A DNA stretch of 64,000 nucleotides, from NCBI GenBank assembly GCA_940746715.1, contig CALNWN010000006.1, positions 210,922-274,921 on the forward strand, written 5' to 3'. Shown in pieces: positions 1 through 64,000 of the stretch. The notes beneath the pieces are model-generated. The model searched no databases. It saw only the letters and a list, made by a program, of their open reading frames with translations, and had not been told where the DNA came from. The position numbers and the translations under genes were made by a program. Source of the stretch: an uncultured Paraburkholderia sp. (GTDB taxonomy: Bacteria > Pseudomonadota > Gammaproteobacteria > Burkholderiales > Burkholderiaceae). Within the stretch, counting starts at the first letter, position 1. The number at the start of each line of letters is the position of its first letter.

Positions 1-558
1 CCTGGATCACGTGTTTCGCGAATGCACTTCGCCCCGAATGAGAACGCGATCAGTGCGACGACGGTGACGCTCCAGAACACAGAGCGCCAGCCGAAGCGCG
101 CGATCAGCGCGCCAGCGACGATCGGTCCGAACGCCAAACCGACACCGAAGGTCGTGCCCAGCATGCTGAAGGCACGGGTACGGGCTGTGCCGTCGAACTC
201 CTGCGCGAGCGCGGCGGCGCCCGCAGATAGCGCCGCTGCGCTCGCCACGCCTTGCAGCGCGCGTCGCAATGATTGACGAAAGCGCGAAGCCGAGGGTGCC
301 GCAGAGAAACACTCGTTTGCGTCCGAAGTGGTCAGCACACGTCCCGGCAAAGAGCAAGCAACTGCCGAAGGCTAGCATGAAGACATTGGTGACCCAGTTC
401 ATCGCGAGCGGCGACCCGCCCAAGGAGCGAGCGATTGCTGGCAATGCGAGGGCGGGGCCCGTGAAACTGACGGGCATCGATAGCCCGGCAAGGCAGACGG
501 CCGCCAAAATCAATATTCTCTCAGTTGCACTATTTGTTTCCATAGCTGGGTTGCGCAT
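1..558 (-). pseudogene. MFS drug-efflux-type transporter, frameshifted; runs off window start
   Basis: Hydrophobic N-terminus ILILAAVCLAGLSMPVSFTGPALALP and MFS motif ADHFGRKRVFL; frame is lost near 270, and MFS-like text (GTTFGVGLAFGPIV) continues in another frame. Confidence 0.8.
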
Positions 559-727
559 TCTCAAATCCTCGAACGAAGTTTTCGTTTCACCGCAGCTCGC
601 AGCGGATGTGCACGAGGGCTCGCAGCGAGCGACGGGGCCGGAGGGCATATTAAAAGCAGAGCGATTGTGTTTAAATGAGCCAGCATTCCGCTCTCTCGGG
701 ACAAACATTCCCTAATCAGCCATCTTT

Positions 728-1618
728 ATGGAATCGCTCAGTGGACTCGTCGCCTTCGTCCGTGCCGCGGAGATCCGCAGTTTCGTCACCGCTGCACGTG
801 CGCTCGGAATCTCCGCGTCAGCCGTCGGTAAAAGCGTTGCGAGGCTCGAAGGAACTCTTGGTGTGCGACTTTTTCATCGAAGCACGCGCCAAATTAGCCT
901 GACAGAAGAGGGTCTAGTTTTTTTCGAGCGATGCCGCGATGCACTCCAGGAAATTCAAGATGCGGAGGCGCAATTATCGAAAGCGACTATCGCGCCGCGC
1001 GGCCGTTTGCGAGTGAGCATGCCGGCGATCGGCTATCGCTTGCTGCTGCCGATCATTCCGCAATTTCGCTCCCTCTATCCGGAAGTCGAACTGGATTTGG
1101 ACTTTAGCGATCGATTTGTCGATGTCATCGAAGAAGGGTTCGATGTCGTGATTCGCGGTGGCGAACTGGCCGATTAGCGGTTGAAAGCCAGGCACCTTGG
1201 GCCATACCGGTTTGTCGTGTGCGCATCGCCCGAATACTTCGCGAGGCATGGCGTGCCTTTGCACGCTAGCGATCTTGTCGATCATGTTTGCCTACGCTTC
1301 AAGTACCAATCGAGCGGCAAGTTGCAGGAATGGCTGATCGACGGCGTCTCGCCCTTTCACGGGGCGGGCGCGACAACTCCGCTCGTTCTAAATAATGCTG
1401 AAGCTGTTCTCTCGGCGGCGATCCAAGGACTAGGAATCGCCTATGTGCCAGACTTCGCCGCGCGCGACGCGTTGATGGGGGGAAAGTTGCGCATGGTGTT
1501 GGAATCGTCGACGACCGTGGAAGGTGTGTTCCGCGCGCTCTGGCCGACGAATAGGCACATGCTGCCGAAGCTGCGGGTATTTGTCGATTACCTCGCCGAA
1601 CGCTTGCATGCTACGTAG
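728..1618 (+). pseudogene. LysR-type regulator (CrgA/DmlR-like) with in-frame TAG at 1175-1177
   Basis: HTH (SFVTAARALGISASAVGKSVARLE) and substrate-binding domain lie in the same frame either side of GAT TAG CGG TTG; divergent from the MFS gene. Confidence 0.9.
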
Positions 1619-1865
1619 GCGTCGTCGCGCCTGCCCGGCATCCCGCGGAGGTGATGAGCTCGATGGGCCAATGACGGCATACCATCCCTAATCGCGCGTT
1701 GCCGCGTGCCGACAGGGCATGCTGTTTTGATAACCGACGAACGCTTCGGTTTGTCGTTCTACCTTTCCGTATCAAACTCTGCCAGAGCACTTGCGCAATT
1801 TGCGCCGAGTGCAAACGGGGATCAGATTTGTGCTATCCCGCGGCACAACGACGCTGCGTGACCAT

Positions 1866-2031
1866 CGATCCATCGACCTCGGCAGCGTCATCGCGACGCA
1901 GATCGAGGACCCCGTCGCGCAGATCGACGGCGTCGGCGACGTCACGCTGTTCGGCGCCCGGCATGCCCTGCGCATCTGGCTCGATCCGGTGAAATTGCAG
2001 GCTGTCGGGCTCACGACGAGCGACGTCACCA
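1866..2031 (+). pseudogene. Internal fragment of an RND efflux inner-membrane subunit (AcrB-like)
   Basis: IEDPVAQIDGVGDVTLFGARHALRIWLDPVKL matches the AcrB periplasmic GVGDVQLFG..MRIWLDP motif; no start or end. Confidence 0.8.
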
Positions 2032-2066
2032 CCACAGCGACCACAGCGACCACAGCAGCGACCGCA
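2031..2066 (+). repeat. 9-bp tandem repeat ACCACAGCG x2, ACCACAGCA, GCGACCGCA at the acrB/oprM junction
   Basis: Read directly from the sequence. Confidence 0.85.
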
Positions 2067-3277
2067 AACACCCCTCGCTCGCTGCGGGCACCGCCCGGCG
2101 CAGCTTCCTTCGCGACGAACGTCTGCAGCGTCTGATCCAGATCGCGCTGGTCAACAATCGCGACTTGCGCGTGACGGCACTGAACGTAGCGGAATACGAG
2201 GCGCAATACCGCATTACACGCGCGTCGCTCGTGCGGTCCATCACGGCAAGCGGCAGCATGACCCGCGAACGGAAGCAAGGTACGGTTGCGAGTTTCGGCG
2301 ATATCAGCGTCGGCACGACGTCGTGGGAAATCGACTTCTTCGGACGCCTGCGCAGCCTGAAGCGCCAGGCACTGGAGAACTATCTTGCAACGGATGCATC
2401 GCGGCAAAGCACGCAAATCAGCCTCATCGCAACGGTCGCGACGGACTACCTGACCTTGCTCACCGACGAGCGCCTCCTGCAATTGACCGAAGACACGGTG
2501 AAGTCGGACCAGTCCACTTACGACGTGACGAAACGGGTCCAGGAACTCGGCAATGCATCACTGCTCGACGTGCGACAGGCGCAGAACTCGCTCGCGAGTG
2601 CCAAGGCCAGCCTAGCTTCATACCGGCGCGCCGTCGCGCAGGATCGCAACAATCTGACCGCCGTACTTGGCGCGCCGATTCCCGACGACCTGCCGCCCGC
2701 GCGCGCTTTCGACGACGCGCAGATGTTTGCGGACATCGGTGCAGGCGTACCGTCGCTGCTGCTCATCCGTCGTCCGGATATCGTGCAGGCCGAGCATGCG
2801 TTGAAGGCGGCCAACGCCAACATCGGCGCGGCGCGCGGCATTTTTTCCGAAGATCGAATTGACGGCCACCGCGGGCACCTCGAGTTCGACGCTGTCGAAT
2901 CTCTTCAAGGCAGGCACCGGCGCATGGGCGTTCGCGCCGAGCGTATCAGTGCGCACCTTCGATTACGGGAGCAACAAGGCATCGCTCGACATCGCGAAGA
3001 TCGAGAAGCAGATCAAGGTTGCAGACTACGAAAGCGACATTCAGACAGCGTTCAAGGAAGTCCCGAATGCGTTGACGGCGCGCGCCACTTGTGTGGACCA
3101 GGTGCAGGCGGATCGCGAATACCTGGGTCGGCGCAAAACTATTACACGCTCGCCGAGGCACGCTACAAGGCGGGCACGGACAGCTTCCTCACCTTGCTCG
3201 ATGCGCGGCGCACGCTCTCCGCGCAACAGCAACAATTCGGGAACCACGGTGCGCTGACGCGCACTGCATCGTGCTGA
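2040..3277 (+). pseudogene. Efflux outer-membrane factor (OprM/NodT family), lacking lipoprotein N-terminus, frameshifted and truncated
   Basis: RDERLQRLIQIALVNNRDLRV, SWEIDFFGRLRSL, RRPDIVQAEHALKAANANIGAAR motifs; frame shifts near 2845 and 3130. Confidence 0.9.
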
Positions 3278-3720
3278 TTCGTTGAACGCATGATCGATCG
3301 CTGCACGCGAGAAAGACGAGTGTCGGCTGGCGACAGCGCCAGGACGACGAACCCTCAATCAACGGCGTAGCCGCGAAAAGCTTGAGAAGTTTATTTGCGG
3401 CTTTGAACGTGGACGAAGACGTGTAGTCATCGCTTCGTAAAACGCGTCGGGAATACCCAGCAGTGCTGCAAGCGCTATTCAATACCTAGGTCCGCCAGAT
3501 GCACAAGCGAAAGCAAGTCTTGCTGGTGGCATTAGCGCAGGAAAGGTGAGGAGATTCGGGAGCTCGTGTGGCGACGTGACGATCCGTGAGCGACAGGAAG
3601 GGACGTGCCTCACCTGTCACGTTCATCGTTCATGCAAAATCCCCGCGCGAACGCCTCTTACCTGGGTATGCAGATCATTCGCGCGTTTTGAAAGGTGAGA
3701 CTTTTCGGGAGCCGTGAAAA

Positions 3721-4478
3721 TCACACCGGCTTTGCAATCTCACGAATGTCGGCCACAGGCGTCGTACCAAAGGCATCGCTGAATGCGTAGTCGAGCAATT
3801 GAGTGGCGGATTGCTCAGGCGTTGCAAGCTGGCCGTTGCGCTTCAGGTCTTCGAACTTCTCGCGCATCGGAAACTGCTCGACGCCGGTGCCGCGAATCTC
3901 CGCCTGCATGTTCGTATCGATGACGCCGGCGCGAGGCTGCAAATACGCAGCGCGCGAGCGGCGTCGAGTGCGACGGCGCGCGCGTGATGATCCAGCGCGG
4001 CCTTGGTCGCGCAGTAGATGCTCCAGCCGGCGTACGCATTGCGCGCCGCGCCACTCGAAATATGCATGATGCGCCGGTCGCTCACATCCGGGCTGGCTGC
4101 GGCGAGCGCGCTTGCGAGCATCAGCGGCGTGGCGACGTTCAGGCTCACCGCGGTCGCAATGGCCGTGGCGTCTTGGCCTTCGATAGCGCCCATCGGCTGC
4201 ACCATGCCCGCGTTGTTGATCAGCAGGACAGTGCGTGCGCCGCTCACGAATGCACGCAGCGCGTCCGTCGCTACCCATTGTGCAACGCGCGCGGTGTCGG
4301 CGAGTTCGAGTTCGATTTCTTCGAGCAGCGCAGGAAAGCGCTGTTTCAGCGATGCGTGACGCGAGCACGACAGACCGAGCACGGCGACATCGCGTGCAAG
4401 CAGTTGCTCGGCGAGCGCCGCGCCGAGGCCGCGCGTGTGGCCCGTGACGATGGCGCGAATCGGGGAAGAGGAGTTCAT
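3721..4478 (-). pseudogene. Short-chain dehydrogenase (YueD/benzil-reductase-like), frameshift near 3930
   Basis: IVTGHTRGLG, LINNAG, YCATK motifs; C-terminal GVIDTNMQ continues in another frame. Confidence 0.85.
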
Positions 4479-4562
4479 GTCGTTCCTTGAGCGTTGGCTG
4501 AGGCAGGCCGTTATCTTCTCACGCATGTTTGAGACGCGCAGCGGTGCAGTTCACATGCGCTT

Positions 4563-5519
4563 TCAGCTCGCGCGAAAGCGCTCGCGGTACTGCATCGGCG
4601 TCACGCCAATTCGCTTGACGAAGACAATCCGCATGCGGTCCGCGGTGCCGAAACCGCAATCGTAGGCAATCGCCTTGAGCGCTGCGCTGGTGCTTTCCAG
4701 CAGCTTGCGCGCCACGTCCACGCGTGCGCGCTCGACAAATTCGTGCGGCGTCACGCCGGTTTCCTGCACGAACACGCGCGCGAAATGGCGCGCGCTCATG
4801 CTGGCGACATCGGCAAGCTCCTTCACCGTAAAGCTTTCATGGATGCGTTCCATCACGTGCGCCTGCACTTTCACCACCGGTGACGTTTCGTCGGCGGGCG
4901 CGGTGAGATACGGACTGAACTGCGACTGGCCGCCCTGGCGCTGCGCAAACACGACGAGGCGCTTCGCCACCGCGAGCGCAATATGCGCACCGTGATCTTC
5001 CGCGACGAGCGCGAGCGACAGGTCGATGCCCGCCGTCACGCCCGCCGAAGTCACCAGCTGCCCGTCGCGCAGATAGATGCGGTCATAGTCGACGTGCGCC
5101 TTCGGAAACTGCGCGGCGAGCTGCGCCGCGTGCTGCCAGTGCGTCGTGACGTGGCGTCCATCGAGCAAACCGGCGTGGCCGAGCGCGAAGGCGCCCGTGC
5201 AGATGGAACCGTAGCGGCCGCATTGCAGCGCGACTTTTATCAACCAGTCGAGCAGCGGCGCAGCGGGCGGCTCGCCTTCGGGCAGAGCGCCCGCCACCAG
5301 CGCGAGGTCGAAGGGTTCGCGAGCGCGCGCGAAGAGGTCGTCGGCGACAAGCGTGATGCCGTTGGACGCGCGCAGCGGCGCGTGGTCCGCACTCAGCAGC
5401 GTGACTTCGTAACGCGCGCCCGGCGAGACAAAGCGGTTAGCTTCGGAGAAGACGTCGACGGGTCCCGCGACGTCGAGCGCCTGCACGCCAGGAAAGATCG
5501 CGATCGCAACGGTGGGCAT
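4563..5519 (-). CDS. GlxA/FtrA-family AraC regulator (DJ-1/PfpI domain plus HTH), intact
   Basis: GSICTGAF, VTSAGVTAGIDL, RQGGQSQFS and C-terminal AraC HTH; 318 aa uninterrupted. Confidence 0.92.
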   Translation of the reverse strand: MPTVAIAIFPGVQALDVAGPVDVFSEANRFVSPGARYEVTLLSADHAPLRASNGITLVADDLFARAREPFDLALVAGALPEGEPPAAPLLDWLIKVALQCGRYGSICTGAFALGHAGLLDGRHVTTHWQHAAQLAAQFPKAHVDYDRIYLRDGQLVTSAGVTAGIDLSLALVAEDHGAHIALAVAKRLVVFAQRQGGQSQFSPYLTAPADETSPVVKVQAHVMERIHESFTVKELADVASMSARHFARVFVQETGVTPHEFVERARVDVARKLLESTSAALKAIAYDCGFGTADRMRIVFVKRIGVTPMQYRERFRAS

Positions 5520-5673
5520 CGAATGATTCCTTTCTCCATGAGCGAGCCGCGCAAGCCACGGCAGTCAACGCGGTGCGATTGGCAGTGTTCGACGGCTTCC
5601 CGCGATTGTCGCGGCCAGCGCGCTGGCCAATACTGGACTTCATCGGACGCGCCGCATTCACTGCATAAGCCGT

Positions 5674-6759
5674 ATGAAAAACGCGGTGGTCCAGCATACC
5701 AAACGCGCTTTTCCGCTGCACGCGGGCACGTCGCTCTGGTGGTATCTGCAGTCGCGCAACAAGAAGTCGGTTTGCGTGAACCTGAAATCGCCGGAGGGTG
5801 TCGAGATCGTGAAGCGGCTGGCTGCCGAAGCCGACGTCGTGATCGAAAACCTGCGGCCCGGCGCGCTCGAAAAGCTGGGCATCGGCTGGGACGTGCTGCA
5901 TGCGACCAACCCGAAACTGACGATGGTCCGCATTTCCGGCTATGGGCAGTCCGGTCCGTACCGCGACCGGCCTGGCTTCGGCGCGATCGGCGAAGCCATG
6001 GGCGGCATCCGCTATACGACGGGCGAAGTGGACGGAGCGCCCGCGCGTGTGGGCGTGAGTCTTGGCGATTCGCTTGCTTCGCTGCACGGCGTGATCGGCG
6101 CGCTGATGTCTTTGCTGCGGGTAAAAACGGGCCAAGGCGAGGGTCAGGTAGTGGACGTGTCGCTCGTTGAAAGCGTCTTCAATCTGATGGAAAGCCTCGT
6201 GCCGGAATACGACCTGCTCGGCCATGTGCGCGAGCGCAGCGGCGGCGCACTGCCGGGCATCGCGCCCTCGAACACCTATCCCACTGAAGACGACGGCTAT
6301 GTCGTGATAGCGGGCAACAGCGATCCGATTTTCCGGCGCCTCATGCAAGTGATAGGCCGCCCCGATCTCGCGGACGATCCCGCGCTCGCGCACAACGACG
6401 GCCGCGTGCGCCACTGCGCGATGCTCGACGACGCCATCGCCGCATGGACCTCACACCATTCGACGCAAGACGTGCTGGCCGCGCTCGAACGCGCCGACGT
6501 GCCGGCGGGGCGCATCTATTCTGTCGCGGACATCGTCGCCGATCCGCACTACCAGGCGCGCGACATGTTGTTGCAGGCGCAACTACCGGGCGGCGCCTCC
6601 GTGAAGATGCCGGGCATCGTGCCGAAGCTGTCTGACACGCCGGGCGAGGTTCGCTGGCAAGGCCCGGCGCTTGGCGAACATACCGGTAGCGTGCTGAGCG
6701 AACTCGGCTTTGCGAGTGAAGAGATCGAGCGGCTGCGTCGCGAAGGAGCCGTGCAATGA
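5674..6759 (+). pseudogene. CaiB/BaiF family III CoA-transferase, N-terminal segment apparently lost
   Basis: SRNKKSV, ENLRPG, ISGYGQSGPY motifs; the usual N-terminal GIRVLEL..IAGP..GADVIKIE segment is absent. Confidence 0.75.
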
Positions 6760-7721
6760 GTCCTGCCAACAACCTTGCATCGCCCGTGGTGTCTGCCGAC
6801 AAATTGATCGTTCAGGAAGTCGCGCCGCGCGACGGCTTGCAGATCGAACCCACGTGGGTCGAGACGGCTGACAAGATCTAGTTGATCAACGGTCTTTCGA
6901 CGGCGGGCTTCACGCGCATCGAGGCCAGCTCGTTCGTGTCGCCAAAAGCGATTCCCGCGCTGCGTGACGGCGAGGCTGTGTTCCAGCAGATCGAGCGGCG
7001 TGCGGGCGTGATCTATGTGGCGTTGGTGCCGAACCTCAAGGGCGCCGAGCGCGCGCTTGCCGCGAAGGCGGACGAGCTGAATCTCGTGATGTCGGCGAGT
7101 CAGACGCACAATCGCGCGAATATGCGCATGAGTTGCGAATCGTCGCTGGCGGCGTTCGGCGACATTGTGCGCCGCGTGAAGGGTTCGGGCGCGCTGTTGA
7201 ATGCATCGGTGGCGACGGCGTTCGGCTGCCCATTCGAAGGCGCGATTGACGAGGACCGCGTGATCGGCATTGTCGACGCGTATCGCGAGATGGGCATCCA
7301 GGGCATCACGCTCGCCGACACCACCGGCATGGCGAATCCGCGCCAGGTCACGCGGCTTGTCGGGCGCGTGCTGCAACGCGTGCCGTCCGCGGCGCTCACG
7401 CTGCACTTTCACAATACGCGCGGACTCGGTCTCGCCAACGTGCTCGCCGCGTATGAAGCCGGCGCGCGACGTTTCGATGCGGCGCTAGGCGGTCTCGGCG
7501 GTTGCCCTTTCGCGCCGGGTGCGTCGGGCAACATCTGCACGGAAGACCTCGTCAATCTGTGCGACGAAGTGGGCATTCCCACGGACATCGATCTCGAGAA
7601 GCTGCTCGCGCTGTCGCGTGCGCTGCCGGCCTTGCTCGGCCACGACGTGCCCGGGCAGGTCGCGAAGGCCGGGCGCAATCGCGACCTGCATCCCGTGCCG
7701 GACTACGTGCTGCAAATCTGA
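6756..7721 (+). pseudogene. HMG-CoA lyase-family enzyme with in-frame TAG at 6879-6881
   Basis: QEVAPRDGLQ before the stop; LHFHNTRGLG and GGCPFAPGASGNI after it, same frame; ATG overlaps the CoA-transferase stop. Confidence 0.9.
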
Positions 7722-7780
7722 CTTTCCCTCATCCACTAAACGACCGGACGGCACGGCCGAATCCGGCATTGGAGACGAAC

Positions 7781-9109
7781 ATGAGTGACCTCGGCGCAAT
7801 TGCAACCGATGGCTGCGAACAGAGCGCGGACGGCGCGGCGGCCATCATCCGCAAAGTGGCATGGCGGCTGATGCCGCTCATCATGATCTGCTATCTCTTC
7901 GCGTTTTTTGACCGCATCAACATCAGCTTCGCGAAGTTCCAGCTGCAAAGCGATCTGGGTTTGTCCGACACCGCCTATGGTCTCGGCGCCAGTCTGTTCG
8001 TGATCGGTTACGTTTTGTTCGAAGTGCCAAGCAATCTGTTCCTCTACAAGGTCGGGGCGCGGCGCTGGATCGCGCGCATCATGATTTCGTGGGGCCTCGC
8101 GACGGCGGCGATGGTGTTCGTCAACAACGAATGGCAGTTCTACGGCTTGCGCTTCGTGATCGGCGCGATGGAGGCGGGCTTCGCACCGGGCGTGCTGTAC
8201 TACCTCACGCTGTGGTTTCCGCCGAGCTATCGCGGACGCATCACGTCGATGCTGTTTCTCGCGTCGGCTTTTTCTGGGCTGGTCGGGGCGCCGCTTGCGG
8301 GGCTCGTCATCGACCATATGAACGGCGTGCTCGGCATGCCGGGATGGCACTGGCTGTTCCTGTTCGGCGGCCTGCCGTGCGTGCTGCTCGGTTATCTCGT
8401 GCTGAAGCTGCTGAAAGACCGCATCGACGACGCTCACTGGCTCTCGTCCGCCGAGAAGTCGTTTCTGGCCGAGCAGATCGCGCAGCAGAGCCGTCATCCG
8501 CAGACCGGGCATTCGTTCCTCGGGGCGATCAGGACGCCGGGCTTTCTCACGCTGGGGCTCGTCTACTTTCTGATTCAGGTGGCGTCGTATGGATTGAATT
8601 TCTGGGCGCCGCATCTGATCCGCGTGGCGGGCACGCATAATCCGACGCTCATCGGCTTGCTGACGGCCGTGCCCTATGTGTGCGGCGCGATCTGCATGGT
8701 GGTGGGACGCTTGTCGGATGCAAGCGGCGAGCGGCGCAAGTTCGTGTTCGGCTTGCTGGTGATGTCGGCGATCGGATTCTTTGCGGCAGGTTTCTTCGAT
8801 AAGCAGACGGGGTTTCTGATCGGCGCATTGGCGGTAATGGGCGCGGGCGTGGTCGCGTCGATTCCGGCATTCTGGGCATTGTCGCCGAAGCTGGTTACCG
8901 GCGCGGGGGCGGCGGGCGGCATCGCGTTGATCAATACGCTGGGGCAGCTCGGCGGGATAGTGAGTCCGATCATGGTCGGGCGGGTCAGAGATCTGACGGG
9001 AAGCACCACGCCTGCGTTGTATGTGATCGGCGCGATGAGTTTGATTTGTGCGGTGATTGTGTTGTGGGGGTTGCCGGAGTCGCTTAGGGCGAGGGATGGC
9101 GTGCGGTAG
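7781..9109 (+). CDS. MFS anion:cation symporter (ACS family, TtuB/NicT-like), apparently intact
   Basis: RKVAWRLMP, DRINISFA, FEVPSN, GARRWIARIMISWG, EAGFAPG motifs; about 442 aa. Confidence 0.9.
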   Translation: MSDLGAIATDGCEQSADGAAAIIRKVAWRLMPLIMICYLFAFFDRINISFAKFQLQSDLGLSDTAYGLGASLFVIGYVLFEVPSNLFLYKVGARRWIARIMISWGLATAAMVFVNNEWQFYGLRFVIGAMEAGFAPGVLYYLTLWFPPSYRGRITSMLFLASAFSGLVGAPLAGLVIDHMNGVLGMPGWHWLFLFGGLPCVLLGYLVLKLLKDRIDDAHWLSSAEKSFLAEQIAQQSRHPQTGHSFLGAIRTPGFLTLGLVYFLIQVASYGLNFWAPHLIRVAGTHNPTLIGLLTAVPYVCGAICMVVGRLSDASGERRKFVFGLLVMSAIGFFAAGFFDKQTGFLIGALAVMGAGVVASIPAFWALSPKLVTGAGAAGGIALINTLGQLGGIVSPIMVGRVRDLTGSTTPALYVIGAMSLICAVIVLWGLPESLRARDGVR

Positions 9110-9275
9110 GGTTCGAGGCGCAGCGCGGGTTTTTATGTGCGGGGGCAGGGATGCTCATGAGGCAAAGTGTCATGAAGTACGAGGCGGATTTGGACGCCTG
9201 TAGACTGACGGCTAAACCTCGCGGCGAGCGAAATCATGCGCTGTGCAAGGAGAACGCCTTTGATCGATACCAGCA

Positions 9276-9560
9276 ATGCAGGGGATATTAATGGTTAATC
9301 ACCCACCGTACACCGTCGTGCTGACCTATACCGACGAACCGCGGCAATTGACGATGCAAGCCGTGGACTCGGTTCTAGTGGCTCCGCTCATTGAGGGAAA
9401 GATGGGAGTGCCGTTTTTCCTTGATGACGAGGAATTCAGGTTTGGCGATGAACTGGCACGGCAACTGGGAGTTGCAATGCTGAATGTTATCGCGGCAGGT
9501 CGGCCGGAAGTTAGACAGCACCTGAATTTGACTCAGCATCCGATAGAAAGGCGGTCCTAG
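9276..9560 (+). CDS. Hypothetical protein, lower GC than flanks
   Basis: 94-aa ORF with protein-like composition; no recognisable family. Confidence 0.5.
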   Translation: MQGILMVNHPPYTVVLTYTDEPRQLTMQAVDSVLVAPLIEGKMGVPFFLDDEEFRFGDELARQLGVAMLNVIAAGRPEVRQHLNLTQHPIERRS

Positions 9561-9618
9561 GGGACCGATATAAACGCAAGCGTTGCTCTCTTCCGCACCG
9601 GCAGGAGATTGATCCATA

Positions 9619-9870
9619 GCGTCAAACACTTGGCGTATATGTGCGCACGTTGTCCACAGCCCTTTCAACAAATTGTGTGGACAACTGCACGTCGCTGAGC
9701 AGCGCGAGCGTGACCGCGACCGCAAACGATGCCCGCGCGCGGGACGAACTATCGCTATCGCTCGCACTGCCCATACATCGACCGCACGCCGATTCCGCCA
9801 TCGCGTCAATCACTTGGCCGGGCTATGCGAACGTTGTCCACAGCCTTGCCAACATTTTGCGTGGACAACT
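9619..9870. repeat. Two imperfect ~68-bp direct repeats (184-bp period), each with inverted GTTGTCCAC / GTGGACAAC boxes
   Basis: Copies at 9619-9686 and 9803-9870, aligned by eye. Confidence 0.85.
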
Positions 9871-9932
9871 TTGCGGTTTTTCGCGCCCACGCATGAGCCG
9901 CAGCCACGCATAAGGCACGAGGTACATAAACC

Positions 9933-10662
9933 TCAAGCCTTCAACCCCGACCCCGCCGCCGCATCTTCGCGCGACTGCACCTGCAACACCGCATCGCGCT
10001 TATCGAGCAGATGTTGCCGAAGAATTGCGCTGAGCTTCTTGCCGTCGCGCGCCTCAAGCGCCTTCAGCATCTCGTCATGATCGTGAATCGCGCGATCCCA
10101 CTTCGGAATCTGAAAGTTCGAGCGGAAACGCAGCGCCTGCAAACGCCGGTTCACCGAGACATAAGTCTGCCGCAGCGCCGAATTCCGCGCGGCTTCGTTG
10201 ATCCTGTCGTGAATTGCCTGATTGCGGCTGTAGTACCCGGCCAGATCGTTTTGCGCGCGGCACGCGAGCATGGCGTAATGCAACGCCTTGATCTCGGCGA
10301 GTTCGGCCGCCGTCATTCGTTCGGCCGCGAGTTCACCGGAGAAGGCCTCGAGGCCGCTCATCAGTTCGAATGTCTCGCGCAACTCGGCTTCCGACATTTT
10401 CGACACCGACGCGCCGCGATTCGGCCAAATGTCGATCAGCCGCTTCAGCGGCGAGTACCTTGAGCGCCTCGCGCAACGGCGTACGTGAAATGCCGAGCGT
10501 TTCGCACAACTCGCGCTCATTCAGTTTCTTGCCCGGTTCAAGCACGCCTTCGACGATAAACCGGCGAATGTGCTCGACCACCGTGTCATGCAAGCGCTGC
10601 CGCTCCATCTTCGGCAACTGCGCCGCGCCGAGCGAGCTGCCCTCAAGCTCCGAATTTTGCAT
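9933..10662 (-). pseudogene. GntR/FadR-family regulator (FCD domain), frameshift near 10450
   Basis: LNERELCETLGISRTPLREALKVL HTH; the FCD portion is in another frame. Confidence 0.9.
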
Positions 10663-10823
10663 ACAAACTTCCTCAATGCCCGTTTCGGCCAATTTTATCG
10701 GATCGCCGCGACGAAGGGTAGGACGCGGGTAAACACTGGTGCGCAAAGGCAATTTTCAACTTTCGTCGACGCAAGTTCGTCTGATATAGTTTTTTGCATG
10801 CAAAATTCAATCGGAGGAGCACA

Positions 10824-12043
10824 ATGCTGAAGTTAGATTTTCATCCCGCCGGCCGTCACTTCCTGCAGATTCCCGGGCCGAGCCCCGTGCCCGATCGCAT
10901 CCTCCGCGCGATGAGCTATCCGACCATCGACCATCGCGGACCGGAATTCGGCGAACTGGGTCTCAAGGTGCTCGACGGGATCAAGAAAATCTTCAAGACG
11001 CAGCATCCGGTGGTGATTTATCCGGCGTCCGGCACGGGCGCATGGGAGGCGGTGCTCTCGAACACGCTAAGCCCGGGCGACCACGTGTTGATGTATGAGA
11101 CGGGTCACTTCGCGACGCTCTGGAAAAAGATGGCGGAAAGCCTCGGCCTCACGCCGGGGTTCCTCGGCTTGCCGGGTATCGAAGGCTGGCGGCGCGGCGT
11201 TCAGCCGCACATGGTCGAAGAGCGCCTGCGCGCCGACACGCAGCAGTCGATCAAGGCGGTCTGCGTCGTGCACAACGAAACCTCGACGGGCGTCACGTCG
11301 GACATCGCGGCCGTGCGCCGCGCGATCGACGCCGCGGGCCATCCCGCGCTGTTGCTCGTGGACACGATCTCGGGCCTCGCGTGCGCCGATTATCGCCACG
11401 ACGAATGGGGCGTCGACGTTACCGTCAGGCTCGCAGAAAGGCTTGATGCTGCCGCCGGGCATCAGCTTCAACGCGATCTCGCCGAAGGCCCTCGCTGCCG
11501 GCACAAGCACGCAAAGCTGCCGCGCAGCTTCTGGGACTGGAGCGAAATCGTCGAGATGAACAAGACCGGCTACTGGCCGTACACGCCCAACACGAATCTG
11601 CTGTAGGCCTTCACGAGGCGATCGACATGATTCTGGGCGAAGGCCTCGACAACGTGTTTGCGCGCCACGAGCGTCTTGCCGAGGCGACGCGCCGCGCGGT
11701 GCGCGCATGGGACTTGAGATTCAGTGCGCGGATCCGGCTGTATACAGCCCGGTGCTGACCGGCGTGATGATGCCCGAGGGCGTGGATGCCGACGGCGGTG
11801 CGCAGGCTCATCTACGAACGGTTCGACATGTCGCTCGGCACGGGGCTCGGCAAGATGAAAGGCCGCATGTTCCGCATCGGTCATCTGGGCGACTGCAACG
11901 ACCTGATGCTGCTCGCCACGTTCGCCGGCTGCGAAATGGGCCTGCGTCTCGCAGGCGTTCCCCTCAAGGGAAGCGGCTTGCCTGCCGCGATGAACTGGTT
12001 AAGCGAGCCGGCGCAAGCCGCGGGATTGAAGCTGGCAGACTGA
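10824..12043 (+). pseudogene. Serine/alanine-glyoxylate aminotransferase (class V PLP), multiple frameshifts
   Basis: LQIPGPSPVP, VHNETSTGV, VDTIS, GSQKGLMLPPG, FRIGHLG spread over several frames. Confidence 0.9.
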
Positions 12044-12248
12044 CGAGACCGCGGCGGCAAGCTCGAACCGCCGCTTCGATAGAAAACAGGAACAACGCAA
12101 ACAGGCATCAACGAAGTCAGTTCCATCATGAAGCCGCGCACAGAACGCGGCCCTGAACAATGCGATGGCGAGGCGGCGCGTGCCGCCTTGCGACGACGAA
12201 GCGCGCCCTATCAGGAACGCCGTCGACACATGCAAATGGAGAGAGACG

Positions 12249-13532
12249 ATGAAGCGGTTTCGTGTGACCAGTGCGACCAGTATTGTTCTAGTGATGCTCT
12301 GCATCATGTACTTCATCACCTACCTGGACCGCGTCAACGTCAGTACGGCGGCAGCGGGCTTCGGCAAGGAATTCCATCTTTCGCACACGGAAGTCGGCCT
12401 CGTGTTCTCGGCTTTCGCGTATCCGTATCTGCTTTTCCAGATCATCGGCGGCTGGGTCAGCGACCGCTTCGGCGCGAGGCGCACCTTGCTCGCGTGCGGC
12501 GCGATCTGGGGCATCGCCACCTTGCTGACCGGTTTTGCCGGCGGTCTGATGTCGCTGCTGGCGGCGCGCGTGCTGCTCGGTTTCGGTGAAGGCGCAACTT
12601 TCCCGGCGGCGACGTCCGCCATGGCGCGCTGGGTCGCGAAGGAAAAGCGCGGCTTCGCGCAAGGCATCACGCATGCGGCTTCGCGCGTCGGCAATGCGGT
12701 CGCGCCCGGCATTGTCGTGCTGGTGATGGCAAGCTGGGGATGGCGCGAATCGTTCTATATCTGCGGCGCGTTCAGCCTTCTGTGGGTTGTCGTGTGGGCG
12801 CTCACCTTCACCGAGCATCCGAAAGACCACCCGCGCATCACGAAGGAAGAACTCGAAGTCCTGCCCACTCCCAAAGCGAAGGGCGCTGGCGTGCCGTGGG
12901 GCAAGCTGTTTCGCCGCATGGCGCCCGTCACGATTGTTTACTTCTACTATGGCTGGACACTGTGACTGTTCCTCAGCTGGATCCCGCAGTACTTCCTGCA
13001 CAGCTATCACCTCGAATTGAAGAAGTCGGCGATTTTCGCGTCGGTCGTGTTTCTCGCCGGCGTCGTGGGCGATACGCTTGGCGGCATCGTCACCGACTTC
13101 ATCTACACGCGCACCGGCAGCCTCAAGCGTGCGCGCAGCTGGATGGTGTCGGTGTGCATGCTGTTCTGCCTGCTGTCGCTGATTCCGCTGATGTTCACGC
13201 ACCACCTGTATGTGTCGATGGCGTGTCTCGCGTCGGGCTTCTTCGCCGAAATGACGATTGGCCCGATGTGGGCGATTCCGATGGACATCGCGCCGGAAGC
13301 CTCCGGCACGGCGAGCGGCATGATGAACACGGGCTCCGCGCTCGCGGCGATCATCTCGCCGGTGGTGGGCGGCTTCCTGATCGACTATTTCGGCAACTGG
13401 GAGTTGCCGTTCGTCGGCAGCATGCTGTTGATGGCGCTCGGTGTCGTGCTCGCGTTCCGCATGCAACCGGAAAGCAGGTTCGCGGGCGGCGGCGCCGACA
13501 AGGGGCAGGTGTCCACCAGCATGGGCGTGTAA
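12249..13532 (+). pseudogene. MFS ACS-family (DgoT/GudP-like) transporter with in-frame TGA at 12963-12965
   Basis: ITYLDRVNVS, GEGATFPA motifs; WTL*LFLSWIP with the frame preserved. Confidence 0.9.
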
Positions 13533-13535
13533 GCG

Positions 13536-14320
13536 ATGCTCAGGTCCTTTCGCGCCGACTACCTCAAGCTGAGCACCTCGCCGCTCAGCCGCCTGCTTGC
13601 CGATGCGCGCCGCAATCACGCGACGCTCGGGAAACTCCAGCCCAACCGCGCGCCCGCCGACGCGGACGCGGCCTATGCCATCCAGCACGAAATTCTCGGC
13701 ATTGCCGGCGCGCGTCGGCGGCTGGAAGATCGGGGCGAAGTCAGCAAGCGGCCCGATTCAAGGCGCGCCGCTGCCGGACATCGATTTGCATCCCGATGGC
13801 GTGATGCTGCCGCGCGCGGCCTTTACGCCGCTCGCGCTCGAACTGGAAATCGCGTTTCGTTTCGGCCGCAGCTTCGAGCTTTCGGCCGCGCCTTATCGCG
13901 AAGCCGACGTGCACGCGGCCATCGGCTCGTTTCGGCGCGACAATCGAAATTGTCGCCAGCCGTTTCGCGGAGTGGCCCGACGTGGACCGGCTCGCGCAAC
14001 TCGCGGACTTGCAGAACCACGGCGCGCTGATCGTCGGCGAATTCATGCCGTATCACGACGATTTTCCGTTTGTTGCACCTGCGCTGCGCTTCGACTTCAA
14101 CGGGCGCGATGTCGTCGAATTGACGCCCGCGAACCCGGCGGGCGATCCGCGCCGATTGCTCACATGGCTCGTCAATCACGCGACGTCGCGCGGCATCAGG
14201 GTGACGCCGGACATGATCGTCACCACGGGTTCGTACACCGGCATGTTTTTTCCACGGAGCGCGGGCATGGCGCACGGGCGCATTGAAGGATTGCCGCCGG
14301 TGAGCGTCACGCTGTACTGA
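13536..14320 (+). pseudogene. FAH-superfamily hydratase/decarboxylase (2-keto-4-pentenoate hydratase-like), frameshifted
   Basis: AYAIQ, GWKIG, ELEIAF, ADLQNHGAL, VTTGSYTG across three frames. Confidence 0.85.
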
Positions 14321-14401
14321 ACGAACGGGCGCTCACGGCGCACGCGTGAGCGCGTTGCGCGAAGAGTAGGCAGTGCACGTAGTGCCACAACCATCGATGT
14401 T

Positions 14402-17315
14402 ATGACGAATCCCACTTCCGCTTTGCTGGTCAAGCCGATTCATCTGGTGCCGTCTGCCGCGCGGCTGACGACGCCGCTCGCGCAACATCTGCGCAAGGCG
14501 CTGCGCGGCGATGTGCTGTTCGATGCGGCGAGCCGCGGCCGTTATTCGACCGATGCATCCATCTATCAGATCATGCCCGTTGGCGTGGTCGTGCCGCGCG
14601 ATCAGGACGATTTGCGCACTGCGCTCGAGATTGCGCGCAGCGAAAAGGTGCCGCTGCTCGCGCGCGGCGCGGGCACGAGCCAGTGTGGACAGACCGTCGG
14701 CGAAGCGCTCGTGATCGACACGAGCAAGTGGCTGAACAATATCGTGGATTTCGATGCAGAGGCGCGCACCGTGACCGTGGAGCCGGGCGTCGTGCTCGAC
14801 CACCTGAACGCATGGCTCAAGCCGCACGGTCTGTGGTTTCCCGTGGATGTGTCGACGGCTGCGCAGTGCACGATCGGCGGCATGGCGGGCAACAATTCCT
14901 GCGGCTCCCGCTCGATCGAATACGGCAACATGGTGCACAACGTCGAGGCCATCGACGCGATCCTGGCCGACGGCAGCGAAGCGCATTTCGCGTCGTTGCG
15001 AAACGCGCCGCAAGGTGCGCGATTGCAGCAGATCGTCGAAGGCGTGCGGCAGATCGCACAACGCGAGCGCGACGAGATCGTGGCGCGCGTGCCGAAAGTG
15101 TTGCGCCGCGTGGCCGGCTACAACATTGACCTGTTCGATTGCCAGAACCCGCGCGCATATACCGACGACGGCGTCGCGAATCTCGCGCATCTGCTGGTCG
15201 GCTCCGAGAGCACGCTCGCGTTCAGCCGTCAGTTGACGCTGAAGCTGGCGCCGCTGCCCGCGCACAAGAGACGCTCGGCGTGGTCAACTTCCCGACCTTC
15301 TGGCAGGCGATGGATCTCACGCAGCGCATCGTCAAGCTGAAGCCGGTTGCGGTGGAACTCGTCGATCGCACCATGATCGATCTGGCGATGAGCAACCCGG
15401 CGTTCCGTCCGGTCGTCGCCAGGGCGCTGGTGGGCGAGCCGCAAGCGGTGCTGCTCGTGGAGTTCGCGCGCGAGTCGCGCAACGCACAACTGCGTTCGCT
15501 CAGGCAACTGACCGAATTGATGGCCGATCTCGGCTTGCCCGGCTCCGTGGTCGAAATGCCGGACATGAATGCGCAGAAGGCGCTGTGGGAAGTGCGCAAG
15601 GCCGGGCTCAACATCATGATGAGCATGAAGGGCGACGGCAAGCCGGTGTCCTTCATTGAAGACTGCGCAGTGCCGCTCGAACATCTCGCCGAATATACGA
15701 GCCGGCTCACCGAGGTTTTTCATCGGCATGGCACGGAAGGCACGTGGTACGCGCACGCGAGCGTCGGCACGCTGCATGTGCGGCCGATTCTCGACATGCG
15801 CCGCGACGGCGCGACAAAAATGCGCGCGATCGCCGAAGAAGCGGCGGCGCTCGTGCGCGAATACAAAGGCGCCTATTCCGGCGAACACGGCGACGGCTTG
15901 TGCCGCGGCGAATGGGTGGCGTGGCAATACGGTCCGGCACTGAGCCAGGCCTTCGGCGAGATCAAGGCGCTGTTCGATCCGGATAACCGCTTCAATCCCG
16001 ACAAGATGGTGCGTCCGCCGAAAATGGACGACGCGCTACTTCCGTTTCGCGCCTGGCTATCGCGAACAGCGCATGGAAACGGCGCTGGACTGGTCGGCGT
16101 GGAATGTGCAACGCGATCCGCTGACCGGCCGCGAAAGCGCGCCGGGCAGCGGCAACGATCTGTCGGGCGGTCTCGCCAAAGCCGTGGAGATGTGCAACAA
16201 CAACGGCCACTGCCGCAAGTTCGACGCCGGCACCATGTGCCCGAGCTACCGCGTGACGAAAGACGAGCAGCACCTCACGCGTGGGCGCGCGAACACCTTG
16301 CGTCTGGCGATTTCCGGGCAGCTCGGCGAAGCGGGCCTCGCCAGCGACGACGTGAAGGACACGCTCGACCTCTGCGTGTCGTGCAAGGGCTGCAAGCGCG
16401 ATTGCCCGACGGGCGTCGATATGGCGAAGTTCAAGATCGAGGCGCGCGCCGCACGCGTCAAACGCCATGGACTGACGTTGCGCGACAAGCTCGTCGCCTT
16501 CATGCCGCGCTATGCGGCCACGGCGAGCCGCGTGCCTGGTTTGATCGCGCTGGCCGACAAGCTGCCCCTCTTGTCGACATGGCTCAAACGCTCGGTAGGC
16601 TTCGCGAGCGAACGGAGCTTGCCGCGCTTCGCCAGGCCGTTTCTGTCGACTGTGAAGCCGACGGTGAACACGCGCGGCGCGGCGCTAAAAGAAGTGCTGC
16701 TGTTCGTCGACACCTTCAATAACCACATGGAGCCCGACAACGCGCGTGCAGCGCAAAAAGTGCTGGAGGCAGCCGGCTACACCGTCCACTTCAACACGCG
16801 GCAGGGCGAGCGGCCGGTGTGCTGCGGGCGTACGTTTCTCGCGGCGGGTTTGGTCGATGAAGCGAAGCACGAAGCGCGGCGCATGCTCGATCTTTTCGAG
16901 CCGTTCGTCGCGCGCGGCGTGCCGGTTGTGGGTCTCGAGCCTTCGTGTCTGCTTTCGTTGCGTGACGAGTTTCTGCACTACGGATTCGGCGACGAAGCCG
17001 CGCAGCTCGCGAAGCACGCGTTTCTATTCGAAGAGTTTCTCGTGCGCGAGCAGCAAGCCGGACGCCTGCAGCTATCGCTGAAACCGCTGGCCACGCAACA
17101 GGCGCTCGTGCATGGCCATTGTCATCAGAAGGCGTTCGACGCCTTCACGTCCGTGCAAACCGTTCTGACATGGATTCCTGAGCTGACGGTATCGACGGTG
17201 GAGTCGTCGTGCTGCGGAATGGCCGGCAGCTTCGGCTACGAAGCGGAGCATTACGCGACCTCGCAGGCCATGGCCGAGCTGTCGCTATTGCCGGCCGTGC
17301 GCAAGATGGACGCCG
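14402..17315 (+). pseudogene. FAD-binding / Fe-S oxidoreductase (GlcD-GlcF fusion, YdiJ-like), frameshifted and C-terminally truncated
   Basis: RGAGTSQCGQ, SGEHGDG, CNNNGHC, CVSCKGCKRDCP, HGHCHQKA, CCGMAGSFGYE; shifts near 15270 and 16035. Confidence 0.9.
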
Positions 17316-18095
17316 CATTTCAGTTCGAGGCGGTACGGCGCCTCGCCGCAATGCAGCGCCTTTACATTGACGGGGATCGCGACGTGCGCACCGAACTTCT
17401 GCGCCTGCACGAACTCGCGCCCGGCCAGTGCCTGGCCGGAGATGCCAGTGGGGAAGCCGAGATAGTTTTCGATTCGCGAGCTCGCGCCGGCCTGGCCGCC
17501 CGGCGCGCGGCTGTCGAGCACGATCACCGAAAGCCCTCCGACGCCGCATACACGGCCGTGGCGAGCCCGGCCGGTCCCGCGCCCACAATCGCGACGTCAT
17601 ACACCATGGAGTCGTTGAGATCGGGCAGCAGGCCAAGTGCGGTGGCCAGTTCCGGCATGCTCGGGTGACGCAGCACCGAGCCGTCCGGACAGATGACGAG
17701 CGGCATATCCCCGTCTTGCGCGCCGAATTGCTCGACGAGACGCAAGGCGTCCTCGTCGCATTCGTCGATCGTGGAGTGCGGATGGCCGTTGCGCGACAGG
17801 AAACCTTGCAGCATGACGAGCCGCGCGTCGGTACTGCTGCCGATCAGGATCGGCCCGCCCGCGCCCTTTTCGATCAGCGAGACGCGCCGGAGAATCAGCG
17901 CGCATGATGCGCTCGCCGAGTTCGGCTTCCGCCACGAGCAGTGCGCGCAGCTTTTCCGGCGGAATCAGCAATGCCTCGACATGGCTGAGCGCCATGCCGT
18001 TGACGAGCGCGTGGCGCCCCGACAGTTGACCGACCTCGGCGAGAAAATGCCCCGGCCCATGCTCGCCGATCAGCACTTCGCGTCCGATGCCGTCG
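17315..18095 (-). pseudogene. Internal fragment of a cNMP-binding-domain thioredoxin-reductase-like FAD oxidoreductase
   Basis: HFLAEVGQLSG (cNMP domain), YDVAIVGAGPAGLATAVYAASEG, GGQAGASSRIENYLGFPTGISG; both ends missing. Confidence 0.85.
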
Positions 18096-18980
18096 CGCAG
18101 GGGCAGCACGTCATCAAAGCCTGCTTCGTTCAACTGCTTGGCCATCCAGGCGGCCGAGATTTCATTGGGACACGAACAGTAGATCACCACTTTCTGGTTG
18201 CGCGGATACGTGGCGACGATCTGGTCCAGCTGCCGCTCGTCGGCGAATTGCGAGCCGGGAATGACGAACGGATCGAGCTTGCGTTTCTCGTGCCAGCGGA
18301 TGTCGAACAGCACCGGTGTGTTGCCGGCCGAGACGAGCGCGGCGAGTTCGTCGACTTCCATGCGCGCGGACGCGAGCTTGTTGATCAACTGACGACGGCG
18401 AATCCACCGGTACGCCGCATACAACAGCAGCAGCGCGATGGCGACGAGACCGGCCGTGCGCCCTAACCGCCCGGCGGCCGCGAACACCATGTCGATCTGG
18501 TGCGCGAACAATGCGCCGACGATGAGCCCGGTGCCCGACCACAACGCGGCGCCGATGCCGTCGTAAGTGAGAAACGTGCGATAGCGCGTGCCCATGGCGC
18601 CGGCCATTGGAATCGACACGATGGACAAGCCCGGGACGAATTTGGCGACGGCCAGCACGCGCACGCCCCAGCGCCCGAAGAACCGCTCCGTCTTCTTCAC
18701 GCACGTGTCGCGCGACAGCGAGAGGCGGCAGATGGTCTTGAGCGTATTGCCGCCGTACACGCGGCCCGCCAGATACCACGCGCTGTGCCGATCAGCGTGG
18801 CGAAAATCGACAGCACGAGCACCGGCAGCAGTTGCGTGCCGACGGAGCCCGGATGCATCGCGGCCATCGCCCCGAACAACACGAGCGACGGCATGGCCGG
18901 CACGGGCAGGCCGATGGAGGCGGCGAGCACGTTGGCAAAGACGAGCGCCGGGCCGTATGCTCGACGAGGGCATGTAGCAT
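18096..18980 (-). pseudogene. DedA/VTT plus rhodanese membrane protein, frameshifted and 3'-fused
   Basis: GLPVPAMP, VAKFVPGLS, VIYCSCPNE motifs; the tail reads in frame into the trxB-like fragment. Confidence 0.85.
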
Positions 18981-19283
18981 CGACTTACATCCGCGGCCTT
19001 TTCAGGCACGGCGCGCAGTGGGAAAGCAAAGGAGAATGGAGCGATTATGGACCATTTTCAAGGCCTGCAAAGCCCTTGAACCACAACGGTTATTCGGGGT
19101 TGCAAGCGTTAGCGCCGGTCACAAACACATAACCCGGCGCGGCCCAACTGAAGGAAAAACGATTGAAGCTCGCGTGCTTAAAGAAGATGGCGCGCGAAGA
19201 GGGAAGAAGCGGCGCGCCGCGAGCACGGCGCCTGAGGAGCCGCCGAACTCGACGCGTTTGCGCTCACGCGCCGCATGGTGCAG

Positions 19284-19508
19284 TTATTGACGGTGATTGT
19301 GCTGCTCGCCCGGCAGTTCGGCGCCGTGCGCGCGAATCGCCGCAATCAGCTCGGCGGGCGTGATTTCGTAGCGCACTTCCCGATGTATGCCCGGCTTACG
19401 CTCGTCGACTTCGATCAGAAGGATGCCTTTGCCGTCTTCTGTCGACTCGAGGCGCAGCGTGCGCAGTTCGCGCCCGGTTGCGTCGTCGTATTCGGTGAGC
19501 AGGGCCAT
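19284..19508 (-). CDS. Small hypothetical protein
   Basis: MALLTEYDDATGRELRTLRLE..., about 74 aa, typical codon usage. Confidence 0.6.
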   Translation of the reverse strand: MALLTEYDDATGRELRTLRLESTEDGKGILLIEVDERKPGIHREVRYEITPAELIAAIRAHGAELPGEQHNHRQ

Positions 19509-19889
19509 TGACCCGGAAGACCCGGTAGTGCGCATCGAAGTTGTCCTCGTTCCGTTGTTGATCGAATCATTGTACGGGCAGCATGGCGCGCCGTCTGTCG
19601 CGCAATATTGACGTTTGAGCGATTCTCCGACGCCGCGACCACGTCCCTCGGTGACAATGAGTTTAACGCGACTCGTCGCGCGGACGACTGCATTTTTCCT
19701 GCCCCGTGGCGGTGCACGCGTTCTTCAGGACTGTCACGCGCGTGACGCGAGCTGCGGTTACGCGCAGCGACGAAGCGTGTGCCTGTTGATCGGCAAAAAC
19801 GCCCGACGGCTGCAGTCCATGCAGCGAAGATGCAGCGCGCATTGCAACGCATTCCGGCATGAGAAGATGCCGTGCGCGGCGAGACGCTG

Positions 19890-20494
19890 CTATAGCGGTC
19901 CGCCGCAGTGTGCCTCGCGCATCCGCTGCAACTCCCGCATCTCCGGGGCGCGCAGCGGCGCGTCGCCGTCCAGAAAAAATTCGTCCAGTTGCGGCGGCGC
20001 GATTGCGGTGCCGCTCAACATCGCATGAACCTGCCCGCGATGGTGGATCTGATGCACGAAGAGATGCGGCAGCACCTTGCCGACGCTTTCGCGATGCACG
20101 CCGACAGAAGGACCGCGGTCTATTGCCACTTCGCGCTGCAAATCGCCAGGTGTCAGTGATTCGCAGAAGCTGAGCAGCGCGTGGTCGCTGGCCGCCTGCG
20201 CTTCCCACAGTGGCGCGGCGCGCGGATAAGGGAGTTCGTCGTCGAAAATCGCGAGGCCCAAGCCGCCGCCTACGAGCGCGTCGAAGTAATAGCGGTCCAC
20301 CAGCAAGATGTGATTTAACGTGAGCTGCAACGACGGGAAGAAGCTCACCCTGCGCGCGGCGAACGCCTCGTCGCTCAAGCTCAGACAGCGCGATACAGCC
20401 GGAGGTTCGACCAGGCGTTGTTGCGCGCCATCGCGGTGAAATGCGAACACAAAGGATCGCGCGGCGCGGCGCCTTGCAAGTCGGAAGAAATCAT
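19890..20494 (-). pseudogene. DinB-family protein, frameshift near 20385
   Basis: MARNNAWSNLRL, SLQLTLNHILLVD, HLFVHQIHHRGQVHAML. Confidence 0.85.
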
Positions 20495-20583
20495 GTCTGC
20501 CTCCGCGTGCTGACGAGTGTGGATGGGTGAGCATGAGTTTGTGCGCATAAACCGCCGCGCCGGCACAGCTTAAACCGCGCGCA

Positions 20584-20612
20584 AAAAAACGGCCCGTCCG
20601 CGTGGACGGGCC
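20584..20612 (-). terminator. Intrinsic terminator downstream of aer
   Basis: Hairpin CGGCCCGTCC-GCGT-GGACGGGCCG preceded by an A-run (U-tract on minus strand). Confidence 0.75.
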
Positions 20613-20722
20613 GCTAAACGCCGTTGTTACTTGGGTCAGACTGCCCTACATCCATTGGGCACTGACGCTTGCATTGTGAGGCGCCAATACATGGCTGTCG
20701 AGGTGGGAGTAATGCCGATCTA

Positions 20723-22390
20723 TCAGATCAATGCGGCCTCGTCTTGTGCGGCATCGTGAGAATTGCGCGGATCGCGGGCGCCGCGCGGAACGTGCCGCAC
20801 GGCAATTGCCGGCTTCGCGTCGTGCGCCGCATCGACTGAAGCGCGGCGACGTGCCTGCGCTGCCGTGTGCGACGCAGACACCGACCCAGCCCCGGCGTCA
20901 GCCACCGTGAATAGACGCACGGCCTCGCTCAGCACGTCGGCTTGCGCGGCAAGACGCTGCGCCGTGACCGCGGCCTGCTCGACGAGCGCGGCGTTCTGCT
21001 GGGTCGCGCCGTCCAGGTGCGAAACCGCTTGGTTTACCTAGCGAATGCCTTCGGCCTGCTCGCTGCTCGCGTTCGCCACTTCCACGATGATCGACGACAC
21101 GCGTTTGACCGCTTCGTCGATGGCGCGCATTTGCGACGTCGTGCGTGCAACCAGTTCGGTGCCCGCTGCAACCTCCGCCGCGCTCGCCTCGACCACCGTC
21201 TTGATTTCCTTCGACGACGCCGCGCAACGTTGCGCGAGCATCCGCACTTCGCTCGCGACCACCGCGAACGAGCGGCCCGCCTCGCCGGCGCGCGCGGCTT
21301 CGACGGCGGCATTCAGCGCCAGAATGTTGGTCTGAAAGGCGATGCCGTCGATCACCCCGGTGATGTCGGCAATGCGCCGCGAGGCGGCCGTGATGTCCGC
21401 CATCGTCTGTTCGACCTGGCCTGCGATCTTGCCGCCCTCGGCGGCGGCTTGCGCGTCTTTCGCGAGATCCAGCGCGCACGCTAGCGTCCGCGTTCGCTTG
21501 CACGGTGGTGGTCAACTCCTCCATCGTGGCGGCGGTTTCCTCGAGCGACGCCGCCTGCAATTCCGTGCGACGCGCGAGGTCCACGTTGCCGCTCGAAATT
21601 TCGCGCGCGTTGTCGAGCATGCCGTGGATCTGCTCGCGCACGTCGTAGACGATCGCAGCCAGATTCGCCTTCAACTGATTCAGTGCCTGCAATACGTCGC
21701 CGAGATCGTCGTGACGCGTGATCTGCAGATCGACCGTCAGATCGCCGGCGGCGAGGCGGGTAGCGAAGCCGCGCATATCGCGCACGGGCGCCGCGACGTG
21801 CCGCGCAAGCAGGCTCCATGAAACGAAACTGACGGCGCTTGCCACGGCGAATGCGATCCAGAACGGCGCGGGCGGCGCGCCCTGCCATGACGCGAGGCCG
21901 GCCGCGGCCAGCGCGAGCGGCGTCAGCGCATAGCCGGTCGCCGCGCACGACGACCCCGCGCAACAACCTGACGCCGCGTGCTTCGCCCGCGCGCATGCGG
22001 GCGTACAGGGCTTCCGCGGCGCGCACGGCGTCGCGCGCGGGCTTCACGCGCACGCTGAGATAGCCGACCACGACGCCCTTCTTGACCACGGCGGTGACGT
22101 TCGCATGAACCCAGTAATGGTCGCCATTCTTGCGGCGATTCTTGACGAGCGCGGTCCACGGGCGCCCATCGCGGATCGTGGTCTACATGTCGGCGAAGGC
22201 TTCGCGCGGCATGTCAGGATGGCGGATGAGATTGTGCGGCTGGCCGATGAGCTCTTCGTGCGTATAGCCCGACACGGCGACAAAGGCCGGATTGCAATAC
22301 TCGATGCGGCCGGTGAGATCGGTCGCAGAAACAAGCATTTGCGACGAGGGGAATTCGTACTCGTGCCGTGACAGGCTGGTTATTGCGCAT
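20723..22390 (-). pseudogene. aer: Aerotaxis receptor (PAS-MCP) with two nonsense codons and frameshifts
   Basis: [48 protein letters not shown]; TAG at 22183-22185 (Trp position) and 21038-21040. Confidence 0.9.
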
Positions 22391-22680
22391 GACTTTCCTT
22401 GCTGTGCTCACGCCGCGCCGTGCGTGGTCTGACGTCGTTGCAAGGAATAACGGCATTAGCTCTGATGTCTTGAGGGTTTTCCACTAATCCACTCAGGTTT
22501 GCCGGTGCGAGTGCCGTTAAAGCAGGGTTCGGGTGCAGCCGGAAAAGGTTCGATTTAAAGGTGCCGGATGCGTCGCGCGCGACCTTCAAAGCGTCTACAC
22601 TGCGCCGGTGTAGGCCAGCAGACGGGGTTCGCCGGAAATCGCAGCGGTCTGCCTGCGCGAACCGCAACATACTTGAGCCG

Positions 22681-26231
<3,551 letters not shown>

Positions 26232-26234
26232 GGC

Positions 26235-26636
26235 TCAGCCCGGCCGGCGCGCGATGAAGTCGATTTCCACCAGCGCGTCACGAGCCAAGGCAGTGACGCC
26301 GATGCAGGTGCGCGCGGGCAGCGCGTCCGCGGGAAAGTACGCGCGGTACGCCTCGTTCATTGCCGCGTAGTCGCGCTTGAACTCGGTGAGGAAAATGCGC
26401 ACGGCGACCACGTGTTGCAGGCCGAGATCGAGGCCCTTCAGCACGAGCACGAGGTTGTCCATGACGCGCCGGGTCTGCGCGACCACGCCTTCGGGAAGCG
26501 GCGCGGCGTCGTCAGTGGGAGAGGTGGGCATCTGGCCCGTGAGGAACACCCAGCCGTCGGCTTCGGCGGCGTGGCTAAACGGGCCGACCGGCGTCGGGGC
26601 GCCGGGGATCATCCAGAAAGCGGGGGTGGGGCTCAT
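26235..26636 (-). CDS. RidA/YjgF family protein, intact
   Basis: GPFSHA, FLTGQMP, PARTCIGVTALARDALVEID. Confidence 0.9.
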   Translation of the reverse strand: MSPTPAFWMIPGAPTPVGPFSHAAEADGWVFLTGQMPTSPTDDAAPLPEGVVAQTRRVMDNLVLVLKGLDLGLQHVVAVRIFLTEFKRDYAAMNEAYRAYFPADALPARTCIGVTALARDALVEIDFIARRPG

Positions 26637-26741
26637 GGAGATTGCACCTCACGGCTGAGAGTGTCGGGTTGACACGATAACCGATCAAAAGTCGCGATGC
26701 CGGCACACGGGCCGGCATCATCTCCTGAAGCGATCCGGCGC

Positions 26742-28143
26742 TTACACCAGCCCCGTCGTGTAATAGACGGCGATAACGAAGAACACCGCCAGCGTCTTGA
26801 TGACGGTCACCGCGAAAATGTCGCGATACGACTGACGGTGCGTCAATCCGGTCACGGCCAGCAGCGTGATCACCGCGCCGTTATGCGGCAGCGTGTCCAT
26901 GCCGCCGCTTGCCATGGCGACCACGCGGTGCAGCACTTCCATTGGAATATGAGCGGCCTCGGCGCCCTTGATGAACACGTCCGACATGGCCGCGAGCGCG
27001 ATGCTCATGCCGCCTGACGCCAAGCCGGTAATGCCCGCCAGCGAACTCACCGACACCGCCGCGTTGACGAGCGGATTCGGGATGCTCTTCAGCGCGTCGC
27101 TGACCACGAGAAAGCCCGGCAATGCCGCGATGACGCCGCCGAAGCCATATTCCGACGCCGTATTTAGCGACGCCAGCAGCGCGCCCGCCACGGCAGCCTT
27201 GGTACCGATCGCAAAACGCTCGCGCACGCGGCCGAAGGCCGTCAGCACGACCATGACGATGCCGAGGAGCAGTGCGCCTTCGACAGCCCAGATGGCCACC
27301 ACGGTTTTGATCGTCGTGGTGAGCGGCGTGTAGAACGCCCGGCAGAATGTCCGGCGCGACGGTGTACGAAGCGCCGTAGGCGGTCGGAATCCAGCGCGTC
27401 AGCACGAAGTTCGCGACGCCCACCAGCACCAGCGGCGCGATGGCGAGCAACGGATGCGGCAGTTGCTTCGACTCGACGCGCTCCGGCTCGTTGACGAGTT
27501 CCGTGCCATAGCCTTCGCCGGCTGCCATCGCGGAGCGGCGGCGCCATTCCAGATAGCCGAGACCCACGACGATGATGAACAGCGAGCCCGCCACGCCGAG
27601 CGCGGGCGCGGCCCACGAGGTCGTCTTGAAGAACGTGGTCGGGATGATGTTCTGGATTTGCGGCGTGCCCGGCAGCGAATCCATGGTGAACGAGAACGCG
27701 CCGAGGGCGATCGCGCCGGGCATCAGGCGCTTCGGGATATTGCTCTGGCGATACAGCTCGGCGGCAAACGGATACACCGCGAACACGACCACGAACAGCG
27801 AGACGCCGCCGTAGGTGAGCAGCGCGCACACGGCGACGATCACCGCATTCGCGCGCGATCGGCCAATGTAGCGGATCGCGGCGGCCACGATCGACTCAGA
27901 GAAGCCGGACAGTTCGATAACCTTACCGAACACGGCGCCGAGCAGAAACACCGGGAAATACAGTTTGACGAAGCCGACCATCTTCTCCATGAAGATGCCG
28001 GTGAACACGGGCGCGACGGCGGCCGGATCGACCAGAAGGACGGCGGCGAGCGCGGCGATCGGCGCGAACAGAATGACGCTGTAGCCACGATACGCGGCGA
28101 ACATCAGAAACGCCAGCGCGGCAAGGACGATGACAAAGGACAT
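26742..28143 (-). pseudogene. GntP-family permease (hydroxybutyrate-permease-like), frameshift near 27320
   Basis: LFAPIAAL, LTYGGVSLFVV, LPGTPQIQNIIP, DTLPHNGAVITLL. Confidence 0.88.
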
Positions 28144-28214
28144 TGAGTCTCCAGAAGCTTGGTTTGTTCTAAGTGTACGCCATCTCCTCGTAGCGACGGC
28201 ATGGCGCCCGCGAA

Positions 28215-28230
28215 TGCAGGTTCCATGCCA
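28215..28230 (-). promoter_or_regulatory. Sigma-54 (-24/-12) promoter of the permease
   Basis: Minus strand TGGCATGGAACCTGCA versus consensus TGGCACGNNNNTTGCW; divergent sigma-54 activator next door. Confidence 0.7.
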
Positions 28231-28478
28231 TGCGGCTTGCAACGGCTCGCGCGCTGACGCGGCGGGCTTACGCCGCCAAAACCGGGAGACGCGGCGCCGC
28301 CGATTGTACCCAAACGTCTCCAAACGGGGATGCGAATTGCACAAAGTGTGGCTGACAGCAGCGCGAAAGCCTTGATGCAACGGGCTTGTCGCGGATCTCT
28401 CTATTGAGATAAGCTTGTCTCCAGACAGAGACAGAGACAGAGCGGCCACTAAAACGATAGCCCGGAGACAGCGACAAC

Positions 28479-29951
28479 ATGATGAACGACTGGGCGGGCC
28501 TTCCCGCCACCTACGGCGACGTGCTACGCCGCGCGATGGATTCCCTGTTTCACACGTTCGAAAACTTCAGCGAAGGCACGTTTATCGTCGACGCCGAAGC
28601 GCGCGTCGTGTGGATCAACAAGCGTTACGCGGCGCGCTTCGGCTTTGCCGACCCCGAGCAGGCAATCGGCCGCGATTGCGAAGCGGTGATTCCCAACAGC
28701 CTGATGCGCGAAGTCGTCAAAACGGGCAAGCCTATCCTGCTCGATATTCTGGAAACGGACCGCGAGCCGCTCGTCGTCACGCGTCTGCCGCTGAAGGACG
28801 ACGCCGGCGAGACCGTCGGCGCCGTCGGTTTCGCGCTGTTCGACGAGCTCAAGGCGCTGACGCCGCTGTTTTCCCACTATTCGCGCGTGCAGGAAGAATT
28901 GATCGCGACGCGTCAGTCGCTTGCGCAGGCGCGCCGGGCCAAATACACGTTCGGCAGCTTTGTCGGCACCAGCACGGCAAGCCTCGAAGTGAAGCGCCAG
29001 GCTCGCCGCGCGGCCCAGCTGGAGTCGCCGGTGCTGCTGCTCGGTGAAACGGGCACGGGCAAGGAACTGCTCGCGCACGCGATCCACGGCGGCTCCGCGC
29101 GCGCCAACCAGCCGCTCGTGACGGTGAACGTGGCGGCGATTCCGGACACCCTGCTCGAAGTCGAGTTCTTCGGCGCGGCGCCGGGCGCCTACACGGGCGC
29201 GGACCGCAAGGGGCGGGTCGGCAAGTTCGAGCTGGCGAACGGCGGCACGCTTTTCCTCGACGAGATCGGCGATATGCCGTTGCCTTTGCAGGGCAAGCTG
29301 CTGCGCGTGTTGCAGGACAAGGAGTTCGAGCCGCTCGGCTCGAACCGGATCGTGCGCGCGGATGTGCGGATCATCGCGGCCACCTCGGCAGATTTGCCGG
29401 CGCTCGTCGCCGCCGGACGTTTCCGCGCGGACCTGTTCTATCGCATGAACGTGCTGATGATCCACGCTCCGCCGCTGCGCGAGCGCGCTTCCGACATCGA
29501 GGCGCTCGCGTACGCCATGCTCGAGGATCTGTCGAGGCAGGTGCGCGGCGGCAGCCACTACGAATTGCAGGACGACGCGTTGCGGCTGCTCTGCTCGTAT
29601 GGCTAGCCAGGCAACGTACGCGAGTTGCGCAACACGCTGGAGCGCGCCGTGATGCTTTCCGACAGCGAGCGGATCGACGCGCGGGCGCTCGCGCCGTTCA
29701 TCGGTGCCGGGGCGAGCGGCGCGCCGGGCGCCAGCTTGCCGCCGCCGGACGGCAACGCGCAGGCCGCTGCCGAAGACGGGCAGGCGGCGCAGCCGTCGTC
29801 ATGGAGCGACGCGATGGCGGCTTTCGAAAAGCGCTTCCTGAGCGAGGCCCTGCGCGCGAACGGCGGGCGCGTGATCGAGACCGCCGCGCAAATCGGCATG
29901 GGCCGCGCGACGCTCTACAAGAAGATTGCGGCGCACGGCATCGAAGTTTGA
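28479..29951 (+). pseudogene. PAS-AAA+-Fis-HTH sigma-54 activator with in-frame TAG at 29604-29606
   Basis: [30 protein letters not shown], then YG*PGNVREL (Trp position) and the HTH in the same frame. Confidence 0.92.
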
Positions 29952-30063
29952 GACAAGCGCTCGTGCGGCGGCGGTCGCGGCGGCGCTTGCGTCAGATCAC
30001 GCAGCGTAATAGTCGCGTGGCACAATCGCGTGATCTAAAAACAAGACCTGATCGGGGTTTCAC

Positions 30064-30278
30064 ATGAACCGGAGCTTCTCTTTCCTGGCGCGCCGTACCT
30101 GCGCGATGCTGGCAGTTGCCGCCGGCGCGGCATTGGGCGGCTGCAGCAGCAGCGCGCCGCTCTTTCTGTCGGACGGCCGTCCGACCACGCTGGTGGAATG
30201 CCCGGCGGGTTCGACACCGTCCGCCGGTCCACAAGCAACGGCACCCTTAGCCTGATCTACGCCTGCTGGGCTAAATAA
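30064..30278 (+). pseudogene. Small lipoprotein with an internal deletion/frameshift
   Basis: Lipobox ALGGC; C-terminal LSLIYAC lies in another frame. Confidence 0.55.
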
Positions 30279-30725
30279 CTCGTTCCACGCGCCGCGCCAT
30301 CCTCGCGCGGCCGATATACACCCGCCTTCCTGATTCCGCGGAAAACTGCTTTCGAGAAGTGCGCTAGCGTCATAAATGGGTGCTTCTAATGCGGCCGCTC
30401 GCAGGAAGCGCGTAATGCACGCCGCACATCCAATTCGAGTTACCGGGATTTATTCCAGACGGATCGACATCGATAAAAAGTCGCTGTATTTTTTCGCACT
30501 GGAGTGAAGTCGGTGCGCCAGGTAACGGAACGTCAAATCCCGCGGCAGTATTCTATTTTCACAGGTTCGCTAGCGCATGCGACCAGCAGCTTTTGCCGAC
30601 AAGGAGGCCGGTAGGCAAAAGCGAGGAAGAAGTTGCCGACACAAAAAACGATGCGTTGAGAGCGGCACACATGTACTTTTCCGTTGCGTTTTGAATTAAG
30701 TCAACGAGTATTCCGGGGAAAAAGA

Positions 30726-30930
30726 ATGAATCACCACCAACTCGAAAAAGACATCCAGCATCTCGAACACGTCATTTCGCACATTTCCGCTGAAGACCGA
30801 ATCCCGCTGTCGTATTGGCGTAACCGCATCGATTCGGTTTCCGACGCCGTCCGCATGCCGACACAGGTCAATCGCATCAAACGTCTGAATGCCGCGCTCG
30901 CGGCGCTGGAAGAGCGGCAAAAGATTGACT
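30726..30930 (+). CDS. Small conserved-looking hypothetical protein (about 66 aa); stop apparently lost, reading into the next gene
   Basis: MNHHQLEKDIQHLEHVISHISAEDRIPLSYWRNRI...; ORF continues in frame into the hydrolase. Confidence 0.55.
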
Positions 30931-30998
30931 GCCGTCGCGGCCAAGGCTTTGCCTCATCATCTTCCCTCGACTACACCACGCCGGGACACACCATCGAC

Positions 30999-32091
30999 AT
31001 GCAAGCAGGATTTTCAGCGGCCCGGCTCGCGGCCTTGACGAGGACTTTGCAGGACTACGTCGAGCGCGGCGCAACCGGCTACTTCGAGGCGCTCGGCCTG
31101 CGCGACGAAGCCGCTCACTTGCCGATGGAGCGTGACACTCTGTTTCGCATTGCGTCGATGACAAAACCGGTGGCGAGCGCCGCCATCCTCATGCTCGTGG
31201 AAGAAGACCGGCTCGCGCTCGACATGCCGATCGCGCAGTGGCTGCCGGAGCTCGCCGCGCCGCGCGTGTTGCGCGATCCGGGCGGCCCGCTCGACGAGAC
31301 GGACCCGGTGCCACGCCGCTGACCGTGCTCGATCTGCTGACGCATCGCGCCGGCTTCGACGCGCGCGGCGACGTCGACGCGTGGCTTGCGCGCATCGCTG
31401 AATTGCCGTTGATGTTTCAGCCCGGCTCGCGCTGGCACTACGGCATCGCGACGGACGTGCTCGGCGCACTCATCACGCGAGTGAGCGGCATGTCGCTGGG
31501 CGACTTTTTTCGCACGCGGATTTTCGAGCCGCTCGGCATGCGCGACACCGCGTTCTGGGTGCCTGAGCCGCAGCTGCCGCGGCTCGCCACCGCTTATGGC
31601 GTCGATGCCGACACGCGGCGGCGCGTGGTGGAGGACCACGCGTCGGCGAGCCGTTGGGCGAATCCGGCGCGCTTCCAGAGGGGCGGCGGCGGGCTCGTGT
31701 CCACCGCGCAGGACTATCTGCAGTTCGCGCAGTTGCTATTGCGGCGTGGGCGCGTGGGCGACACGCGCTTGCTGTCGCATCGTTCGGTTGATCTCATGCG
31801 CTCGAACTTCCTGACGCGCGACCAGCGCCGCCTGCCGGCTTTCGGTCACGTGATGTGGGCGGGCCAGGGGTTCGCCTCGGCCTGTCTATCGTCGACGATC
31901 CGGCGCAGCAGTTGCCGCAAGGTTATCGCTCGATGGGCTCGTTCGGCTGGCCCGGCGCTTTCGGCACGAGCTGGTTCGCCGATCCGCTGGAAGATCTGAT
32001 CGGACTAATGCTGATCCAGCGCCGTTCCATTGAGCCGTTTCCGATGGCAGTCGACTTCGAGCGCCGCGTGTACGATGCCATCGATGATTGA
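30999..32091 (+). pseudogene. Serine hydrolase (class C beta-lactamase/EstB family), deleted and frameshifted
   Basis: FRIASMTK (SxxK), LLTHRAG, PGSRWHYG, GGGGLVSTAQDY, GSFGWPG. Confidence 0.88.
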
Positions 32092-32216
32092 ACGCGCGCG
32101 CCTCGCGTGTTCCGCCGCCCCTTCAGACAACGCGCGGTGATGGGCGCTCTATCCGGCGTTTTATTCGTCTTGTAGCGTTCGCACTTCGGTTCGCCACAAT
32201 CACTGGAGCATCTGTC

Positions 32217-32507
32217 ATGGCCTCATACAAGCAGTTGACCGCTCAGCTCGAGAAGCTTCACAAGGAGGTCGCAGCGGCTCGCGAAAAGGAGATCGCGCAA
32301 GCGATCGCCGACATCAGGCAGAAAATTGCCGAATACGATCTCACCGCCGAGGAACTCGGCTTTGCGAAAACTCGCCCGGCGGCGCGCAAAGGCGCGGCGG
32401 TCGCCAAGTATCGCAACCCGAAAACCGGCGAAACGTGGAGCGGCCGCGGCCGTTCGCCCGCGTGGCTCGCCGGCAAGAACCGCGAACGTTTTCTCATCGA
32501 TGCTTGA
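32217..32507 (+). CDS. hns: H-NS family nucleoid protein, intact
   Basis: KYRNPKTGETWSGRGRSPAW DNA-binding motif; 96 aa. Confidence 0.92.
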   Translation: MASYKQLTAQLEKLHKEVAAAREKEIAQAIADIRQKIAEYDLTAEELGFAKTRPAARKGAAVAKYRNPKTGETWSGRGRSPAWLAGKNRERFLIDA

Positions 32508-33124
32508 TGGGCGGCTGCCGCGCGCCTTTTTGCGCGCATCGCTTTGACGCGCATCTCTCAAGTGATGCAGCAGCGCGTTTTTTCGCACCGCTGCGCAGGT
32601 CCCGAAAACGCTCACCTTTGGATTCGATCCGCGCTGCCGGTGATTGATCTTGACGGACAACGCATGCGCTGCGCTTTGTTTCGGTGAGCCTGGCTTCGTC
32701 GCGGCGCGCACCCGCCGCACGGTGAGCGCGACCCACGACTCACGGCTCACCCATGCCGCGCAAACCCGCGCTAGCCTTGGCTGACGGGCATTCCCAGGCT
32801 GTACGAAGAATCGCGGGAAGCGTCACCGCGCTGAATTAATCTTTCCAGGATCGAAGCTGGCAACGGACCGACGCAGCGCTGTCGGTGCAACAAGCATCTC
32901 GCGGATGCTCACCTTTCGCTCTCCTGCACACCTCGCCGCGGCAAGTCCCGAAAACGCTCACCTTTGCGCGCGTCCCGGCCCGTCACAAAGCGCGCCTCTT
33001 ACTCGACTACTCCGGGGAAATCCGGAGTTGAGTTCGCCTCATACCCCGGATCAAAACTCATCGATACATGGTCGCGGACGCCGAACGCCACAATCGGTCA
33101 TCCACTTAACTCGACGGACAGACC

Positions 33125-33649
33125 ATGAGCGTATCGGCGGACAAACAACTTTTTATCGGCGAAGGATTCGAAAGCCCGGGCGTGAACCTCGCCCATATCA
33201 ACGTGCTGGTCGGCCCGCGCAACGGCCCCGCGGGCCAAGCTTTTGCGACGGCACTCGCGACGCCCTCGGCGGGACACGCGCCGTTCGTCGTGATCGCGCG
33301 CCCCGGCCTGCCCACCAAGCCGCTGACGCTCTACGTGAACAAGGCGCAAATCGGCAGCGAGTTCCACGGCAACGCGACGTGGGGCGCGTCGCAAGCCGGC
33401 ATCGCGAAGGCGGTGGCCGAGTCGCTGGAGAACGGCACGTTGCCGCCCGAAGCGGAGAACGATTGGGTGGTGGTGTCGGCGAACTGGGTCAACCCGGCTA
33501 TCGACGACCTCGACGCCGTCTTCGAAAACAACTACCGCGCGTGCAGAAACGCCATTCTCGCGGCGATGAAAGGCCTGCCGCATCGCGATGAAGTATTCGC
33601 GGCCGCGCGCGAGGTCTCGAATCCCTTCTACACACCGAAACAACGCTGA
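33125..33649 (+). CDS. fae: Formaldehyde-activating enzyme (Fae) family paralog, intact
   Basis: GEG..AHINVLVGPRNGP, KPLTLYVNKA, GASQAGIAKAV, NYRACRNAI and C-terminal NPF match the Fae layout. Confidence 0.85.
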   Translation: MSVSADKQLFIGEGFESPGVNLAHINVLVGPRNGPAGQAFATALATPSAGHAPFVVIARPGLPTKPLTLYVNKAQIGSEFHGNATWGASQAGIAKAVAESLENGTLPPEAENDWVVVSANWVNPAIDDLDAVFENNYRACRNAILAAMKGLPHRDEVFAAAREVSNPFYTPKQR

Positions 33650-33701
33650 TTGCGGCACCGCTCGCACGCAGCCGCATCCCATCTGCAAGGAGACAGGTTT
33701 C

Positions 33702-34739
33702 ATGGAATACGTTCGCCTCGGCCAATCCGGCCTGAAGGTTTCGCGCTTGTGCCTCGGCACCATGAATATGGGCACGCCGCAATGGAAGCCCTGGATTTTC
33801 GACGAAGCGCGCAGCGAACCGATTGTTCGCCACGCGCTCGAGGCCGGCGTCAATTTCATCGACCTCGCCGATTTTTATTCGACGGGTGTCGGCGAAGAAG
33901 TGGTGGGGCGCATCCTGAAGCGCCTCGCGCGCCGCGAGGAAATCGTGGTGACGACGAAAGTCGGTTATGACATGGGCGCCTATCAGAACGCGGGCGGCCA
34001 CTCGCGCAAGCACATCATGGACGGCATCGACGGGTCGCTCACGCGCCTCGGCATGGATTACGTCGACATCTACATGCTGCATTTCTTCGACGTGAACACG
34101 CCGGTCGAAGAAACCATGGGCGCGCTGAACGACATCGTGCATGCGGGCAAGGCGCGCTACATCGGCGTCTCGACCATGTACACCTGGCAGTTCGCGAAGA
34201 TCATGCAGGCCTGCGAGCGCAACGGCTGGCACAAGCCGATCAACATGCAGCTGCAGTTGAATCTCGCCTATCGCGAGGAAGAGCGCGAAATGATTCCGTA
34301 CTGCCAGGATCAGGGCGTCGGCGTCTCGGTGTTCAGTCCGCTTGCGCGCGGGCTGTTGACGAGCGACGCCCACTCGACGCGCAATCAGACCGACTTCTTC
34401 ACCGCGCAAATGTACGGCGATGGCGTGTCGCGCGAGATTGCGGCGTCAGTGGCGCGCGTGGCCGCGCAGCGCGGCGTGTCGCCCGCGCAGATTGCACAGG
34501 CGTGGGTGCTCGCGCATAAAGGCGTGGCCAGCATGCTGGTCGGGGCAGACACGCCCGCGCAATTCGACAGCGCCGTGGCCGCGCTCGGCACCGCGCTTTC
34601 CGACGACGAACTGTTCGAGCTCGAACGCAACTACACGCCGTGCGACCTGATCAACGATTACACCGCCGGCAAGCGCATTGCGCGCGAGCCTCGGCCGGCA
34701 CAAGGCGTGTTCGCCGGCCAACTGGAGGAAGCCGCATGA
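33702..34739 (+). CDS. Aldo/keto reductase (YajO-like), intact
   Basis: RLGQSGLKVSRLCLGTM; tetrad-like D/Y (DLADFY), K (TTKVG), H (MLHFFD); SPLARG. Confidence 0.92.
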   Translation: MEYVRLGQSGLKVSRLCLGTMNMGTPQWKPWIFDEARSEPIVRHALEAGVNFIDLADFYSTGVGEEVVGRILKRLARREEIVVTTKVGYDMGAYQNAGGHSRKHIMDGIDGSLTRLGMDYVDIYMLHFFDVNTPVEETMGALNDIVHAGKARYIGVSTMYTWQFAKIMQACERNGWHKPINMQLQLNLAYREEEREMIPYCQDQGVGVSVFSPLARGLLTSDAHSTRNQTDFFTAQMYGDGVSREIAASVARVAAQRGVSPAQIAQAWVLAHKGVASMLVGADTPAQFDSAVAALGTALSDDELFELERNYTPCDLINDYTAGKRIAREPRPAQGVFAGQLEEAA

Positions 34740-36169
34740 ACCCGTTTTTGCGGACCGGACATTACATCGGCGGCGAGTGGTATGACGGCGCGAGCACGTA
34801 TCCGGTGCTCAATCCGGCGACAGGCGAAGTGATCGCGCTAGTCGCAAAAGGCGGCGCGGCCGAGACGACGCAAGCCATTGCCGCGGCAGAGCGCGCTTTT
34901 CCCGCCTGGCGCTCCATGACCGCGAAGGAGCGCGGCGCGCGCGTCGGACGTTGGGGCGAGTCGATGCTCGGGCATCGCGATGCACTGGCCGAACTGTTGA
35001 CGCGCGAGCAGGGCAAGCCGCTTGCCGAGGCGCGCGGCGAGGTCGGCTATGCAGCAAGCTTTTTCGAATGGTTCGCGGAGGAAGCGAAGCGCGCGTATGG
35101 CGGCGTCATTCCGAGTCCGAATCCGAACGCGAAGATCATCGTGACGCGCGAACCCGTCGGCATGGTCGCGGCCATCACGCCGTGGAATTTCCCGCTCGCC
35201 ATGATCACACGCAAGGCCGGCCCCGCGCTCGCTGCTGGCTGCACGATGGTGCTCAAGCCCTCGGAAGAGACGCCGTTATCGGCGCTCGCCGTGCTGGCGG
35301 AGAAGGCGGGCATTCCACCGGGCGTGTTCAACATCGTTTCCGGCGATGTCGCTGCGATAGGCGGCGCGCTGACCGAATCGGACGTGGTGCGCAAGCTGTC
35401 GTTCACCGGCTCGACGCGCGTCGGCAAATTGCTTGCGAAGCAGTCGGCGGATACGTTGAAGAAGCTCTCGCTCGAATTGGGCGGCAACGCGCCGTTCATC
35501 GTTTTCGACGACGCGGACCTCGACGCCGCCGTGCAAGGCGCAATGGCTTCCAAGTTTCGCAACACCGGACAAACCTGCGTCTGCGTGAATCGCTTTTACG
35601 TGCAGGACGGCATTTACGACGCGTTCACGCAGGCGCTCGCCCAGGCCGCGCGCAAGATGCGCGTGGGCAACGCGCTGCAGGGCGATGTCGAACAAGGGCC
35701 GCTCATCCATCAGGCCGCGTTGGCGAAGGTGCAAGCGCATGTCGCGGACGCGTTGCAGAACGGCGCCCGGGCGCTGACCGGCGCTAGGCCGCATGCGTTA
35801 GGCGGCACCTTTTATGAACCGACGGTTCTCGTCGATGCAACGAGTTCGATGCTGATCGCGCAGGAGGAAACCTTCGGGCCGGTCGCTGCGTGCTTCCGCT
35901 TCAGAACCGAAGAAGAGGCGCTGGCCGCCGCGAACGCGACGCCGTTCGGGCTCTCCGCGTATTTTTACACGCGCGACCTGGCGCGCGCGTGGCGCGTGGG
36001 CGAAGCGCTGGAAAGCGGCATGGTGGGCATCAACGAAGGGATTCTGTCCACCGAAGTCGCGCCGTTCGGCGGCGTCAAGCAATCTGGCCTGGGGCGCGAA
36101 GGCTCGAAGTATGGGCTCGATGAGTACACCGAACTCAAGTACATGCTGATGGGCGGTTTGGGGCGTTGA
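34736..36169 (+). CDS. gabD: NAD(P)-dependent succinate-semialdehyde dehydrogenase family enzyme, intact
   Basis: ITPWNFP, SFTGST, LELGGNAP, NTGQTCVC, EETFGP, PFGGVKQSGLGREG. Confidence 0.9.
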   Translation: MNPFLRTGHYIGGEWYDGASTYPVLNPATGEVIALVAKGGAAETTQAIAAAERAFPAWRSMTAKERGARVGRWGESMLGHRDALAELLTREQGKPLAEARGEVGYAASFFEWFAEEAKRAYGGVIPSPNPNAKIIVTREPVGMVAAITPWNFPLAMITRKAGPALAAGCTMVLKPSEETPLSALAVLAEKAGIPPGVFNIVSGDVAAIGGALTESDVVRKLSFTGSTRVGKLLAKQSADTLKKLSLELGGNAPFIVFDDADLDAAVQGAMASKFRNTGQTCVCVNRFYVQDGIYDAFTQALAQAARKMRVGNALQGDVEQGPLIHQAALAKVQAHVADALQNGARALTGARPHALGGTFYEPTVLVDATSSMLIAQEETFGPVAACFRFRTEEEALAAANATPFGLSAYFYTRDLARAWRVGEALESGMVGINEGILSTEVAPFGGVKQSGLGREGSKYGLDEYTELKYMLMGGLGR

Positions 36170-36256
36170 GCGTCAGGCCGCGGGCCGGCGCTGCCACTGC
36201 CTGACGCAGCCGCGCGACGCCGGCCCACCCCGAACAAGACAAACACAGGAGACACC

Positions 36257-37638
36257 ATGAATAATCAGGATATCCAGGCAACTCATCTCGGACTCGCGCC
36301 CGCCTTCCCGGCGTCCGCGTCGCCCGCAAGGCAGCCCGTTTCCATCGACGACGTGCGGCTGAACGCATTCCACGTCAAGATTGCCGGCCTCACGTTCGGC
36401 GCCCACTTCACCGAAGGCTTCGCGCTCGGCACCATCGGCTATGCGCTCGCCGCGATGAACCGGCAGATGCCGCTTGACGCGTTCTGGATGGGCATGATCG
36501 GCAGTTCCGCGCTGATGGGTATTTTCGTCGGCAGCCTGGTGTTCGGCTGGCTGTCGGACCGGCTTGGCCGGCAGAAAATTTTCCTGATGAGCTTTCTCAT
36601 CATCACCGTGGCTGCCTTTGCGCAGTTCTATGTGCGCTCGCCTGTCGAGCTGTGTCTGCTGCGCGTGTTGATCGGCTTCGGCATGGGCGGCGACTTTGCG
36701 GTGGGCCACGCGATTCTCGCGGAATTCTCGCCGCGCAAGCATCGCGGCACATTGCTCGGCTCGTTCAGCGTCATCTGGACGATCGGCTACGTGGTCGCGA
36801 ATGTGCTCGGCATGCATTACGCCGACGCGTCGCCGGATGCATGGCGCTGGCTGCTCGCCTCGGCGGGCATTCCGGCCGTGATCGTGCTGGTCGCGCGCGT
36901 GGGCACGCCGGAGTCGCCGCGCTGGCTGCTCGGCAAGGGCGGATCGCTGAGGCGAAGTCGGTCGTCCTCAGGCACTTCGGCGAAAACGTCACGCTCGACG
37001 GCGGCCATGACGAACACGCGCAGACAGCGAGCGGGTTCATGCGTCTCTTCGAAAAAGACCTGATTCGCCGGACAATCTTCAACTGCGCGTTCTTCGTGTG
37101 CCTCGTCATTCCGTATTTCGCGATTTACACGTTCCTGCCGACCATACTGAAAGCGACTCACCTGAACAACGACTCCGGCGCGGATCTGCTGCTGAACGGT
37201 TTTCTGGTGCTTGGCGCGCTGATCGGCATCTGGCTCACGATCAAGCTGTCGCGGCGCGCCTTTCTGATCGGCTCGTTTGCCGTGACCTGCGTGTCGCTGA
37301 TTGCATTGAGCGCGCTGCCCGAGTCGGCCACGCTCGCCATGATCGTCGCGTTCGGCATTTTCACGCTGACCATGTCGGCATTCTCGAACCTGGTCGGCGT
37401 GTTCCCGCCCGAATGCTTTCCCACCGAAGTCCGCGCGTGCGGCGTCGGCCTCGCCATTGCGTGCAGCCGCCTCGGCTCGGCGGTGGGGACGTTCCTGCTG
37501 CCGCTCGGCATCGCCGGCCTCGGGTTTCACGTCACGATGATCGTGCTGGCGACCGTGCTGCTGGTCGGCATGATCGTTTCGATTGCGTGGGCGCCCGAAA
37601 CGAAGCACTTGACGCTCAATGAGGCGAGCGGCGGCTGA
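36257..37638 (+). pseudogene. MFS transporter (YaaU/YgcS-like), single frameshift near 36945
   Basis: SDRLGRQK, AEFSPRKHRG, GTPESPRWL, ECFPTEVRA, PETK. Confidence 0.88.
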
Positions 37639-37884
37639 GAAGTCTGCAGGCGCGGCTGGCGGCGGGTCGTGCCGAGCAGTCCCCGCGCCGCGCGCGCCGC
37701 GTGAATCAGGCTCTGATAGCCGCTTTTCTGCCGCCAGCCGCCCGCCCCGTCGCGGGCGGCTTTCCCACGTCCGACGCCGCGGCGTGTATCATTCGTTCCC
37801 TGCGCTGTTCTGCGCTGGCGATTATCCGTATTGTCGAACGTTCGTTCCCGACCTGTTTTCCGATGCGGCCCGGTTGCCATAGTG

Positions 37885-39499
37885 ATGCGGGTTCCCGACC
37901 CGACACGCCGCCGCACTTTCGCGGTCATTTCCCACCCGGACGCGGGTAAAACCACGCTGACCGAAAAGCTGCTGCTGTTTTCGGGCGCGATTCAGATCGC
38001 CGGCACCGTGAAGGGCCGCAAGAGCAATCGGTACGCGACGTCCGACTGGATGGAAATCGAAAAGCAGCGCGGCATTTCGGTCGCGAGCTCGGTGATGCAG
38101 TTCGAGTACGGCGACGCGGTCATCAATCTGCTCGATACGCCGGGTCACGAAGACTTTTCCGAAGACACGTACCGCGTGTTGACCGCGGTCGACGCCGCCG
38201 TGATGGTGATCGACGGCGCGAACTGTGTCGAAGCGCAAACGCTCAAGCTGCTCGAAGTGTGCCGCAGCCGCAAGACGCCCATCGTCACGTTCATCAACAA
38301 GCTCGAATCAACAAGCTCGACCGGGAAGTGCGCGAACCGCTGGAACTGCTCGACGAGATCGAGCAGCATCTGGGCGTCGCGGCCGTGCCATTCACGTGGC
38401 CGATCGGCATGGGTAAGGAATTCCAGGGCGTCTACGACATTCAGCGCGACCAGGTTCGCGTATTCCGCGCCGGCCAGGACACGGCGGGCGGCGCAGTAGA
38501 AACGCTGCAGGCCTTGAGCGATGAGGAAGGCGAACGCCGCTTCGGTCATAGCTGGGTCCGCGCCAAGGAGGAAATCGATCTGATTACGGGCGCCACGCCG
38601 GACTTCGACCGCGAGCAGTTTCTTGCCGGCCAGCAGTCGCCGGTGCTGTTCGGCTCGGCGATCAACAATTTCGGCGTGAAGGAAATTCTCGACGCGCTGG
38701 TCGACCTGGCGCCGCCGCCGTCCATGCGCATGACGGTGCAGCGTCCGGTGATGCCCGACGAGCCCAAGTTCACCGGCGTCGTGTTCAAGGTCCAGGCGAA
38801 CATGGATCTGGCCCACCGCGACCGCGTGGCGTTCATCCGTGTCTGTTCCGGGCGTTTCGAGCGCGGCATGGCCGTCAAGGTGACGCGGTCCAACAAGACG
38901 TTCCGCGCAAACAACGTGGTGACGTTCCTGTCGCAGCGGCGCGAGACGGTGAGCGAGGCGTATCCCGGCGACATCATCGGTATTCCTAATCACGGCACGC
39001 TGAGTCTCGGCGATACGTTGACCGAAGGCGAAGCGCTCCAGTTCGTCGGCCTGCCGTTCTTCGCGCCGGAAATTTTCCAGACCGTCGAAGTGGTCGACCC
39101 GATGCGCGCGAAGCAACTCGGCGAGGCGCTGAAGCAGCTTGGCGAAGAAGACGCGATTCAGGTGTTCCGTCCCGAAGTGGGCGGTTTGATGATTCTGGGC
39201 GCGGTCGGCCAACTCCAGTTCGAAGTGGTGTCGCACCGGTTGTCGACGGAATACAAGGTCGACGTGCGCATGGCGCCCGCGCGCTACCGCATGTCCCGCT
39301 GAGTCACATGCGACGACCCCGCCGAACTTCGCCGCTTCACCGATTCATACGCCGCGCGCATCGCGCTCGACGCATCGGACGCGCCGACCTATCTCGCTTC
39401 GCATGTGTCGGAGATCGAGGTCGCACAAAAGGCGTGGCCGAAAATCGTGTTCAACGAGCTTCGCGAGCATTCGGCGCGCCGTTCAAGAAGGCGATGTAA
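37885..39499 (+). pseudogene. prfC: Peptide chain release factor 3, with 14-bp duplication frameshift and in-frame TGA at 39300-39302
   Basis: [60 protein letters not shown]. Confidence 0.93.
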
Positions 39500-39649
39500 G
39501 CCGGCAAGGCCGGAGTCCGCAAGCGCTTTGATGCTTGCCGGGCGGCCCGAGCGACAAGGCAAAGCCGCGTGGCGCAGTGATGCAGCACGCGGCTTTTTTA
39601 TTGCCGGTTCATGCGCCGCACACGGCCGGCGGCTGACGGCAGCGGCAAG

Positions 39650-40446
39650 TCAACCCATCTTCAATACCGCTTCGCGCAGCCAGCCCGCGAACGCCTGCAC
39701 GTACTCGAGCCCGGCGTGCTGCGGCGCGACGTCGAGCCAGTAGCCGAACGGGCCGGCCACTTCCACCTCCGAAAACTGCGCGAGGCTGCCGTCCGCCAGC
39801 TCCTCGACGATCATGTTTCTGTCGACGATAGCGAGGCCTGCGCCCTTGCGCGCCGCGCGAATCGCCTGTTCGAGCGTCGAAAATTCGATGCCGTTTTCCG
39901 CGTAGCGCGGGCATGTGTTCGAGCAGCCTGTCGAGCGGCTCGCCGAGCAACATGGGCGCGCCGACGAGCACGTGGCGCTCGGTCATCAGTAATTCGGAAT
40001 GCGCGTCGGGCACCGCATGGCGGCCAAAGCGGATGTCGCAATGGCAGTCCGCGGTCGGCTCGGTGCGGATCGACAATTCGACGTCCGGCATTTCGTCGGC
40101 CCAGCGAACCGAGCCGCGGCGAGAACCACTGCGTCGCGAAGGTGGGCGGCACCGCGACCACGAGGCGGCGACGTCCCTTGGCGGCGGTAATCTGGCGGAA
40201 GCCGCGCTCAATGGTGTCGAACGCGTCGGACAGACAGGGCAGCAACTGCAGGCCGGCCGGCGTCAGGCGAATGCCTTTGTGATCGCGCTCGAAAAGCTTC
40301 GCGCCGAGCGATTCCTCGAGCAGCTTGATCTGCCGGCTCACGGCGCCTTGCGTCACGCACAGCGCGCTCGCCGCGCGGTTGAAGCTCATGTGGCGCGCAG
40401 TTTCCTCGAAAAAACGCAACGCGATGAGCGATGGCAAGCGTCGCAT
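39650..40446 (-). pseudogene. LysR regulator (GcvA-like), frameshifted and internally deleted
   Basis: LPSLIALRFFE..SFNRAASALCVTQGAVSRQIKLLE. Confidence 0.85.
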
Positions 40447-40706
40447 ACCTCACCTTCTGTCTCTTGATCATCCGCAACGGTGCCGCCGGTGTCGGTGCGC
40501 GGAGCGCCTGCAATTGTCGCACTGAAGCGCGCTATTTTGCCTGCGCGCGCTAAAAAAATCCCGACGCGCGGTCGCGCGAATCCAGCGCCGGTTGATCGGC
40601 CCATCAACGCGTTCGAGAAGCGCCGCGCGATCCCGTCAGTTCGCCTATCCTGACGAAGACGCGCGCTCACGCCCGAGCGGGGCGCCCTTTAATTTGCGGA
40701 GTGCCT

Positions 40707-41570
40707 GTGACCGTTCGCAATCTCGACGCGTTGTTCCGACCGAAGTCCGTCGCCGTGATCGGCGCTTCCGAGCGGCCGGGCAGCACCGGCGCGATGGTGT
40801 GGGCGCGGCTTCGACGGCCCGCTGTGGCCTGTGAATCCGCAATACGACACGCTGGGCGGCCACGCGGTGATCCATGATGCCGGCGACTTGCCGCAAGCGC
40901 CTACCGTCGCGCTAATCTGCACGCCGCCCGCGAGCTGGCCGTCGATCATTCACAAGCTGGGCGGATTGGGGACGCGCGCGGCGATCATCGTCGGCGAGGT
41001 GCGCTCCGACGATGACCGGCTCGCGCTGCGGCAAGCTTTGCCGCACGCGGTGGGCGGCAATCCGCTGCGGCTCGGCGACGACGCGCGTCCCGAGCACTTC
41101 GACACGGCACTGAAACTGCTCGCCGCGCATCGCGGCACCGGCACGGCCTTCGTCGTGCATGCGCAAGGCATTCCGGTTCACACCACGCCGCAGCGGCTCG
41201 CCCGCGCGTTTGCGCGTCTCGTCGATTACCGCATGGGGCGCGAATTGCTGATGCAAACGCCCGAAGGCTTGCCGGCTGACGTACCCGACGCAATCGACGC
41301 CGCGCAGACGCAGGCTCGCGCGGCGTTGGCGGCAGGTGAGCGCCAACTAACCGGGGAAGCCGCAGCGCGCCTGCTTGAGCGCTTCGGGCTCGAAATCGAA
41401 GCGGCGCGTGCCGACACGGATTCGGGGGCTAAGGAGCCTCAGCGAGAATCCGGCGATTGCGCCGGTAGCAATGGGGAGTCGCTGCGCAAGCCGGTGGTGG
41501 ACATTGCCGTCGAGCTTCATGACGACGACAACTTCGGCACGGTATTCCGCTTCACGGCACCTTCCGCTGA
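40707..41570 (+). pseudogene. Remnant of an acyl-CoA-synthetase-like GNAT acetyltransferase (Pat/YfiQ family) with several large internal deletions
   Basis: VTVRNLDALFRPKSVAVIGAS, then discontinuous pieces GGNPLRLGDDA, HTTPQRLARAF, ELHDDDNFG. Confidence 0.75.
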
Positions 41571-41833
41571 CCAACCTGCAATGCAAGCTCTCCGGCCTCG
41601 CAGCGGAGGCCTCGCCGGGCTGGACCGAGGACACGCTGCGGCCCTACGTCGAGCATCTGCTCACTACCTTCGGTCCGGCGCGCCTCATGTGGGGCAGCGA
41701 CTGGCCCGTGCTCGAACTCAACGGCGATTATCTGCTCTGGCACTCGGTGGCGAACACGCTGCTTGCTTCGCTTTCCGACAGCGAGCGCGAAGCGGTTTTT
41801 GGCGGCAATGCCGCTGCGTTTTATCGACTGTGA
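41570..41833 (+). pseudogene. C-terminal fragment of an amidohydrolase_2 (sugar-acid lactonase-like)
   Basis: CKLSGL, FGPARLMWGSDWPV, VFGGNAAAFYRL. Confidence 0.8.
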
Positions 41834-41889
41834 CGTAACGAAGACAAGCGTAACCAGGACAGGTTAAGCCCATTCAACTGGAGTCGTAG

Positions 41890-42633
41890 ATGACACAAAG
41901 ACTGGCCGGCAAGACAGCATTGATTACCGCAGCGGGGCAAGGCATCGGCCTCGCGACCGCCGAAGCATTCGCACGCGAGGGCGCGCGCGTGATCGCCACC
42001 GACATTCGCATCGACGGGCTCGCCGGCAAGCCCGTCGAGGCACGCAAGCTGGATGTACTGGACGGCGACGCGATCAAGGCGCTGGCCGCCGAACTCGGTC
42101 CCATCGACGTGCTGTTCAACTGCGCGGGCTTCGTGCACGCGGGCTCGATCCTCGAATGCAGCGAAGAGGATTGGGATTTTGCGTTCGACCTAAACGCGAA
42201 AGCGATGTACCGGATGATCCGCGCGTTCCTGCCCGGCATGCTGGAGCGCGGCGGCGGGTCGATCATCAATATGTCGTCGGCGGCGTCGAGCGTGAAGGGC
42301 GTGCCGAACCGCTTTGCCTACAGCGCGTCGAAGGCGGCGGTGATCGGGCTGACCAAGTCGGTCGCCGCGGATTTCATCACGCGTGGTATACGTTGTAATG
42401 CGATCTGCCCCGGCACGGTGTCGTCGCCGTCGCTCGAACAGCGGATCGTCGCGCAGGCCGCGGCGCAAGGCGCGACGCTCGAGGCCGTGCAGGCGGCGTT
42501 TGTCGCGCGCCAGCCGATGGGCCGCATCGGCAAGCCGGAGGAGATTGCCGCGCTCGCGCTGTATCTCGCGTCGGACGAGTCGTCGTTCACGACGGGTCAC
42601 GCGCATGTGATCGACGGCGGCTGGTCGAACTGA
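41890..42633 (+). CDS. SDR oxidoreductase (2-keto-3-deoxy-L-fuconate dehydrogenase-like), intact
   Basis: TAAGQGIG, FNCAG, YSASK, NAICPG. Confidence 0.88.
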   Translation: MTQRLAGKTALITAAGQGIGLATAEAFAREGARVIATDIRIDGLAGKPVEARKLDVLDGDAIKALAAELGPIDVLFNCAGFVHAGSILECSEEDWDFAFDLNAKAMYRMIRAFLPGMLERGGGSIINMSSAASSVKGVPNRFAYSASKAAVIGLTKSVAADFITRGIRCNAICPGTVSSPSLEQRIVAQAAAQGATLEAVQAAFVARQPMGRIGKPEEIAALALYLASDESSFTTGHAHVIDGGWSN

Positions 42634-42717
42634 GCATGCACTGAGAACGCGCCCGCATGAGCCGGCGCAGCTTGACGTACCAACCGAACACCACTGAAAC
42701 CAGAGGAAAGTGCAACG

Positions 42718-43565
42718 ATGAAACTGCTTCGTTACGGGCCGAAAGGCCAGGAAAAGCCGGGCTTGCTCGACGCGCAAGGCAAGATTCGCGATCTGTCTGG
42801 CGTGGTCGCCGACATCGACGGCGCGGCGCTGAGCGACGCGGCGCTCGCCAAACTGCGCGCGCTCGACCCGGCAAGCCTGCCGGTCGTGGAAGGCAACCCG
42901 CGCATCGGTCCGTGCGTCGGCAAGATCGGCAAGTTCATCTGCATCGGCTTGAATTACGCGGATCACGCGGCGGAATCCAATCTGCCCGTGCCCGCCGAGC
43001 CGGTGATCTTCAACAAGTGGACGAGCGTGATTTCCGGCCCGAACGACGACGTGGAAATTCCGCGCGGCTCGAAGAAGACCGATTGGGAAGTCGAACTCGG
43101 CGTCGTAATCGGCAAGCCGGCCAAATACATCGACGAGGCGAATGCGCTCGACTATGTCGCCGGCTATTGCGTGATCAACGACGTGTCGGAACGCGAATGG
43201 CAGATCGAACGCGGCGGCCAGTGGACAAGGGCAAAGGCTTCGACACCTTCGGCCCGATCGGCCCGTGGATGGTCACGCGCGACGAAGTCGCCGATCCGCA
43301 GAACCTCGGCTTGTGGCTCGAATTGGACGGTCACCGCTATCAGAACGGCAACACGAAGACGATGGTGTTCGGCGTCGCCAAGCTGGTTTCGTATGTGTCG
43401 CAGTGCATGAGCCTGCAACCGGGCGACGTCATTTCCACCGGCACGCCGCCGGGCGTCGGCATGGGCGTGAAGCCGAATCCGGTGTATCTGAAGCCGGGCC
43501 AGACTATCCGTCTCGGCATTGAAGGTCTCGGCGAGCAAACGCAGAAGACCTACGCGGCGGAATAA
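42718..43565 (+). pseudogene. FAH-family hydrolase (2,4-diketo-3-deoxy-L-fuconate hydrolase-like), frameshift near 43230
   Basis: ICIGLNY, DWEVELG, NDVSER, KGFDTF, DVISTGTP. Confidence 0.88.
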
Positions 43566-43611
43566 GCCGTGCCGGAGCGGCGTGCGAAGCCCGAGCCGCG
43601 GGTTCTCGAAC

Positions 43612-44046
43612 TCAGCTCGCCGGTTTGTGGTCGCCGTTCTCGCCGATCCGGTTGACCGTGCCTTGCGCGACCGCGACGAGTTTCTCGCGGTTGCCGTCCA
43701 TCACGAAAATGTTGCATTGGCAGGTCGCCTGATGGCGGCCTGCATACACCACTTCCGCCCGCGCGATCAGCGTGCCGTTCACGGCCGGCCGCAGATAGTT
43801 GATCTTGTATTCCCCCGTTACGACCTTCGGCCCGAGCGAGAGCGCGCCGGCAAACGTGAGCGCGTTGTCGGCGAGATAGCTGATCACGCCGCCATGCACG
43901 AAGCCATGTTGCTGCCGCAGCTCGTCGCGAATCGGCAGGCTCAGTGCGAGTTCGCCCGTGCCGGTGTACATCAGCTCGGCGCCTAGCAGCATGCTGAACG
44001 GCTGGGCATGCAATGCGCCGCGCGCCCGGTCGAGTAAGTCAGTCAT
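43612..44046 (-). CDS. PaaI-family hotdog thioesterase, intact
   Basis: QQHGFVHGGVISYLAD, INYLRPA. Confidence 0.88.
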   Translation of the reverse strand: MTDLLDRARGALHAQPFSMLLGAELMYTGTGELALSLPIRDELRQQHGFVHGGVISYLADNALTFAGALSLGPKVVTGEYKINYLRPAVNGTLIARAEVVYAGRHQATCQCNIFVMDGNREKLVAVAQGTVNRIGENGDHKPAS

Positions 44047-44325
44047 TGTGATTCCTTCGAGGAAGGCCCGCGGTAGCATCGCGCACGAGGGTGCGCTCGT
44101 CGTTCCCTACCCACTCTAGGAAGCGCCGACGCACGCCGTCAAGGTGAATCGGAAATATCTGCACGGCATTGTTGCGGGGAATGGCGAGAATTCGGACGCA
44201 AATGCGACGTAAATACGACGTAACCAGCGTAGGACGATCCTTGACGGATTTGACCTTCAGCAAGCCCGCATGCTGCCGTAAACCCTGACGTAGCTCCCGT
44301 TATTCTTTGCCTTCAGGTGTTCACG

Positions 44326-46004
44326 ATGTTCAGCAAGATCAAGGTCGCATCCGGCCTGTTGTGTGTCCTGGCCGCATTCTGCGTTTTCCAGCTTGTCACG
44401 GTGGGTTTCTGGTCATTGACGCGCACGCATGACGACGTCGGCGATCTGTCGAATATCGCGCTCCGGCAATTGAACGCCGTCAATGAGACAACGCAGCATC
44501 TGATGGACGCGCGCATCAACCTGTCGCGCGCCGGTACGCGGATGGTGCGCGGCGGCGCCGAGCCGACGGACATCGTCCAGCACGCCCGCGAGCAGCTCTC
44601 GGCGGCCGAGCAGTCGTTCAACGCCTTCGCGAGCGCGCCCAAGACGAGCGACGAAAACAGCGCCCGCGCGGTGGCGCTGGCCGAGCGCTACAAGAAGCTG
44701 CACGGCGCGCTCACCGAGCTCGCGCAGTTTCTCGATGGGAACAATATCCAGGCCTTCCTCGACCAGCCGACCCAGTCGTTCCAGGACGCCTATCTGACCG
44801 AGCTGCACAACTTCACACAGTTCGGCAACGCGGCGAGCCGCGCGTCGCTGGATTCGATCGACACGCGGATGGCGGCTTTCCGCGTCGTCAGCATTGTGAT
44901 TCTGCTGGCGCTGGTTGGCGGCACGTTTGCCGTTCACCTCGCGCTGCGCCGCGGCGTGGTGGCCCCGCTGGAAGAAGCCGGCCGCCATTTCGAACGCATC
45001 GCCCAAGGGCGTCTGGATCAGCCGATCGCCGCGCGCGGCACCAACGAAATCGGCAGGTTGTTCTCGGGCCTTGCCAGGATGCAGGCAAGCGTCGCGCGCA
45101 CGGTGCAGACGGTGCGCGAATCCGCCGACTCGATTCACCTTGGCGCCGATGAAATCGCGACCGGCAACGCCGATTTGTCCGCACGCACCGAGAATCAGGC
45201 GGCATCGCTCGAAGAAACGGCGTCGAGCATGGAGGAACTCACCGCCACTGTGCGTCAGAATGCCGACCACGCGCGTGAGGCGAATGCGCTCGCGGAGACC
45301 GCGCTCGAAGCGACGGCCCGCGGCAGCGAAGTGGTGGACAAGGTCGTCGACAAGATGCGCGGCATCGCGCAAAGCTCCGACAAGATTGCCGAAATCATTT
45401 CGGTGATCGACGGCATCGCGTTTCAGACCAACATCCTCGCGCTGAATGCGGCGGTGGAGGCGGCGCGCGCCGGCGAGCAGGGCCGCGGTTTCGCGGTCGT
45501 GGCCGGCGAAGTGCGCAATCGGCGAAGGAAATCAAGACGCTGATCAGCGAGTCGGTGGCCGAGATCCAAGGCGGTTCCGCGCTCGTCGAGCACGCCGGCG
45601 AGGCGATGAGCAACGTGTCCGCCTCGATTTCGCGCGTCACGCAGATGATGGCGGAGATCAGCGCGTCGTCGCTCGAGCAGAGCACGGGCATCGAGCAGGT
45701 CAACCAGGCGGTGGTCCAGATGGACGGGATGACGCAGCAGAACGCAGCACTCGTCGAAGAGGCGGCAGCGGCGCCTTCTCTGCATCAACAGACGCAGCAG
45801 TTGAAGGAGGCGGTGTCCGTCTTCGAAATTTCGGAATCTGTGTTGCGCACACAACAGGTAGACGAAATGGCGCCTAAATCGGCGCAATTTGCGTTGTCGC
45901 GGATGCGCGCGATTTTAAATGGTCTGAGCTTAAAGATCAGGCAGCCAGAACAAGAAAATGGCCCGCAAAAGCGGGCCATTTTTGTATTCGACGCGAGCGT
46001 TTAA
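44326..46004 (+). pseudogene. Methyl-accepting chemotaxis protein (Tar-like) with a short deletion near 45520
   Basis: TM-HAMP-signalling domain; frame breaks after [11 protein letters not shown]. Confidence 0.88.
45955..45983. terminator. Bidirectional intrinsic terminator
   Basis: AAAATGGCCCGC-AAAA-GCGGGCCATTTTT between the convergent MCP and csp genes. Confidence 0.8.
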
Positions 46005-46039
46005 GCGCGCGTCAGCCTACCTGAGCGTACAGTGGGTAC

Positions 46040-46243
46040 TTAGGCCGGCGTGATGTTCGCAGCTTGCTTGCCCTTCGGGCCTTGCTTCACTTCGAACGAC
46101 ACCTTCTGGTTTTCCTGCAGGGACTTGAAGCCGCTGCCTTGAACTTCCGAAAAGTGCGCGAACAGGTCTTCGCCGCCGTCGTCCGGCGTGATGAAGCCAA
46201 AGCCCTTTGCATCATTAAACCACTTCACAGTACCTGTTGCCAT
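46040..46243 (-). CDS. Cold-shock protein (CspA family), intact
   Basis: [12 protein letters not shown] (RNP1), LFAHFS (RNP2); 67 aa. Confidence 0.95.
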
Positions 46244-46482
46244 TTTTGATCCAGTAAATATGTTGTGTATTGCATTCGCGACCGCTATTTCTCAACGTGA
46301 GATCGAGCGCGAAGTACAAATTATATCACGTCTTTATGACAGACGCCAATCAACCCGTATGCGGGTATTCCCCGGCTTGGGTCTTTTCCGCCCCCGCGGG
46401 CCTGCCAAAAGACGAATTGAGGGCCAGGGTTAACCATGGCGCAGCATTTTTCGTCTCGCTTCGGGGCAGGCGTGCTGAGGCG

Positions 46483-47592
46483 TCAGGCCGGCAATGCGTC
46501 GAAGGCGGTGGCGAGGTGGTAAGGCGTGGTTGACGGCATGTCGGCGCGCGCGACGTCGCCGCTTGCAGTCTTGCATTCGAACCAGCCCTGCGGCCTCAGG
46601 AAGCGCTGCTGGAACAGTTCGATCTGCCGCGGCAAAATCGCGCGCACGGCCGGTTCGTCGTGACTCGCGAGCGCGCGCAGATATTCCGTTTGCGCCCAGA
46701 TGCGCTGAATCGGGTCCTTGATATGTCCCGCTTCGTCGAGCGACGCGCAAACGCCGCCCGTTTGCGGATCCACGCCGTGGCGTTGCGCAAAGGCGAACGC
46801 GCGCGACAGGTTTTCCACAAGCCCCGAGCCTTCGAACAGCCCGCCCGCCTGCTTCGCCAGCCAGAACCATTCGAACTGATGGCCGGGCTCGAGGCGATTG
46901 TCGGGCGTGCCGACCGGCAATTCGGCGATGCAACCCGACGGCGCATGCACGAAGTGACGCGCGACCGCGCCGGCGAGGCGCCGCAGCGCCGCGTCGAAAG
47001 CGTTGTCGCGCGTGGCTTCGCGGGCGGCGCGCCACGCTTCCGTCAGATGCATCAACGGGTTCTGGACGGGCGTGGCGGTCACGTTCGCGAAGTCGGCGCT
47101 GAGCACGGCGTTAAAGAGATCGTCCGCGGCGGCAAAGCGCGACTGGATCAGCGCCGACGTGCAATGCATGATGTCGAGCGCGTCGCGATTGCCGGAGCAC
47201 CGCCCATATTCCGCACACGCGAACACGACGAACGCGTGCGTGTACAGGTCTTTCGTCGTGTCGAGCGGGGCGCCGTGCGGGTCCACGCTGTAGAACCAGC
47301 CGCCGTGCTCCGTGTCCTGAAAGGTGTGCGTGAGCGACTCAAACAGCGCCTGCGCGTGGGCCGCATCGCCGGCTTGCGAGAACACGAATAGTTGACGCGC
47401 GCACGCCATGGCCCGGTAGCGCTCGACGGGCGCCGGGCGATGCTCTTCCGCGCCGAGCGCCTCGTACGGCAAGCTGAGCGCGGCGTTGAAGCCCGGTCCG
47501 CGCCACATTGGCAGGATGACGCCGTTGAAGTGATGGCGCAGCGCGGCGGCGAGCGCGATCGTCGTTGTGGCGTCAGAGTGGGTGCTGGGCAT
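46483..47592 (-). CDS. AGE-family (N-acylglucosamine 2-epimerase-like) sugar epimerase/isomerase, intact
   Basis: QNPLMHLTEA, EPGHQFEW, RIWAQTE, TPYH motifs. Confidence 0.88.
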   Translation of the reverse strand: MPSTHSDATTTIALAAALRHHFNGVILPMWRGPGFNAALSLPYEALGAEEHRPAPVERYRAMACARQLFVFSQAGDAAHAQALFESLTHTFQDTEHGGWFYSVDPHGAPLDTTKDLYTHAFVVFACAEYGRCSGNRDALDIMHCTSALIQSRFAAADDLFNAVLSADFANVTATPVQNPLMHLTEAWRAAREATRDNAFDAALRRLAGAVARHFVHAPSGCIAELPVGTPDNRLEPGHQFEWFWLAKQAGGLFEGSGLVENLSRAFAFAQRHGVDPQTGGVCASLDEAGHIKDPIQRIWAQTEYLRALASHDEPAVRAILPRQIELFQQRFLRPQGWFECKTASGDVARADMPSTTPYHLATAFDALPA

Positions 47593-47798
47593 AGTCAGAT
47601 TTCAAACGCGGTGATTCAAAGTGCCCGTGAAAGCAAGCGGGCCGGGTTCTGGCAGCAGTGCGGCTCGGCATCGTATGCCAACGCGGGAATCGGCCTCGGC
47701 GCCAGCAGCACGCGGCCTAGCATAATGCAAACGGATGCCGGCCGGCGCCCAAAAGCGGCGGGGAAAACGCTTCAAATAATTTCAACAAGGCGAGAACG

Positions 47799-47846
47799 AT
47801 GCTGGGCAACCTCGAACTCATCTCCCGTCTGGTGCTGGCCGCGGCG
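47799..47846 (+). pseudogene. mgtC: N-terminal stub of an MgtC/SapB-family gene
   Basis: AAGG-type RBS then MLGNLELISRLVLAAA, after which the similarity ends abruptly. Confidence 0.45.
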
Positions 47847-48144
47847 AGCCCGCGTTAAACAATTCATGATGCAGCAAGCGACGAAACGCCGGAGTGCGAC
47901 TAGGTGATGATCGCGCTGCATCGCGTGTCGAGTGTCGAATACGAGGCGATTTGCGCACGCTTGCGATCACTGCGGGGCTTCGGGCAGTTCCGGCGGGACG
48001 ACGCGTCCGGCTAAAACCGAAAATCGTTCCCGAATGGCTTCGGCGGCGGTGAGCGCCATGCGACAATGCGGTCTCGAAAAATTCCAATGGCATTTGACGA
48101 GCGGTGCCGGCGCCCGCTCCCCGGCGACCACCGCTTTCTTCTCT

Positions 48145-49742
48145 ATGGCAGATTCCGCAGTATCCAAGCAGTCTCGGCCTAGGCGCGCCGCTTCTAAAAA
48201 GCGTCGCGAGGCCACCGTCTCCACCGAAACCGAAAAAAAGCTGGCGCGCGCGGCGCGCTCGGCACAACGCCTCGCGCAACTGAGCGACGTCTCGCGCGAC
48301 GACAGCACGCTCGATCTGTTCCCCGACGACCCCACCCGCGCCACGCTGGAGGCGATGAATATCGACATCCTCCAGGGCACGCTGCACGGTTTCGAATTGC
48401 CCGATGTCGTGCTCGCGGCGGTGGGCGCCCTGGATGCGAGCGCCGAAGGCGCATCCCCGGACGCGAGAGCTGCGCGCCGCGCGCCTCGCGCACCCACGGC
48501 CGAGGAACCGGGCGCGACGCCCGCGCAACTGAGCGGATTGCTGGAGATCGAGCCGCCGACGGCCGCCGGAGCGGATGCGTCACAGGCGTCGCTGATTGCC
48601 GATTCGGCTGACGACGACAAAGCACCGGTTTTGCCGCTCACGCCTGCCATGGCGGCCGCAACGGTGGCGCGCAGCGTGACCGCGCTGCGTCAGGCGGCGG
48701 AGCGCCGCGAGTGCGAATCCGGCGGCAGCTGGTGTGTCCGGAGCCAACGGCAAGCGGTTGCAAGCGTTGGCTTCAAGCGAGGCAGAAGAACCGGCGACGG
48801 CGAGCCGGGTGGATGCGCCGGAGGCATCGGCTATGGACGCGCGCAGCGCATTGGCCGCGCTCGGCCTGAGCGGACGTTGGCGGGCGGGGCGGCTTCGTCC
48901 GCAGCGGCGGATGCACGCGCTGGCCGGAAGGGGGCATCGGCAAACCTGCGCGGATGGGGGGAAGTCGCGCGACCGTCCGCGGGCGCATCGGTGGCTCAGA
49001 TGTCGACGTCTCAGACGGTGGACGCGGCAGGGCAAGGGGGGACGCCGTCAGCGAGTGCATCGGCGGGCGAGATCCCGGCCTTGACGGTTGAGGCGGCAGT
49101 GCCACCGGCACGGCTATCCGCGAGCGCCTCAGCTGGCGAAACGTCGCCATCCACGACGGTGAGCGCCGCAGGACAAGTTGTAAAACCGTCCGCGAGTGCC
49201 GCAGCGGCGAAGACGTTGCCGTCCACCACGGCGCCCACTGTGCCGGAACTCGACCGCGCGACGGCCTTCGCGGACACCGTCGACGCGTTGTACGGCGTCA
49301 TCGCCGACCAGCGTCGTGCGGCGAGCGACCATTCGCGCCGCATGAAGTGGATGCTGTCGGTCGTGGTCGGCGCCCTGCTGATGACGGTCGCAATCGGCAT
49401 CACGCAAACGATGCTGCTCATGCGCCTTCACGCGAGACCACTGCGCAGCAGCATCGCATGCAAGAAATGATGCAAAACCAGCAGGCCGCGATGGCCAGTC
49501 TGCTCGACACCCAGATGGCGGTGGCCAATGCCGCCGCGGCCAGGGCAGCCTCGCCGGAGATCGCTCCGGCCACAACGAACCCGCAGCAAGCGGCGGCGGC
49601 GCCCGCATCCGCGAACGGTAAGCGCGCCGTCCGCGCGCAGCACAGTCACAAGCCGAAGACGGCAGATCGGGCGCGCCAGCGCCTCATCCGACGGAAGCCG
49701 ACATGCCGACTAGCGAACACAAATATTCCATCGAGGACCTGA
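48145..49742 (+). pseudogene. Ala/Pro/Ser-rich protein with a C-terminal TM segment, frameshifted
   Basis: N-terminal DDSTLDLFPDD..GFELPD block, low-complexity middle, TM KWMLSVVVGALLMTVAIGI; frame shifts near 49430. Confidence 0.6.
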
Positions 49743-50008
49743 TCGCCGCGCTTTTGCGGGACCAGGGCATACACGACGGACACTGGGCCCTGAACGTCGA
49801 GTTCTCCGCAACCGGTGCCGCCGTCAAGCCGCAAGACCAGCCGACGCGCACGCTGCCCGGCCTGATCGTATCGGTCAACAGCGCGACGCTGGCGGCCACG
49901 GACCCTTCGGCGCAAGACGCCGTCGACGCCGCCGTTAATCCGCGCAAGGACGCGTCGGCCAAGCGGCGCGCCTCCGGCCGGAAATCCCCGTCGACGACGC
50001 TCCAATAA
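49703..50008 (+). CDS. Hypothetical protein
   Basis: 101-aa ORF with globular-looking N-terminus (DLIAALLRDQGIHDGHWALNVEF). Confidence 0.6.
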   Translation: MPTSEHKYSIEDLIAALLRDQGIHDGHWALNVEFSATGAAVKPQDQPTRTLPGLIVSVNSATLAATDPSAQDAVDAAVNPRKDASAKRRASGRKSPSTTLQ

Positions 50009-50198
50009 GCTTGACGACGTGCCCAAAGTCGCAAAAACAGGGATGTTGTCATGCTGCAAAGCAATATCGCCGCCCGAGGCCGTGTGGCGCGACCCCCTCG
50101 AGTTAATGGTGCATTGCACTAGCTTTTGCCTAGGGAAAACACTATAATGCTTCTTAAGGGAAAACCCTAGCAATTGCAGCAACCAACCGGGAGTCGCC

Positions 50199-50358
50199 AT
50201 GAGCTTCATCTTTGCATTGTTCCAAAAGGTCAGCGACCTCTTTGCGTCGCCTCACTTGCCGCTGGACAAGGACTACTCGTACGCAAGCGCGTGCGCGCGA
50301 AGCCGAGCGTCAGCGCAAGGCGCAAGCCACGCTGTTCGGCATCCAGGTGACCGACTAA
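50199..50358 (+). other. Possible small protein gene, probably degraded
   Basis: TATAAT at 50143 and GGGAG RBS before MSFIFALFQKVSDLF; 3' end unclear. Confidence 0.35.
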
Positions 50359-50785
50359 TAGTAAGCCGTTCCACCCGCGCGCGACCGTCGCGGCGGGCGC
50401 GCGCCTCGGGTGCGCGTGTGTCATCTCGAGCCACTGCGCGTGAGAGCGCGCAGTGGCTTTTGTTCGTCTCGCACTTGCGTCGATCTCAGGCCAGCTTCCT
50501 GTCGGCAATATTTCGCCGCCGAAATGGATGTAACGGCGGCTGACACCATCTCCTCGCGCCACATCCGCGTTCCATCCCGCAAGCCTTGATGCACGGGCGT
50601 TTCACGCGCAAAGGCGGTCGCGTCATCTGTCCCTTTGTTTGAAATCTGCGCTTACAAGTGCTCACGTCTTCATGCCGGCTGCGTCGCTAAAGTGGGTTTC
50701 AAGCGCACGGCGCCGTGCGCGAGCCGAAGGTTTCCGGCTCCAGAACGCGGCGCCGGCTCGATTCGAACTTTGACGGGAGAGAACC

Positions 50786-51091
50786 ATGAAAACGTTCAAC
50801 AAGACATCGCGAACTATCATTGCGGCGCTGCTGACCGGCGGCGCCATGCTGGCGGCGGGCGGCGCGTCCGCACAGGAACGCATCGTCGTCGACCACGGCC
50901 CGGCGCCGGTGGTGTACGGCGAGCCGCATATGATGCCGGTGGGCGTGTCGATCAACATCGGCTGGCATGGCGATCGTTATTACGACGGCCACCGCTACTG
51001 GAATCATGACGAATAATGGATGCGCCATCATCCGCATGACTACGACCCGCGCCACCATGGCCGCGACGAGCATCGTCCGCCGCGCTACTAA
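50786..51091 (+). pseudogene. Small secreted His/Arg-rich protein with in-frame TAA at 51014-51016
   Basis: Signal peptide ending ASAQ; IGWHGDRYYDGHRYW; the frame continues to TAA at 51089. Confidence 0.65.
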
Positions 51092-51138
51092 TCGGCGCAT
51101 TGACCCCCGCGCCGCTTCACGCGGCGCGAATCCAACAG

Positions 51139-51168
51139 AGCCGGCTTTTCCGCGAGGAAGGCCGGCTT
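51139..51168 (+). terminator. Putative intrinsic terminator
   Basis: AGCCGGCTTTTCC-GCGA-GGAAGGCCGGCT followed by TT. Confidence 0.5.
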
Positions 51169-51220
51169 TGTCGCATTCGGCATAGCGCTTGCACACGCTG
51201 CGCCATGCTTTGACGCTTTC

Positions 51221-52168
51221 ATGAATGTCAGCGAGGGAAACGGCGTGAGCAAGGCAGCGAAGGCAGTGATAGGCGTGGTGGGCACCGGGCTGATGGGCGT
51301 CGGCATTGCGACGCAAAGCGCGCTGCATGGATACCGGACGGTGGTTCACGACGTCGACCCGGCGCGCCTCGCGAGCGTCGCGCCGAAAGCGGAAGCGGTG
51401 CTGGACGAATTGATCGACGCCGGTCGGATCAACCACGAGGCGAAGCAGGCAGCGCTCGCGCGCATCGAGACGCACACTGAACTGGACGTGATGCGCTCGG
51501 CGGACTTCGTCATCGAAGCGATTCCTGAGGTGCTCGAGCTGAAGCGTCGCCTGTACGAAAAGCTGACGGCGCTGCTCGCGGATCACGCCATTCTCGCCAG
51601 CAACACGAGCGGTTTCCCGCCGGATCAGCTGGTGGCGCCGGTGCGTGCGAAGGAGCGCTTCGTCATCGCGCATTTCTGGAATCCGCCTCACATGATTCCG
51701 CTTGTCGAAGTGGTGCCGGGAAGCGCGACCGCGCCCGAAGTCACCGCAAAGACCGCGGATTTGATGAGCGCGATCGGCATGGAGCCCGTGGTTCTGGCCA
51801 AGGCGATTCCCGGATTTGTCGGCAACCGTCTGCAATTTGCGGTATTGCGCGAGGCGTTGAACATCGTGCGCTCGGGCGCGGCGACGCCGGATGTGGTCGA
51901 CCGAGTCATGAAGGCGTCTCTGGGGCGCCGCTGGAGAATCGTCGGTCCGCTCGAAGCGGCGGACATGGGCGGGCTCGACACCTTCCTCGATATTTCGACG
52001 CACCTGATGCCGGAGCTCGCAAAAGACGAAGACGTGCTCGATCTGCTGAGAGAGCAGGTCGACGCGGGGCGTGTCGGCCTGCGCAGCGGCGCGGGATTTT
52101 ATGAGTGGGACGAGGCGCACGTGGCACAGGTGAGGGAGGGGCGCAAGCGGGTGATTGGGCGGGGGTAG
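51221..52168 (+). CDS. 3-hydroxyacyl-CoA dehydrogenase family, intact
   Basis: VVGTGLMG, EAIPE, ASNTS, HFWNPP, PGFVGNRLQ. Confidence 0.9.
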   Translation: MNVSEGNGVSKAAKAVIGVVGTGLMGVGIATQSALHGYRTVVHDVDPARLASVAPKAEAVLDELIDAGRINHEAKQAALARIETHTELDVMRSADFVIEAIPEVLELKRRLYEKLTALLADHAILASNTSGFPPDQLVAPVRAKERFVIAHFWNPPHMIPLVEVVPGSATAPEVTAKTADLMSAIGMEPVVLAKAIPGFVGNRLQFAVLREALNIVRSGAATPDVVDRVMKASLGRRWRIVGPLEAADMGGLDTFLDISTHLMPELAKDEDVLDLLREQVDAGRVGLRSGAGFYEWDEAHVAQVREGRKRVIGRG

Positions 52169-52228
52169 GCCCAACTCCCCGCAAGACTCTGCGGTATAAC
52201 TACCCGTCACCCACTCCACGCCCCCGCA

Positions 52229-52840
52229 ATGCCCCATTACTTCTACGACCCGCTCGCGGGCCACGGTCTGCCGCACGATCCGTTCAAAGCGATCGTCGCC
52301 CCGCGTCTGATCGGTTGGATTTCATCGCGCGACACGGAAGGCACGTTGAACCTCGCGCCCTACAGCTTCTTCGGCGCGTTTGCGAGCTTTCCGCCCATCA
52401 TCGGCTTTAGCAGCGAGGGGCGCAAAGACAGCGTCTCCAACATCGAAGCCACCGGCGAGTTCGTCTGGAATCTCGCGACGAAGCCGCTGGCCGAGCAGAT
52501 GAACCGTTCGTCAGCGCCGGTTGCGCCGCATGTCGACGAATTCGCGCTCGCGGGACTCACGCCTGCGCCGGGGCGCAACGTGCAGGTGCCGCACGTCGCC
52601 GAAGCGCCGGCCGCGCTCGAATGCAAGCTGCTACAGGTGGTGCGGCTGCATGATATGGACGGCAAGCCGATGGACAACTATCTGTCGCTCGGACAGGTAG
52701 TCGGCGTGCACATCAACGAGGCATATCTGAAAGACGGCCTGTTCGACACTCACGCCGCGCAGTCGATCATGCGCGCCGGTTATCGCGCGGATTACGCGGA
52801 AATCGGCGATATGTTCCAGATGTTCCGCCCGAGCGCGTAG
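52229..52840 (+). CDS. Flavin reductase-like FMN-binding protein (DIM6/NTAB family), intact
   Basis: VAPRLIGWISS, NLAPYSFF, NIEATGEFVWN. Confidence 0.9.
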   Translation: MPHYFYDPLAGHGLPHDPFKAIVAPRLIGWISSRDTEGTLNLAPYSFFGAFASFPPIIGFSSEGRKDSVSNIEATGEFVWNLATKPLAEQMNRSSAPVAPHVDEFALAGLTPAPGRNVQVPHVAEAPAALECKLLQVVRLHDMDGKPMDNYLSLGQVVGVHINEAYLKDGLFDTHAAQSIMRAGYRADYAEIGDMFQMFRPSA

Positions 52841-52875
52841 CGACCAACGCGCCCCCGTAGCGACCAGCGCGCCCT

Positions 52876-54814
52876 TTAACCGCCGCCGTTTTCCAGCTTG
52901 AACACGCTGACCACTTGCGCCAGACGCGCGGCGTGGTGGCGCAGTTCGGCGACCGCCTCTTCCGCTTCGCCGACGATCGTCGTGTTTTGCTGCGTCGCTT
53001 CGCCGATTTGCGTGACGGCGAGATTGACCTGCTCGATGCCGCCCGACTGCTCGCGCGACGCGACGCTGATCTCGCCCATGATCGCGCGCACCTGGCCGAC
53101 CTGCTGAACGATACCCTGCATGGTCGTGCTGGCCTGCTCGGCGATCTGGAAACCGCTTTGCACCGTCGCCGTGGATTCGGCGATCAGCCCTTCAATCTCC
53201 TTGACGGAGGCCACTACCGCGAACCCCTTGCCGTGTTCGCCCGCGCGGGCCGCTTCGACGGCCGCGTTGAGCGCAAGAATGTTGGTCTGGAACGCAATGC
53301 CCTCGATCACGCTCGTGATCTCCGCAATCTTCTGCGACGAGCGGCTGATGTCGCCCATCGTCGACACCACGCGTTCCACGGCGCGGCCGCCTTCGAGCGC
53401 CGCGTCGGCCGCGCGCGTGACGAGCGTGTTCGCCTGCGACGCGTGATCGGCGTTCTGCTGCACCGTCGATGTTATCTGCTCCATGCTCGCCGCGGTTTCT
53501 TCCAGGCTGCTTGCCTGCGTCGCAATGCGCGAGGCGATGTTGCCGCTGCCGGTGGCGATCTTTTCCGTGCCCTCCGACATATCCGTCGACGCGCTGCGCA
53601 CCTGCGAAACAATGCTGCGCGCCAGACCTTCGCCGATGCCGTCGATCGAGCGCATCAGGCGGCCGATCTCGTCGTCGCGCCGGCTTGCGCTTTGGGCGAC
53701 GCGCACGCTGAGGTCGCCCGAGGCGAAGCGCTCGGAGGCCTTGACGGCCTCGTCGAGCGGCCGGCTGACGAGGCGCCGGACCGCAAACAGGAACACGGCC
53801 GCGAACACGCCGACCAGCACGAAACCCGCGATCAGGAAGTGATTGTGGGTCGCGTTGACCTCGGCCATCACCTCGTCGCGCGGCGCGACGCCTGCCACGA
53901 GCCATTGCCATTCCGGCACCGTGATGAACGAAACGAACTTGTCGCGCGCCTTGTTCGCCGAGCGTGGCGTCGGCGGAACGGTATTCGAGCCGGCCTTCCT
54001 TCATGTCGAGCATGTGCTGATACGGCGCGTTCGCGTTGTCCGCGGCCTGGCCGGCGGCGGCCGGATGCACGATCAGCTTGCCGCGATCCGCGCCTTTCGA
54101 CGCGTTCATCACAAAGTAATAGCCGCTTTCGCCGATCTTCAGCTTACGGATGCCGTCTTCGACCTGCTGGATTTCCTGGTCGACATTCACGCCCACGAAG
54201 AGCGCGCCGATCACGCGGCCGCTCGCATCCGTCACCGGACGGTATTGCGTGATCCAGCGTTTGCCGAAAAGCGGCGCGAGCCCCGTGTAAGTCTTGTTGG
54301 CGATGAGGAGCGCATACGCCGGCCCGTTGCGGTCGAGCAGCGTGCCGATCGCGCGCGAGCCGTCCTGTTTTTTCAGCGAAGTCGTGACGCGCACGAAGTC
54401 GTCGCCGGTGCGCGCGAAGATCGTCGCCACGGCGCCGCTGCGTTCCAGAAACTGGTCGGGAATACTGAAATCCATGTTCAGTACCTTGTCGCCGGCTTTG
54501 AACACGGGCGTGGCCACCCCGTTCACGTCGATTTTCTGCGTTTCGTCGAGCGTGTAGGTGTTCGGCAGGAAGCTCGCGAAGAGCGACGTCGAGCGGTCCA
54601 CTTCGGCGGACAGCGCCTTGTCGAACAACGTGATCATGGCGGCGATCGAGCGGTCTTTTTCGGCGATGCGCTCGAATACCTGGTCGCTGACCTGCTTGCC
54701 GGCGCTGCGTGTCAGCGCCCACGTGAAGGAGGCGAAAATCAACGCCACCAGCACACATGAAAGTACGGCGAGCCGGGCGCTGACGCTGGCACGGCGCAAA
54801 GAGAGAAATTCCAT
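52876..54814 (-). pseudogene. Cache-domain methyl-accepting chemotaxis protein, frameshift near 53945 and in-frame deletion near 53210
   Basis: ATIFARTGDDFVRVTTSL (Cache), [35 protein letters not shown]. Confidence 0.88.
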
Positions 54815-54985
54815 GGGCGTGTGCGGAGTAAGAGGGACGAGCGATGCCGGACGGGCGCGCAGGCACCTTCCGGCATCGTGTCTTGTTTACGGCCACGGCC
54901 ACGCTTCCTTTAGAAAATTGGAAGCATTTCGTAATCATGGCGCGTCCGCGGAGCGCGTCTTTGCACCCGCGCAGGGCGCCCGGCC

Positions 54986-57304
<2,319 letters not shown>

Positions 57305-57348
57305 GATGTTCGAGGCTCGTGGCGGCATGGGGCCGCATGATGAAGTCC

Positions 57349-57379
57349 AGTATCGACCTTCCCATGATGGGAAGGTCAA
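57349..57379 (-). promoter_or_regulatory. CueR/MerR-type promoter-operator
   Basis: Dyad ACCTTCC-N7-GGAAGGT (57356-57376) between -35 TTGACC and -10 GATACT with a 19-bp spacer. Confidence 0.88.
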
Positions 57380-57581
57380 GAACCCGCTCGCGACGCGCCG
57401 GGCTTTGCGGCAACACGCTATTCGCGCCTTTGCGCTTGCCTGGCGAGCGCGGATACGATACATACGACGTTTGTCGCCGAAGCGACGCGGACTGGCTACG
57501 CAGGGTTTGGGAGACCGCGCGAGCACCGGTGCGCTCTCGCCGGCGTCTTTCTTTGGACCGTACGTTCCGCCCCCTGAACGA

Positions 57582-58930
57582 ATGATAAAAAATCGTCGAG
57601 CAACGTTTACGAATTACTGGACCTGCGCATCGTTCGCGGGCCTCGCATTCTTGGCCGGTTGCGCGTCGACGCCGTCCACGACGCAAAAATCCACCGGCTG
57701 GATCAAGGACGAAGTCGCCGATTCCTACGTTTTCGGCTATCCGCTCGTGCTGATGGGCGTCGCGCGCGACGCGGCGGTCGGCACCGAGCCCGGCCAGGCG
57801 CCGCTCAACACGCTGCGCCATGCGCAGGCGCTGCCGCCCATCGGCGCGTCCAATCCGATGCAGCCGAGCCTCGACACGCTGGACTCCACCGGCTGGCTCG
57901 ACGTCGGTAGCGAACCGGTGATCATTGTGTTGCCCGACTCGCGCGGCCGCTATGTCGACGCCCGCGTTCTCGATATGTGGACCAACGTCGTCTGGTCGAC
58001 GGCTGACCAGTTCGCGACGCGCGCGAACGGCATCAAGGCGCAGGCCATTGCGTTCGTGGACCGGGCTGGCAGGGGAACCTGCCGAGGAACGTCAAGCGCG
58101 TCGACGTGCCGACCCGCAATGCATGGGTGAGCGTGCGCATGCAGTCGAACGGCACGCGCGATCTCACGGCGGTTCGCAAGTTGCAGCGCGCGATTCGCGT
58201 CGCACCGCTTTCCGTGTATACCGGCGACACGCGCTCCGCGTCAGTTGTGCCGCCGCGCAGCAGCGCCGATGTGGCCGGCGGCCCGGTTGGCGCCTCGGGC
58301 ACGCCTGCCGCGCAGGTCGCCGCGCTCGACGCGAACGGTTTCTTCAATCGGCTCGCGCAGGCGCTGACCGACAATCCGCCGGAACCCGCCGATCCTCATG
58401 CGCTGAAAATCCTGTCGGATCTCGGCGTGACGCCCGGCGAACCGGTGAAGCTGCCGAGCGTATCCGACGCAATCGCAGCGGGTCTCGCCGATGGTCACGA
58501 GCGCGTCGTCACGCCGCCGTCGAATCTGCTGACCGGCAATGGCTGGAGCTGGTTCGGCGACGGCGTCGGCAACTACGGTCCCGACTACGCGCTGCGCGCC
58601 TACGCCGCGTATGCGCAACCGGGCATCGGCACAAAAGACGACGAGGTGCGTGCGGTCGTCACTCAGGACAGCGACGGCCACGCGCTCAACGGCGCCAACC
58701 GGTACGTGATTCATTTCGCCCCGAATCAGTTGCCGCCGGTGCGCGGCTTCTGGTCGATCACCGCTTACACGAAAGACGGCGCGCTCGGCGAGAGCGCACC
58801 GGCGCGCATCGCGGTGGGCGATCGCAACGGCGCGCGCCGAAATCGCGACGGATCCCTCGATGTGACTGTGTCGTCGACGCGCAGCCGAAGCGGCAACTGG
58901 CTGCCGGCGCCGCGCGCCGACCTGCAACTG
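57582..58930 (+). pseudogene. DUF1254/DUF1214 lipoprotein, frameshift near 58065, C-terminus replaced
   Basis: Lipobox LAGC, SYVFGYPLV, LDMWTNV, PPVRGFWSITAY, NWLPAP. Confidence 0.8.
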
Positions 58931-60094
58931 GTGCTGCAGCAAGGCCGCGTGACTTACACCGACAACTTCATCAAGCCGAACTTCACCGCGAACCTGGTCG
59001 GCATTCAGGGCACCGTGGGGGCGTTCGGCACGCAGTCCACCACGTCCGCGCCCGTTGACATTGCGGCGAAGCTGGCGGCCAATGGCCCGTTGTCGACCCG
59101 TGGCACCGTCAATCCGCTGATCGCCAAGCCGGCGCTCGACCTAACCGCGAGCGCGCATGACATCGAACTGACGAACCTCACGCCGTATTCCGCGAAATAT
59201 GCGGGCTATCCGATCACCAAGGGCAAGTTGAACGTCGATCTTCACTACAAGCTCGAAAACGATCAACTGAACGCGGATAACCATTTGTTCATCGAACAAC
59301 TCACGTTCGGCGATCACGTCGAAAACGACACGGCGACCAAGCTGCCTGTGCGGCTCGCCATTTCGCTCCTGAAAAATTCGCGCGGCGAAATCGACGTGAA
59401 TCTGCCGGTGTCCGGCTCGCTGTCGAATCCGGAGTTCAGCATTGGCGGCCTCATCTGGCACGCGGTGCTCAATCTGCTGCAAAAAGCGGTGACCGCGCCG
59501 TTCTCGCTGATCGCCAACGCGTTCGGCGGCAGCGGCGAGGAGTTGGGTTACGTCGAATTCGAACCGGGCTCGGCGCAACTGACGGACGCCGACAGCAACA
59601 AGCTCGACACGATCGTGAAGGCGCTCGGCGCCAAGCCGTCCATCAGAATGGACCTGATCGGCCGCGTCGATCCGAAGCTCGACGAGCCCGCGCTGCGCGC
59701 GCTTTATGTGGACCGCCTCGTCAAGCAGCAGAAGATCAAAGACGTAGTGGGCAACGGCCAGAGCGTGGATCTCTCGAGCATTACCGTGGACCCGAAGGAA
59801 TACGACAAGTATCTGACGAAGGCCTACAAGGCCGCCGACTTCAAGAAGCCGCGCAATTTTGTGGGCCTGACCAAAAGCTTGCCCGACGACGAAATGAAGA
59901 GCGCGCTCGCCGCGAACGCGCCTATCGACGAAGCCAGTTTGCGGCAACTTGCCCAGCAGCGGGCACAGAGCGTGCAGCAATACCTGGAAGGCAAGATCGA
60001 CAGCAGCCGCGTGTTTATCGTCGCGCCGAAGCTGGACGCGGACGGCATCAAGGACAAAGGCGCGACCACCCGCGTCGATTTCGGGCTGAAATGA
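58930..60094 (+). pseudogene. C-terminal part of a DUF748-family protein fused in frame to the DUF1214 remnant
   Basis: GRVTYTDNFIKP, LTPYSAKYAGYPITKGKL, LPVRLAISLLKNSRGEIDVNLPVSGSL. Confidence 0.8.
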
Positions 60095-60161
60095 GCCATG
60101 TCACGGCGCGGCGGTTGCAGGCCGCAGCCGTGCGCCAAGGCCTTGGCGCCAGCTCCAGCGC

Positions 60162-61705
60162 TCAGGCGGCGCGCGTCGGCGTCCTGAGCGTGGTCTGCTC
60201 GATGACGCGCGCGAGTGTGTCGAACGCCGGCCCGATCCTGTCGTTCGGCACGCACGCATAGCCGAGCAGCAGGCCGCGCCGCGCGGGCGGATCGTTGCTG
60301 TAGTAGCGCGCGAGCGGCCGCACGATCACGCCGGCGTCGAAGGCGGCCGCGGTCACCGCGCGGTCGTCCGCGTGGTCCGGCAGACCGAGCACCAGATGCA
60401 AGCCGGCTTCGTCGCCCATGACCGGCAGTTGGTCGCCGAAACGCGCGGTGATCGCGTCGATCAGAATCTGCCTGCGCTCGCCGTACAACGCGCGCATGCG
60501 CCGCACATGCGACGCGAGGTGGCCGTCCATGATGAAGTCGGTCATGACCGCCTGCTGCATCAGCTGACCTTCGCGGTACAGCTCGGCGATGCCGGTGCGA
60601 AACGTGTCGACGAGGTGCTCCGGCGCGATCATGTAGCCCATGCGCAAGCCCGGAAAAAGCATCTTGCCGAGACTGCCCACGTAAATCACCTGGCCGGCGT
60701 CGCTCAGACCTTGCAGCGACGCGAGCGGCCGGGTGCCGTAGCGAAATTCGCTGTCGTAGTCGTCCTCGATGATCCACACGTTGTGCTGGCGCGCGTATTC
60801 GAGCAGCGTGCGGCGGCGCGCGAGGCTCATCACCATGCCGAGCGGATATTGATGCGACGGCGTGACGAGCGCGAGACGCGGCTGCTGCTGCAAATCCTCC
60901 TCGCGCGGATTGAGGCCCTCGTCGTCGACCGGCACGGGCACGAGCGTGATGCCCGACGATTGCAGCACGCTGCGCGCGCCCCAGTAGCAGGGTTCTTCCA
61001 CCCAGGCGCGGTCGCCGACGTCGGTCAAGAGGCGCACCGCCAGGTCGATGGATTGGGTGAATACCCGTAGTGATGATGATCTGATCCGGCGTGCAGTTCA
61101 CCGAACGCGCGACGCGCAGATAGTCCGACAACGCGCGGCGCAGCGGCCGGTAGCCGGTAGCCGCCGCCGGGCGCATGTGTCAGCAGATCCGGATTCGCTT
61201 CCTTCCACAAACGCGCTTGCAGACGGCTCCAGGTCCGGGCCGGAAATTCGGCGACGTCGGGCACGCCGGGCATGAACGCGCCCCACTGTTTCGCGGATAC
61301 GCCGGCCTGGCCGATCAGGCGCCGCCCGCGGTTGGACAGGTCGTTCAGATCGCGCCGCGTCACCTTGCCTTGCGCGCCGGCCGCCGCGACAGCCGCGACG
61401 GCCGGCTTTCTGCGCGCGTTGACGGCGGCGGTGTCCGGCTGGGTATCGGCGACATACGTGCCGCTGCCCGTGGTCGAGAGCACATAGCCTTCGGCCGTCA
61501 ACTGGTCGTATACATGCAGAACGGTATTGCGCGCAATGCCCAGATCTTCGGCCAGCGTGCGCGAGCTGGGCAGCTTGGTGCCGGGCGGCAGCTCGCCGGC
61601 CAGAATGGCCTGCTGCATCAGCCGCAAAGTCTGCCGGTAGATCGGCTCCCCGGCCGCGCGATCGAGCCTGGCGGCGAGCCAATCCGACAAGATGATCGTG
61701 TCCAA
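60162..61705 (-). pseudogene. MocR/GabR-family regulator (GntR HTH plus PLP aminotransferase domain), frameshifted
   Basis: LPSSRTLAEDLGIARNTV, VTPSHQYPLG, IEDDYDSEF; 7-bp duplication at 61149-61162. Confidence 0.9.
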
Positions 61706-61835
61706 GTGGTTCTATCCGGAATAATGAAATGGTTCCATATTGTAGAACCGTAACGGTCTATAGTGGGCCACGCAATTGATGCAAGCCTGCTGTGACGCAG
61801 CAGCAGCCGGCTCGACCGCAGAGGAGACTACGGCG

Positions 61836-62949
61836 ATGAAAACGGACGAAGTGATCGTCAGCTTTCGAGGCGTGCGCAAGACGTACGACGGCGAAACGCT
61901 GGTCGTCAAGCAACTGGATCTGGACATCTATCAGGGCGAATTCCTGACGCTGCTCGGGCCGTCGGGTTCCGGCAAGACCACCTGCCTGATGATGCTGGCC
62001 GGTTTCGAATTTCCCACTGGCGGCGAGATCTGGCTCGACGGCACGCTGCTCAATACCGTGCCGCCGCACAAGCGCAACATCGGCATGGTGTTTCAGAACT
62101 ACGCGCTGTTCCCGCATCTCACGGTCGAGCAGAACGTCGCGTATCCGCTGACGGTGCGCAAGGTCTCCGCCGAAGAGCGCGCGCATCGCACCAACAATGC
62201 ATTGAAGATGGTGCGCATGGAGAGCTTCGCGAAGCGTTATCCGGCGCAGCTGTCGGGCGGCCAGCAGCAGCGCATTGCGCTCGCGCGGGCGCTCGTGTTC
62301 GAGCCGAAGCTCGTGTTGATGGACGAGCCGCTCGGCGCGCTCGACAAGCAGTTGCGCGAACACATGCAATACGAACTGAAGTCGCTGCACGAGAAGCTCG
62401 GCGTGACCTTTGTCTACGTCACGCACGATCAGGGCGAGGCGCTGACCATGTCGGACCGCGTTGCCGTCTTCGACAAGGGCATCGTGCAGCAGCTCGATAC
62501 CGTGGACAGTCTGTACGAATCGCCTTGCAACGAGTTCGTGGCGAACTTCATCGGCGACAGTAACAAGCTGCGCGGCACGATCGCGAATGTGAACGGCGAG
62601 TATTGCGAGTTTCATCTGGCCGACGGCACGCGGCTGACCGGCCGCAACATCGGCGGCGCGCGGGCGGGAACGCCGGCCATTGCCTGTATCCGGCCGGAAC
62701 GCATGAAGCTCGCGACGGGCGCCAACGGCAACGGCGCGGCACGGCCGGGCGCCAATGCACTGGCCGGCGAGGCGCGCGGGCTCATCTATTTCGGCGATCA
62801 CGTGCGCATGCGCTGCGGTTTTGCCGCAGCAGGACGAGTGCTTCGTCAAGGTGCCGCTCGGCACGGACGCGCTCGCATCTTTCGCGCCTGGCGCGCCGGT
62901 GGCGCTCGAGTTCGCGCCCGAGCATCTGCGGGTATTCGCGGGGGCGTGA
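61836..62949 (+). pseudogene. Polyamine/GABA-type ABC ATPase (PotA-like), late frameshift near 62820
   Basis: GPSGSGKTT, LSGGQQQR, LMDEPLGALD. Confidence 0.88.
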
Positions 62950-63052
62950 CGGCGCAAAACGCGCGCATGATTGCAGGGGCCGGAGCAGTAAGCAGCACAT
63001 AACAACTCGCATGACTGATGCTTGAAACCACCACCAAGGAGAGCAACACACC

Positions 63053-64000
63053 ATGAGCAAGATCGGGAAATCGCGCTGCGCCATCGCTGTCGGTGCTGTG
63101 GCGCTCGCGCTGGGCGCGGCGCAGGTCAATGCAGCCGAACTGACGGTCGTAAACTTCGGCGGCGCCAACGGGGACGCGCAAAAGGCCGCCTTCGACCAGC
63201 CGTTCGAGTCGCAAAGCGGCAACAAGGTGACGGCGGTGGAATACAACGGCGAGCAGGCCAAGGTCAAGGCGATGGTCGAGGCCAAGCATGTGAACTGGGA
63301 CGTGGTGGAAGTGGAGTCGGGCGACATTGGCCGTGGCTGCGACGAAGGGCTGTATGAAAAGCTCGACTGGTCGAAGATCGCCAAGAAGTCGGACCTGATT
63401 CCCGAGGCGCCGCAAACTTGCGACGTGGGCTTTTTCGTGTGGTCGACGGCGCTTGCGTATAACGCCGACAAGCTGAAAACCGCGCCGTCCGGCTGGGCCG
63501 ATTTCTGGGACGTCAAGAAGATTCCGGGCAAGCGTGCGATGCGCAAGGGCGCGCGCTACAACCTCGAGTTCGCGCTGATGGCCGACGGCGTCGCGCCGAA
63601 AGACGTCTACAAGGTGCTGGCGACGAAGGAAGGCCAGGACCGTGCGTTCAAGAAGCTCGACGAGCTGAAGCCGAACATTCAGTGGTGGGAAGCGGGCGCG
63701 CAGCCGCCGCAGTTCCTCGTGGCGGGCGACGTGGTGATCGACGGTTTATAACGGCCGCATCGACGCCGCGCAAAAGGAAGGCAAGAACCTGAAGGTCGTG
63801 TGGAACGGCAGCATTTACGACCTCGACTATTGGGCGATTCCGAAGGGCTCGCCGAACAAGGCGCTAGCTGAGAAGTACATCGCTTATACGCTTTCGTCGA
63901 AGCCGCAGCAGGACTACGCGCATCACATCGCTTATGGCCCGGTGAATGTGGCGGCGATCAAGGCGCTCGACGCGAAGACGCTGGCCAATCTGCCGAACTC
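63053..64000 (+). pseudogene. PotD/PotF-like ABC substrate-binding protein, frameshift near 63740; runs off window end
   Basis: Signal peptide, NWDVVEVE, LEFALMADGV, YNGRI in a shifted frame. Confidence 0.85.

Follow-up and report, generated by a model that had tools for sequence, protein, structure and literature searches.

Recent and extensive gene decay in a secondary-chromosome segment of a Paraburkholderia close to P. phenoliruptrix, probably a host-restricted leaf endophyte

The stretch of 64,000 nucleotides analysed here (the window) comes from an uncultured Paraburkholderia sp. (GCA_940746715.1, CALNWN010000006.1:210922-274921) and contains far more pseudogenes than is the case in free-living relatives. 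It very probably belongs to the secondary chromosome of a recently host-restricted Paraburkholderia of the P. phenoliruptrix clade, most likely a published leaf endophyte of Vangueria (Rubiaceae); genome erosion of this kind is already known from published endophytes of this clade. According to the proposed explanation, host restriction with a population bottleneck would be the underlying cause. Accessory genes (transporters, catabolic enzymes, chemoreceptors, regulators and RF3) would no longer be needed and this, together with a smaller effective population size, would relax purifying selection, allowing the fixation of spontaneous 1-2-nt indels, nonsense substitutions and short tandem duplications as well as of 0.4-6 kb deletions flanked by short imperfect direct repeats. 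Because mutation is biased towards deletion, the genome would shrink, with too little time elapsed for GC content and codon usage to change. The initial annotation had described the window as an early-stage reduction snapshot, a description supported by lesions that are real, in excess and private to the lineage, by unchanged GC content, by low dN/dS and by relaxed selection.

Gene integrity was assessed using as reference the orthologous DNA of free-living P. phenoliruptrix LMG 22037, the best-matching genome, which aligns colinearly with the window over 48.7 kb at 94-95% nucleotide identity (a local value that includes pseudogenes and is distinct from a genome-wide ANI). Reference genes were called in four loci, three from P. 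phenoliruptrix LMG 22037 (L081, L161 and L241) and one from Paraburkholderia sp. (L325), and each was compared with the window by tblastn and nucleotide alignment. When only reference genes encoding 100 aa or more and represented in the window were considered, 25 were broken and 13 intact, whereas about 205 of the 210 comparisons made for these genes with 18 loci from free-living relatives gave an intact gene, and the 5 remaining "broken" calls (~2%) all corresponded to doubtful ORFs with low scores. Adding the regions 1-3490 and 36-41.5 kb raises the count to approximately 33-34 broken vs 13 intact genes for products of 100 aa or more and, when small ORFs are included, about 34-36 of some 51-53 recognisable genes are broken, equivalent to about 68% (66-70%). 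The initial annotation had counted about 38 broken genes among ~56, the same share as the ~36 of 53 obtained against LMG 22037. Because the DNA belongs to an accessory replicon, this percentage probably overstates the genome-wide average. The GC content has stayed high, as had been claimed, with 0.642 in the window vs 0.636-0.652 in the reference loci.

The region 1-3490 contains an MFS transporter pseudogene (7..708, −) retaining the first ~79 of 347 Pfam profile positions, a LysR regulator (728..1618, +) with an in-frame stop at 1178-1180 and its HTH and substrate domains assigned by Pfam to adjacent ORFs in the same frame, the remnant of an AcrB/RND pump (1791..2135, +) keeping about 60 of 1021 Pfam profile positions, and the remnant of an outer-membrane efflux protein (OEP; 2165..3277, +) with a single Pfam OEP match. 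These are followed by an SDR oxidoreductase with a 1-nt deletion at 3927 (3721..4478, −), an FtrA/AraC-type regulator with an intact ORF (4563..5519, −) whose original N-terminus may have been lost by a 1-nt insertion at 5531, a family III CoA-transferase (5715..6759, +) that lost its 5' end to a 1.9-kb deletion, an HMG-CoA lyase with a nonsense TAG at 6879 (6787..7721, +), an intact MFS transporter (7781..9109, +) and a GntR regulator with a 1-nt insertion at 10442 (9933..10662, −). A BhcA-like aminotransferase (10824..12043, +) accumulated five frameshifts (11424, 11499, 11606, 11709 and 11794), all missing from the comparison runs X2, X4 and X10. Next to it are found an MFS transporter with a nonsense TGA at 12963 (12249..13532, +), a hydratase/decarboxylase with two frameshifts, at 13715 and 13932 (13536..14320, +), a YdiJ-like FAD/Fe-S oxidoreductase (14402..17315, +) with four frameshifts and a 3' end cut by a deletion, a thioredoxin-reductase-like gene (17306..18098, −) truncated at both ends with two frameshifts, and a truncated DedA/rhodanese protein gene, also with two frameshifts (18087..18980, −). 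A hypothetical protein of 180 aa (19890..20431, −) is almost complete, apart from a 1-nt deletion close to the 5' end. It is followed by a PAS-domain chemoreceptor (MCP; 20723..22390, −) with five frameshifts and two nonsense codons, and by a hybrid sensor histidine kinase with four frameshifts (22681..26187, +). The remainder of the first half comprises an intact RidA-family protein (26235..26612, −), a 466-aa protein to which no family was given, with a 1-nt insertion at 27332 (26742..28143, −), a sigma-54-dependent activator with a nonsense TAG at 29604 (28479..29951, +) and a serine hydrolase of beta-lactamase fold with many deletions and a stop codon (30889..32091, +).

Three consecutive intact genes at 33125..36169 (+) encode a 174-aa protein, an aldo/keto reductase and a succinate-semialdehyde dehydrogenase; distant relatives of the 174-aa protein are annotated as aldehyde- or formaldehyde-activating. 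Between 36 and 41.5 kb are located a sugar MFS transporter gene interrupted by a frameshift (36257..37638, +), the gene prfC for release factor 3 (37885..39499, +) with three lesions (a 14-nt exact tandem duplication at 38293-38320, a nonsense TGA at 39300 and a 1-nt deletion at 39473), a frameshifted LysR regulator (39650..40446, −) and the remnant of a CoA-ligase/acetyltransferase originally of 788 aa (40707..41388, +). In E. coli, prfC is dispensable. Only 32% is left of an amidohydrolase (41565..41833, +), next to which at least 5 kb have been deleted in comparison with LMG 22037. An intact SDR (41890..42633, +), a FAA-hydrolase family protein with a 1-nt deletion at 43223 (42718..43565, +), an intact thioesterase (43612..44046, −), a Tar-type chemoreceptor with a 22-nt deletion at 45510 (44317..45915, +), an intact GlcNAc-2-epimerase-family protein (46483..47592, −) and a 511-aa protein, again with no family given, carrying four frameshifts (48145..49663, +) come next. 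They are followed by a 3-hydroxyacyl-CoA dehydrogenase and a flavin reductase, both intact (51245..52840, +), a Cache-domain chemoreceptor with a 2-nt deletion at 53946 (52876..54754, −) and an intact copper P-type ATPase (54986..57526, −). A DUF1254/DUF1214 protein gene (57582..58937, +) with a lineage-private 1-nt deletion at 58058 is fused at its 3' end, in frame, to the last 31% of an AsmA/DUF748 gene (58925..60094, +) as a result of a deletion of ~3.0 kb. The window ends with a MocR-type GntR/aminotransferase regulator frameshifted at 61055 and 61152 (60162..61618, −), a PotA-like ABC ATPase with a frameshift near its 3' end, at 62819 (61836..62949, +), and an ABC substrate-binding protein with a frameshift at 63738 that continues past the window end (63022..64000, +).

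The initial annotation had called for read-level confirmation of the indels and stops, and this was provided by an independent k-mer assembly, the Logan contigs of public run X1, which reproduces the window sequence at 124-140x with 0 mismatches and 0 gaps over 1-20000, 30001-40000, 40001-60000 and 57500-64000; positions 20001-30000 lie within one X1 contig, with coordinates that imply no net length change. The lesions are therefore part of the DNA of the organism and do not represent assembly errors. That false frameshifts arose from noisy long-read indels or a poor consensus could be suspected from the many 1-2-nt indels, as found in unpolished long-read assemblies, yet this is extremely improbable in view of the agreement of X1 at every compared base, the scarcity of 1-nt indels in homopolymers of at least 4 bases (8 of 55), their balance between insertions and deletions (28 and 27), the concurrence of nonsense substitutions, an exact 14-nt duplication and kilobase deletions with microhomology, and the presence of different lesions elsewhere in the sister samples X2 and X4. 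X1 comprises 114 Mb in 771,541 contigs, and the runs of relatives add up to 7.5 Mb, which matches a free-living genome in size; the X1 sample looks like a mixture of host and symbiont dominated by the host. Host restriction and the identity of the host are deduced from this make-up and from the literature.

Every type of lesion listed in the initial annotation (nonsense codons, 1-2-nt indels, tandem duplications and gene-fusing deletions) was found in the window. Nonsense codons are located at 1178, 6879, 12963, 21040, 22185, 29604, 31399 and 39300, and 121 indel events were recorded over the 48.7 kb aligned, 73 of them of 1-2 nt. Indels of at least 2 nt comprise 52 deletions vs 14 insertions and at least five deletions of 0.4-6 kb occurred, evidencing a deletional bias. 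The junctions of the large deletions show imperfect direct repeats of 7-14 nt. At 5715..5731, the 1.9-kb deletion, which removed three genes including a LysR regulator, is associated with an imperfect direct repeat of ~14 nt, GCTGCACG(C/A)GGGC; a deletion of 5.9 kb at 17306..17315 is private to the window lineage, as X2, X4 and X10 all retain 5.8-5.9 kb; a lineage-private gene-fusing deletion of 424 nt at 18087..18098 coincides with the 12-nt direct repeat ATGCCG(T/C)CGCGC; and the ~3.0-kb gene-fusing deletion at 58925..58937 shows an overlap of 13 nt, with 2990 nt retained in the free-living run X10.

In agreement with the initial annotation, no transposase or IS element was detected in the 64-kb window, as judged by Pfam on 1-3352 and by homology to free-living Paraburkholderia on the rest. 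Such homology covers the whole window except 1-3352, a stretch containing only remnants of ordinary genes, and the longest insertion within the blocks aligned to LMG 22037 is at most 18 nt. IS proliferation, which is common but not obligatory in early-stage reduction, is thus absent from these 64 kb; IS elements average about 2% of the assemblies of such endophytes and reach about 10% of the assembly in the IS-rich leaf-nodule Caballeronia, according to Danneels et al. (10.1101/2022.09.27.509721). The proposal that erosion was driven by slippage and deletion rather than by IS hopping holds for the window as regards the lack of IS elements and the repeat-flanked deletions, but slippage does not explain every indel, with about half of the 1-nt indels and roughly one third of longer indels attributable to slippage contexts. 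Indels in broken genes amount to ~3x a crude neutral-time prediction based on the ratio of 42 indels vs 233 substitutions from mutation accumulation in B. cenocepacia, so that the indel rate may be raised in the window lineage.

The age of the decay was approached through substitution patterns. As had been suggested initially, dN/dS was calculated against the nearest free-living relative, and the pairwise values are low in broken (0.116) as well as in intact genes (0.112), compared with 0.08-0.096 in free-living pairs. Given that GC content is unchanged and that dN/dS in the pseudogenes is still like that of functional genes, the decay of the window is young. When substitutions were polarised, the N/S ratio was 124/191 (0.65) on the window branch and 91/246 (0.37) on the LMG branch (odds ratio 1.75, p = 0.0009), with 4 and 0 nonsense changes, respectively, evidencing that purifying selection is relaxed on the window branch. 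The rise in N/S affects intact genes (0.67) as it does broken ones (0.64), vs 0.36 and 0.37 on the LMG branch, which indicates that relaxation is lineage-wide and not gene by gene. The AT-ward shift was not significant (p = 0.13), the ratio of GC>AT over AT>GC being 2.93 on the branch of the window, compared with 2.24 on that of LMG 22037.

These data bear on the view that the organism is a free-living or facultative strain whose decay is limited to this accessory part of chromosome 2, for example following a locally lost function or a mutator episode, and without host restriction. Consistent with it, the window encodes dispensable functions only, on a secondary replicon, and G:C>T:A changes are 2.5-fold more frequent on the window branch than on the LMG branch (56 vs 22), which could reflect a repair defect. 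However, the relaxation extends to intact genes, the window branch (458 polarised substitutions) is not longer than the free-living one (436), indicating the absence of a general mutator, the X1 sample looks host-dominated, two sister samples from the same study erode independently in the same region, and exactly such a pattern is described genome-wide for P. phenoliruptrix endophytes in the published study (10.1101/2022.09.27.509721). A purely local decay is therefore very unlikely, and a recently host-restricted endophyte is the favoured reading.

The history of the lesions was examined with X2 and X4, sister endophytes from the same study as X1, and with the free-living X10. X10 lacks all the scored frameshifts and the 5.9-kb, 424-nt and 3.0-kb deletions; X2 and X4 likewise lack the lesions of the window wherever these could be scored, and show different lesions and deletions of their own in the same region. 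Every lesion scored is hence private to the window lineage (A). The sister endophytes B and C, which diverge by only about 3-4%, bear different lesions and large deletions in this region. Since the lesions are private to A while B and C carry others, it might tentatively be hypothesized that several lineages of P. phenoliruptrix, an otherwise free-living species, became host-restricted separately and are eroding in parallel, lineage A perhaps with a specific repair defect, an addition prompted by the 2.5-fold increase in G:C>T:A changes and by indels above the crude neutral estimate. If so, the defect would speed decay, and the clade would offer naturally replicated material for studying how genome reduction begins.

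Regarding the identity of the organism, the counterpart of the window in P. xenovorans LB400 is located on chromosome 2, and protein identity is 95-97% with P. phenoliruptrix vs 76-79% with Caballeronia (~81% at the DNA level), for which reason Caballeronia was rejected as the nearest relative. In Danneels et al. (10.1101/2022.09.27.509721), Vangueria endophytes are placed within P. phenoliruptrix at 95-96% ANI, with Ca. P. soutpansbergensis below 95% ANI to this species, their genomes are of at most 5 Mb with more than half of the proteome non-functional, and flagellar and motility functions are lost. They share with the window P. phenoliruptrix as the nearest free-living species at about 95% identity, an unchanged GC content of about 64%, rampant frameshift and null mutations leaving more than half of the genes non-functional, and the occurrence of several related endophytes in one study; the three broken chemoreceptor genes of the window fit the reported motility loss. 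As differences, the endophyte genomes carry IS elements and the 64-kb window has none, and the analyses of lineage-private lesions and deletion junctions made for the window are absent from the passages covered of that study.

Eroded symbionts of Burkholderia sensu lato occur across several kinds of hosts, and the window could thus derive from a symbiont restricted to an insect gut or bacteriome, a fungus or an amoeba instead of a Rubiaceae leaf. This is unlikely considering that the closest species is P. phenoliruptrix (94-95% nucleotide identity), that three related organisms with about 96% mutual identity appear within one study, that a relative is present in a run labelled "plant metagenome", and that the only eroded symbionts of the P. 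phenoliruptrix clade found in the literature covered are Vangueria endophytes, including Ca. P. soutpansbergensis. A Vangueria leaf endophyte accordingly remains the preferred assignment.

The likeness to leaf-nodule Caballeronia/Burkholderia noted in the initial annotation was right as to an eroding Burkholderiaceae symbiont but not as to the genus, which is Paraburkholderia near P. phenoliruptrix, nor as to the nodules, the published case that fits best being the leaf endophytes of Vangueria, which do not form nodules. Leaf-nodule Caballeronia ("Candidatus Burkholderia" kirkii, crenata and others), heritable in leaves of Rubiaceae and Primulaceae (hosts Psychotria, Pavetta and Ardisia), resemble the window in their many pseudogenes, with a coding capacity of 40-70%, but belong to another genus and are more advanced in reduction. 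Among other young host-restricted bacteria, such as the Sodalis-allied insect symbionts (SOPE, S. glossinidius), Burkholderia mallei and Mycobacterium leprae, IS elements have expanded massively and mediated rearrangements, unlike the deletions between 7-14-nt repeats of the IS-free window. As in the window, these genomes carry many pseudogenes with several disruptions each, while base composition and synonymous divergence from a free-living relative are almost unchanged.

Bacteria that became host-restricted only very recently, and for which a close free-living relative is available, reveal which genes are lost first and which mutations are responsible, and the window has a relative of about 95% identity with the same gene order, in which each lesion is readable base by base. 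In searches of species representatives with the window proteins, Paraburkholderia phenoliruptrix LMG 22037 was the closest genome and P. graminis the second, the MFS transporter showing 96 and 95% amino acid identity to them, respectively. Colinearity with the window, at a nucleotide identity of 94-95%, extends over three loci on a single contig of LMG 22037, which align to 3490-17315 (L081), 17306-36079 (L161), and 41565-57821 (L241); in addition, a locus from a Paraburkholderia sp. genome (L325) spans ~57.4-64 kb and three further loci (L001, L322, and L323) span 30.7-41.4 kb. A search of a plasmid collection produced distant matches only (~81% identity), to Caballeronia and Burkholderia chromids, and exact look-ups of a 69-nt stretch of the window among genome contigs and of three intact window proteins gave no match. 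The equivalent region belongs to chromosome 2 in P. xenovorans LB400 and P. caffeinilytica, indicating that the window is accessory-replicon DNA.

The GC content of the window averages 0.642 and stays at 0.60-0.69 along its whole length, and the reading frame in which third codon positions are GC-rich changes every few hundred bases, the pattern expected from frameshifted genes. No RNA families above threshold were detected in an Rfam scan of the window; a tRNA-Arg(TCT) predicted by ARAGORN at 56747-56825 (minus strand) is probably a false positive, as it lies within the intact ORF of the copper ATPase CopA and Rfam finds no tRNA there.

Gene breakage was scored against the intact reference loci, in which genes were called by a codon-log-odds caller at the best-scoring start (this matches the database gene calls for L325). 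Every reference protein was compared with the window by tblastn and a gene was regarded as intact when at least 90% of its length lay in one segment free of stops. Of the reference genes that encode at least 100 aa and occur in the window, 25 were broken and 13 intact. As a control, the same genes were scored in 18 free-living loci (from P. graminis, P. dilworthii, P. caledonica, P. xenovorans, P. kirstenboschensis, a second P. phenoliruptrix strain, and others), giving ~205 intact genes and 5 scored as broken, all five being low-scoring doubtful ORFs. In region 1-3490, an MFS gene is reduced to a fragment, a LysR gene is interrupted by an in-frame stop at 1178, and only remnants are left of AcrB (60 residues) and OEP; between 36 and 41.5 kb lie prfC, the split gene of a sugar transporter, a LysR gene with a frameshift and what remains of a 788-aa CoA-ligase/acetyltransferase. 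Over the whole window, the tally for genes of at least 100 aa is ~33-34 broken to 13 intact, and with small ORFs included ~36 of 53 genes (68%) are broken. The window-wide breakage described in the initial annotation, tallied there as 38 of ~56 genes, is thus borne out by comparison with reference genes. Some genes were hit repeatedly: an aminotransferase (10824-12043) carries five frameshifts, a PAS chemoreceptor (20723-22390) five frameshifts and two stops, and prfC has a nonsense TGA (39300) and a 1-nt deletion in addition to an exact 14-nt tandem duplication (38293-38320). Further nonsense codons are located at 6879, 12963, and 29604.

That these lesions are real is supported by a public run containing the window's own lineage (X1), which holds 100% of the sampled window 31-mers. 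The Logan contigs of this run, an independent k-mer assembly from its reads, showed neither other letters nor gaps over window 1-20000, 10700-14400, 30001-40000, 40001-60000, and 57500-64000, the word depth over the compared stretches being 124-140; positions 20001-30000 lie within one contig of 27,835 nt, whose flanking coordinates differ by exactly the window distance. Moreover, the 1-nt indels comprise 28 insertions and 27 deletions, only 8 of these 55 being in homopolymers of at least four bases, a spectrum that does not look like read error. Removal of the lesions by polishing, which would have refuted the initial annotation, is therefore not borne out by these data. Depth spikes seen in all runs at 35011-36346 and 62057-62490 correspond to paralogous aldehyde-dehydrogenase and ABC-ATPase motifs located elsewhere in the genomes and not to a change of copy number in the window.

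The lesions were then compared among lineages. Runs of two sister endophytes from the same study (X2 and X3, organism B; X4, organism C) each contain ~30% of the window words, equivalent to ~96% identity, and a run of a free-living relative (X10) contains 26%, its contigs, at 7.5 Mb in total, amounting to no more than a free-living genome. Within 10700-14400, the window frameshifts at 11423, 11502, 11605, 11708, and 11794 are missing in X2, X4, and X10. Likewise, a 5.9-kb deletion (17306-17315), a 424-nt deletion (18087-18098) and a 2-nt deletion (17897) are absent from X2, X4, X10, and a further run, X6; a 1-nt deletion at 58057 is missing in X2, X4, and X10, and a 3.0-kb deletion at 58925, which fuses two genes, is missing in X10. 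Conversely, X2 and X4 carry 1-nt deletions at 10790 and 10816 and a 177-nt deletion (13753-13931) that the window does not have, and four further lesions are confined to X4. In the scored stretches no lesion common to the window lineage and its sisters was seen. Erosion is lineage-specific and has proceeded in parallel among lineages.

X2 and X4 have no contig over window 59019-64000 (AsmA tail, MocR regulator, potA, and SBP), where only short matches to paralogous ABC motifs were found; the sister endophytes seem to have lost this stretch independently, the window retaining it as pseudogenes. A chaperone-usher fimbrial cluster is located between the sugar transporter and prfC in P. sediminicola and a metagenomic Paraburkholderia (L001, 7969-12202; L323, 4284-9675). 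It is missing from the window (37634-37905) and from free-living X10 alike, meaning that this is a difference between lineages and not a product of erosion. A separate eroded Paraburkholderia lineage is represented by L321 (ENA ERZ25039594 contig_15289, 1-21560), with 80-90% nucleotide identity to the window, split genes of its own (e.g., CoA_binding/Succ_CoA_lig, and GD_AH) and its own large deletions, window 22.5-26.2 kb and 32.6-37.8 kb being absent. Its prfC, broken in the window, is apparently intact and encodes a protein 98% identical to that of the window. Being itself eroded and at this distance, L321 is unsuitable as a reference.

Alignment to LMG 22037 over 48.7 kb revealed 121 indel events and 2298 mismatches, deletions outnumbering insertions among indels of at least 2 nt (52 vs 14). 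About half of the 1-nt indels adjoin a run of at least two identical bases and about one third of the longer ones add or remove a tandem unit, evidencing that slippage accounts for part of the indels and not for all of them. A mismatch-repair signature was rejected on the grounds that long homopolymers hold few indels. The large deletions are located at short imperfect direct repeats, GCTGCACG(C/A)GGGC at junction 5715, ATGCCG(T/C)CGCGC at 18087, a repeat of ~8 nt at 17306 and an overlap of 13 nt at 58925. Such junctions are characteristic of illegitimate recombination or slippage and not of IS-mediated loss. No IS elements were found in the window; all bases except 1-3352, where only remnants of ordinary genes occur, have a free-living Paraburkholderia homologue, and the longest insertion in the blocks aligned to LMG 22037 does not exceed 18 nt. 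The lack of transposases noted in the initial annotation is therefore confirmed, with these 64 kb as its scope. In mutation-accumulation lines of Burkholderia cenocepacia, 42 short indels accompanied 233 substitutions (10.1101/060483); the indel load of the window is of the same order, perhaps three times the value crudely estimated from the non-synonymous excess, and as that estimate is too rough the difference is not counted as an anomaly.

Pairwise dN/dS against LMG 22037 was 0.116 for broken and 0.112 for intact genes (dS ~0.14), compared with 0.08-0.096 between free-living species for the same genes. Such low values in broken and intact genes alike indicate that most of the divergence predates the loss of function and that the pseudogenes are young. 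When changes were polarised with outgroups, 124 non-synonymous and 191 synonymous changes were assigned to the window branch vs 91 and 246 to the free-living LMG 22037 branch (odds ratio 1.75, p = 0.0009), the ratio on the window branch being equally raised in broken (0.64) and still-intact genes (0.67), and all four polarised nonsense changes fell on the window branch. A general mutator was rejected, since the branches are of equal length (458 polarised substitutions in the window, 436 in LMG 22037) and the share of transitions is similar (62 vs 66%). The AT-ward shift (GC>AT over AT>GC of 2.93 on the window branch vs 2.24 on the LMG 22037 branch) is not significant (p = 0.13). In the aligned blocks, polarised G:C>T:A transversions numbered 56 on the window branch vs 22 on the free-living branch, an excess that could stem from relaxed selection or from defective repair of oxidative damage (8-oxoG), e.g., through loss of mutY or mutM, both of which are located outside the window.

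Leaf endophytes of Rubiaceae and Primulaceae have been assembled by Danneels et al. (bioRxiv 10.1101/2022.09.27.509721), according to whose account those of Vangueria infausta, V. esculenta, V. madagascariensis, and V. randii fall in P. phenoliruptrix (95-96% ANI), Ca. P. soutpansbergensis lies slightly under 95% ANI, and the assemblies have unchanged GC and ~2% IS on average. The window agrees with the Vangueria endophytes in all respects tested, as does the run pattern (a single study with three related organisms, contig sets of host size, and a "plant metagenome" relative), so that the organism is quite likely one of these published P. phenoliruptrix-clade endophytes. The erosion proposed in the initial annotation is supported overall and its comparison with leaf-nodule Caballeronia points to the right biological neighbourhood; the genus requires correction (Caballeronia homologues of the window proteins are only 76-79% identical), the absence of IS is local and slippage is a partial explanation. 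The phenomenon and the genomes being already published, the window adds detail and not a discovery, namely the private and parallel lesions, the microhomology junctions, the local absence of IS, and an estimate of the youth of the decay.

The genes that remain include the copper ATPase, one MFS transporter, two short-chain proteins, RidA, an epimerase-like protein and two small metabolic clusters. One of these (33125-36169) consists of three consecutive genes, of which one encodes a 174-aa protein whose distant relatives are annotated as aldehyde- or formaldehyde-activating and the others an aldo/keto reductase and a succinate-semialdehyde dehydrogenase. The other (51245-52840) consists of consecutive genes for a 3-hydroxyacyl-CoA dehydrogenase and a flavin reductase. 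Either selection persists on these clusters or they have simply not yet been hit; their N/S is raised to the level of the broken genes. The losses affect sensing and regulation (a hybrid histidine kinase, a sigma-54 activator, GntR, LysR, and MocR regulators, and three chemoreceptors), as well as transport (an RND efflux operon besides MFS and ABC components), RF3, AsmA and several catabolic enzymes. A search for RNA runs containing the window, in which transcripts of the broken genes might be seen, found none. Not one of the three methyl-accepting chemoreceptor genes of the window (20723-22390, 44317-45915, and 52876-54754) is intact, which fits the published endophytes, several of which are reported to have lost flagellar genes.

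What the first reader, a model, noticed from the sequence alone, without database searches (positions are those of the whole stretch)
33125..37638. Intact fae-paralog / aldo-keto reductase / SSADH operon retained amid decay: candidate H4MPT-independent aldehyde-processing system
Seen: fae, AKR and gabD-like genes are contiguous, co-oriented and intact; the AKR stop overlaps the gabD start (ATGA at 34736). A YaaU/YgcS-like MFS with a single frameshift follows. The stretch 32217-36945 has no disabling lesion although such lesions are dense elsewhere. Known: canonical Fae condenses formaldehyde with H4MPT, and no H4MPT pathway gene is in this window. Inference: this Fae paralog may act on another aldehyde or amine within an import, alcohol/aldehyde redox, aldehyde-to-acid module of unknown substrate, possibly a host-derived compound, and may be under selection.
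Basis: partly seen in the sequence, partly recalled or inferred. Interest (0 to 1): 0.72.

Follow-up and report, generated by a model that had tools for sequence, protein, structure and literature searches.

The report
Decaying Fae-like aldehyde operon remnant
Three still-open genes (a look-alike of formaldehyde-activating enzyme, an aldo-keto reductase and a succinate-semialdehyde-type dehydrogenase) survive from a widespread, uncharacterised five-gene uptake-and-breakdown module; its regulator and transporter are already dead in this decaying Paraburkholderia genome, so it is more likely a late-surviving relic than a host-adapted system.

Summary
The MFS gene has one frameshift, and every Pfam-identified non-module neighbour except a small H-NS-like gene is broken.

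The Fae is not canonical. It is 29-34% identical to H4MPT-dependent Fae and sits in a separate clade. It belongs to a conserved module (GcvA-type LysR, MFS, Fae-like, AKR, ALDH) found in Paraburkholderia, Pseudomonas, Serratia, Acinetobacter, Halomonas and Aquitalea. No H4MPT gene is nearby in about 100 loci. Free-living Paraburkholderia carry it in addition to a canonical fae/H4MPT cluster. No publication on the module was found, and the substrate is unknown.

The claim of retention under selection is not supported.
- The cognate LysR has two frameshifts and a 74-bp deletion, and the MFS gene is dead.
- The ALDH carries a unique 2-residue deletion in a helix whose length is invariant in 90 orthologs.
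- Window-branch dN/dS for the trio (0.15) equals that of the broken neighbours (0.14).
- Three sister strains and an unrelated symbiont MAG have broken fae, AKR, ALDH or MFS at other positions.
- The open run is nominally unusual locally (P about 0.005-0.02).

Verdict: a relic of an interesting uncharacterised module.

The parts
32217..32507 (+). H-NS-like gene (96 aa), intact. It lies upstream of the cassette in about 70 Paraburkholderia loci. It is probably a neighbour or silencer rather than a pathway enzyme.
   Evidence: PF00816 E 8e-15. 97.8% aa identity to L025 with no lesion. The architecture 'hns fae akr aldh mfs' occurs in 46+19+... loci.
33125..33649 (+). Fae-family protein, non-canonical clade, 174 aa, open reading frame. 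It carries the unique substitution G17S at a site that is G in 92 of 94 orthologs.
   Evidence: It is 29% identical to M. extorquens Fae and 33.5% to the canonical Paraburkholderia Fae.
33702..34739 (+). Aldo-keto reductase, 345 aa, open. The D/Y/K/H tetrad motifs (DLADFY, TTKVG, YMLHFF) can be read in the sequence. AAGGAGA lies 9 nt upstream of the start.
   Evidence: PF00248 E 1e-66. Best solved relatives are DepB 8hwn (205 bits) and YghZ (142 bits). 97.7% aa identity to L025. Sequence read.
34736..36169 (+). SSADH-type NADP-aldehyde dehydrogenase, 477 aa, open. It has a window-specific in-frame 6-bp deletion at about 35281 that removes 'FA' from KPSEETPLSAFALAVLAE. It also has unique substitutions L76S, D123G, V143M and A205V.
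   Evidence: TIGR01780 670 bits > 646; GabD equivalog 695 bits < 828. E. coli GabD 3jz4 scores 637 bits. Deletion. Unique substitutions. ATGA overlap with the AKR gene.
36257..37638 (+). MFS (Sugar_tr-type) importer pseudogene with a 1-bp deletion at 36936 that is specific to the window lineage.
   Evidence: frame 2 to frame 1 at 36934-36937; the sisters have a G there. It is orthologous to the cassette MFS of Aquitalea, Pseudomonas, Serratia and Acinetobacter at 54-75% identity.
39653..40446 (-). GcvA-subfamily LysR regulator pseudogene, the module's cognate regulator. It has a +1 at about 40100 and a 74-bp deletion at about 39909. It is separated from the MFS gene by prfC.
   Evidence: Three frames in tblastn. 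Indels. 40-56% identical to the LysR adjacent to the cassette in five other genera, against 25-29% to an unrelated LysR. GcvA subfamily at 228 bits.

Best explanation
The locus is the remnant of a vertically inherited five-gene catabolic module: a GcvA-type LysR regulator, an MFS importer, a Fae-family protein, an aldo-keto reductase and an SSADH-type NADP-aldehyde dehydrogenase.

In free-living relatives (inferred), the module takes up a small polar compound, probably zwitterionic or a hydroxy-acid. It converts this through an aldehyde that carries a distal carboxylate into a dicarboxylate such as succinate. The AKR does the carbonyl/alcohol redox step. The Fae-family protein, working without H4MPT, forms or resolves an adduct or cyclic form (carbinolamine, aminal or hydrate) of the aldehyde so that the ALDH can oxidise it.

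In this genome (shown), the module is being lost. The regulator and the transporter are pseudogenes and the ALDH carries a unique 2-residue deletion. The three enzyme ORFs are still open because decay is recent and they have not yet been hit, or were protected somewhat longer than their neighbours. They are not a system specially retained for a host compound.
For: A conserved module exists:
- fae-akr-aldh occurs in about 90 of 100 loci, mostly with the MFS gene.
- The same order and tight coupling are seen in Pseudomonas, Serratia, Acinetobacter, Halomonas and Aquitalea.
- The LysR and MFS genes are orthologous across genera.
- A porin gene sits next to the module in Pseudomonas and Acinetobacter.
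- Deeper relatives keep the trio of dehydrogenase, Fae-like and SSADH-type ALDH with other importers: Ensifer with a Dpp-like ABC system, Leucobacter and L098 with an OsmF-like ABC system, Halomonas with BCCT plus DddP.

The Fae is non-canonical and H4MPT-unlinked:
- Identity and clade placement.
- No H4MPT gene in the window or in 100 loci.
- A canonical fae/H4MPT cluster coexists in the same Paraburkholderia species.

The module is decaying:
- LysR and MFS lesions.
- ALDH deletion in a helix of invariant length in 90 of 90 orthologs.
- Unique substitutions at near-invariant sites.
- Window-branch omega is 0.15 for the trio against 0.14 for the broken genes.
- Strain B: fae has Q38* plus a -1.
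- Strains C and I: fae frameshifts, AKR -27 bp, ALDH -2 bp.
- Strains B, C and I: their own MFS frameshifts.
- The Vmac symbiont MAG has AKR, ALDH, MFS and LysR fragmented.
Against: - The three ORFs have no frameshift or stop although neighbours carry about 1.8 disabling events per kb (P about 0.005).
- The LysR has three events in 0.87 kb while the 3.0-kb trio has none. This fits selection on the trio continuing after the regulator was lost.
- The effect of the 2-residue ALDH deletion is inferred, not measured.
- There are no expression data for this organism.
- The substrate and the role of the Fae-like protein are inferred from context only. The observed contexts (DddP/BCCT, OsmF-like ABC, Dpp-like ABC, MFS) do not converge on one compound.
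Confidence: 0.6

Rival explanations
1. The three enzymes are still functional and under purifying selection in this lineage. They would be expressed without the LysR and act on a compound that is made in the cell or enters by another route, for example a host-derived aldehyde.
For: - The locally improbable lesion-free 3.0 kb (P about 0.005-0.02).
- Intact start codons, RBS and ATGA coupling.
- Catalytic motifs present.
- Window-branch omega of 0.15.
Against: - Omega is the same in genes that are plainly dead.
- The cognate regulator and importer are dead.
- The ALDH has a unique deletion plus four unique changes at near-invariant sites, and the Fae has G17S.
- Three sister strains in other (coded) organisms and an independent symbiont MAG lost different genes of the module.
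Confidence: 0.25
2. It is an ordinary H4MPT-dependent formaldehyde-activating enzyme, a spare copy of fae, that merely happens to sit next to unrelated redox genes.
For: - It passes the Pfam Fae gathering score and the NCBIfam TIGR03126 cut-off, so databases name it formaldehyde-activating enzyme.
- The Fae fold is predicted.
- Relatives of this genome do have H4MPT clusters.
Against: - 29-34% identity to canonical Fae, whereas even archaeal Fae are 50-51% identical to the bacterial enzyme (PMC11748545).
- A separate clade with different signature motifs.
- Fixed linkage to AKR and ALDH across classes of bacteria, and no H4MPT gene nearby in about 100 loci.
- Presence in Enterobacterales, Acinetobacter and Pseudomonas, which are not known to make H4MPT (my own knowledge; PMC4776306 limits H4MPT use to methanogens and methylotrophic proteobacteria).
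- Another non-canonical paralog (Fae3) fails to complement an M. extorquens fae mutant.
Confidence: 0.05
3. The module is not a nutrient pathway. It is a detoxification system for formaldehyde or another reactive aldehyde that uses a different carrier (tetrahydrofolate, a thiol or an amine). The Fae-like protein would make the adduct, by analogy with Gfa plus glutathione-dependent formaldehyde dehydrogenase.
For: - In Leucobacter, L098 and L099 the partner dehydrogenase is a class-III-like Zn-ADH related to mycothiol- or glutathione-dependent formaldehyde dehydrogenases (384 and 305 bits, below cut-offs).
- A tetrahydrofolate-linked role has been suggested in the literature for Fae-like proteins.
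- One context holds GCV_T and a gamma-glutamylation set.
Against: - A dedicated importer (MFS, ABC or BCCT), a porin and a substrate-type LysR accompany the genes.
- The ALDH is SSADH-type. By my recall of the human SSADH structure, it keeps the motifs that carry the carboxylate-binding residues (MITRK, FRNTGQTCVC, GREGS). This does not suit formaldehyde.
Confidence: 0.1

Closest known systems
Canonical formaldehyde-activating enzyme Fae (M. extorquens AM1; PDB 1Y5Y/1Y60; bacterial group 1 and archaeal group 5)
   Same: - Same Pfam family over its full length (PF08714) and above the TIGR03126 cut-off.
- Predicted fold matches 1Y60 (TM 0.69-0.71).
- Same size (about 170 aa), and the conserved His of the A-H-I motif is kept.
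   Different: - Only 29-34% identical, in a separate clade.
- Signature motifs differ: AHIN for AHID, TWGASQ for MFGPAQ, NWVNP for VFIHW.
- Never next to mtdB, mch or H4MPT-biosynthesis genes.
- Always next to an AKR/ADH and an SSADH-type ALDH.
- Coexists with a true fae in Paraburkholderia.
Fae-like paralogs of methylotrophs (Fae2, Fae3, Fae1-2; 'groups 2-4')
   Same: These are also non-canonical members of the family with no assigned function. Mutants show no C1 growth defect, and Fae3 does not complement a fae mutant (PMC5023235; PMC11748545).
   Different: - Those were studied in methylotrophs and discussed in terms of C1 metabolism, sensing or tetrahydrofolate.
- The clade here is defined by a fixed operon with AKR, SSADH-type ALDH, importer and LysR in non-methylotrophs.
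- Whether it falls in group 2, 3 or 4 was not tested, because no named sequences were available.
GabD-type NADP-dependent succinate-semialdehyde dehydrogenase (E. coli GabD, PDB 3JZ4)
   Same: - 637 bits to GabD and above the SSADH subfamily cut-off.
- The Cys (GQTCVC) and Glu (ELGGNAP) motifs are present, as are MITRK, FRN and GREGS.
   Different: - Below the GabD equivalog cut-off (695 < 828).
- Not linked to gabT or gabP but to the Fae-like and AKR genes.
- The window copy lacks two residues in the helix after KPSEETPLSA.
AKR13/AKR14-type bacterial aldo-keto reductases (DepB 8HWN, YghZ 3N6Q)
   Same: Same fold family and length, with 142-205 bits. These are NADPH-dependent carbonyl reductases by annotation.
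   Different: No equivalog model is reached (best 154 bits against 448). The substrate is unknown.
Two-step alcohol to aldehyde to acid uptake modules with a dedicated regulator (betAB/gbsAB choline to betaine; dddA/dddC 3-hydroxypropionate to malonate semialdehyde). Recalled from my own knowledge, not checked with the tools.
   Same: - The overall logic of importer, dehydrogenase and ALDH under one regulator.
- Some relatives use BCCT or OsmF-like importers, and one sits next to the DMSP lyase DddP.
- The LysR is related to the choline-sulfate and GcvA regulators.
   Different: Different enzyme families carry out both steps, and those systems have no Fae-family component.

Membership tests
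Fae (formaldehyde-activating enzyme, EC 4.2.1.147) | Full-length match to the family models above the curated thresholds | tested here: met
   PF08714 166 bits (cut-off 27), profile positions 1-158 of 159. TIGR03126 135.5 bits (cut-off 118.05).
Fae (formaldehyde-activating enzyme, EC 4.2.1.147) | Fae fold | tested here: met
   AlphaFold model (mean pLDDT 69, pTM 0.70). Foldseek top hits are 1Y60 and 1Y5Y at E 6e-10, TM 0.67-0.74; the next hit has E 7e-3. The model is only of moderate quality.
Fae (formaldehyde-activating enzyme, EC 4.2.1.147) | Groups with the functionally defined clades (bacterial group 1 or archaeal group 5, which are at least 50% identical to M. extorquens Fae) | tested here: not met
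   29% identity in the MAFFT alignment (phmmer match to 1Y5Y E 1.7e-19) and 33.5% to the canonical Paraburkholderia Fae. The NJ tree separates it from the canonical representatives (PMC11748545).
Fae (formaldehyde-activating enzyme, EC 4.2.1.147) | Genomic association with H4MPT-pathway or H4MPT-biosynthesis genes | tested here: not met
   tblastn with 13 proteins of the P. dilworthii H4MPT cluster gives no hit other than fae in the window or in 100 cassette loci. The canonical fae of the same species does sit in such a cluster.
Fae (formaldehyde-activating enzyme, EC 4.2.1.147) | Host organism makes H4MPT | not testable with these tools
   Whole genomes could not be scanned. The absence of H4MPT in Serratia, Acinetobacter and Pseudomonas rests on general knowledge.
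Fae (formaldehyde-activating enzyme, EC 4.2.1.147) | Catalyses condensation of formaldehyde with H4MPT | not testable with these tools
   Needs an enzyme assay or complementation of M. extorquens delta-fae.
Succinate-semialdehyde dehydrogenase (GabD type) | Score above the SSADH subfamily model; catalytic Cys and Glu motifs | tested here: met
   TIGR01780 670 bits > 646.35. GQTCVC and ELGGNAP are present in the translation.
Succinate-semialdehyde dehydrogenase (GabD type) | Score above the GabD equivalog model | tested here: not met
   NF008415 694.7 bits < 828.
Succinate-semialdehyde dehydrogenase (GabD type) | Undisturbed cofactor-domain architecture (length of the helix after KPxExTPL) | tested here: not met
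   Two residues are missing that are present in 90 of 90 orthologs. By my recollection of its sequence, human ALDH2 also has the longer spacing. The deletion is specific to the window, since sister B keeps GCGCTC.
Fae-like/AKR/ALDH/MFS/LysR cassette (defined here) | All five orthologous genes present and open | tested here: not met
   Three are open. The MFS gene has one frameshift. The LysR has two frameshifts and a 74-bp deletion.
Aldo-keto reductase superfamily | PF00248 match and the catalytic tetrad | tested here: met
   225 bits. The D, Y, K and H motifs were read in the translation; the assignment of the tetrad is by motif, not by structure.

The most novel reading that the evidence does not exclude
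The Fae-family protein of this cassette is an H4MPT-independent enzyme with chemistry not yet described for the family. It would make or open a carbinolamine, aminal or hydrate form of a carboxy-aldehyde between an AKR/ADH step and an SSADH-type step. It would do so in a widespread pathway for a small zwitterionic or hydroxy-acid nutrient. Candidates suggested only by context are homoserine- or 4-hydroxybutyrate-like compounds, DMSP/acrylate-derived C3 acids, and choline-like solutes. This would give the first function to the non-canonical 'Fae-like' groups.
Probability: 0.45. Interest if true: 0.7.

Novelty: new variant of a known kind. Interest (0 to 1): 0.45.

Why it matters
Workers on C1 metabolism state that the functions of the non-canonical Fae-like groups are unknown (PMC11748545). 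The fixed operon partnership found here gives that question a direct experimental handle. The partners are an AKR or Zn-ADH, an SSADH-type ALDH, an importer and a GcvA-type LysR, and the organisms include easily cultured, genetically tractable bacteria such as Pseudomonas, Acinetobacter, Serratia and Paraburkholderia phytofirmans.

It also warns that the database name 'formaldehyde-activating enzyme' over-predicts H4MPT-linked methylotrophy in soil, rhizosphere and clinical genomes.

For genome-decay studies, the locus shows that an uninterrupted operon in a pseudogene-rich genome is weak evidence of function. Here the regulator and transporter are gone, and sister lineages lose different members of the same module first.

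Tried and rejected
- **dN/dS as a test of selection.** Polarised window-branch omega is 0.15 for the trio, 0.14 for nine broken genes (still grouped the σ54-activator ORF, later found to carry a nonsense codon, with the H-NS-like gene; that pair also gave 0.14). Decay is too recent for the test to discriminate.
- **GC3 frame-plot census of frameshifts over the whole 64 kb.** It was too noisy to count lesions. A list of long coding-like ORFs shows only that about 25 kb of the 64 kb lies in open frames of at least 200 codons.
- **Expression.** No RNA run holds this organism. Root metatranscriptomes hold low-depth transcripts of relatives' AKR and fae only.
- **Literature.** Ten searches found no paper on the cassette. 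The hits for 'formaldehyde-activating' in Serratia and Burkholderia papers were Gfa, an unrelated family.
- **First chance estimate.** An early estimate (about 10 lesions, expected longest gap about 4.4 kb) was superseded once all indels and a nonsense codon in the sigma-54 activator were counted.
- **ALDH deletion in the sisters.** An early reading that the 6-bp ALDH deletion was shared with sister strains was wrong, because rows were hidden in the output. A narrow query showed it is window-specific.
- **Acrylate/3-hydroxypropionate as substrate.** It rests on a single Halomonas locus with DddP and BCCT, so it is kept only as a candidate.
- **'YaaU/YgcS-like' label for the MFS gene.** Not tested.

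Full report
**What is there**

The window is about 64% G+C. Over 25290-41036 it is colinear with Paraburkholderia phenoliruptrix LMG 22037 (locus L025) at 93.9% nucleotide identity, the closest genome found.

The finding's coordinates hold four genes on the + strand.
- A 174-aa Fae-family ORF at 33125-33649 (PF08714 E 8e-49; TIGR03126 135.5 bits, cut-off 118).
- A 345-aa aldo-keto reductase at 33702-34739 (PF00248).
- A 477-aa aldehyde dehydrogenase at 34736-36169 (TIGR01780 SSADH 670 bits, cut-off 646; GabD equivalog 695 bits, below 828).
- An MFS gene split into 36257-37063 and 36652-37638.

The AKR stop and the ALDH start overlap in ATGA at 34736-34739, preceded by GGAGGA. An H-NS-like gene (32217-32507) lies upstream. 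An independent contig set from a public run reproduces 30000-42000 without a single difference at word depth of about 128, so the lesions described below are not assembly errors.

**Is it intact amid decay?**

I compared the window with L025 by tblastn and by a multiple nucleotide alignment. The following are broken:
- a response regulator, by frameshift;
- a 586-aa ORF, by frameshift;
- a sigma-54 activator, by a W-to-stop change at about 29604;
- a beta-lactamase-family gene, by several indels;
- the MFS gene, by -1 at 36936;
- prfC, by a 14-bp insertion at 38293, a 114-bp deletion at its 5' end and -1 at 39472;
- a LysR gene, by +1 at about 40100 and a 74-bp deletion at about 39909;
- two small ORFs of uncertain status.

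Only hns, fae, AKR and ALDH lack a frameshift or stop. The nine broken neighbours carry 18 disabling events in 10.2 kb. The chance of none in the 3.0 kb of the trio is therefore about 0.005, and a first-hit hazard model gives an upper 95% bound of 0.02.

The run is thus nominally longer than local chance.

**What the Fae is**

It is only 29% identical to M. extorquens Fae (phmmer match to PDB 1Y5Y, E 1.7e-19) and 33.5% to the canonical Fae of Paraburkholderia. By contrast, archaeal and bacterial canonical Fae share 50-51% identity (PMC11748545). A moderate-confidence model (pLDDT 69) has the Fae fold (TM 0.67-0.74 to 1Y60/1Y5Y) and no other significant match.

Close homologs are found in the following:

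| Organism | Identity |
|---|---|
| Paraburkholderia | 93-97% |
| Burkholderia stagnalis | 86% |
| Dyella | 86% |
| Aquitalea | 78% |
| Pseudomonas | 66-70% |
| Serratia | 63% |
| Cedecea | 61% |
| Acinetobacter | 61% |
| Halomonas | 60% |

The clade is very conserved, with 66 invariant columns in 14 sequences. Two clade-specific peptide patterns found 417 matching stretches in the one-genome-per-species collection.

Family-wide there are 750 50%-identity clusters. A neighbour-joining tree separates the canonical clade (motifs AHID, FGPAQ, VFIHW) from a large heterogeneous group (AHIN, TWGA[AS]Q, VWVNP) that contains the window protein.

**A conserved module**

In about 90 of 100 loci the Fae-like gene is followed by orthologs of the AKR and the ALDH, mostly also by the MFS gene. 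The same trio has 10-12-nt spacing between fae and AKR in most loci and, in Pseudomonas, Serratia and Paraburkholderia, the same 4-nt AKR/ALDH overlap. It occurs in Pseudomonas, Serratia, Acinetobacter and Halomonas, and in Aquitalea without the ALDH.

The LysR that lies beyond prfC in Paraburkholderia is 40-56% identical to the LysR adjacent to the cassette in those five genera, against 25-29% to an unrelated LysR. The MFS proteins are 54-75% identical. The LysR belongs to the GcvA subfamility.

Pseudomonas and Acinetobacter add a homologous porin-like outer-membrane protein. In Halomonas the MFS gene is replaced by a DddP DMSP lyase (643 bits, cut-off 600) and a BCCT transporter.

Deeper relatives keep the same logic with other parts.
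- Ensifer has AKR, Fae-like, SSADH-type ALDH, LysR and a Dpp-like ABC importer.
- Leucobacter and an unnamed 2-Mb genome have an OsmF-like ABC importer, a class-III-like Zn-ADH, Fae-like, an SSADH-type ALDH and an IclR regulator.
- One metagenomic locus has ALDH and Fae-like next to a gamma-glutamylation gene set.

No H4MPT gene lies within 7-8 kb in any of the 100 loci or anywhere in the window. Paraburkholderia species that carry the cassette (P. dilworthii, P. kirstenboschensis, P. caledonica, sp. DHOC27 and others) also have a 169-aa canonical fae. In P. dilworthii and P. largidicola it sits in a classical cluster with xoxF, mtdB, mch and H4MPT-biosynthesis genes.

So a canonical H4MPT pathway probably exists in the genus, but the gene in this finding is a distinct paralog with its own partners. 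Ten literature searches found no study of this cassette. The most recent treatment states that Fae-like groups 2-4 have no known function.

**Is it under selection here?**

Five lines of evidence say probably not, or no longer.

1. Two of the five module genes are dead. These are the importer and the cognate regulator, and their lesions are specific to this lineage.
2. The ALDH has a window-specific in-frame deletion of two residues (FA) in ...KPSEETPLSAFALAVLAE.... All 90 orthologs from six genera keep the longer form, and sister strain B still has GCGCTC there. The ALDH also has unique replacements at near-invariant sites (L76S, D123G, V143M, A205V), and the Fae has G17S. The functional effect of these changes is inferred.
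3. Substitutions were polarised with four outgroups. Window-branch dN/dS is 0.15 for the trio (39 synonymous, 18 non-synonymous), 0.14 for the broken genes as grouped in that run (86, 34) and 0.14 for the H-NS-like gene plus the σ54-activator ORF, which still counted as intact. The ratio reflects the pre-decay past and says nothing for the trio.
4. Runs from the same study under other organism codes hold sister strains about 96% identical to the window.
   - In B, fae has a nonsense codon (Q38*) and a 1-bp deletion at 33259.
   - In C and I, fae has the same deletion plus a 7-bp insertion (C) or a 4-bp deletion (I).
   - In C and I, the AKR has lost 27 bp and the ALDH is 2 bp short of the ancestral length.
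   - B and C carry their own MFS frameshifts.
5. An unrelated 'Vmac symbiont' Paraburkholderia MAG keeps fae but has fragmented AKR, ALDH, MFS and LysR.

Different lineages lose different members first. That is the pattern of neutral loss of a dispensable module. Against this stands the local improbability of three unhit genes, especially next to a LysR with three events in 0.87 kb. Some extra period of selection on the enzymes in this lineage therefore cannot be excluded. I give the 'still selected' reading about 0.25.

**How it most likely works**

This section is inference. The dedicated importer, the porin and the substrate-type LysR point to catabolism of an imported small polar compound.

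The ALDH is GabD-like (637 bits to 3JZ4). It keeps the motifs that, from my memory of the human SSADH structure, carry the carboxylate-binding residues (MITRK, FRNTGQTCVC, GREGS). The aldehyde intermediate therefore probably carries a distal carboxylate, and the product is a dicarboxylate such as succinate.

The AKR, or the Zn-ADH in deeper relatives, supplies the alcohol/carbonyl redox step. The Fae-family protein is always wedged against these two. Its only known chemistry is amine-carbonyl condensation to a cyclic aminal. It most plausibly forms or resolves a carbinolamine, aminal or hydrate form of that aldehyde without H4MPT.

The alternative importers (BCCT, OsmF-like and Dpp-like systems) and the GcvA/choline-sulfate-type regulator hint at a zwitterionic substrate. 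The single DddP context hints at DMSP-derived C3 acids. No specific substrate is supported well enough to name.

**Verdict**

The retention-under-selection part is not supported. In this window the feature is best read as a late-surviving relic.

Noticed in passing
window 37885-39473 (+): prfC (peptide chain release factor 3) is a pseudogene. It has a 14-bp insertion at 38293, a 114-bp deletion at its 5' end (about 37904) and -1 at 39472 relative to P. phenoliruptrix. It is intact in the 'Vmac symbiont' MAG (L056).
   Followed up: partly
window 28461-29951 (+): A sigma-54-dependent activator (PAS, AAA+ and Fis-type HTH domains) looks intact by tblastn. It carries a single nonsense codon (W to stop in SYGWPGNVREL, at about 29604) that removes the DNA-binding end.
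   Followed up: yes
L091 7001-14051 (Halomonas sp. NCCP-2165): The Fae-like, AKR and ALDH genes are followed by a DddP-type DMSP lyase (643 bits, above the 600-bit cut-off), a BCCT transporter and the orthologous LysR, in place of the MFS gene. This is a possible link of the module to DMSP or acrylate metabolism.
   Followed up: partly
L002 12204-13373 (-) and L089 5597-6772 (-): A 389-391-aa protein with a signal peptide and a C-terminal YYF, with no Pfam or NCBIfam match, lies next to the module's LysR in both Pseudomonas and Acinetobacter (32% identity). It looks like a substrate-specific outer-membrane porin.
   Followed up: partly
window 33100-33700 versus 36240-37688: Divergence between the window strain and sister strain B is uneven: 5.0% over fae but 1.9% over the MFS gene. 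Most of the fae differences are synonymous although fae is dead in B. Recombination or rate heterogeneity was not resolved.
   Followed up: no
L098 5798-13112 (GCA_963455285.1, 2-Mb contig): In another genome the Zn-ADH next to the Fae-like gene is called as two pieces, and the ABC permease as several short pieces. This suggests a second decaying genome carrying a related cluster.
   Followed up: no
window 30684-32091 (+): The beta-lactamase-family (PF00144) gene is the most heavily damaged neighbour. It has three 1-bp deletions plus in-frame losses of 39 and 63 bp, all specific to this lineage.
   Followed up: partly
runs X1-X4, X33: The runs that hold this sequence contain 350,000-770,000 contigs (47-114 Mb), with the bacterium at word depth of 95-200. 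They look like host-tissue metagenomes of several coded organisms, each with its own strain. Large deletions in the window are not shared with the sister strains, so decay proceeded independently after the strains split.
   Followed up: partly
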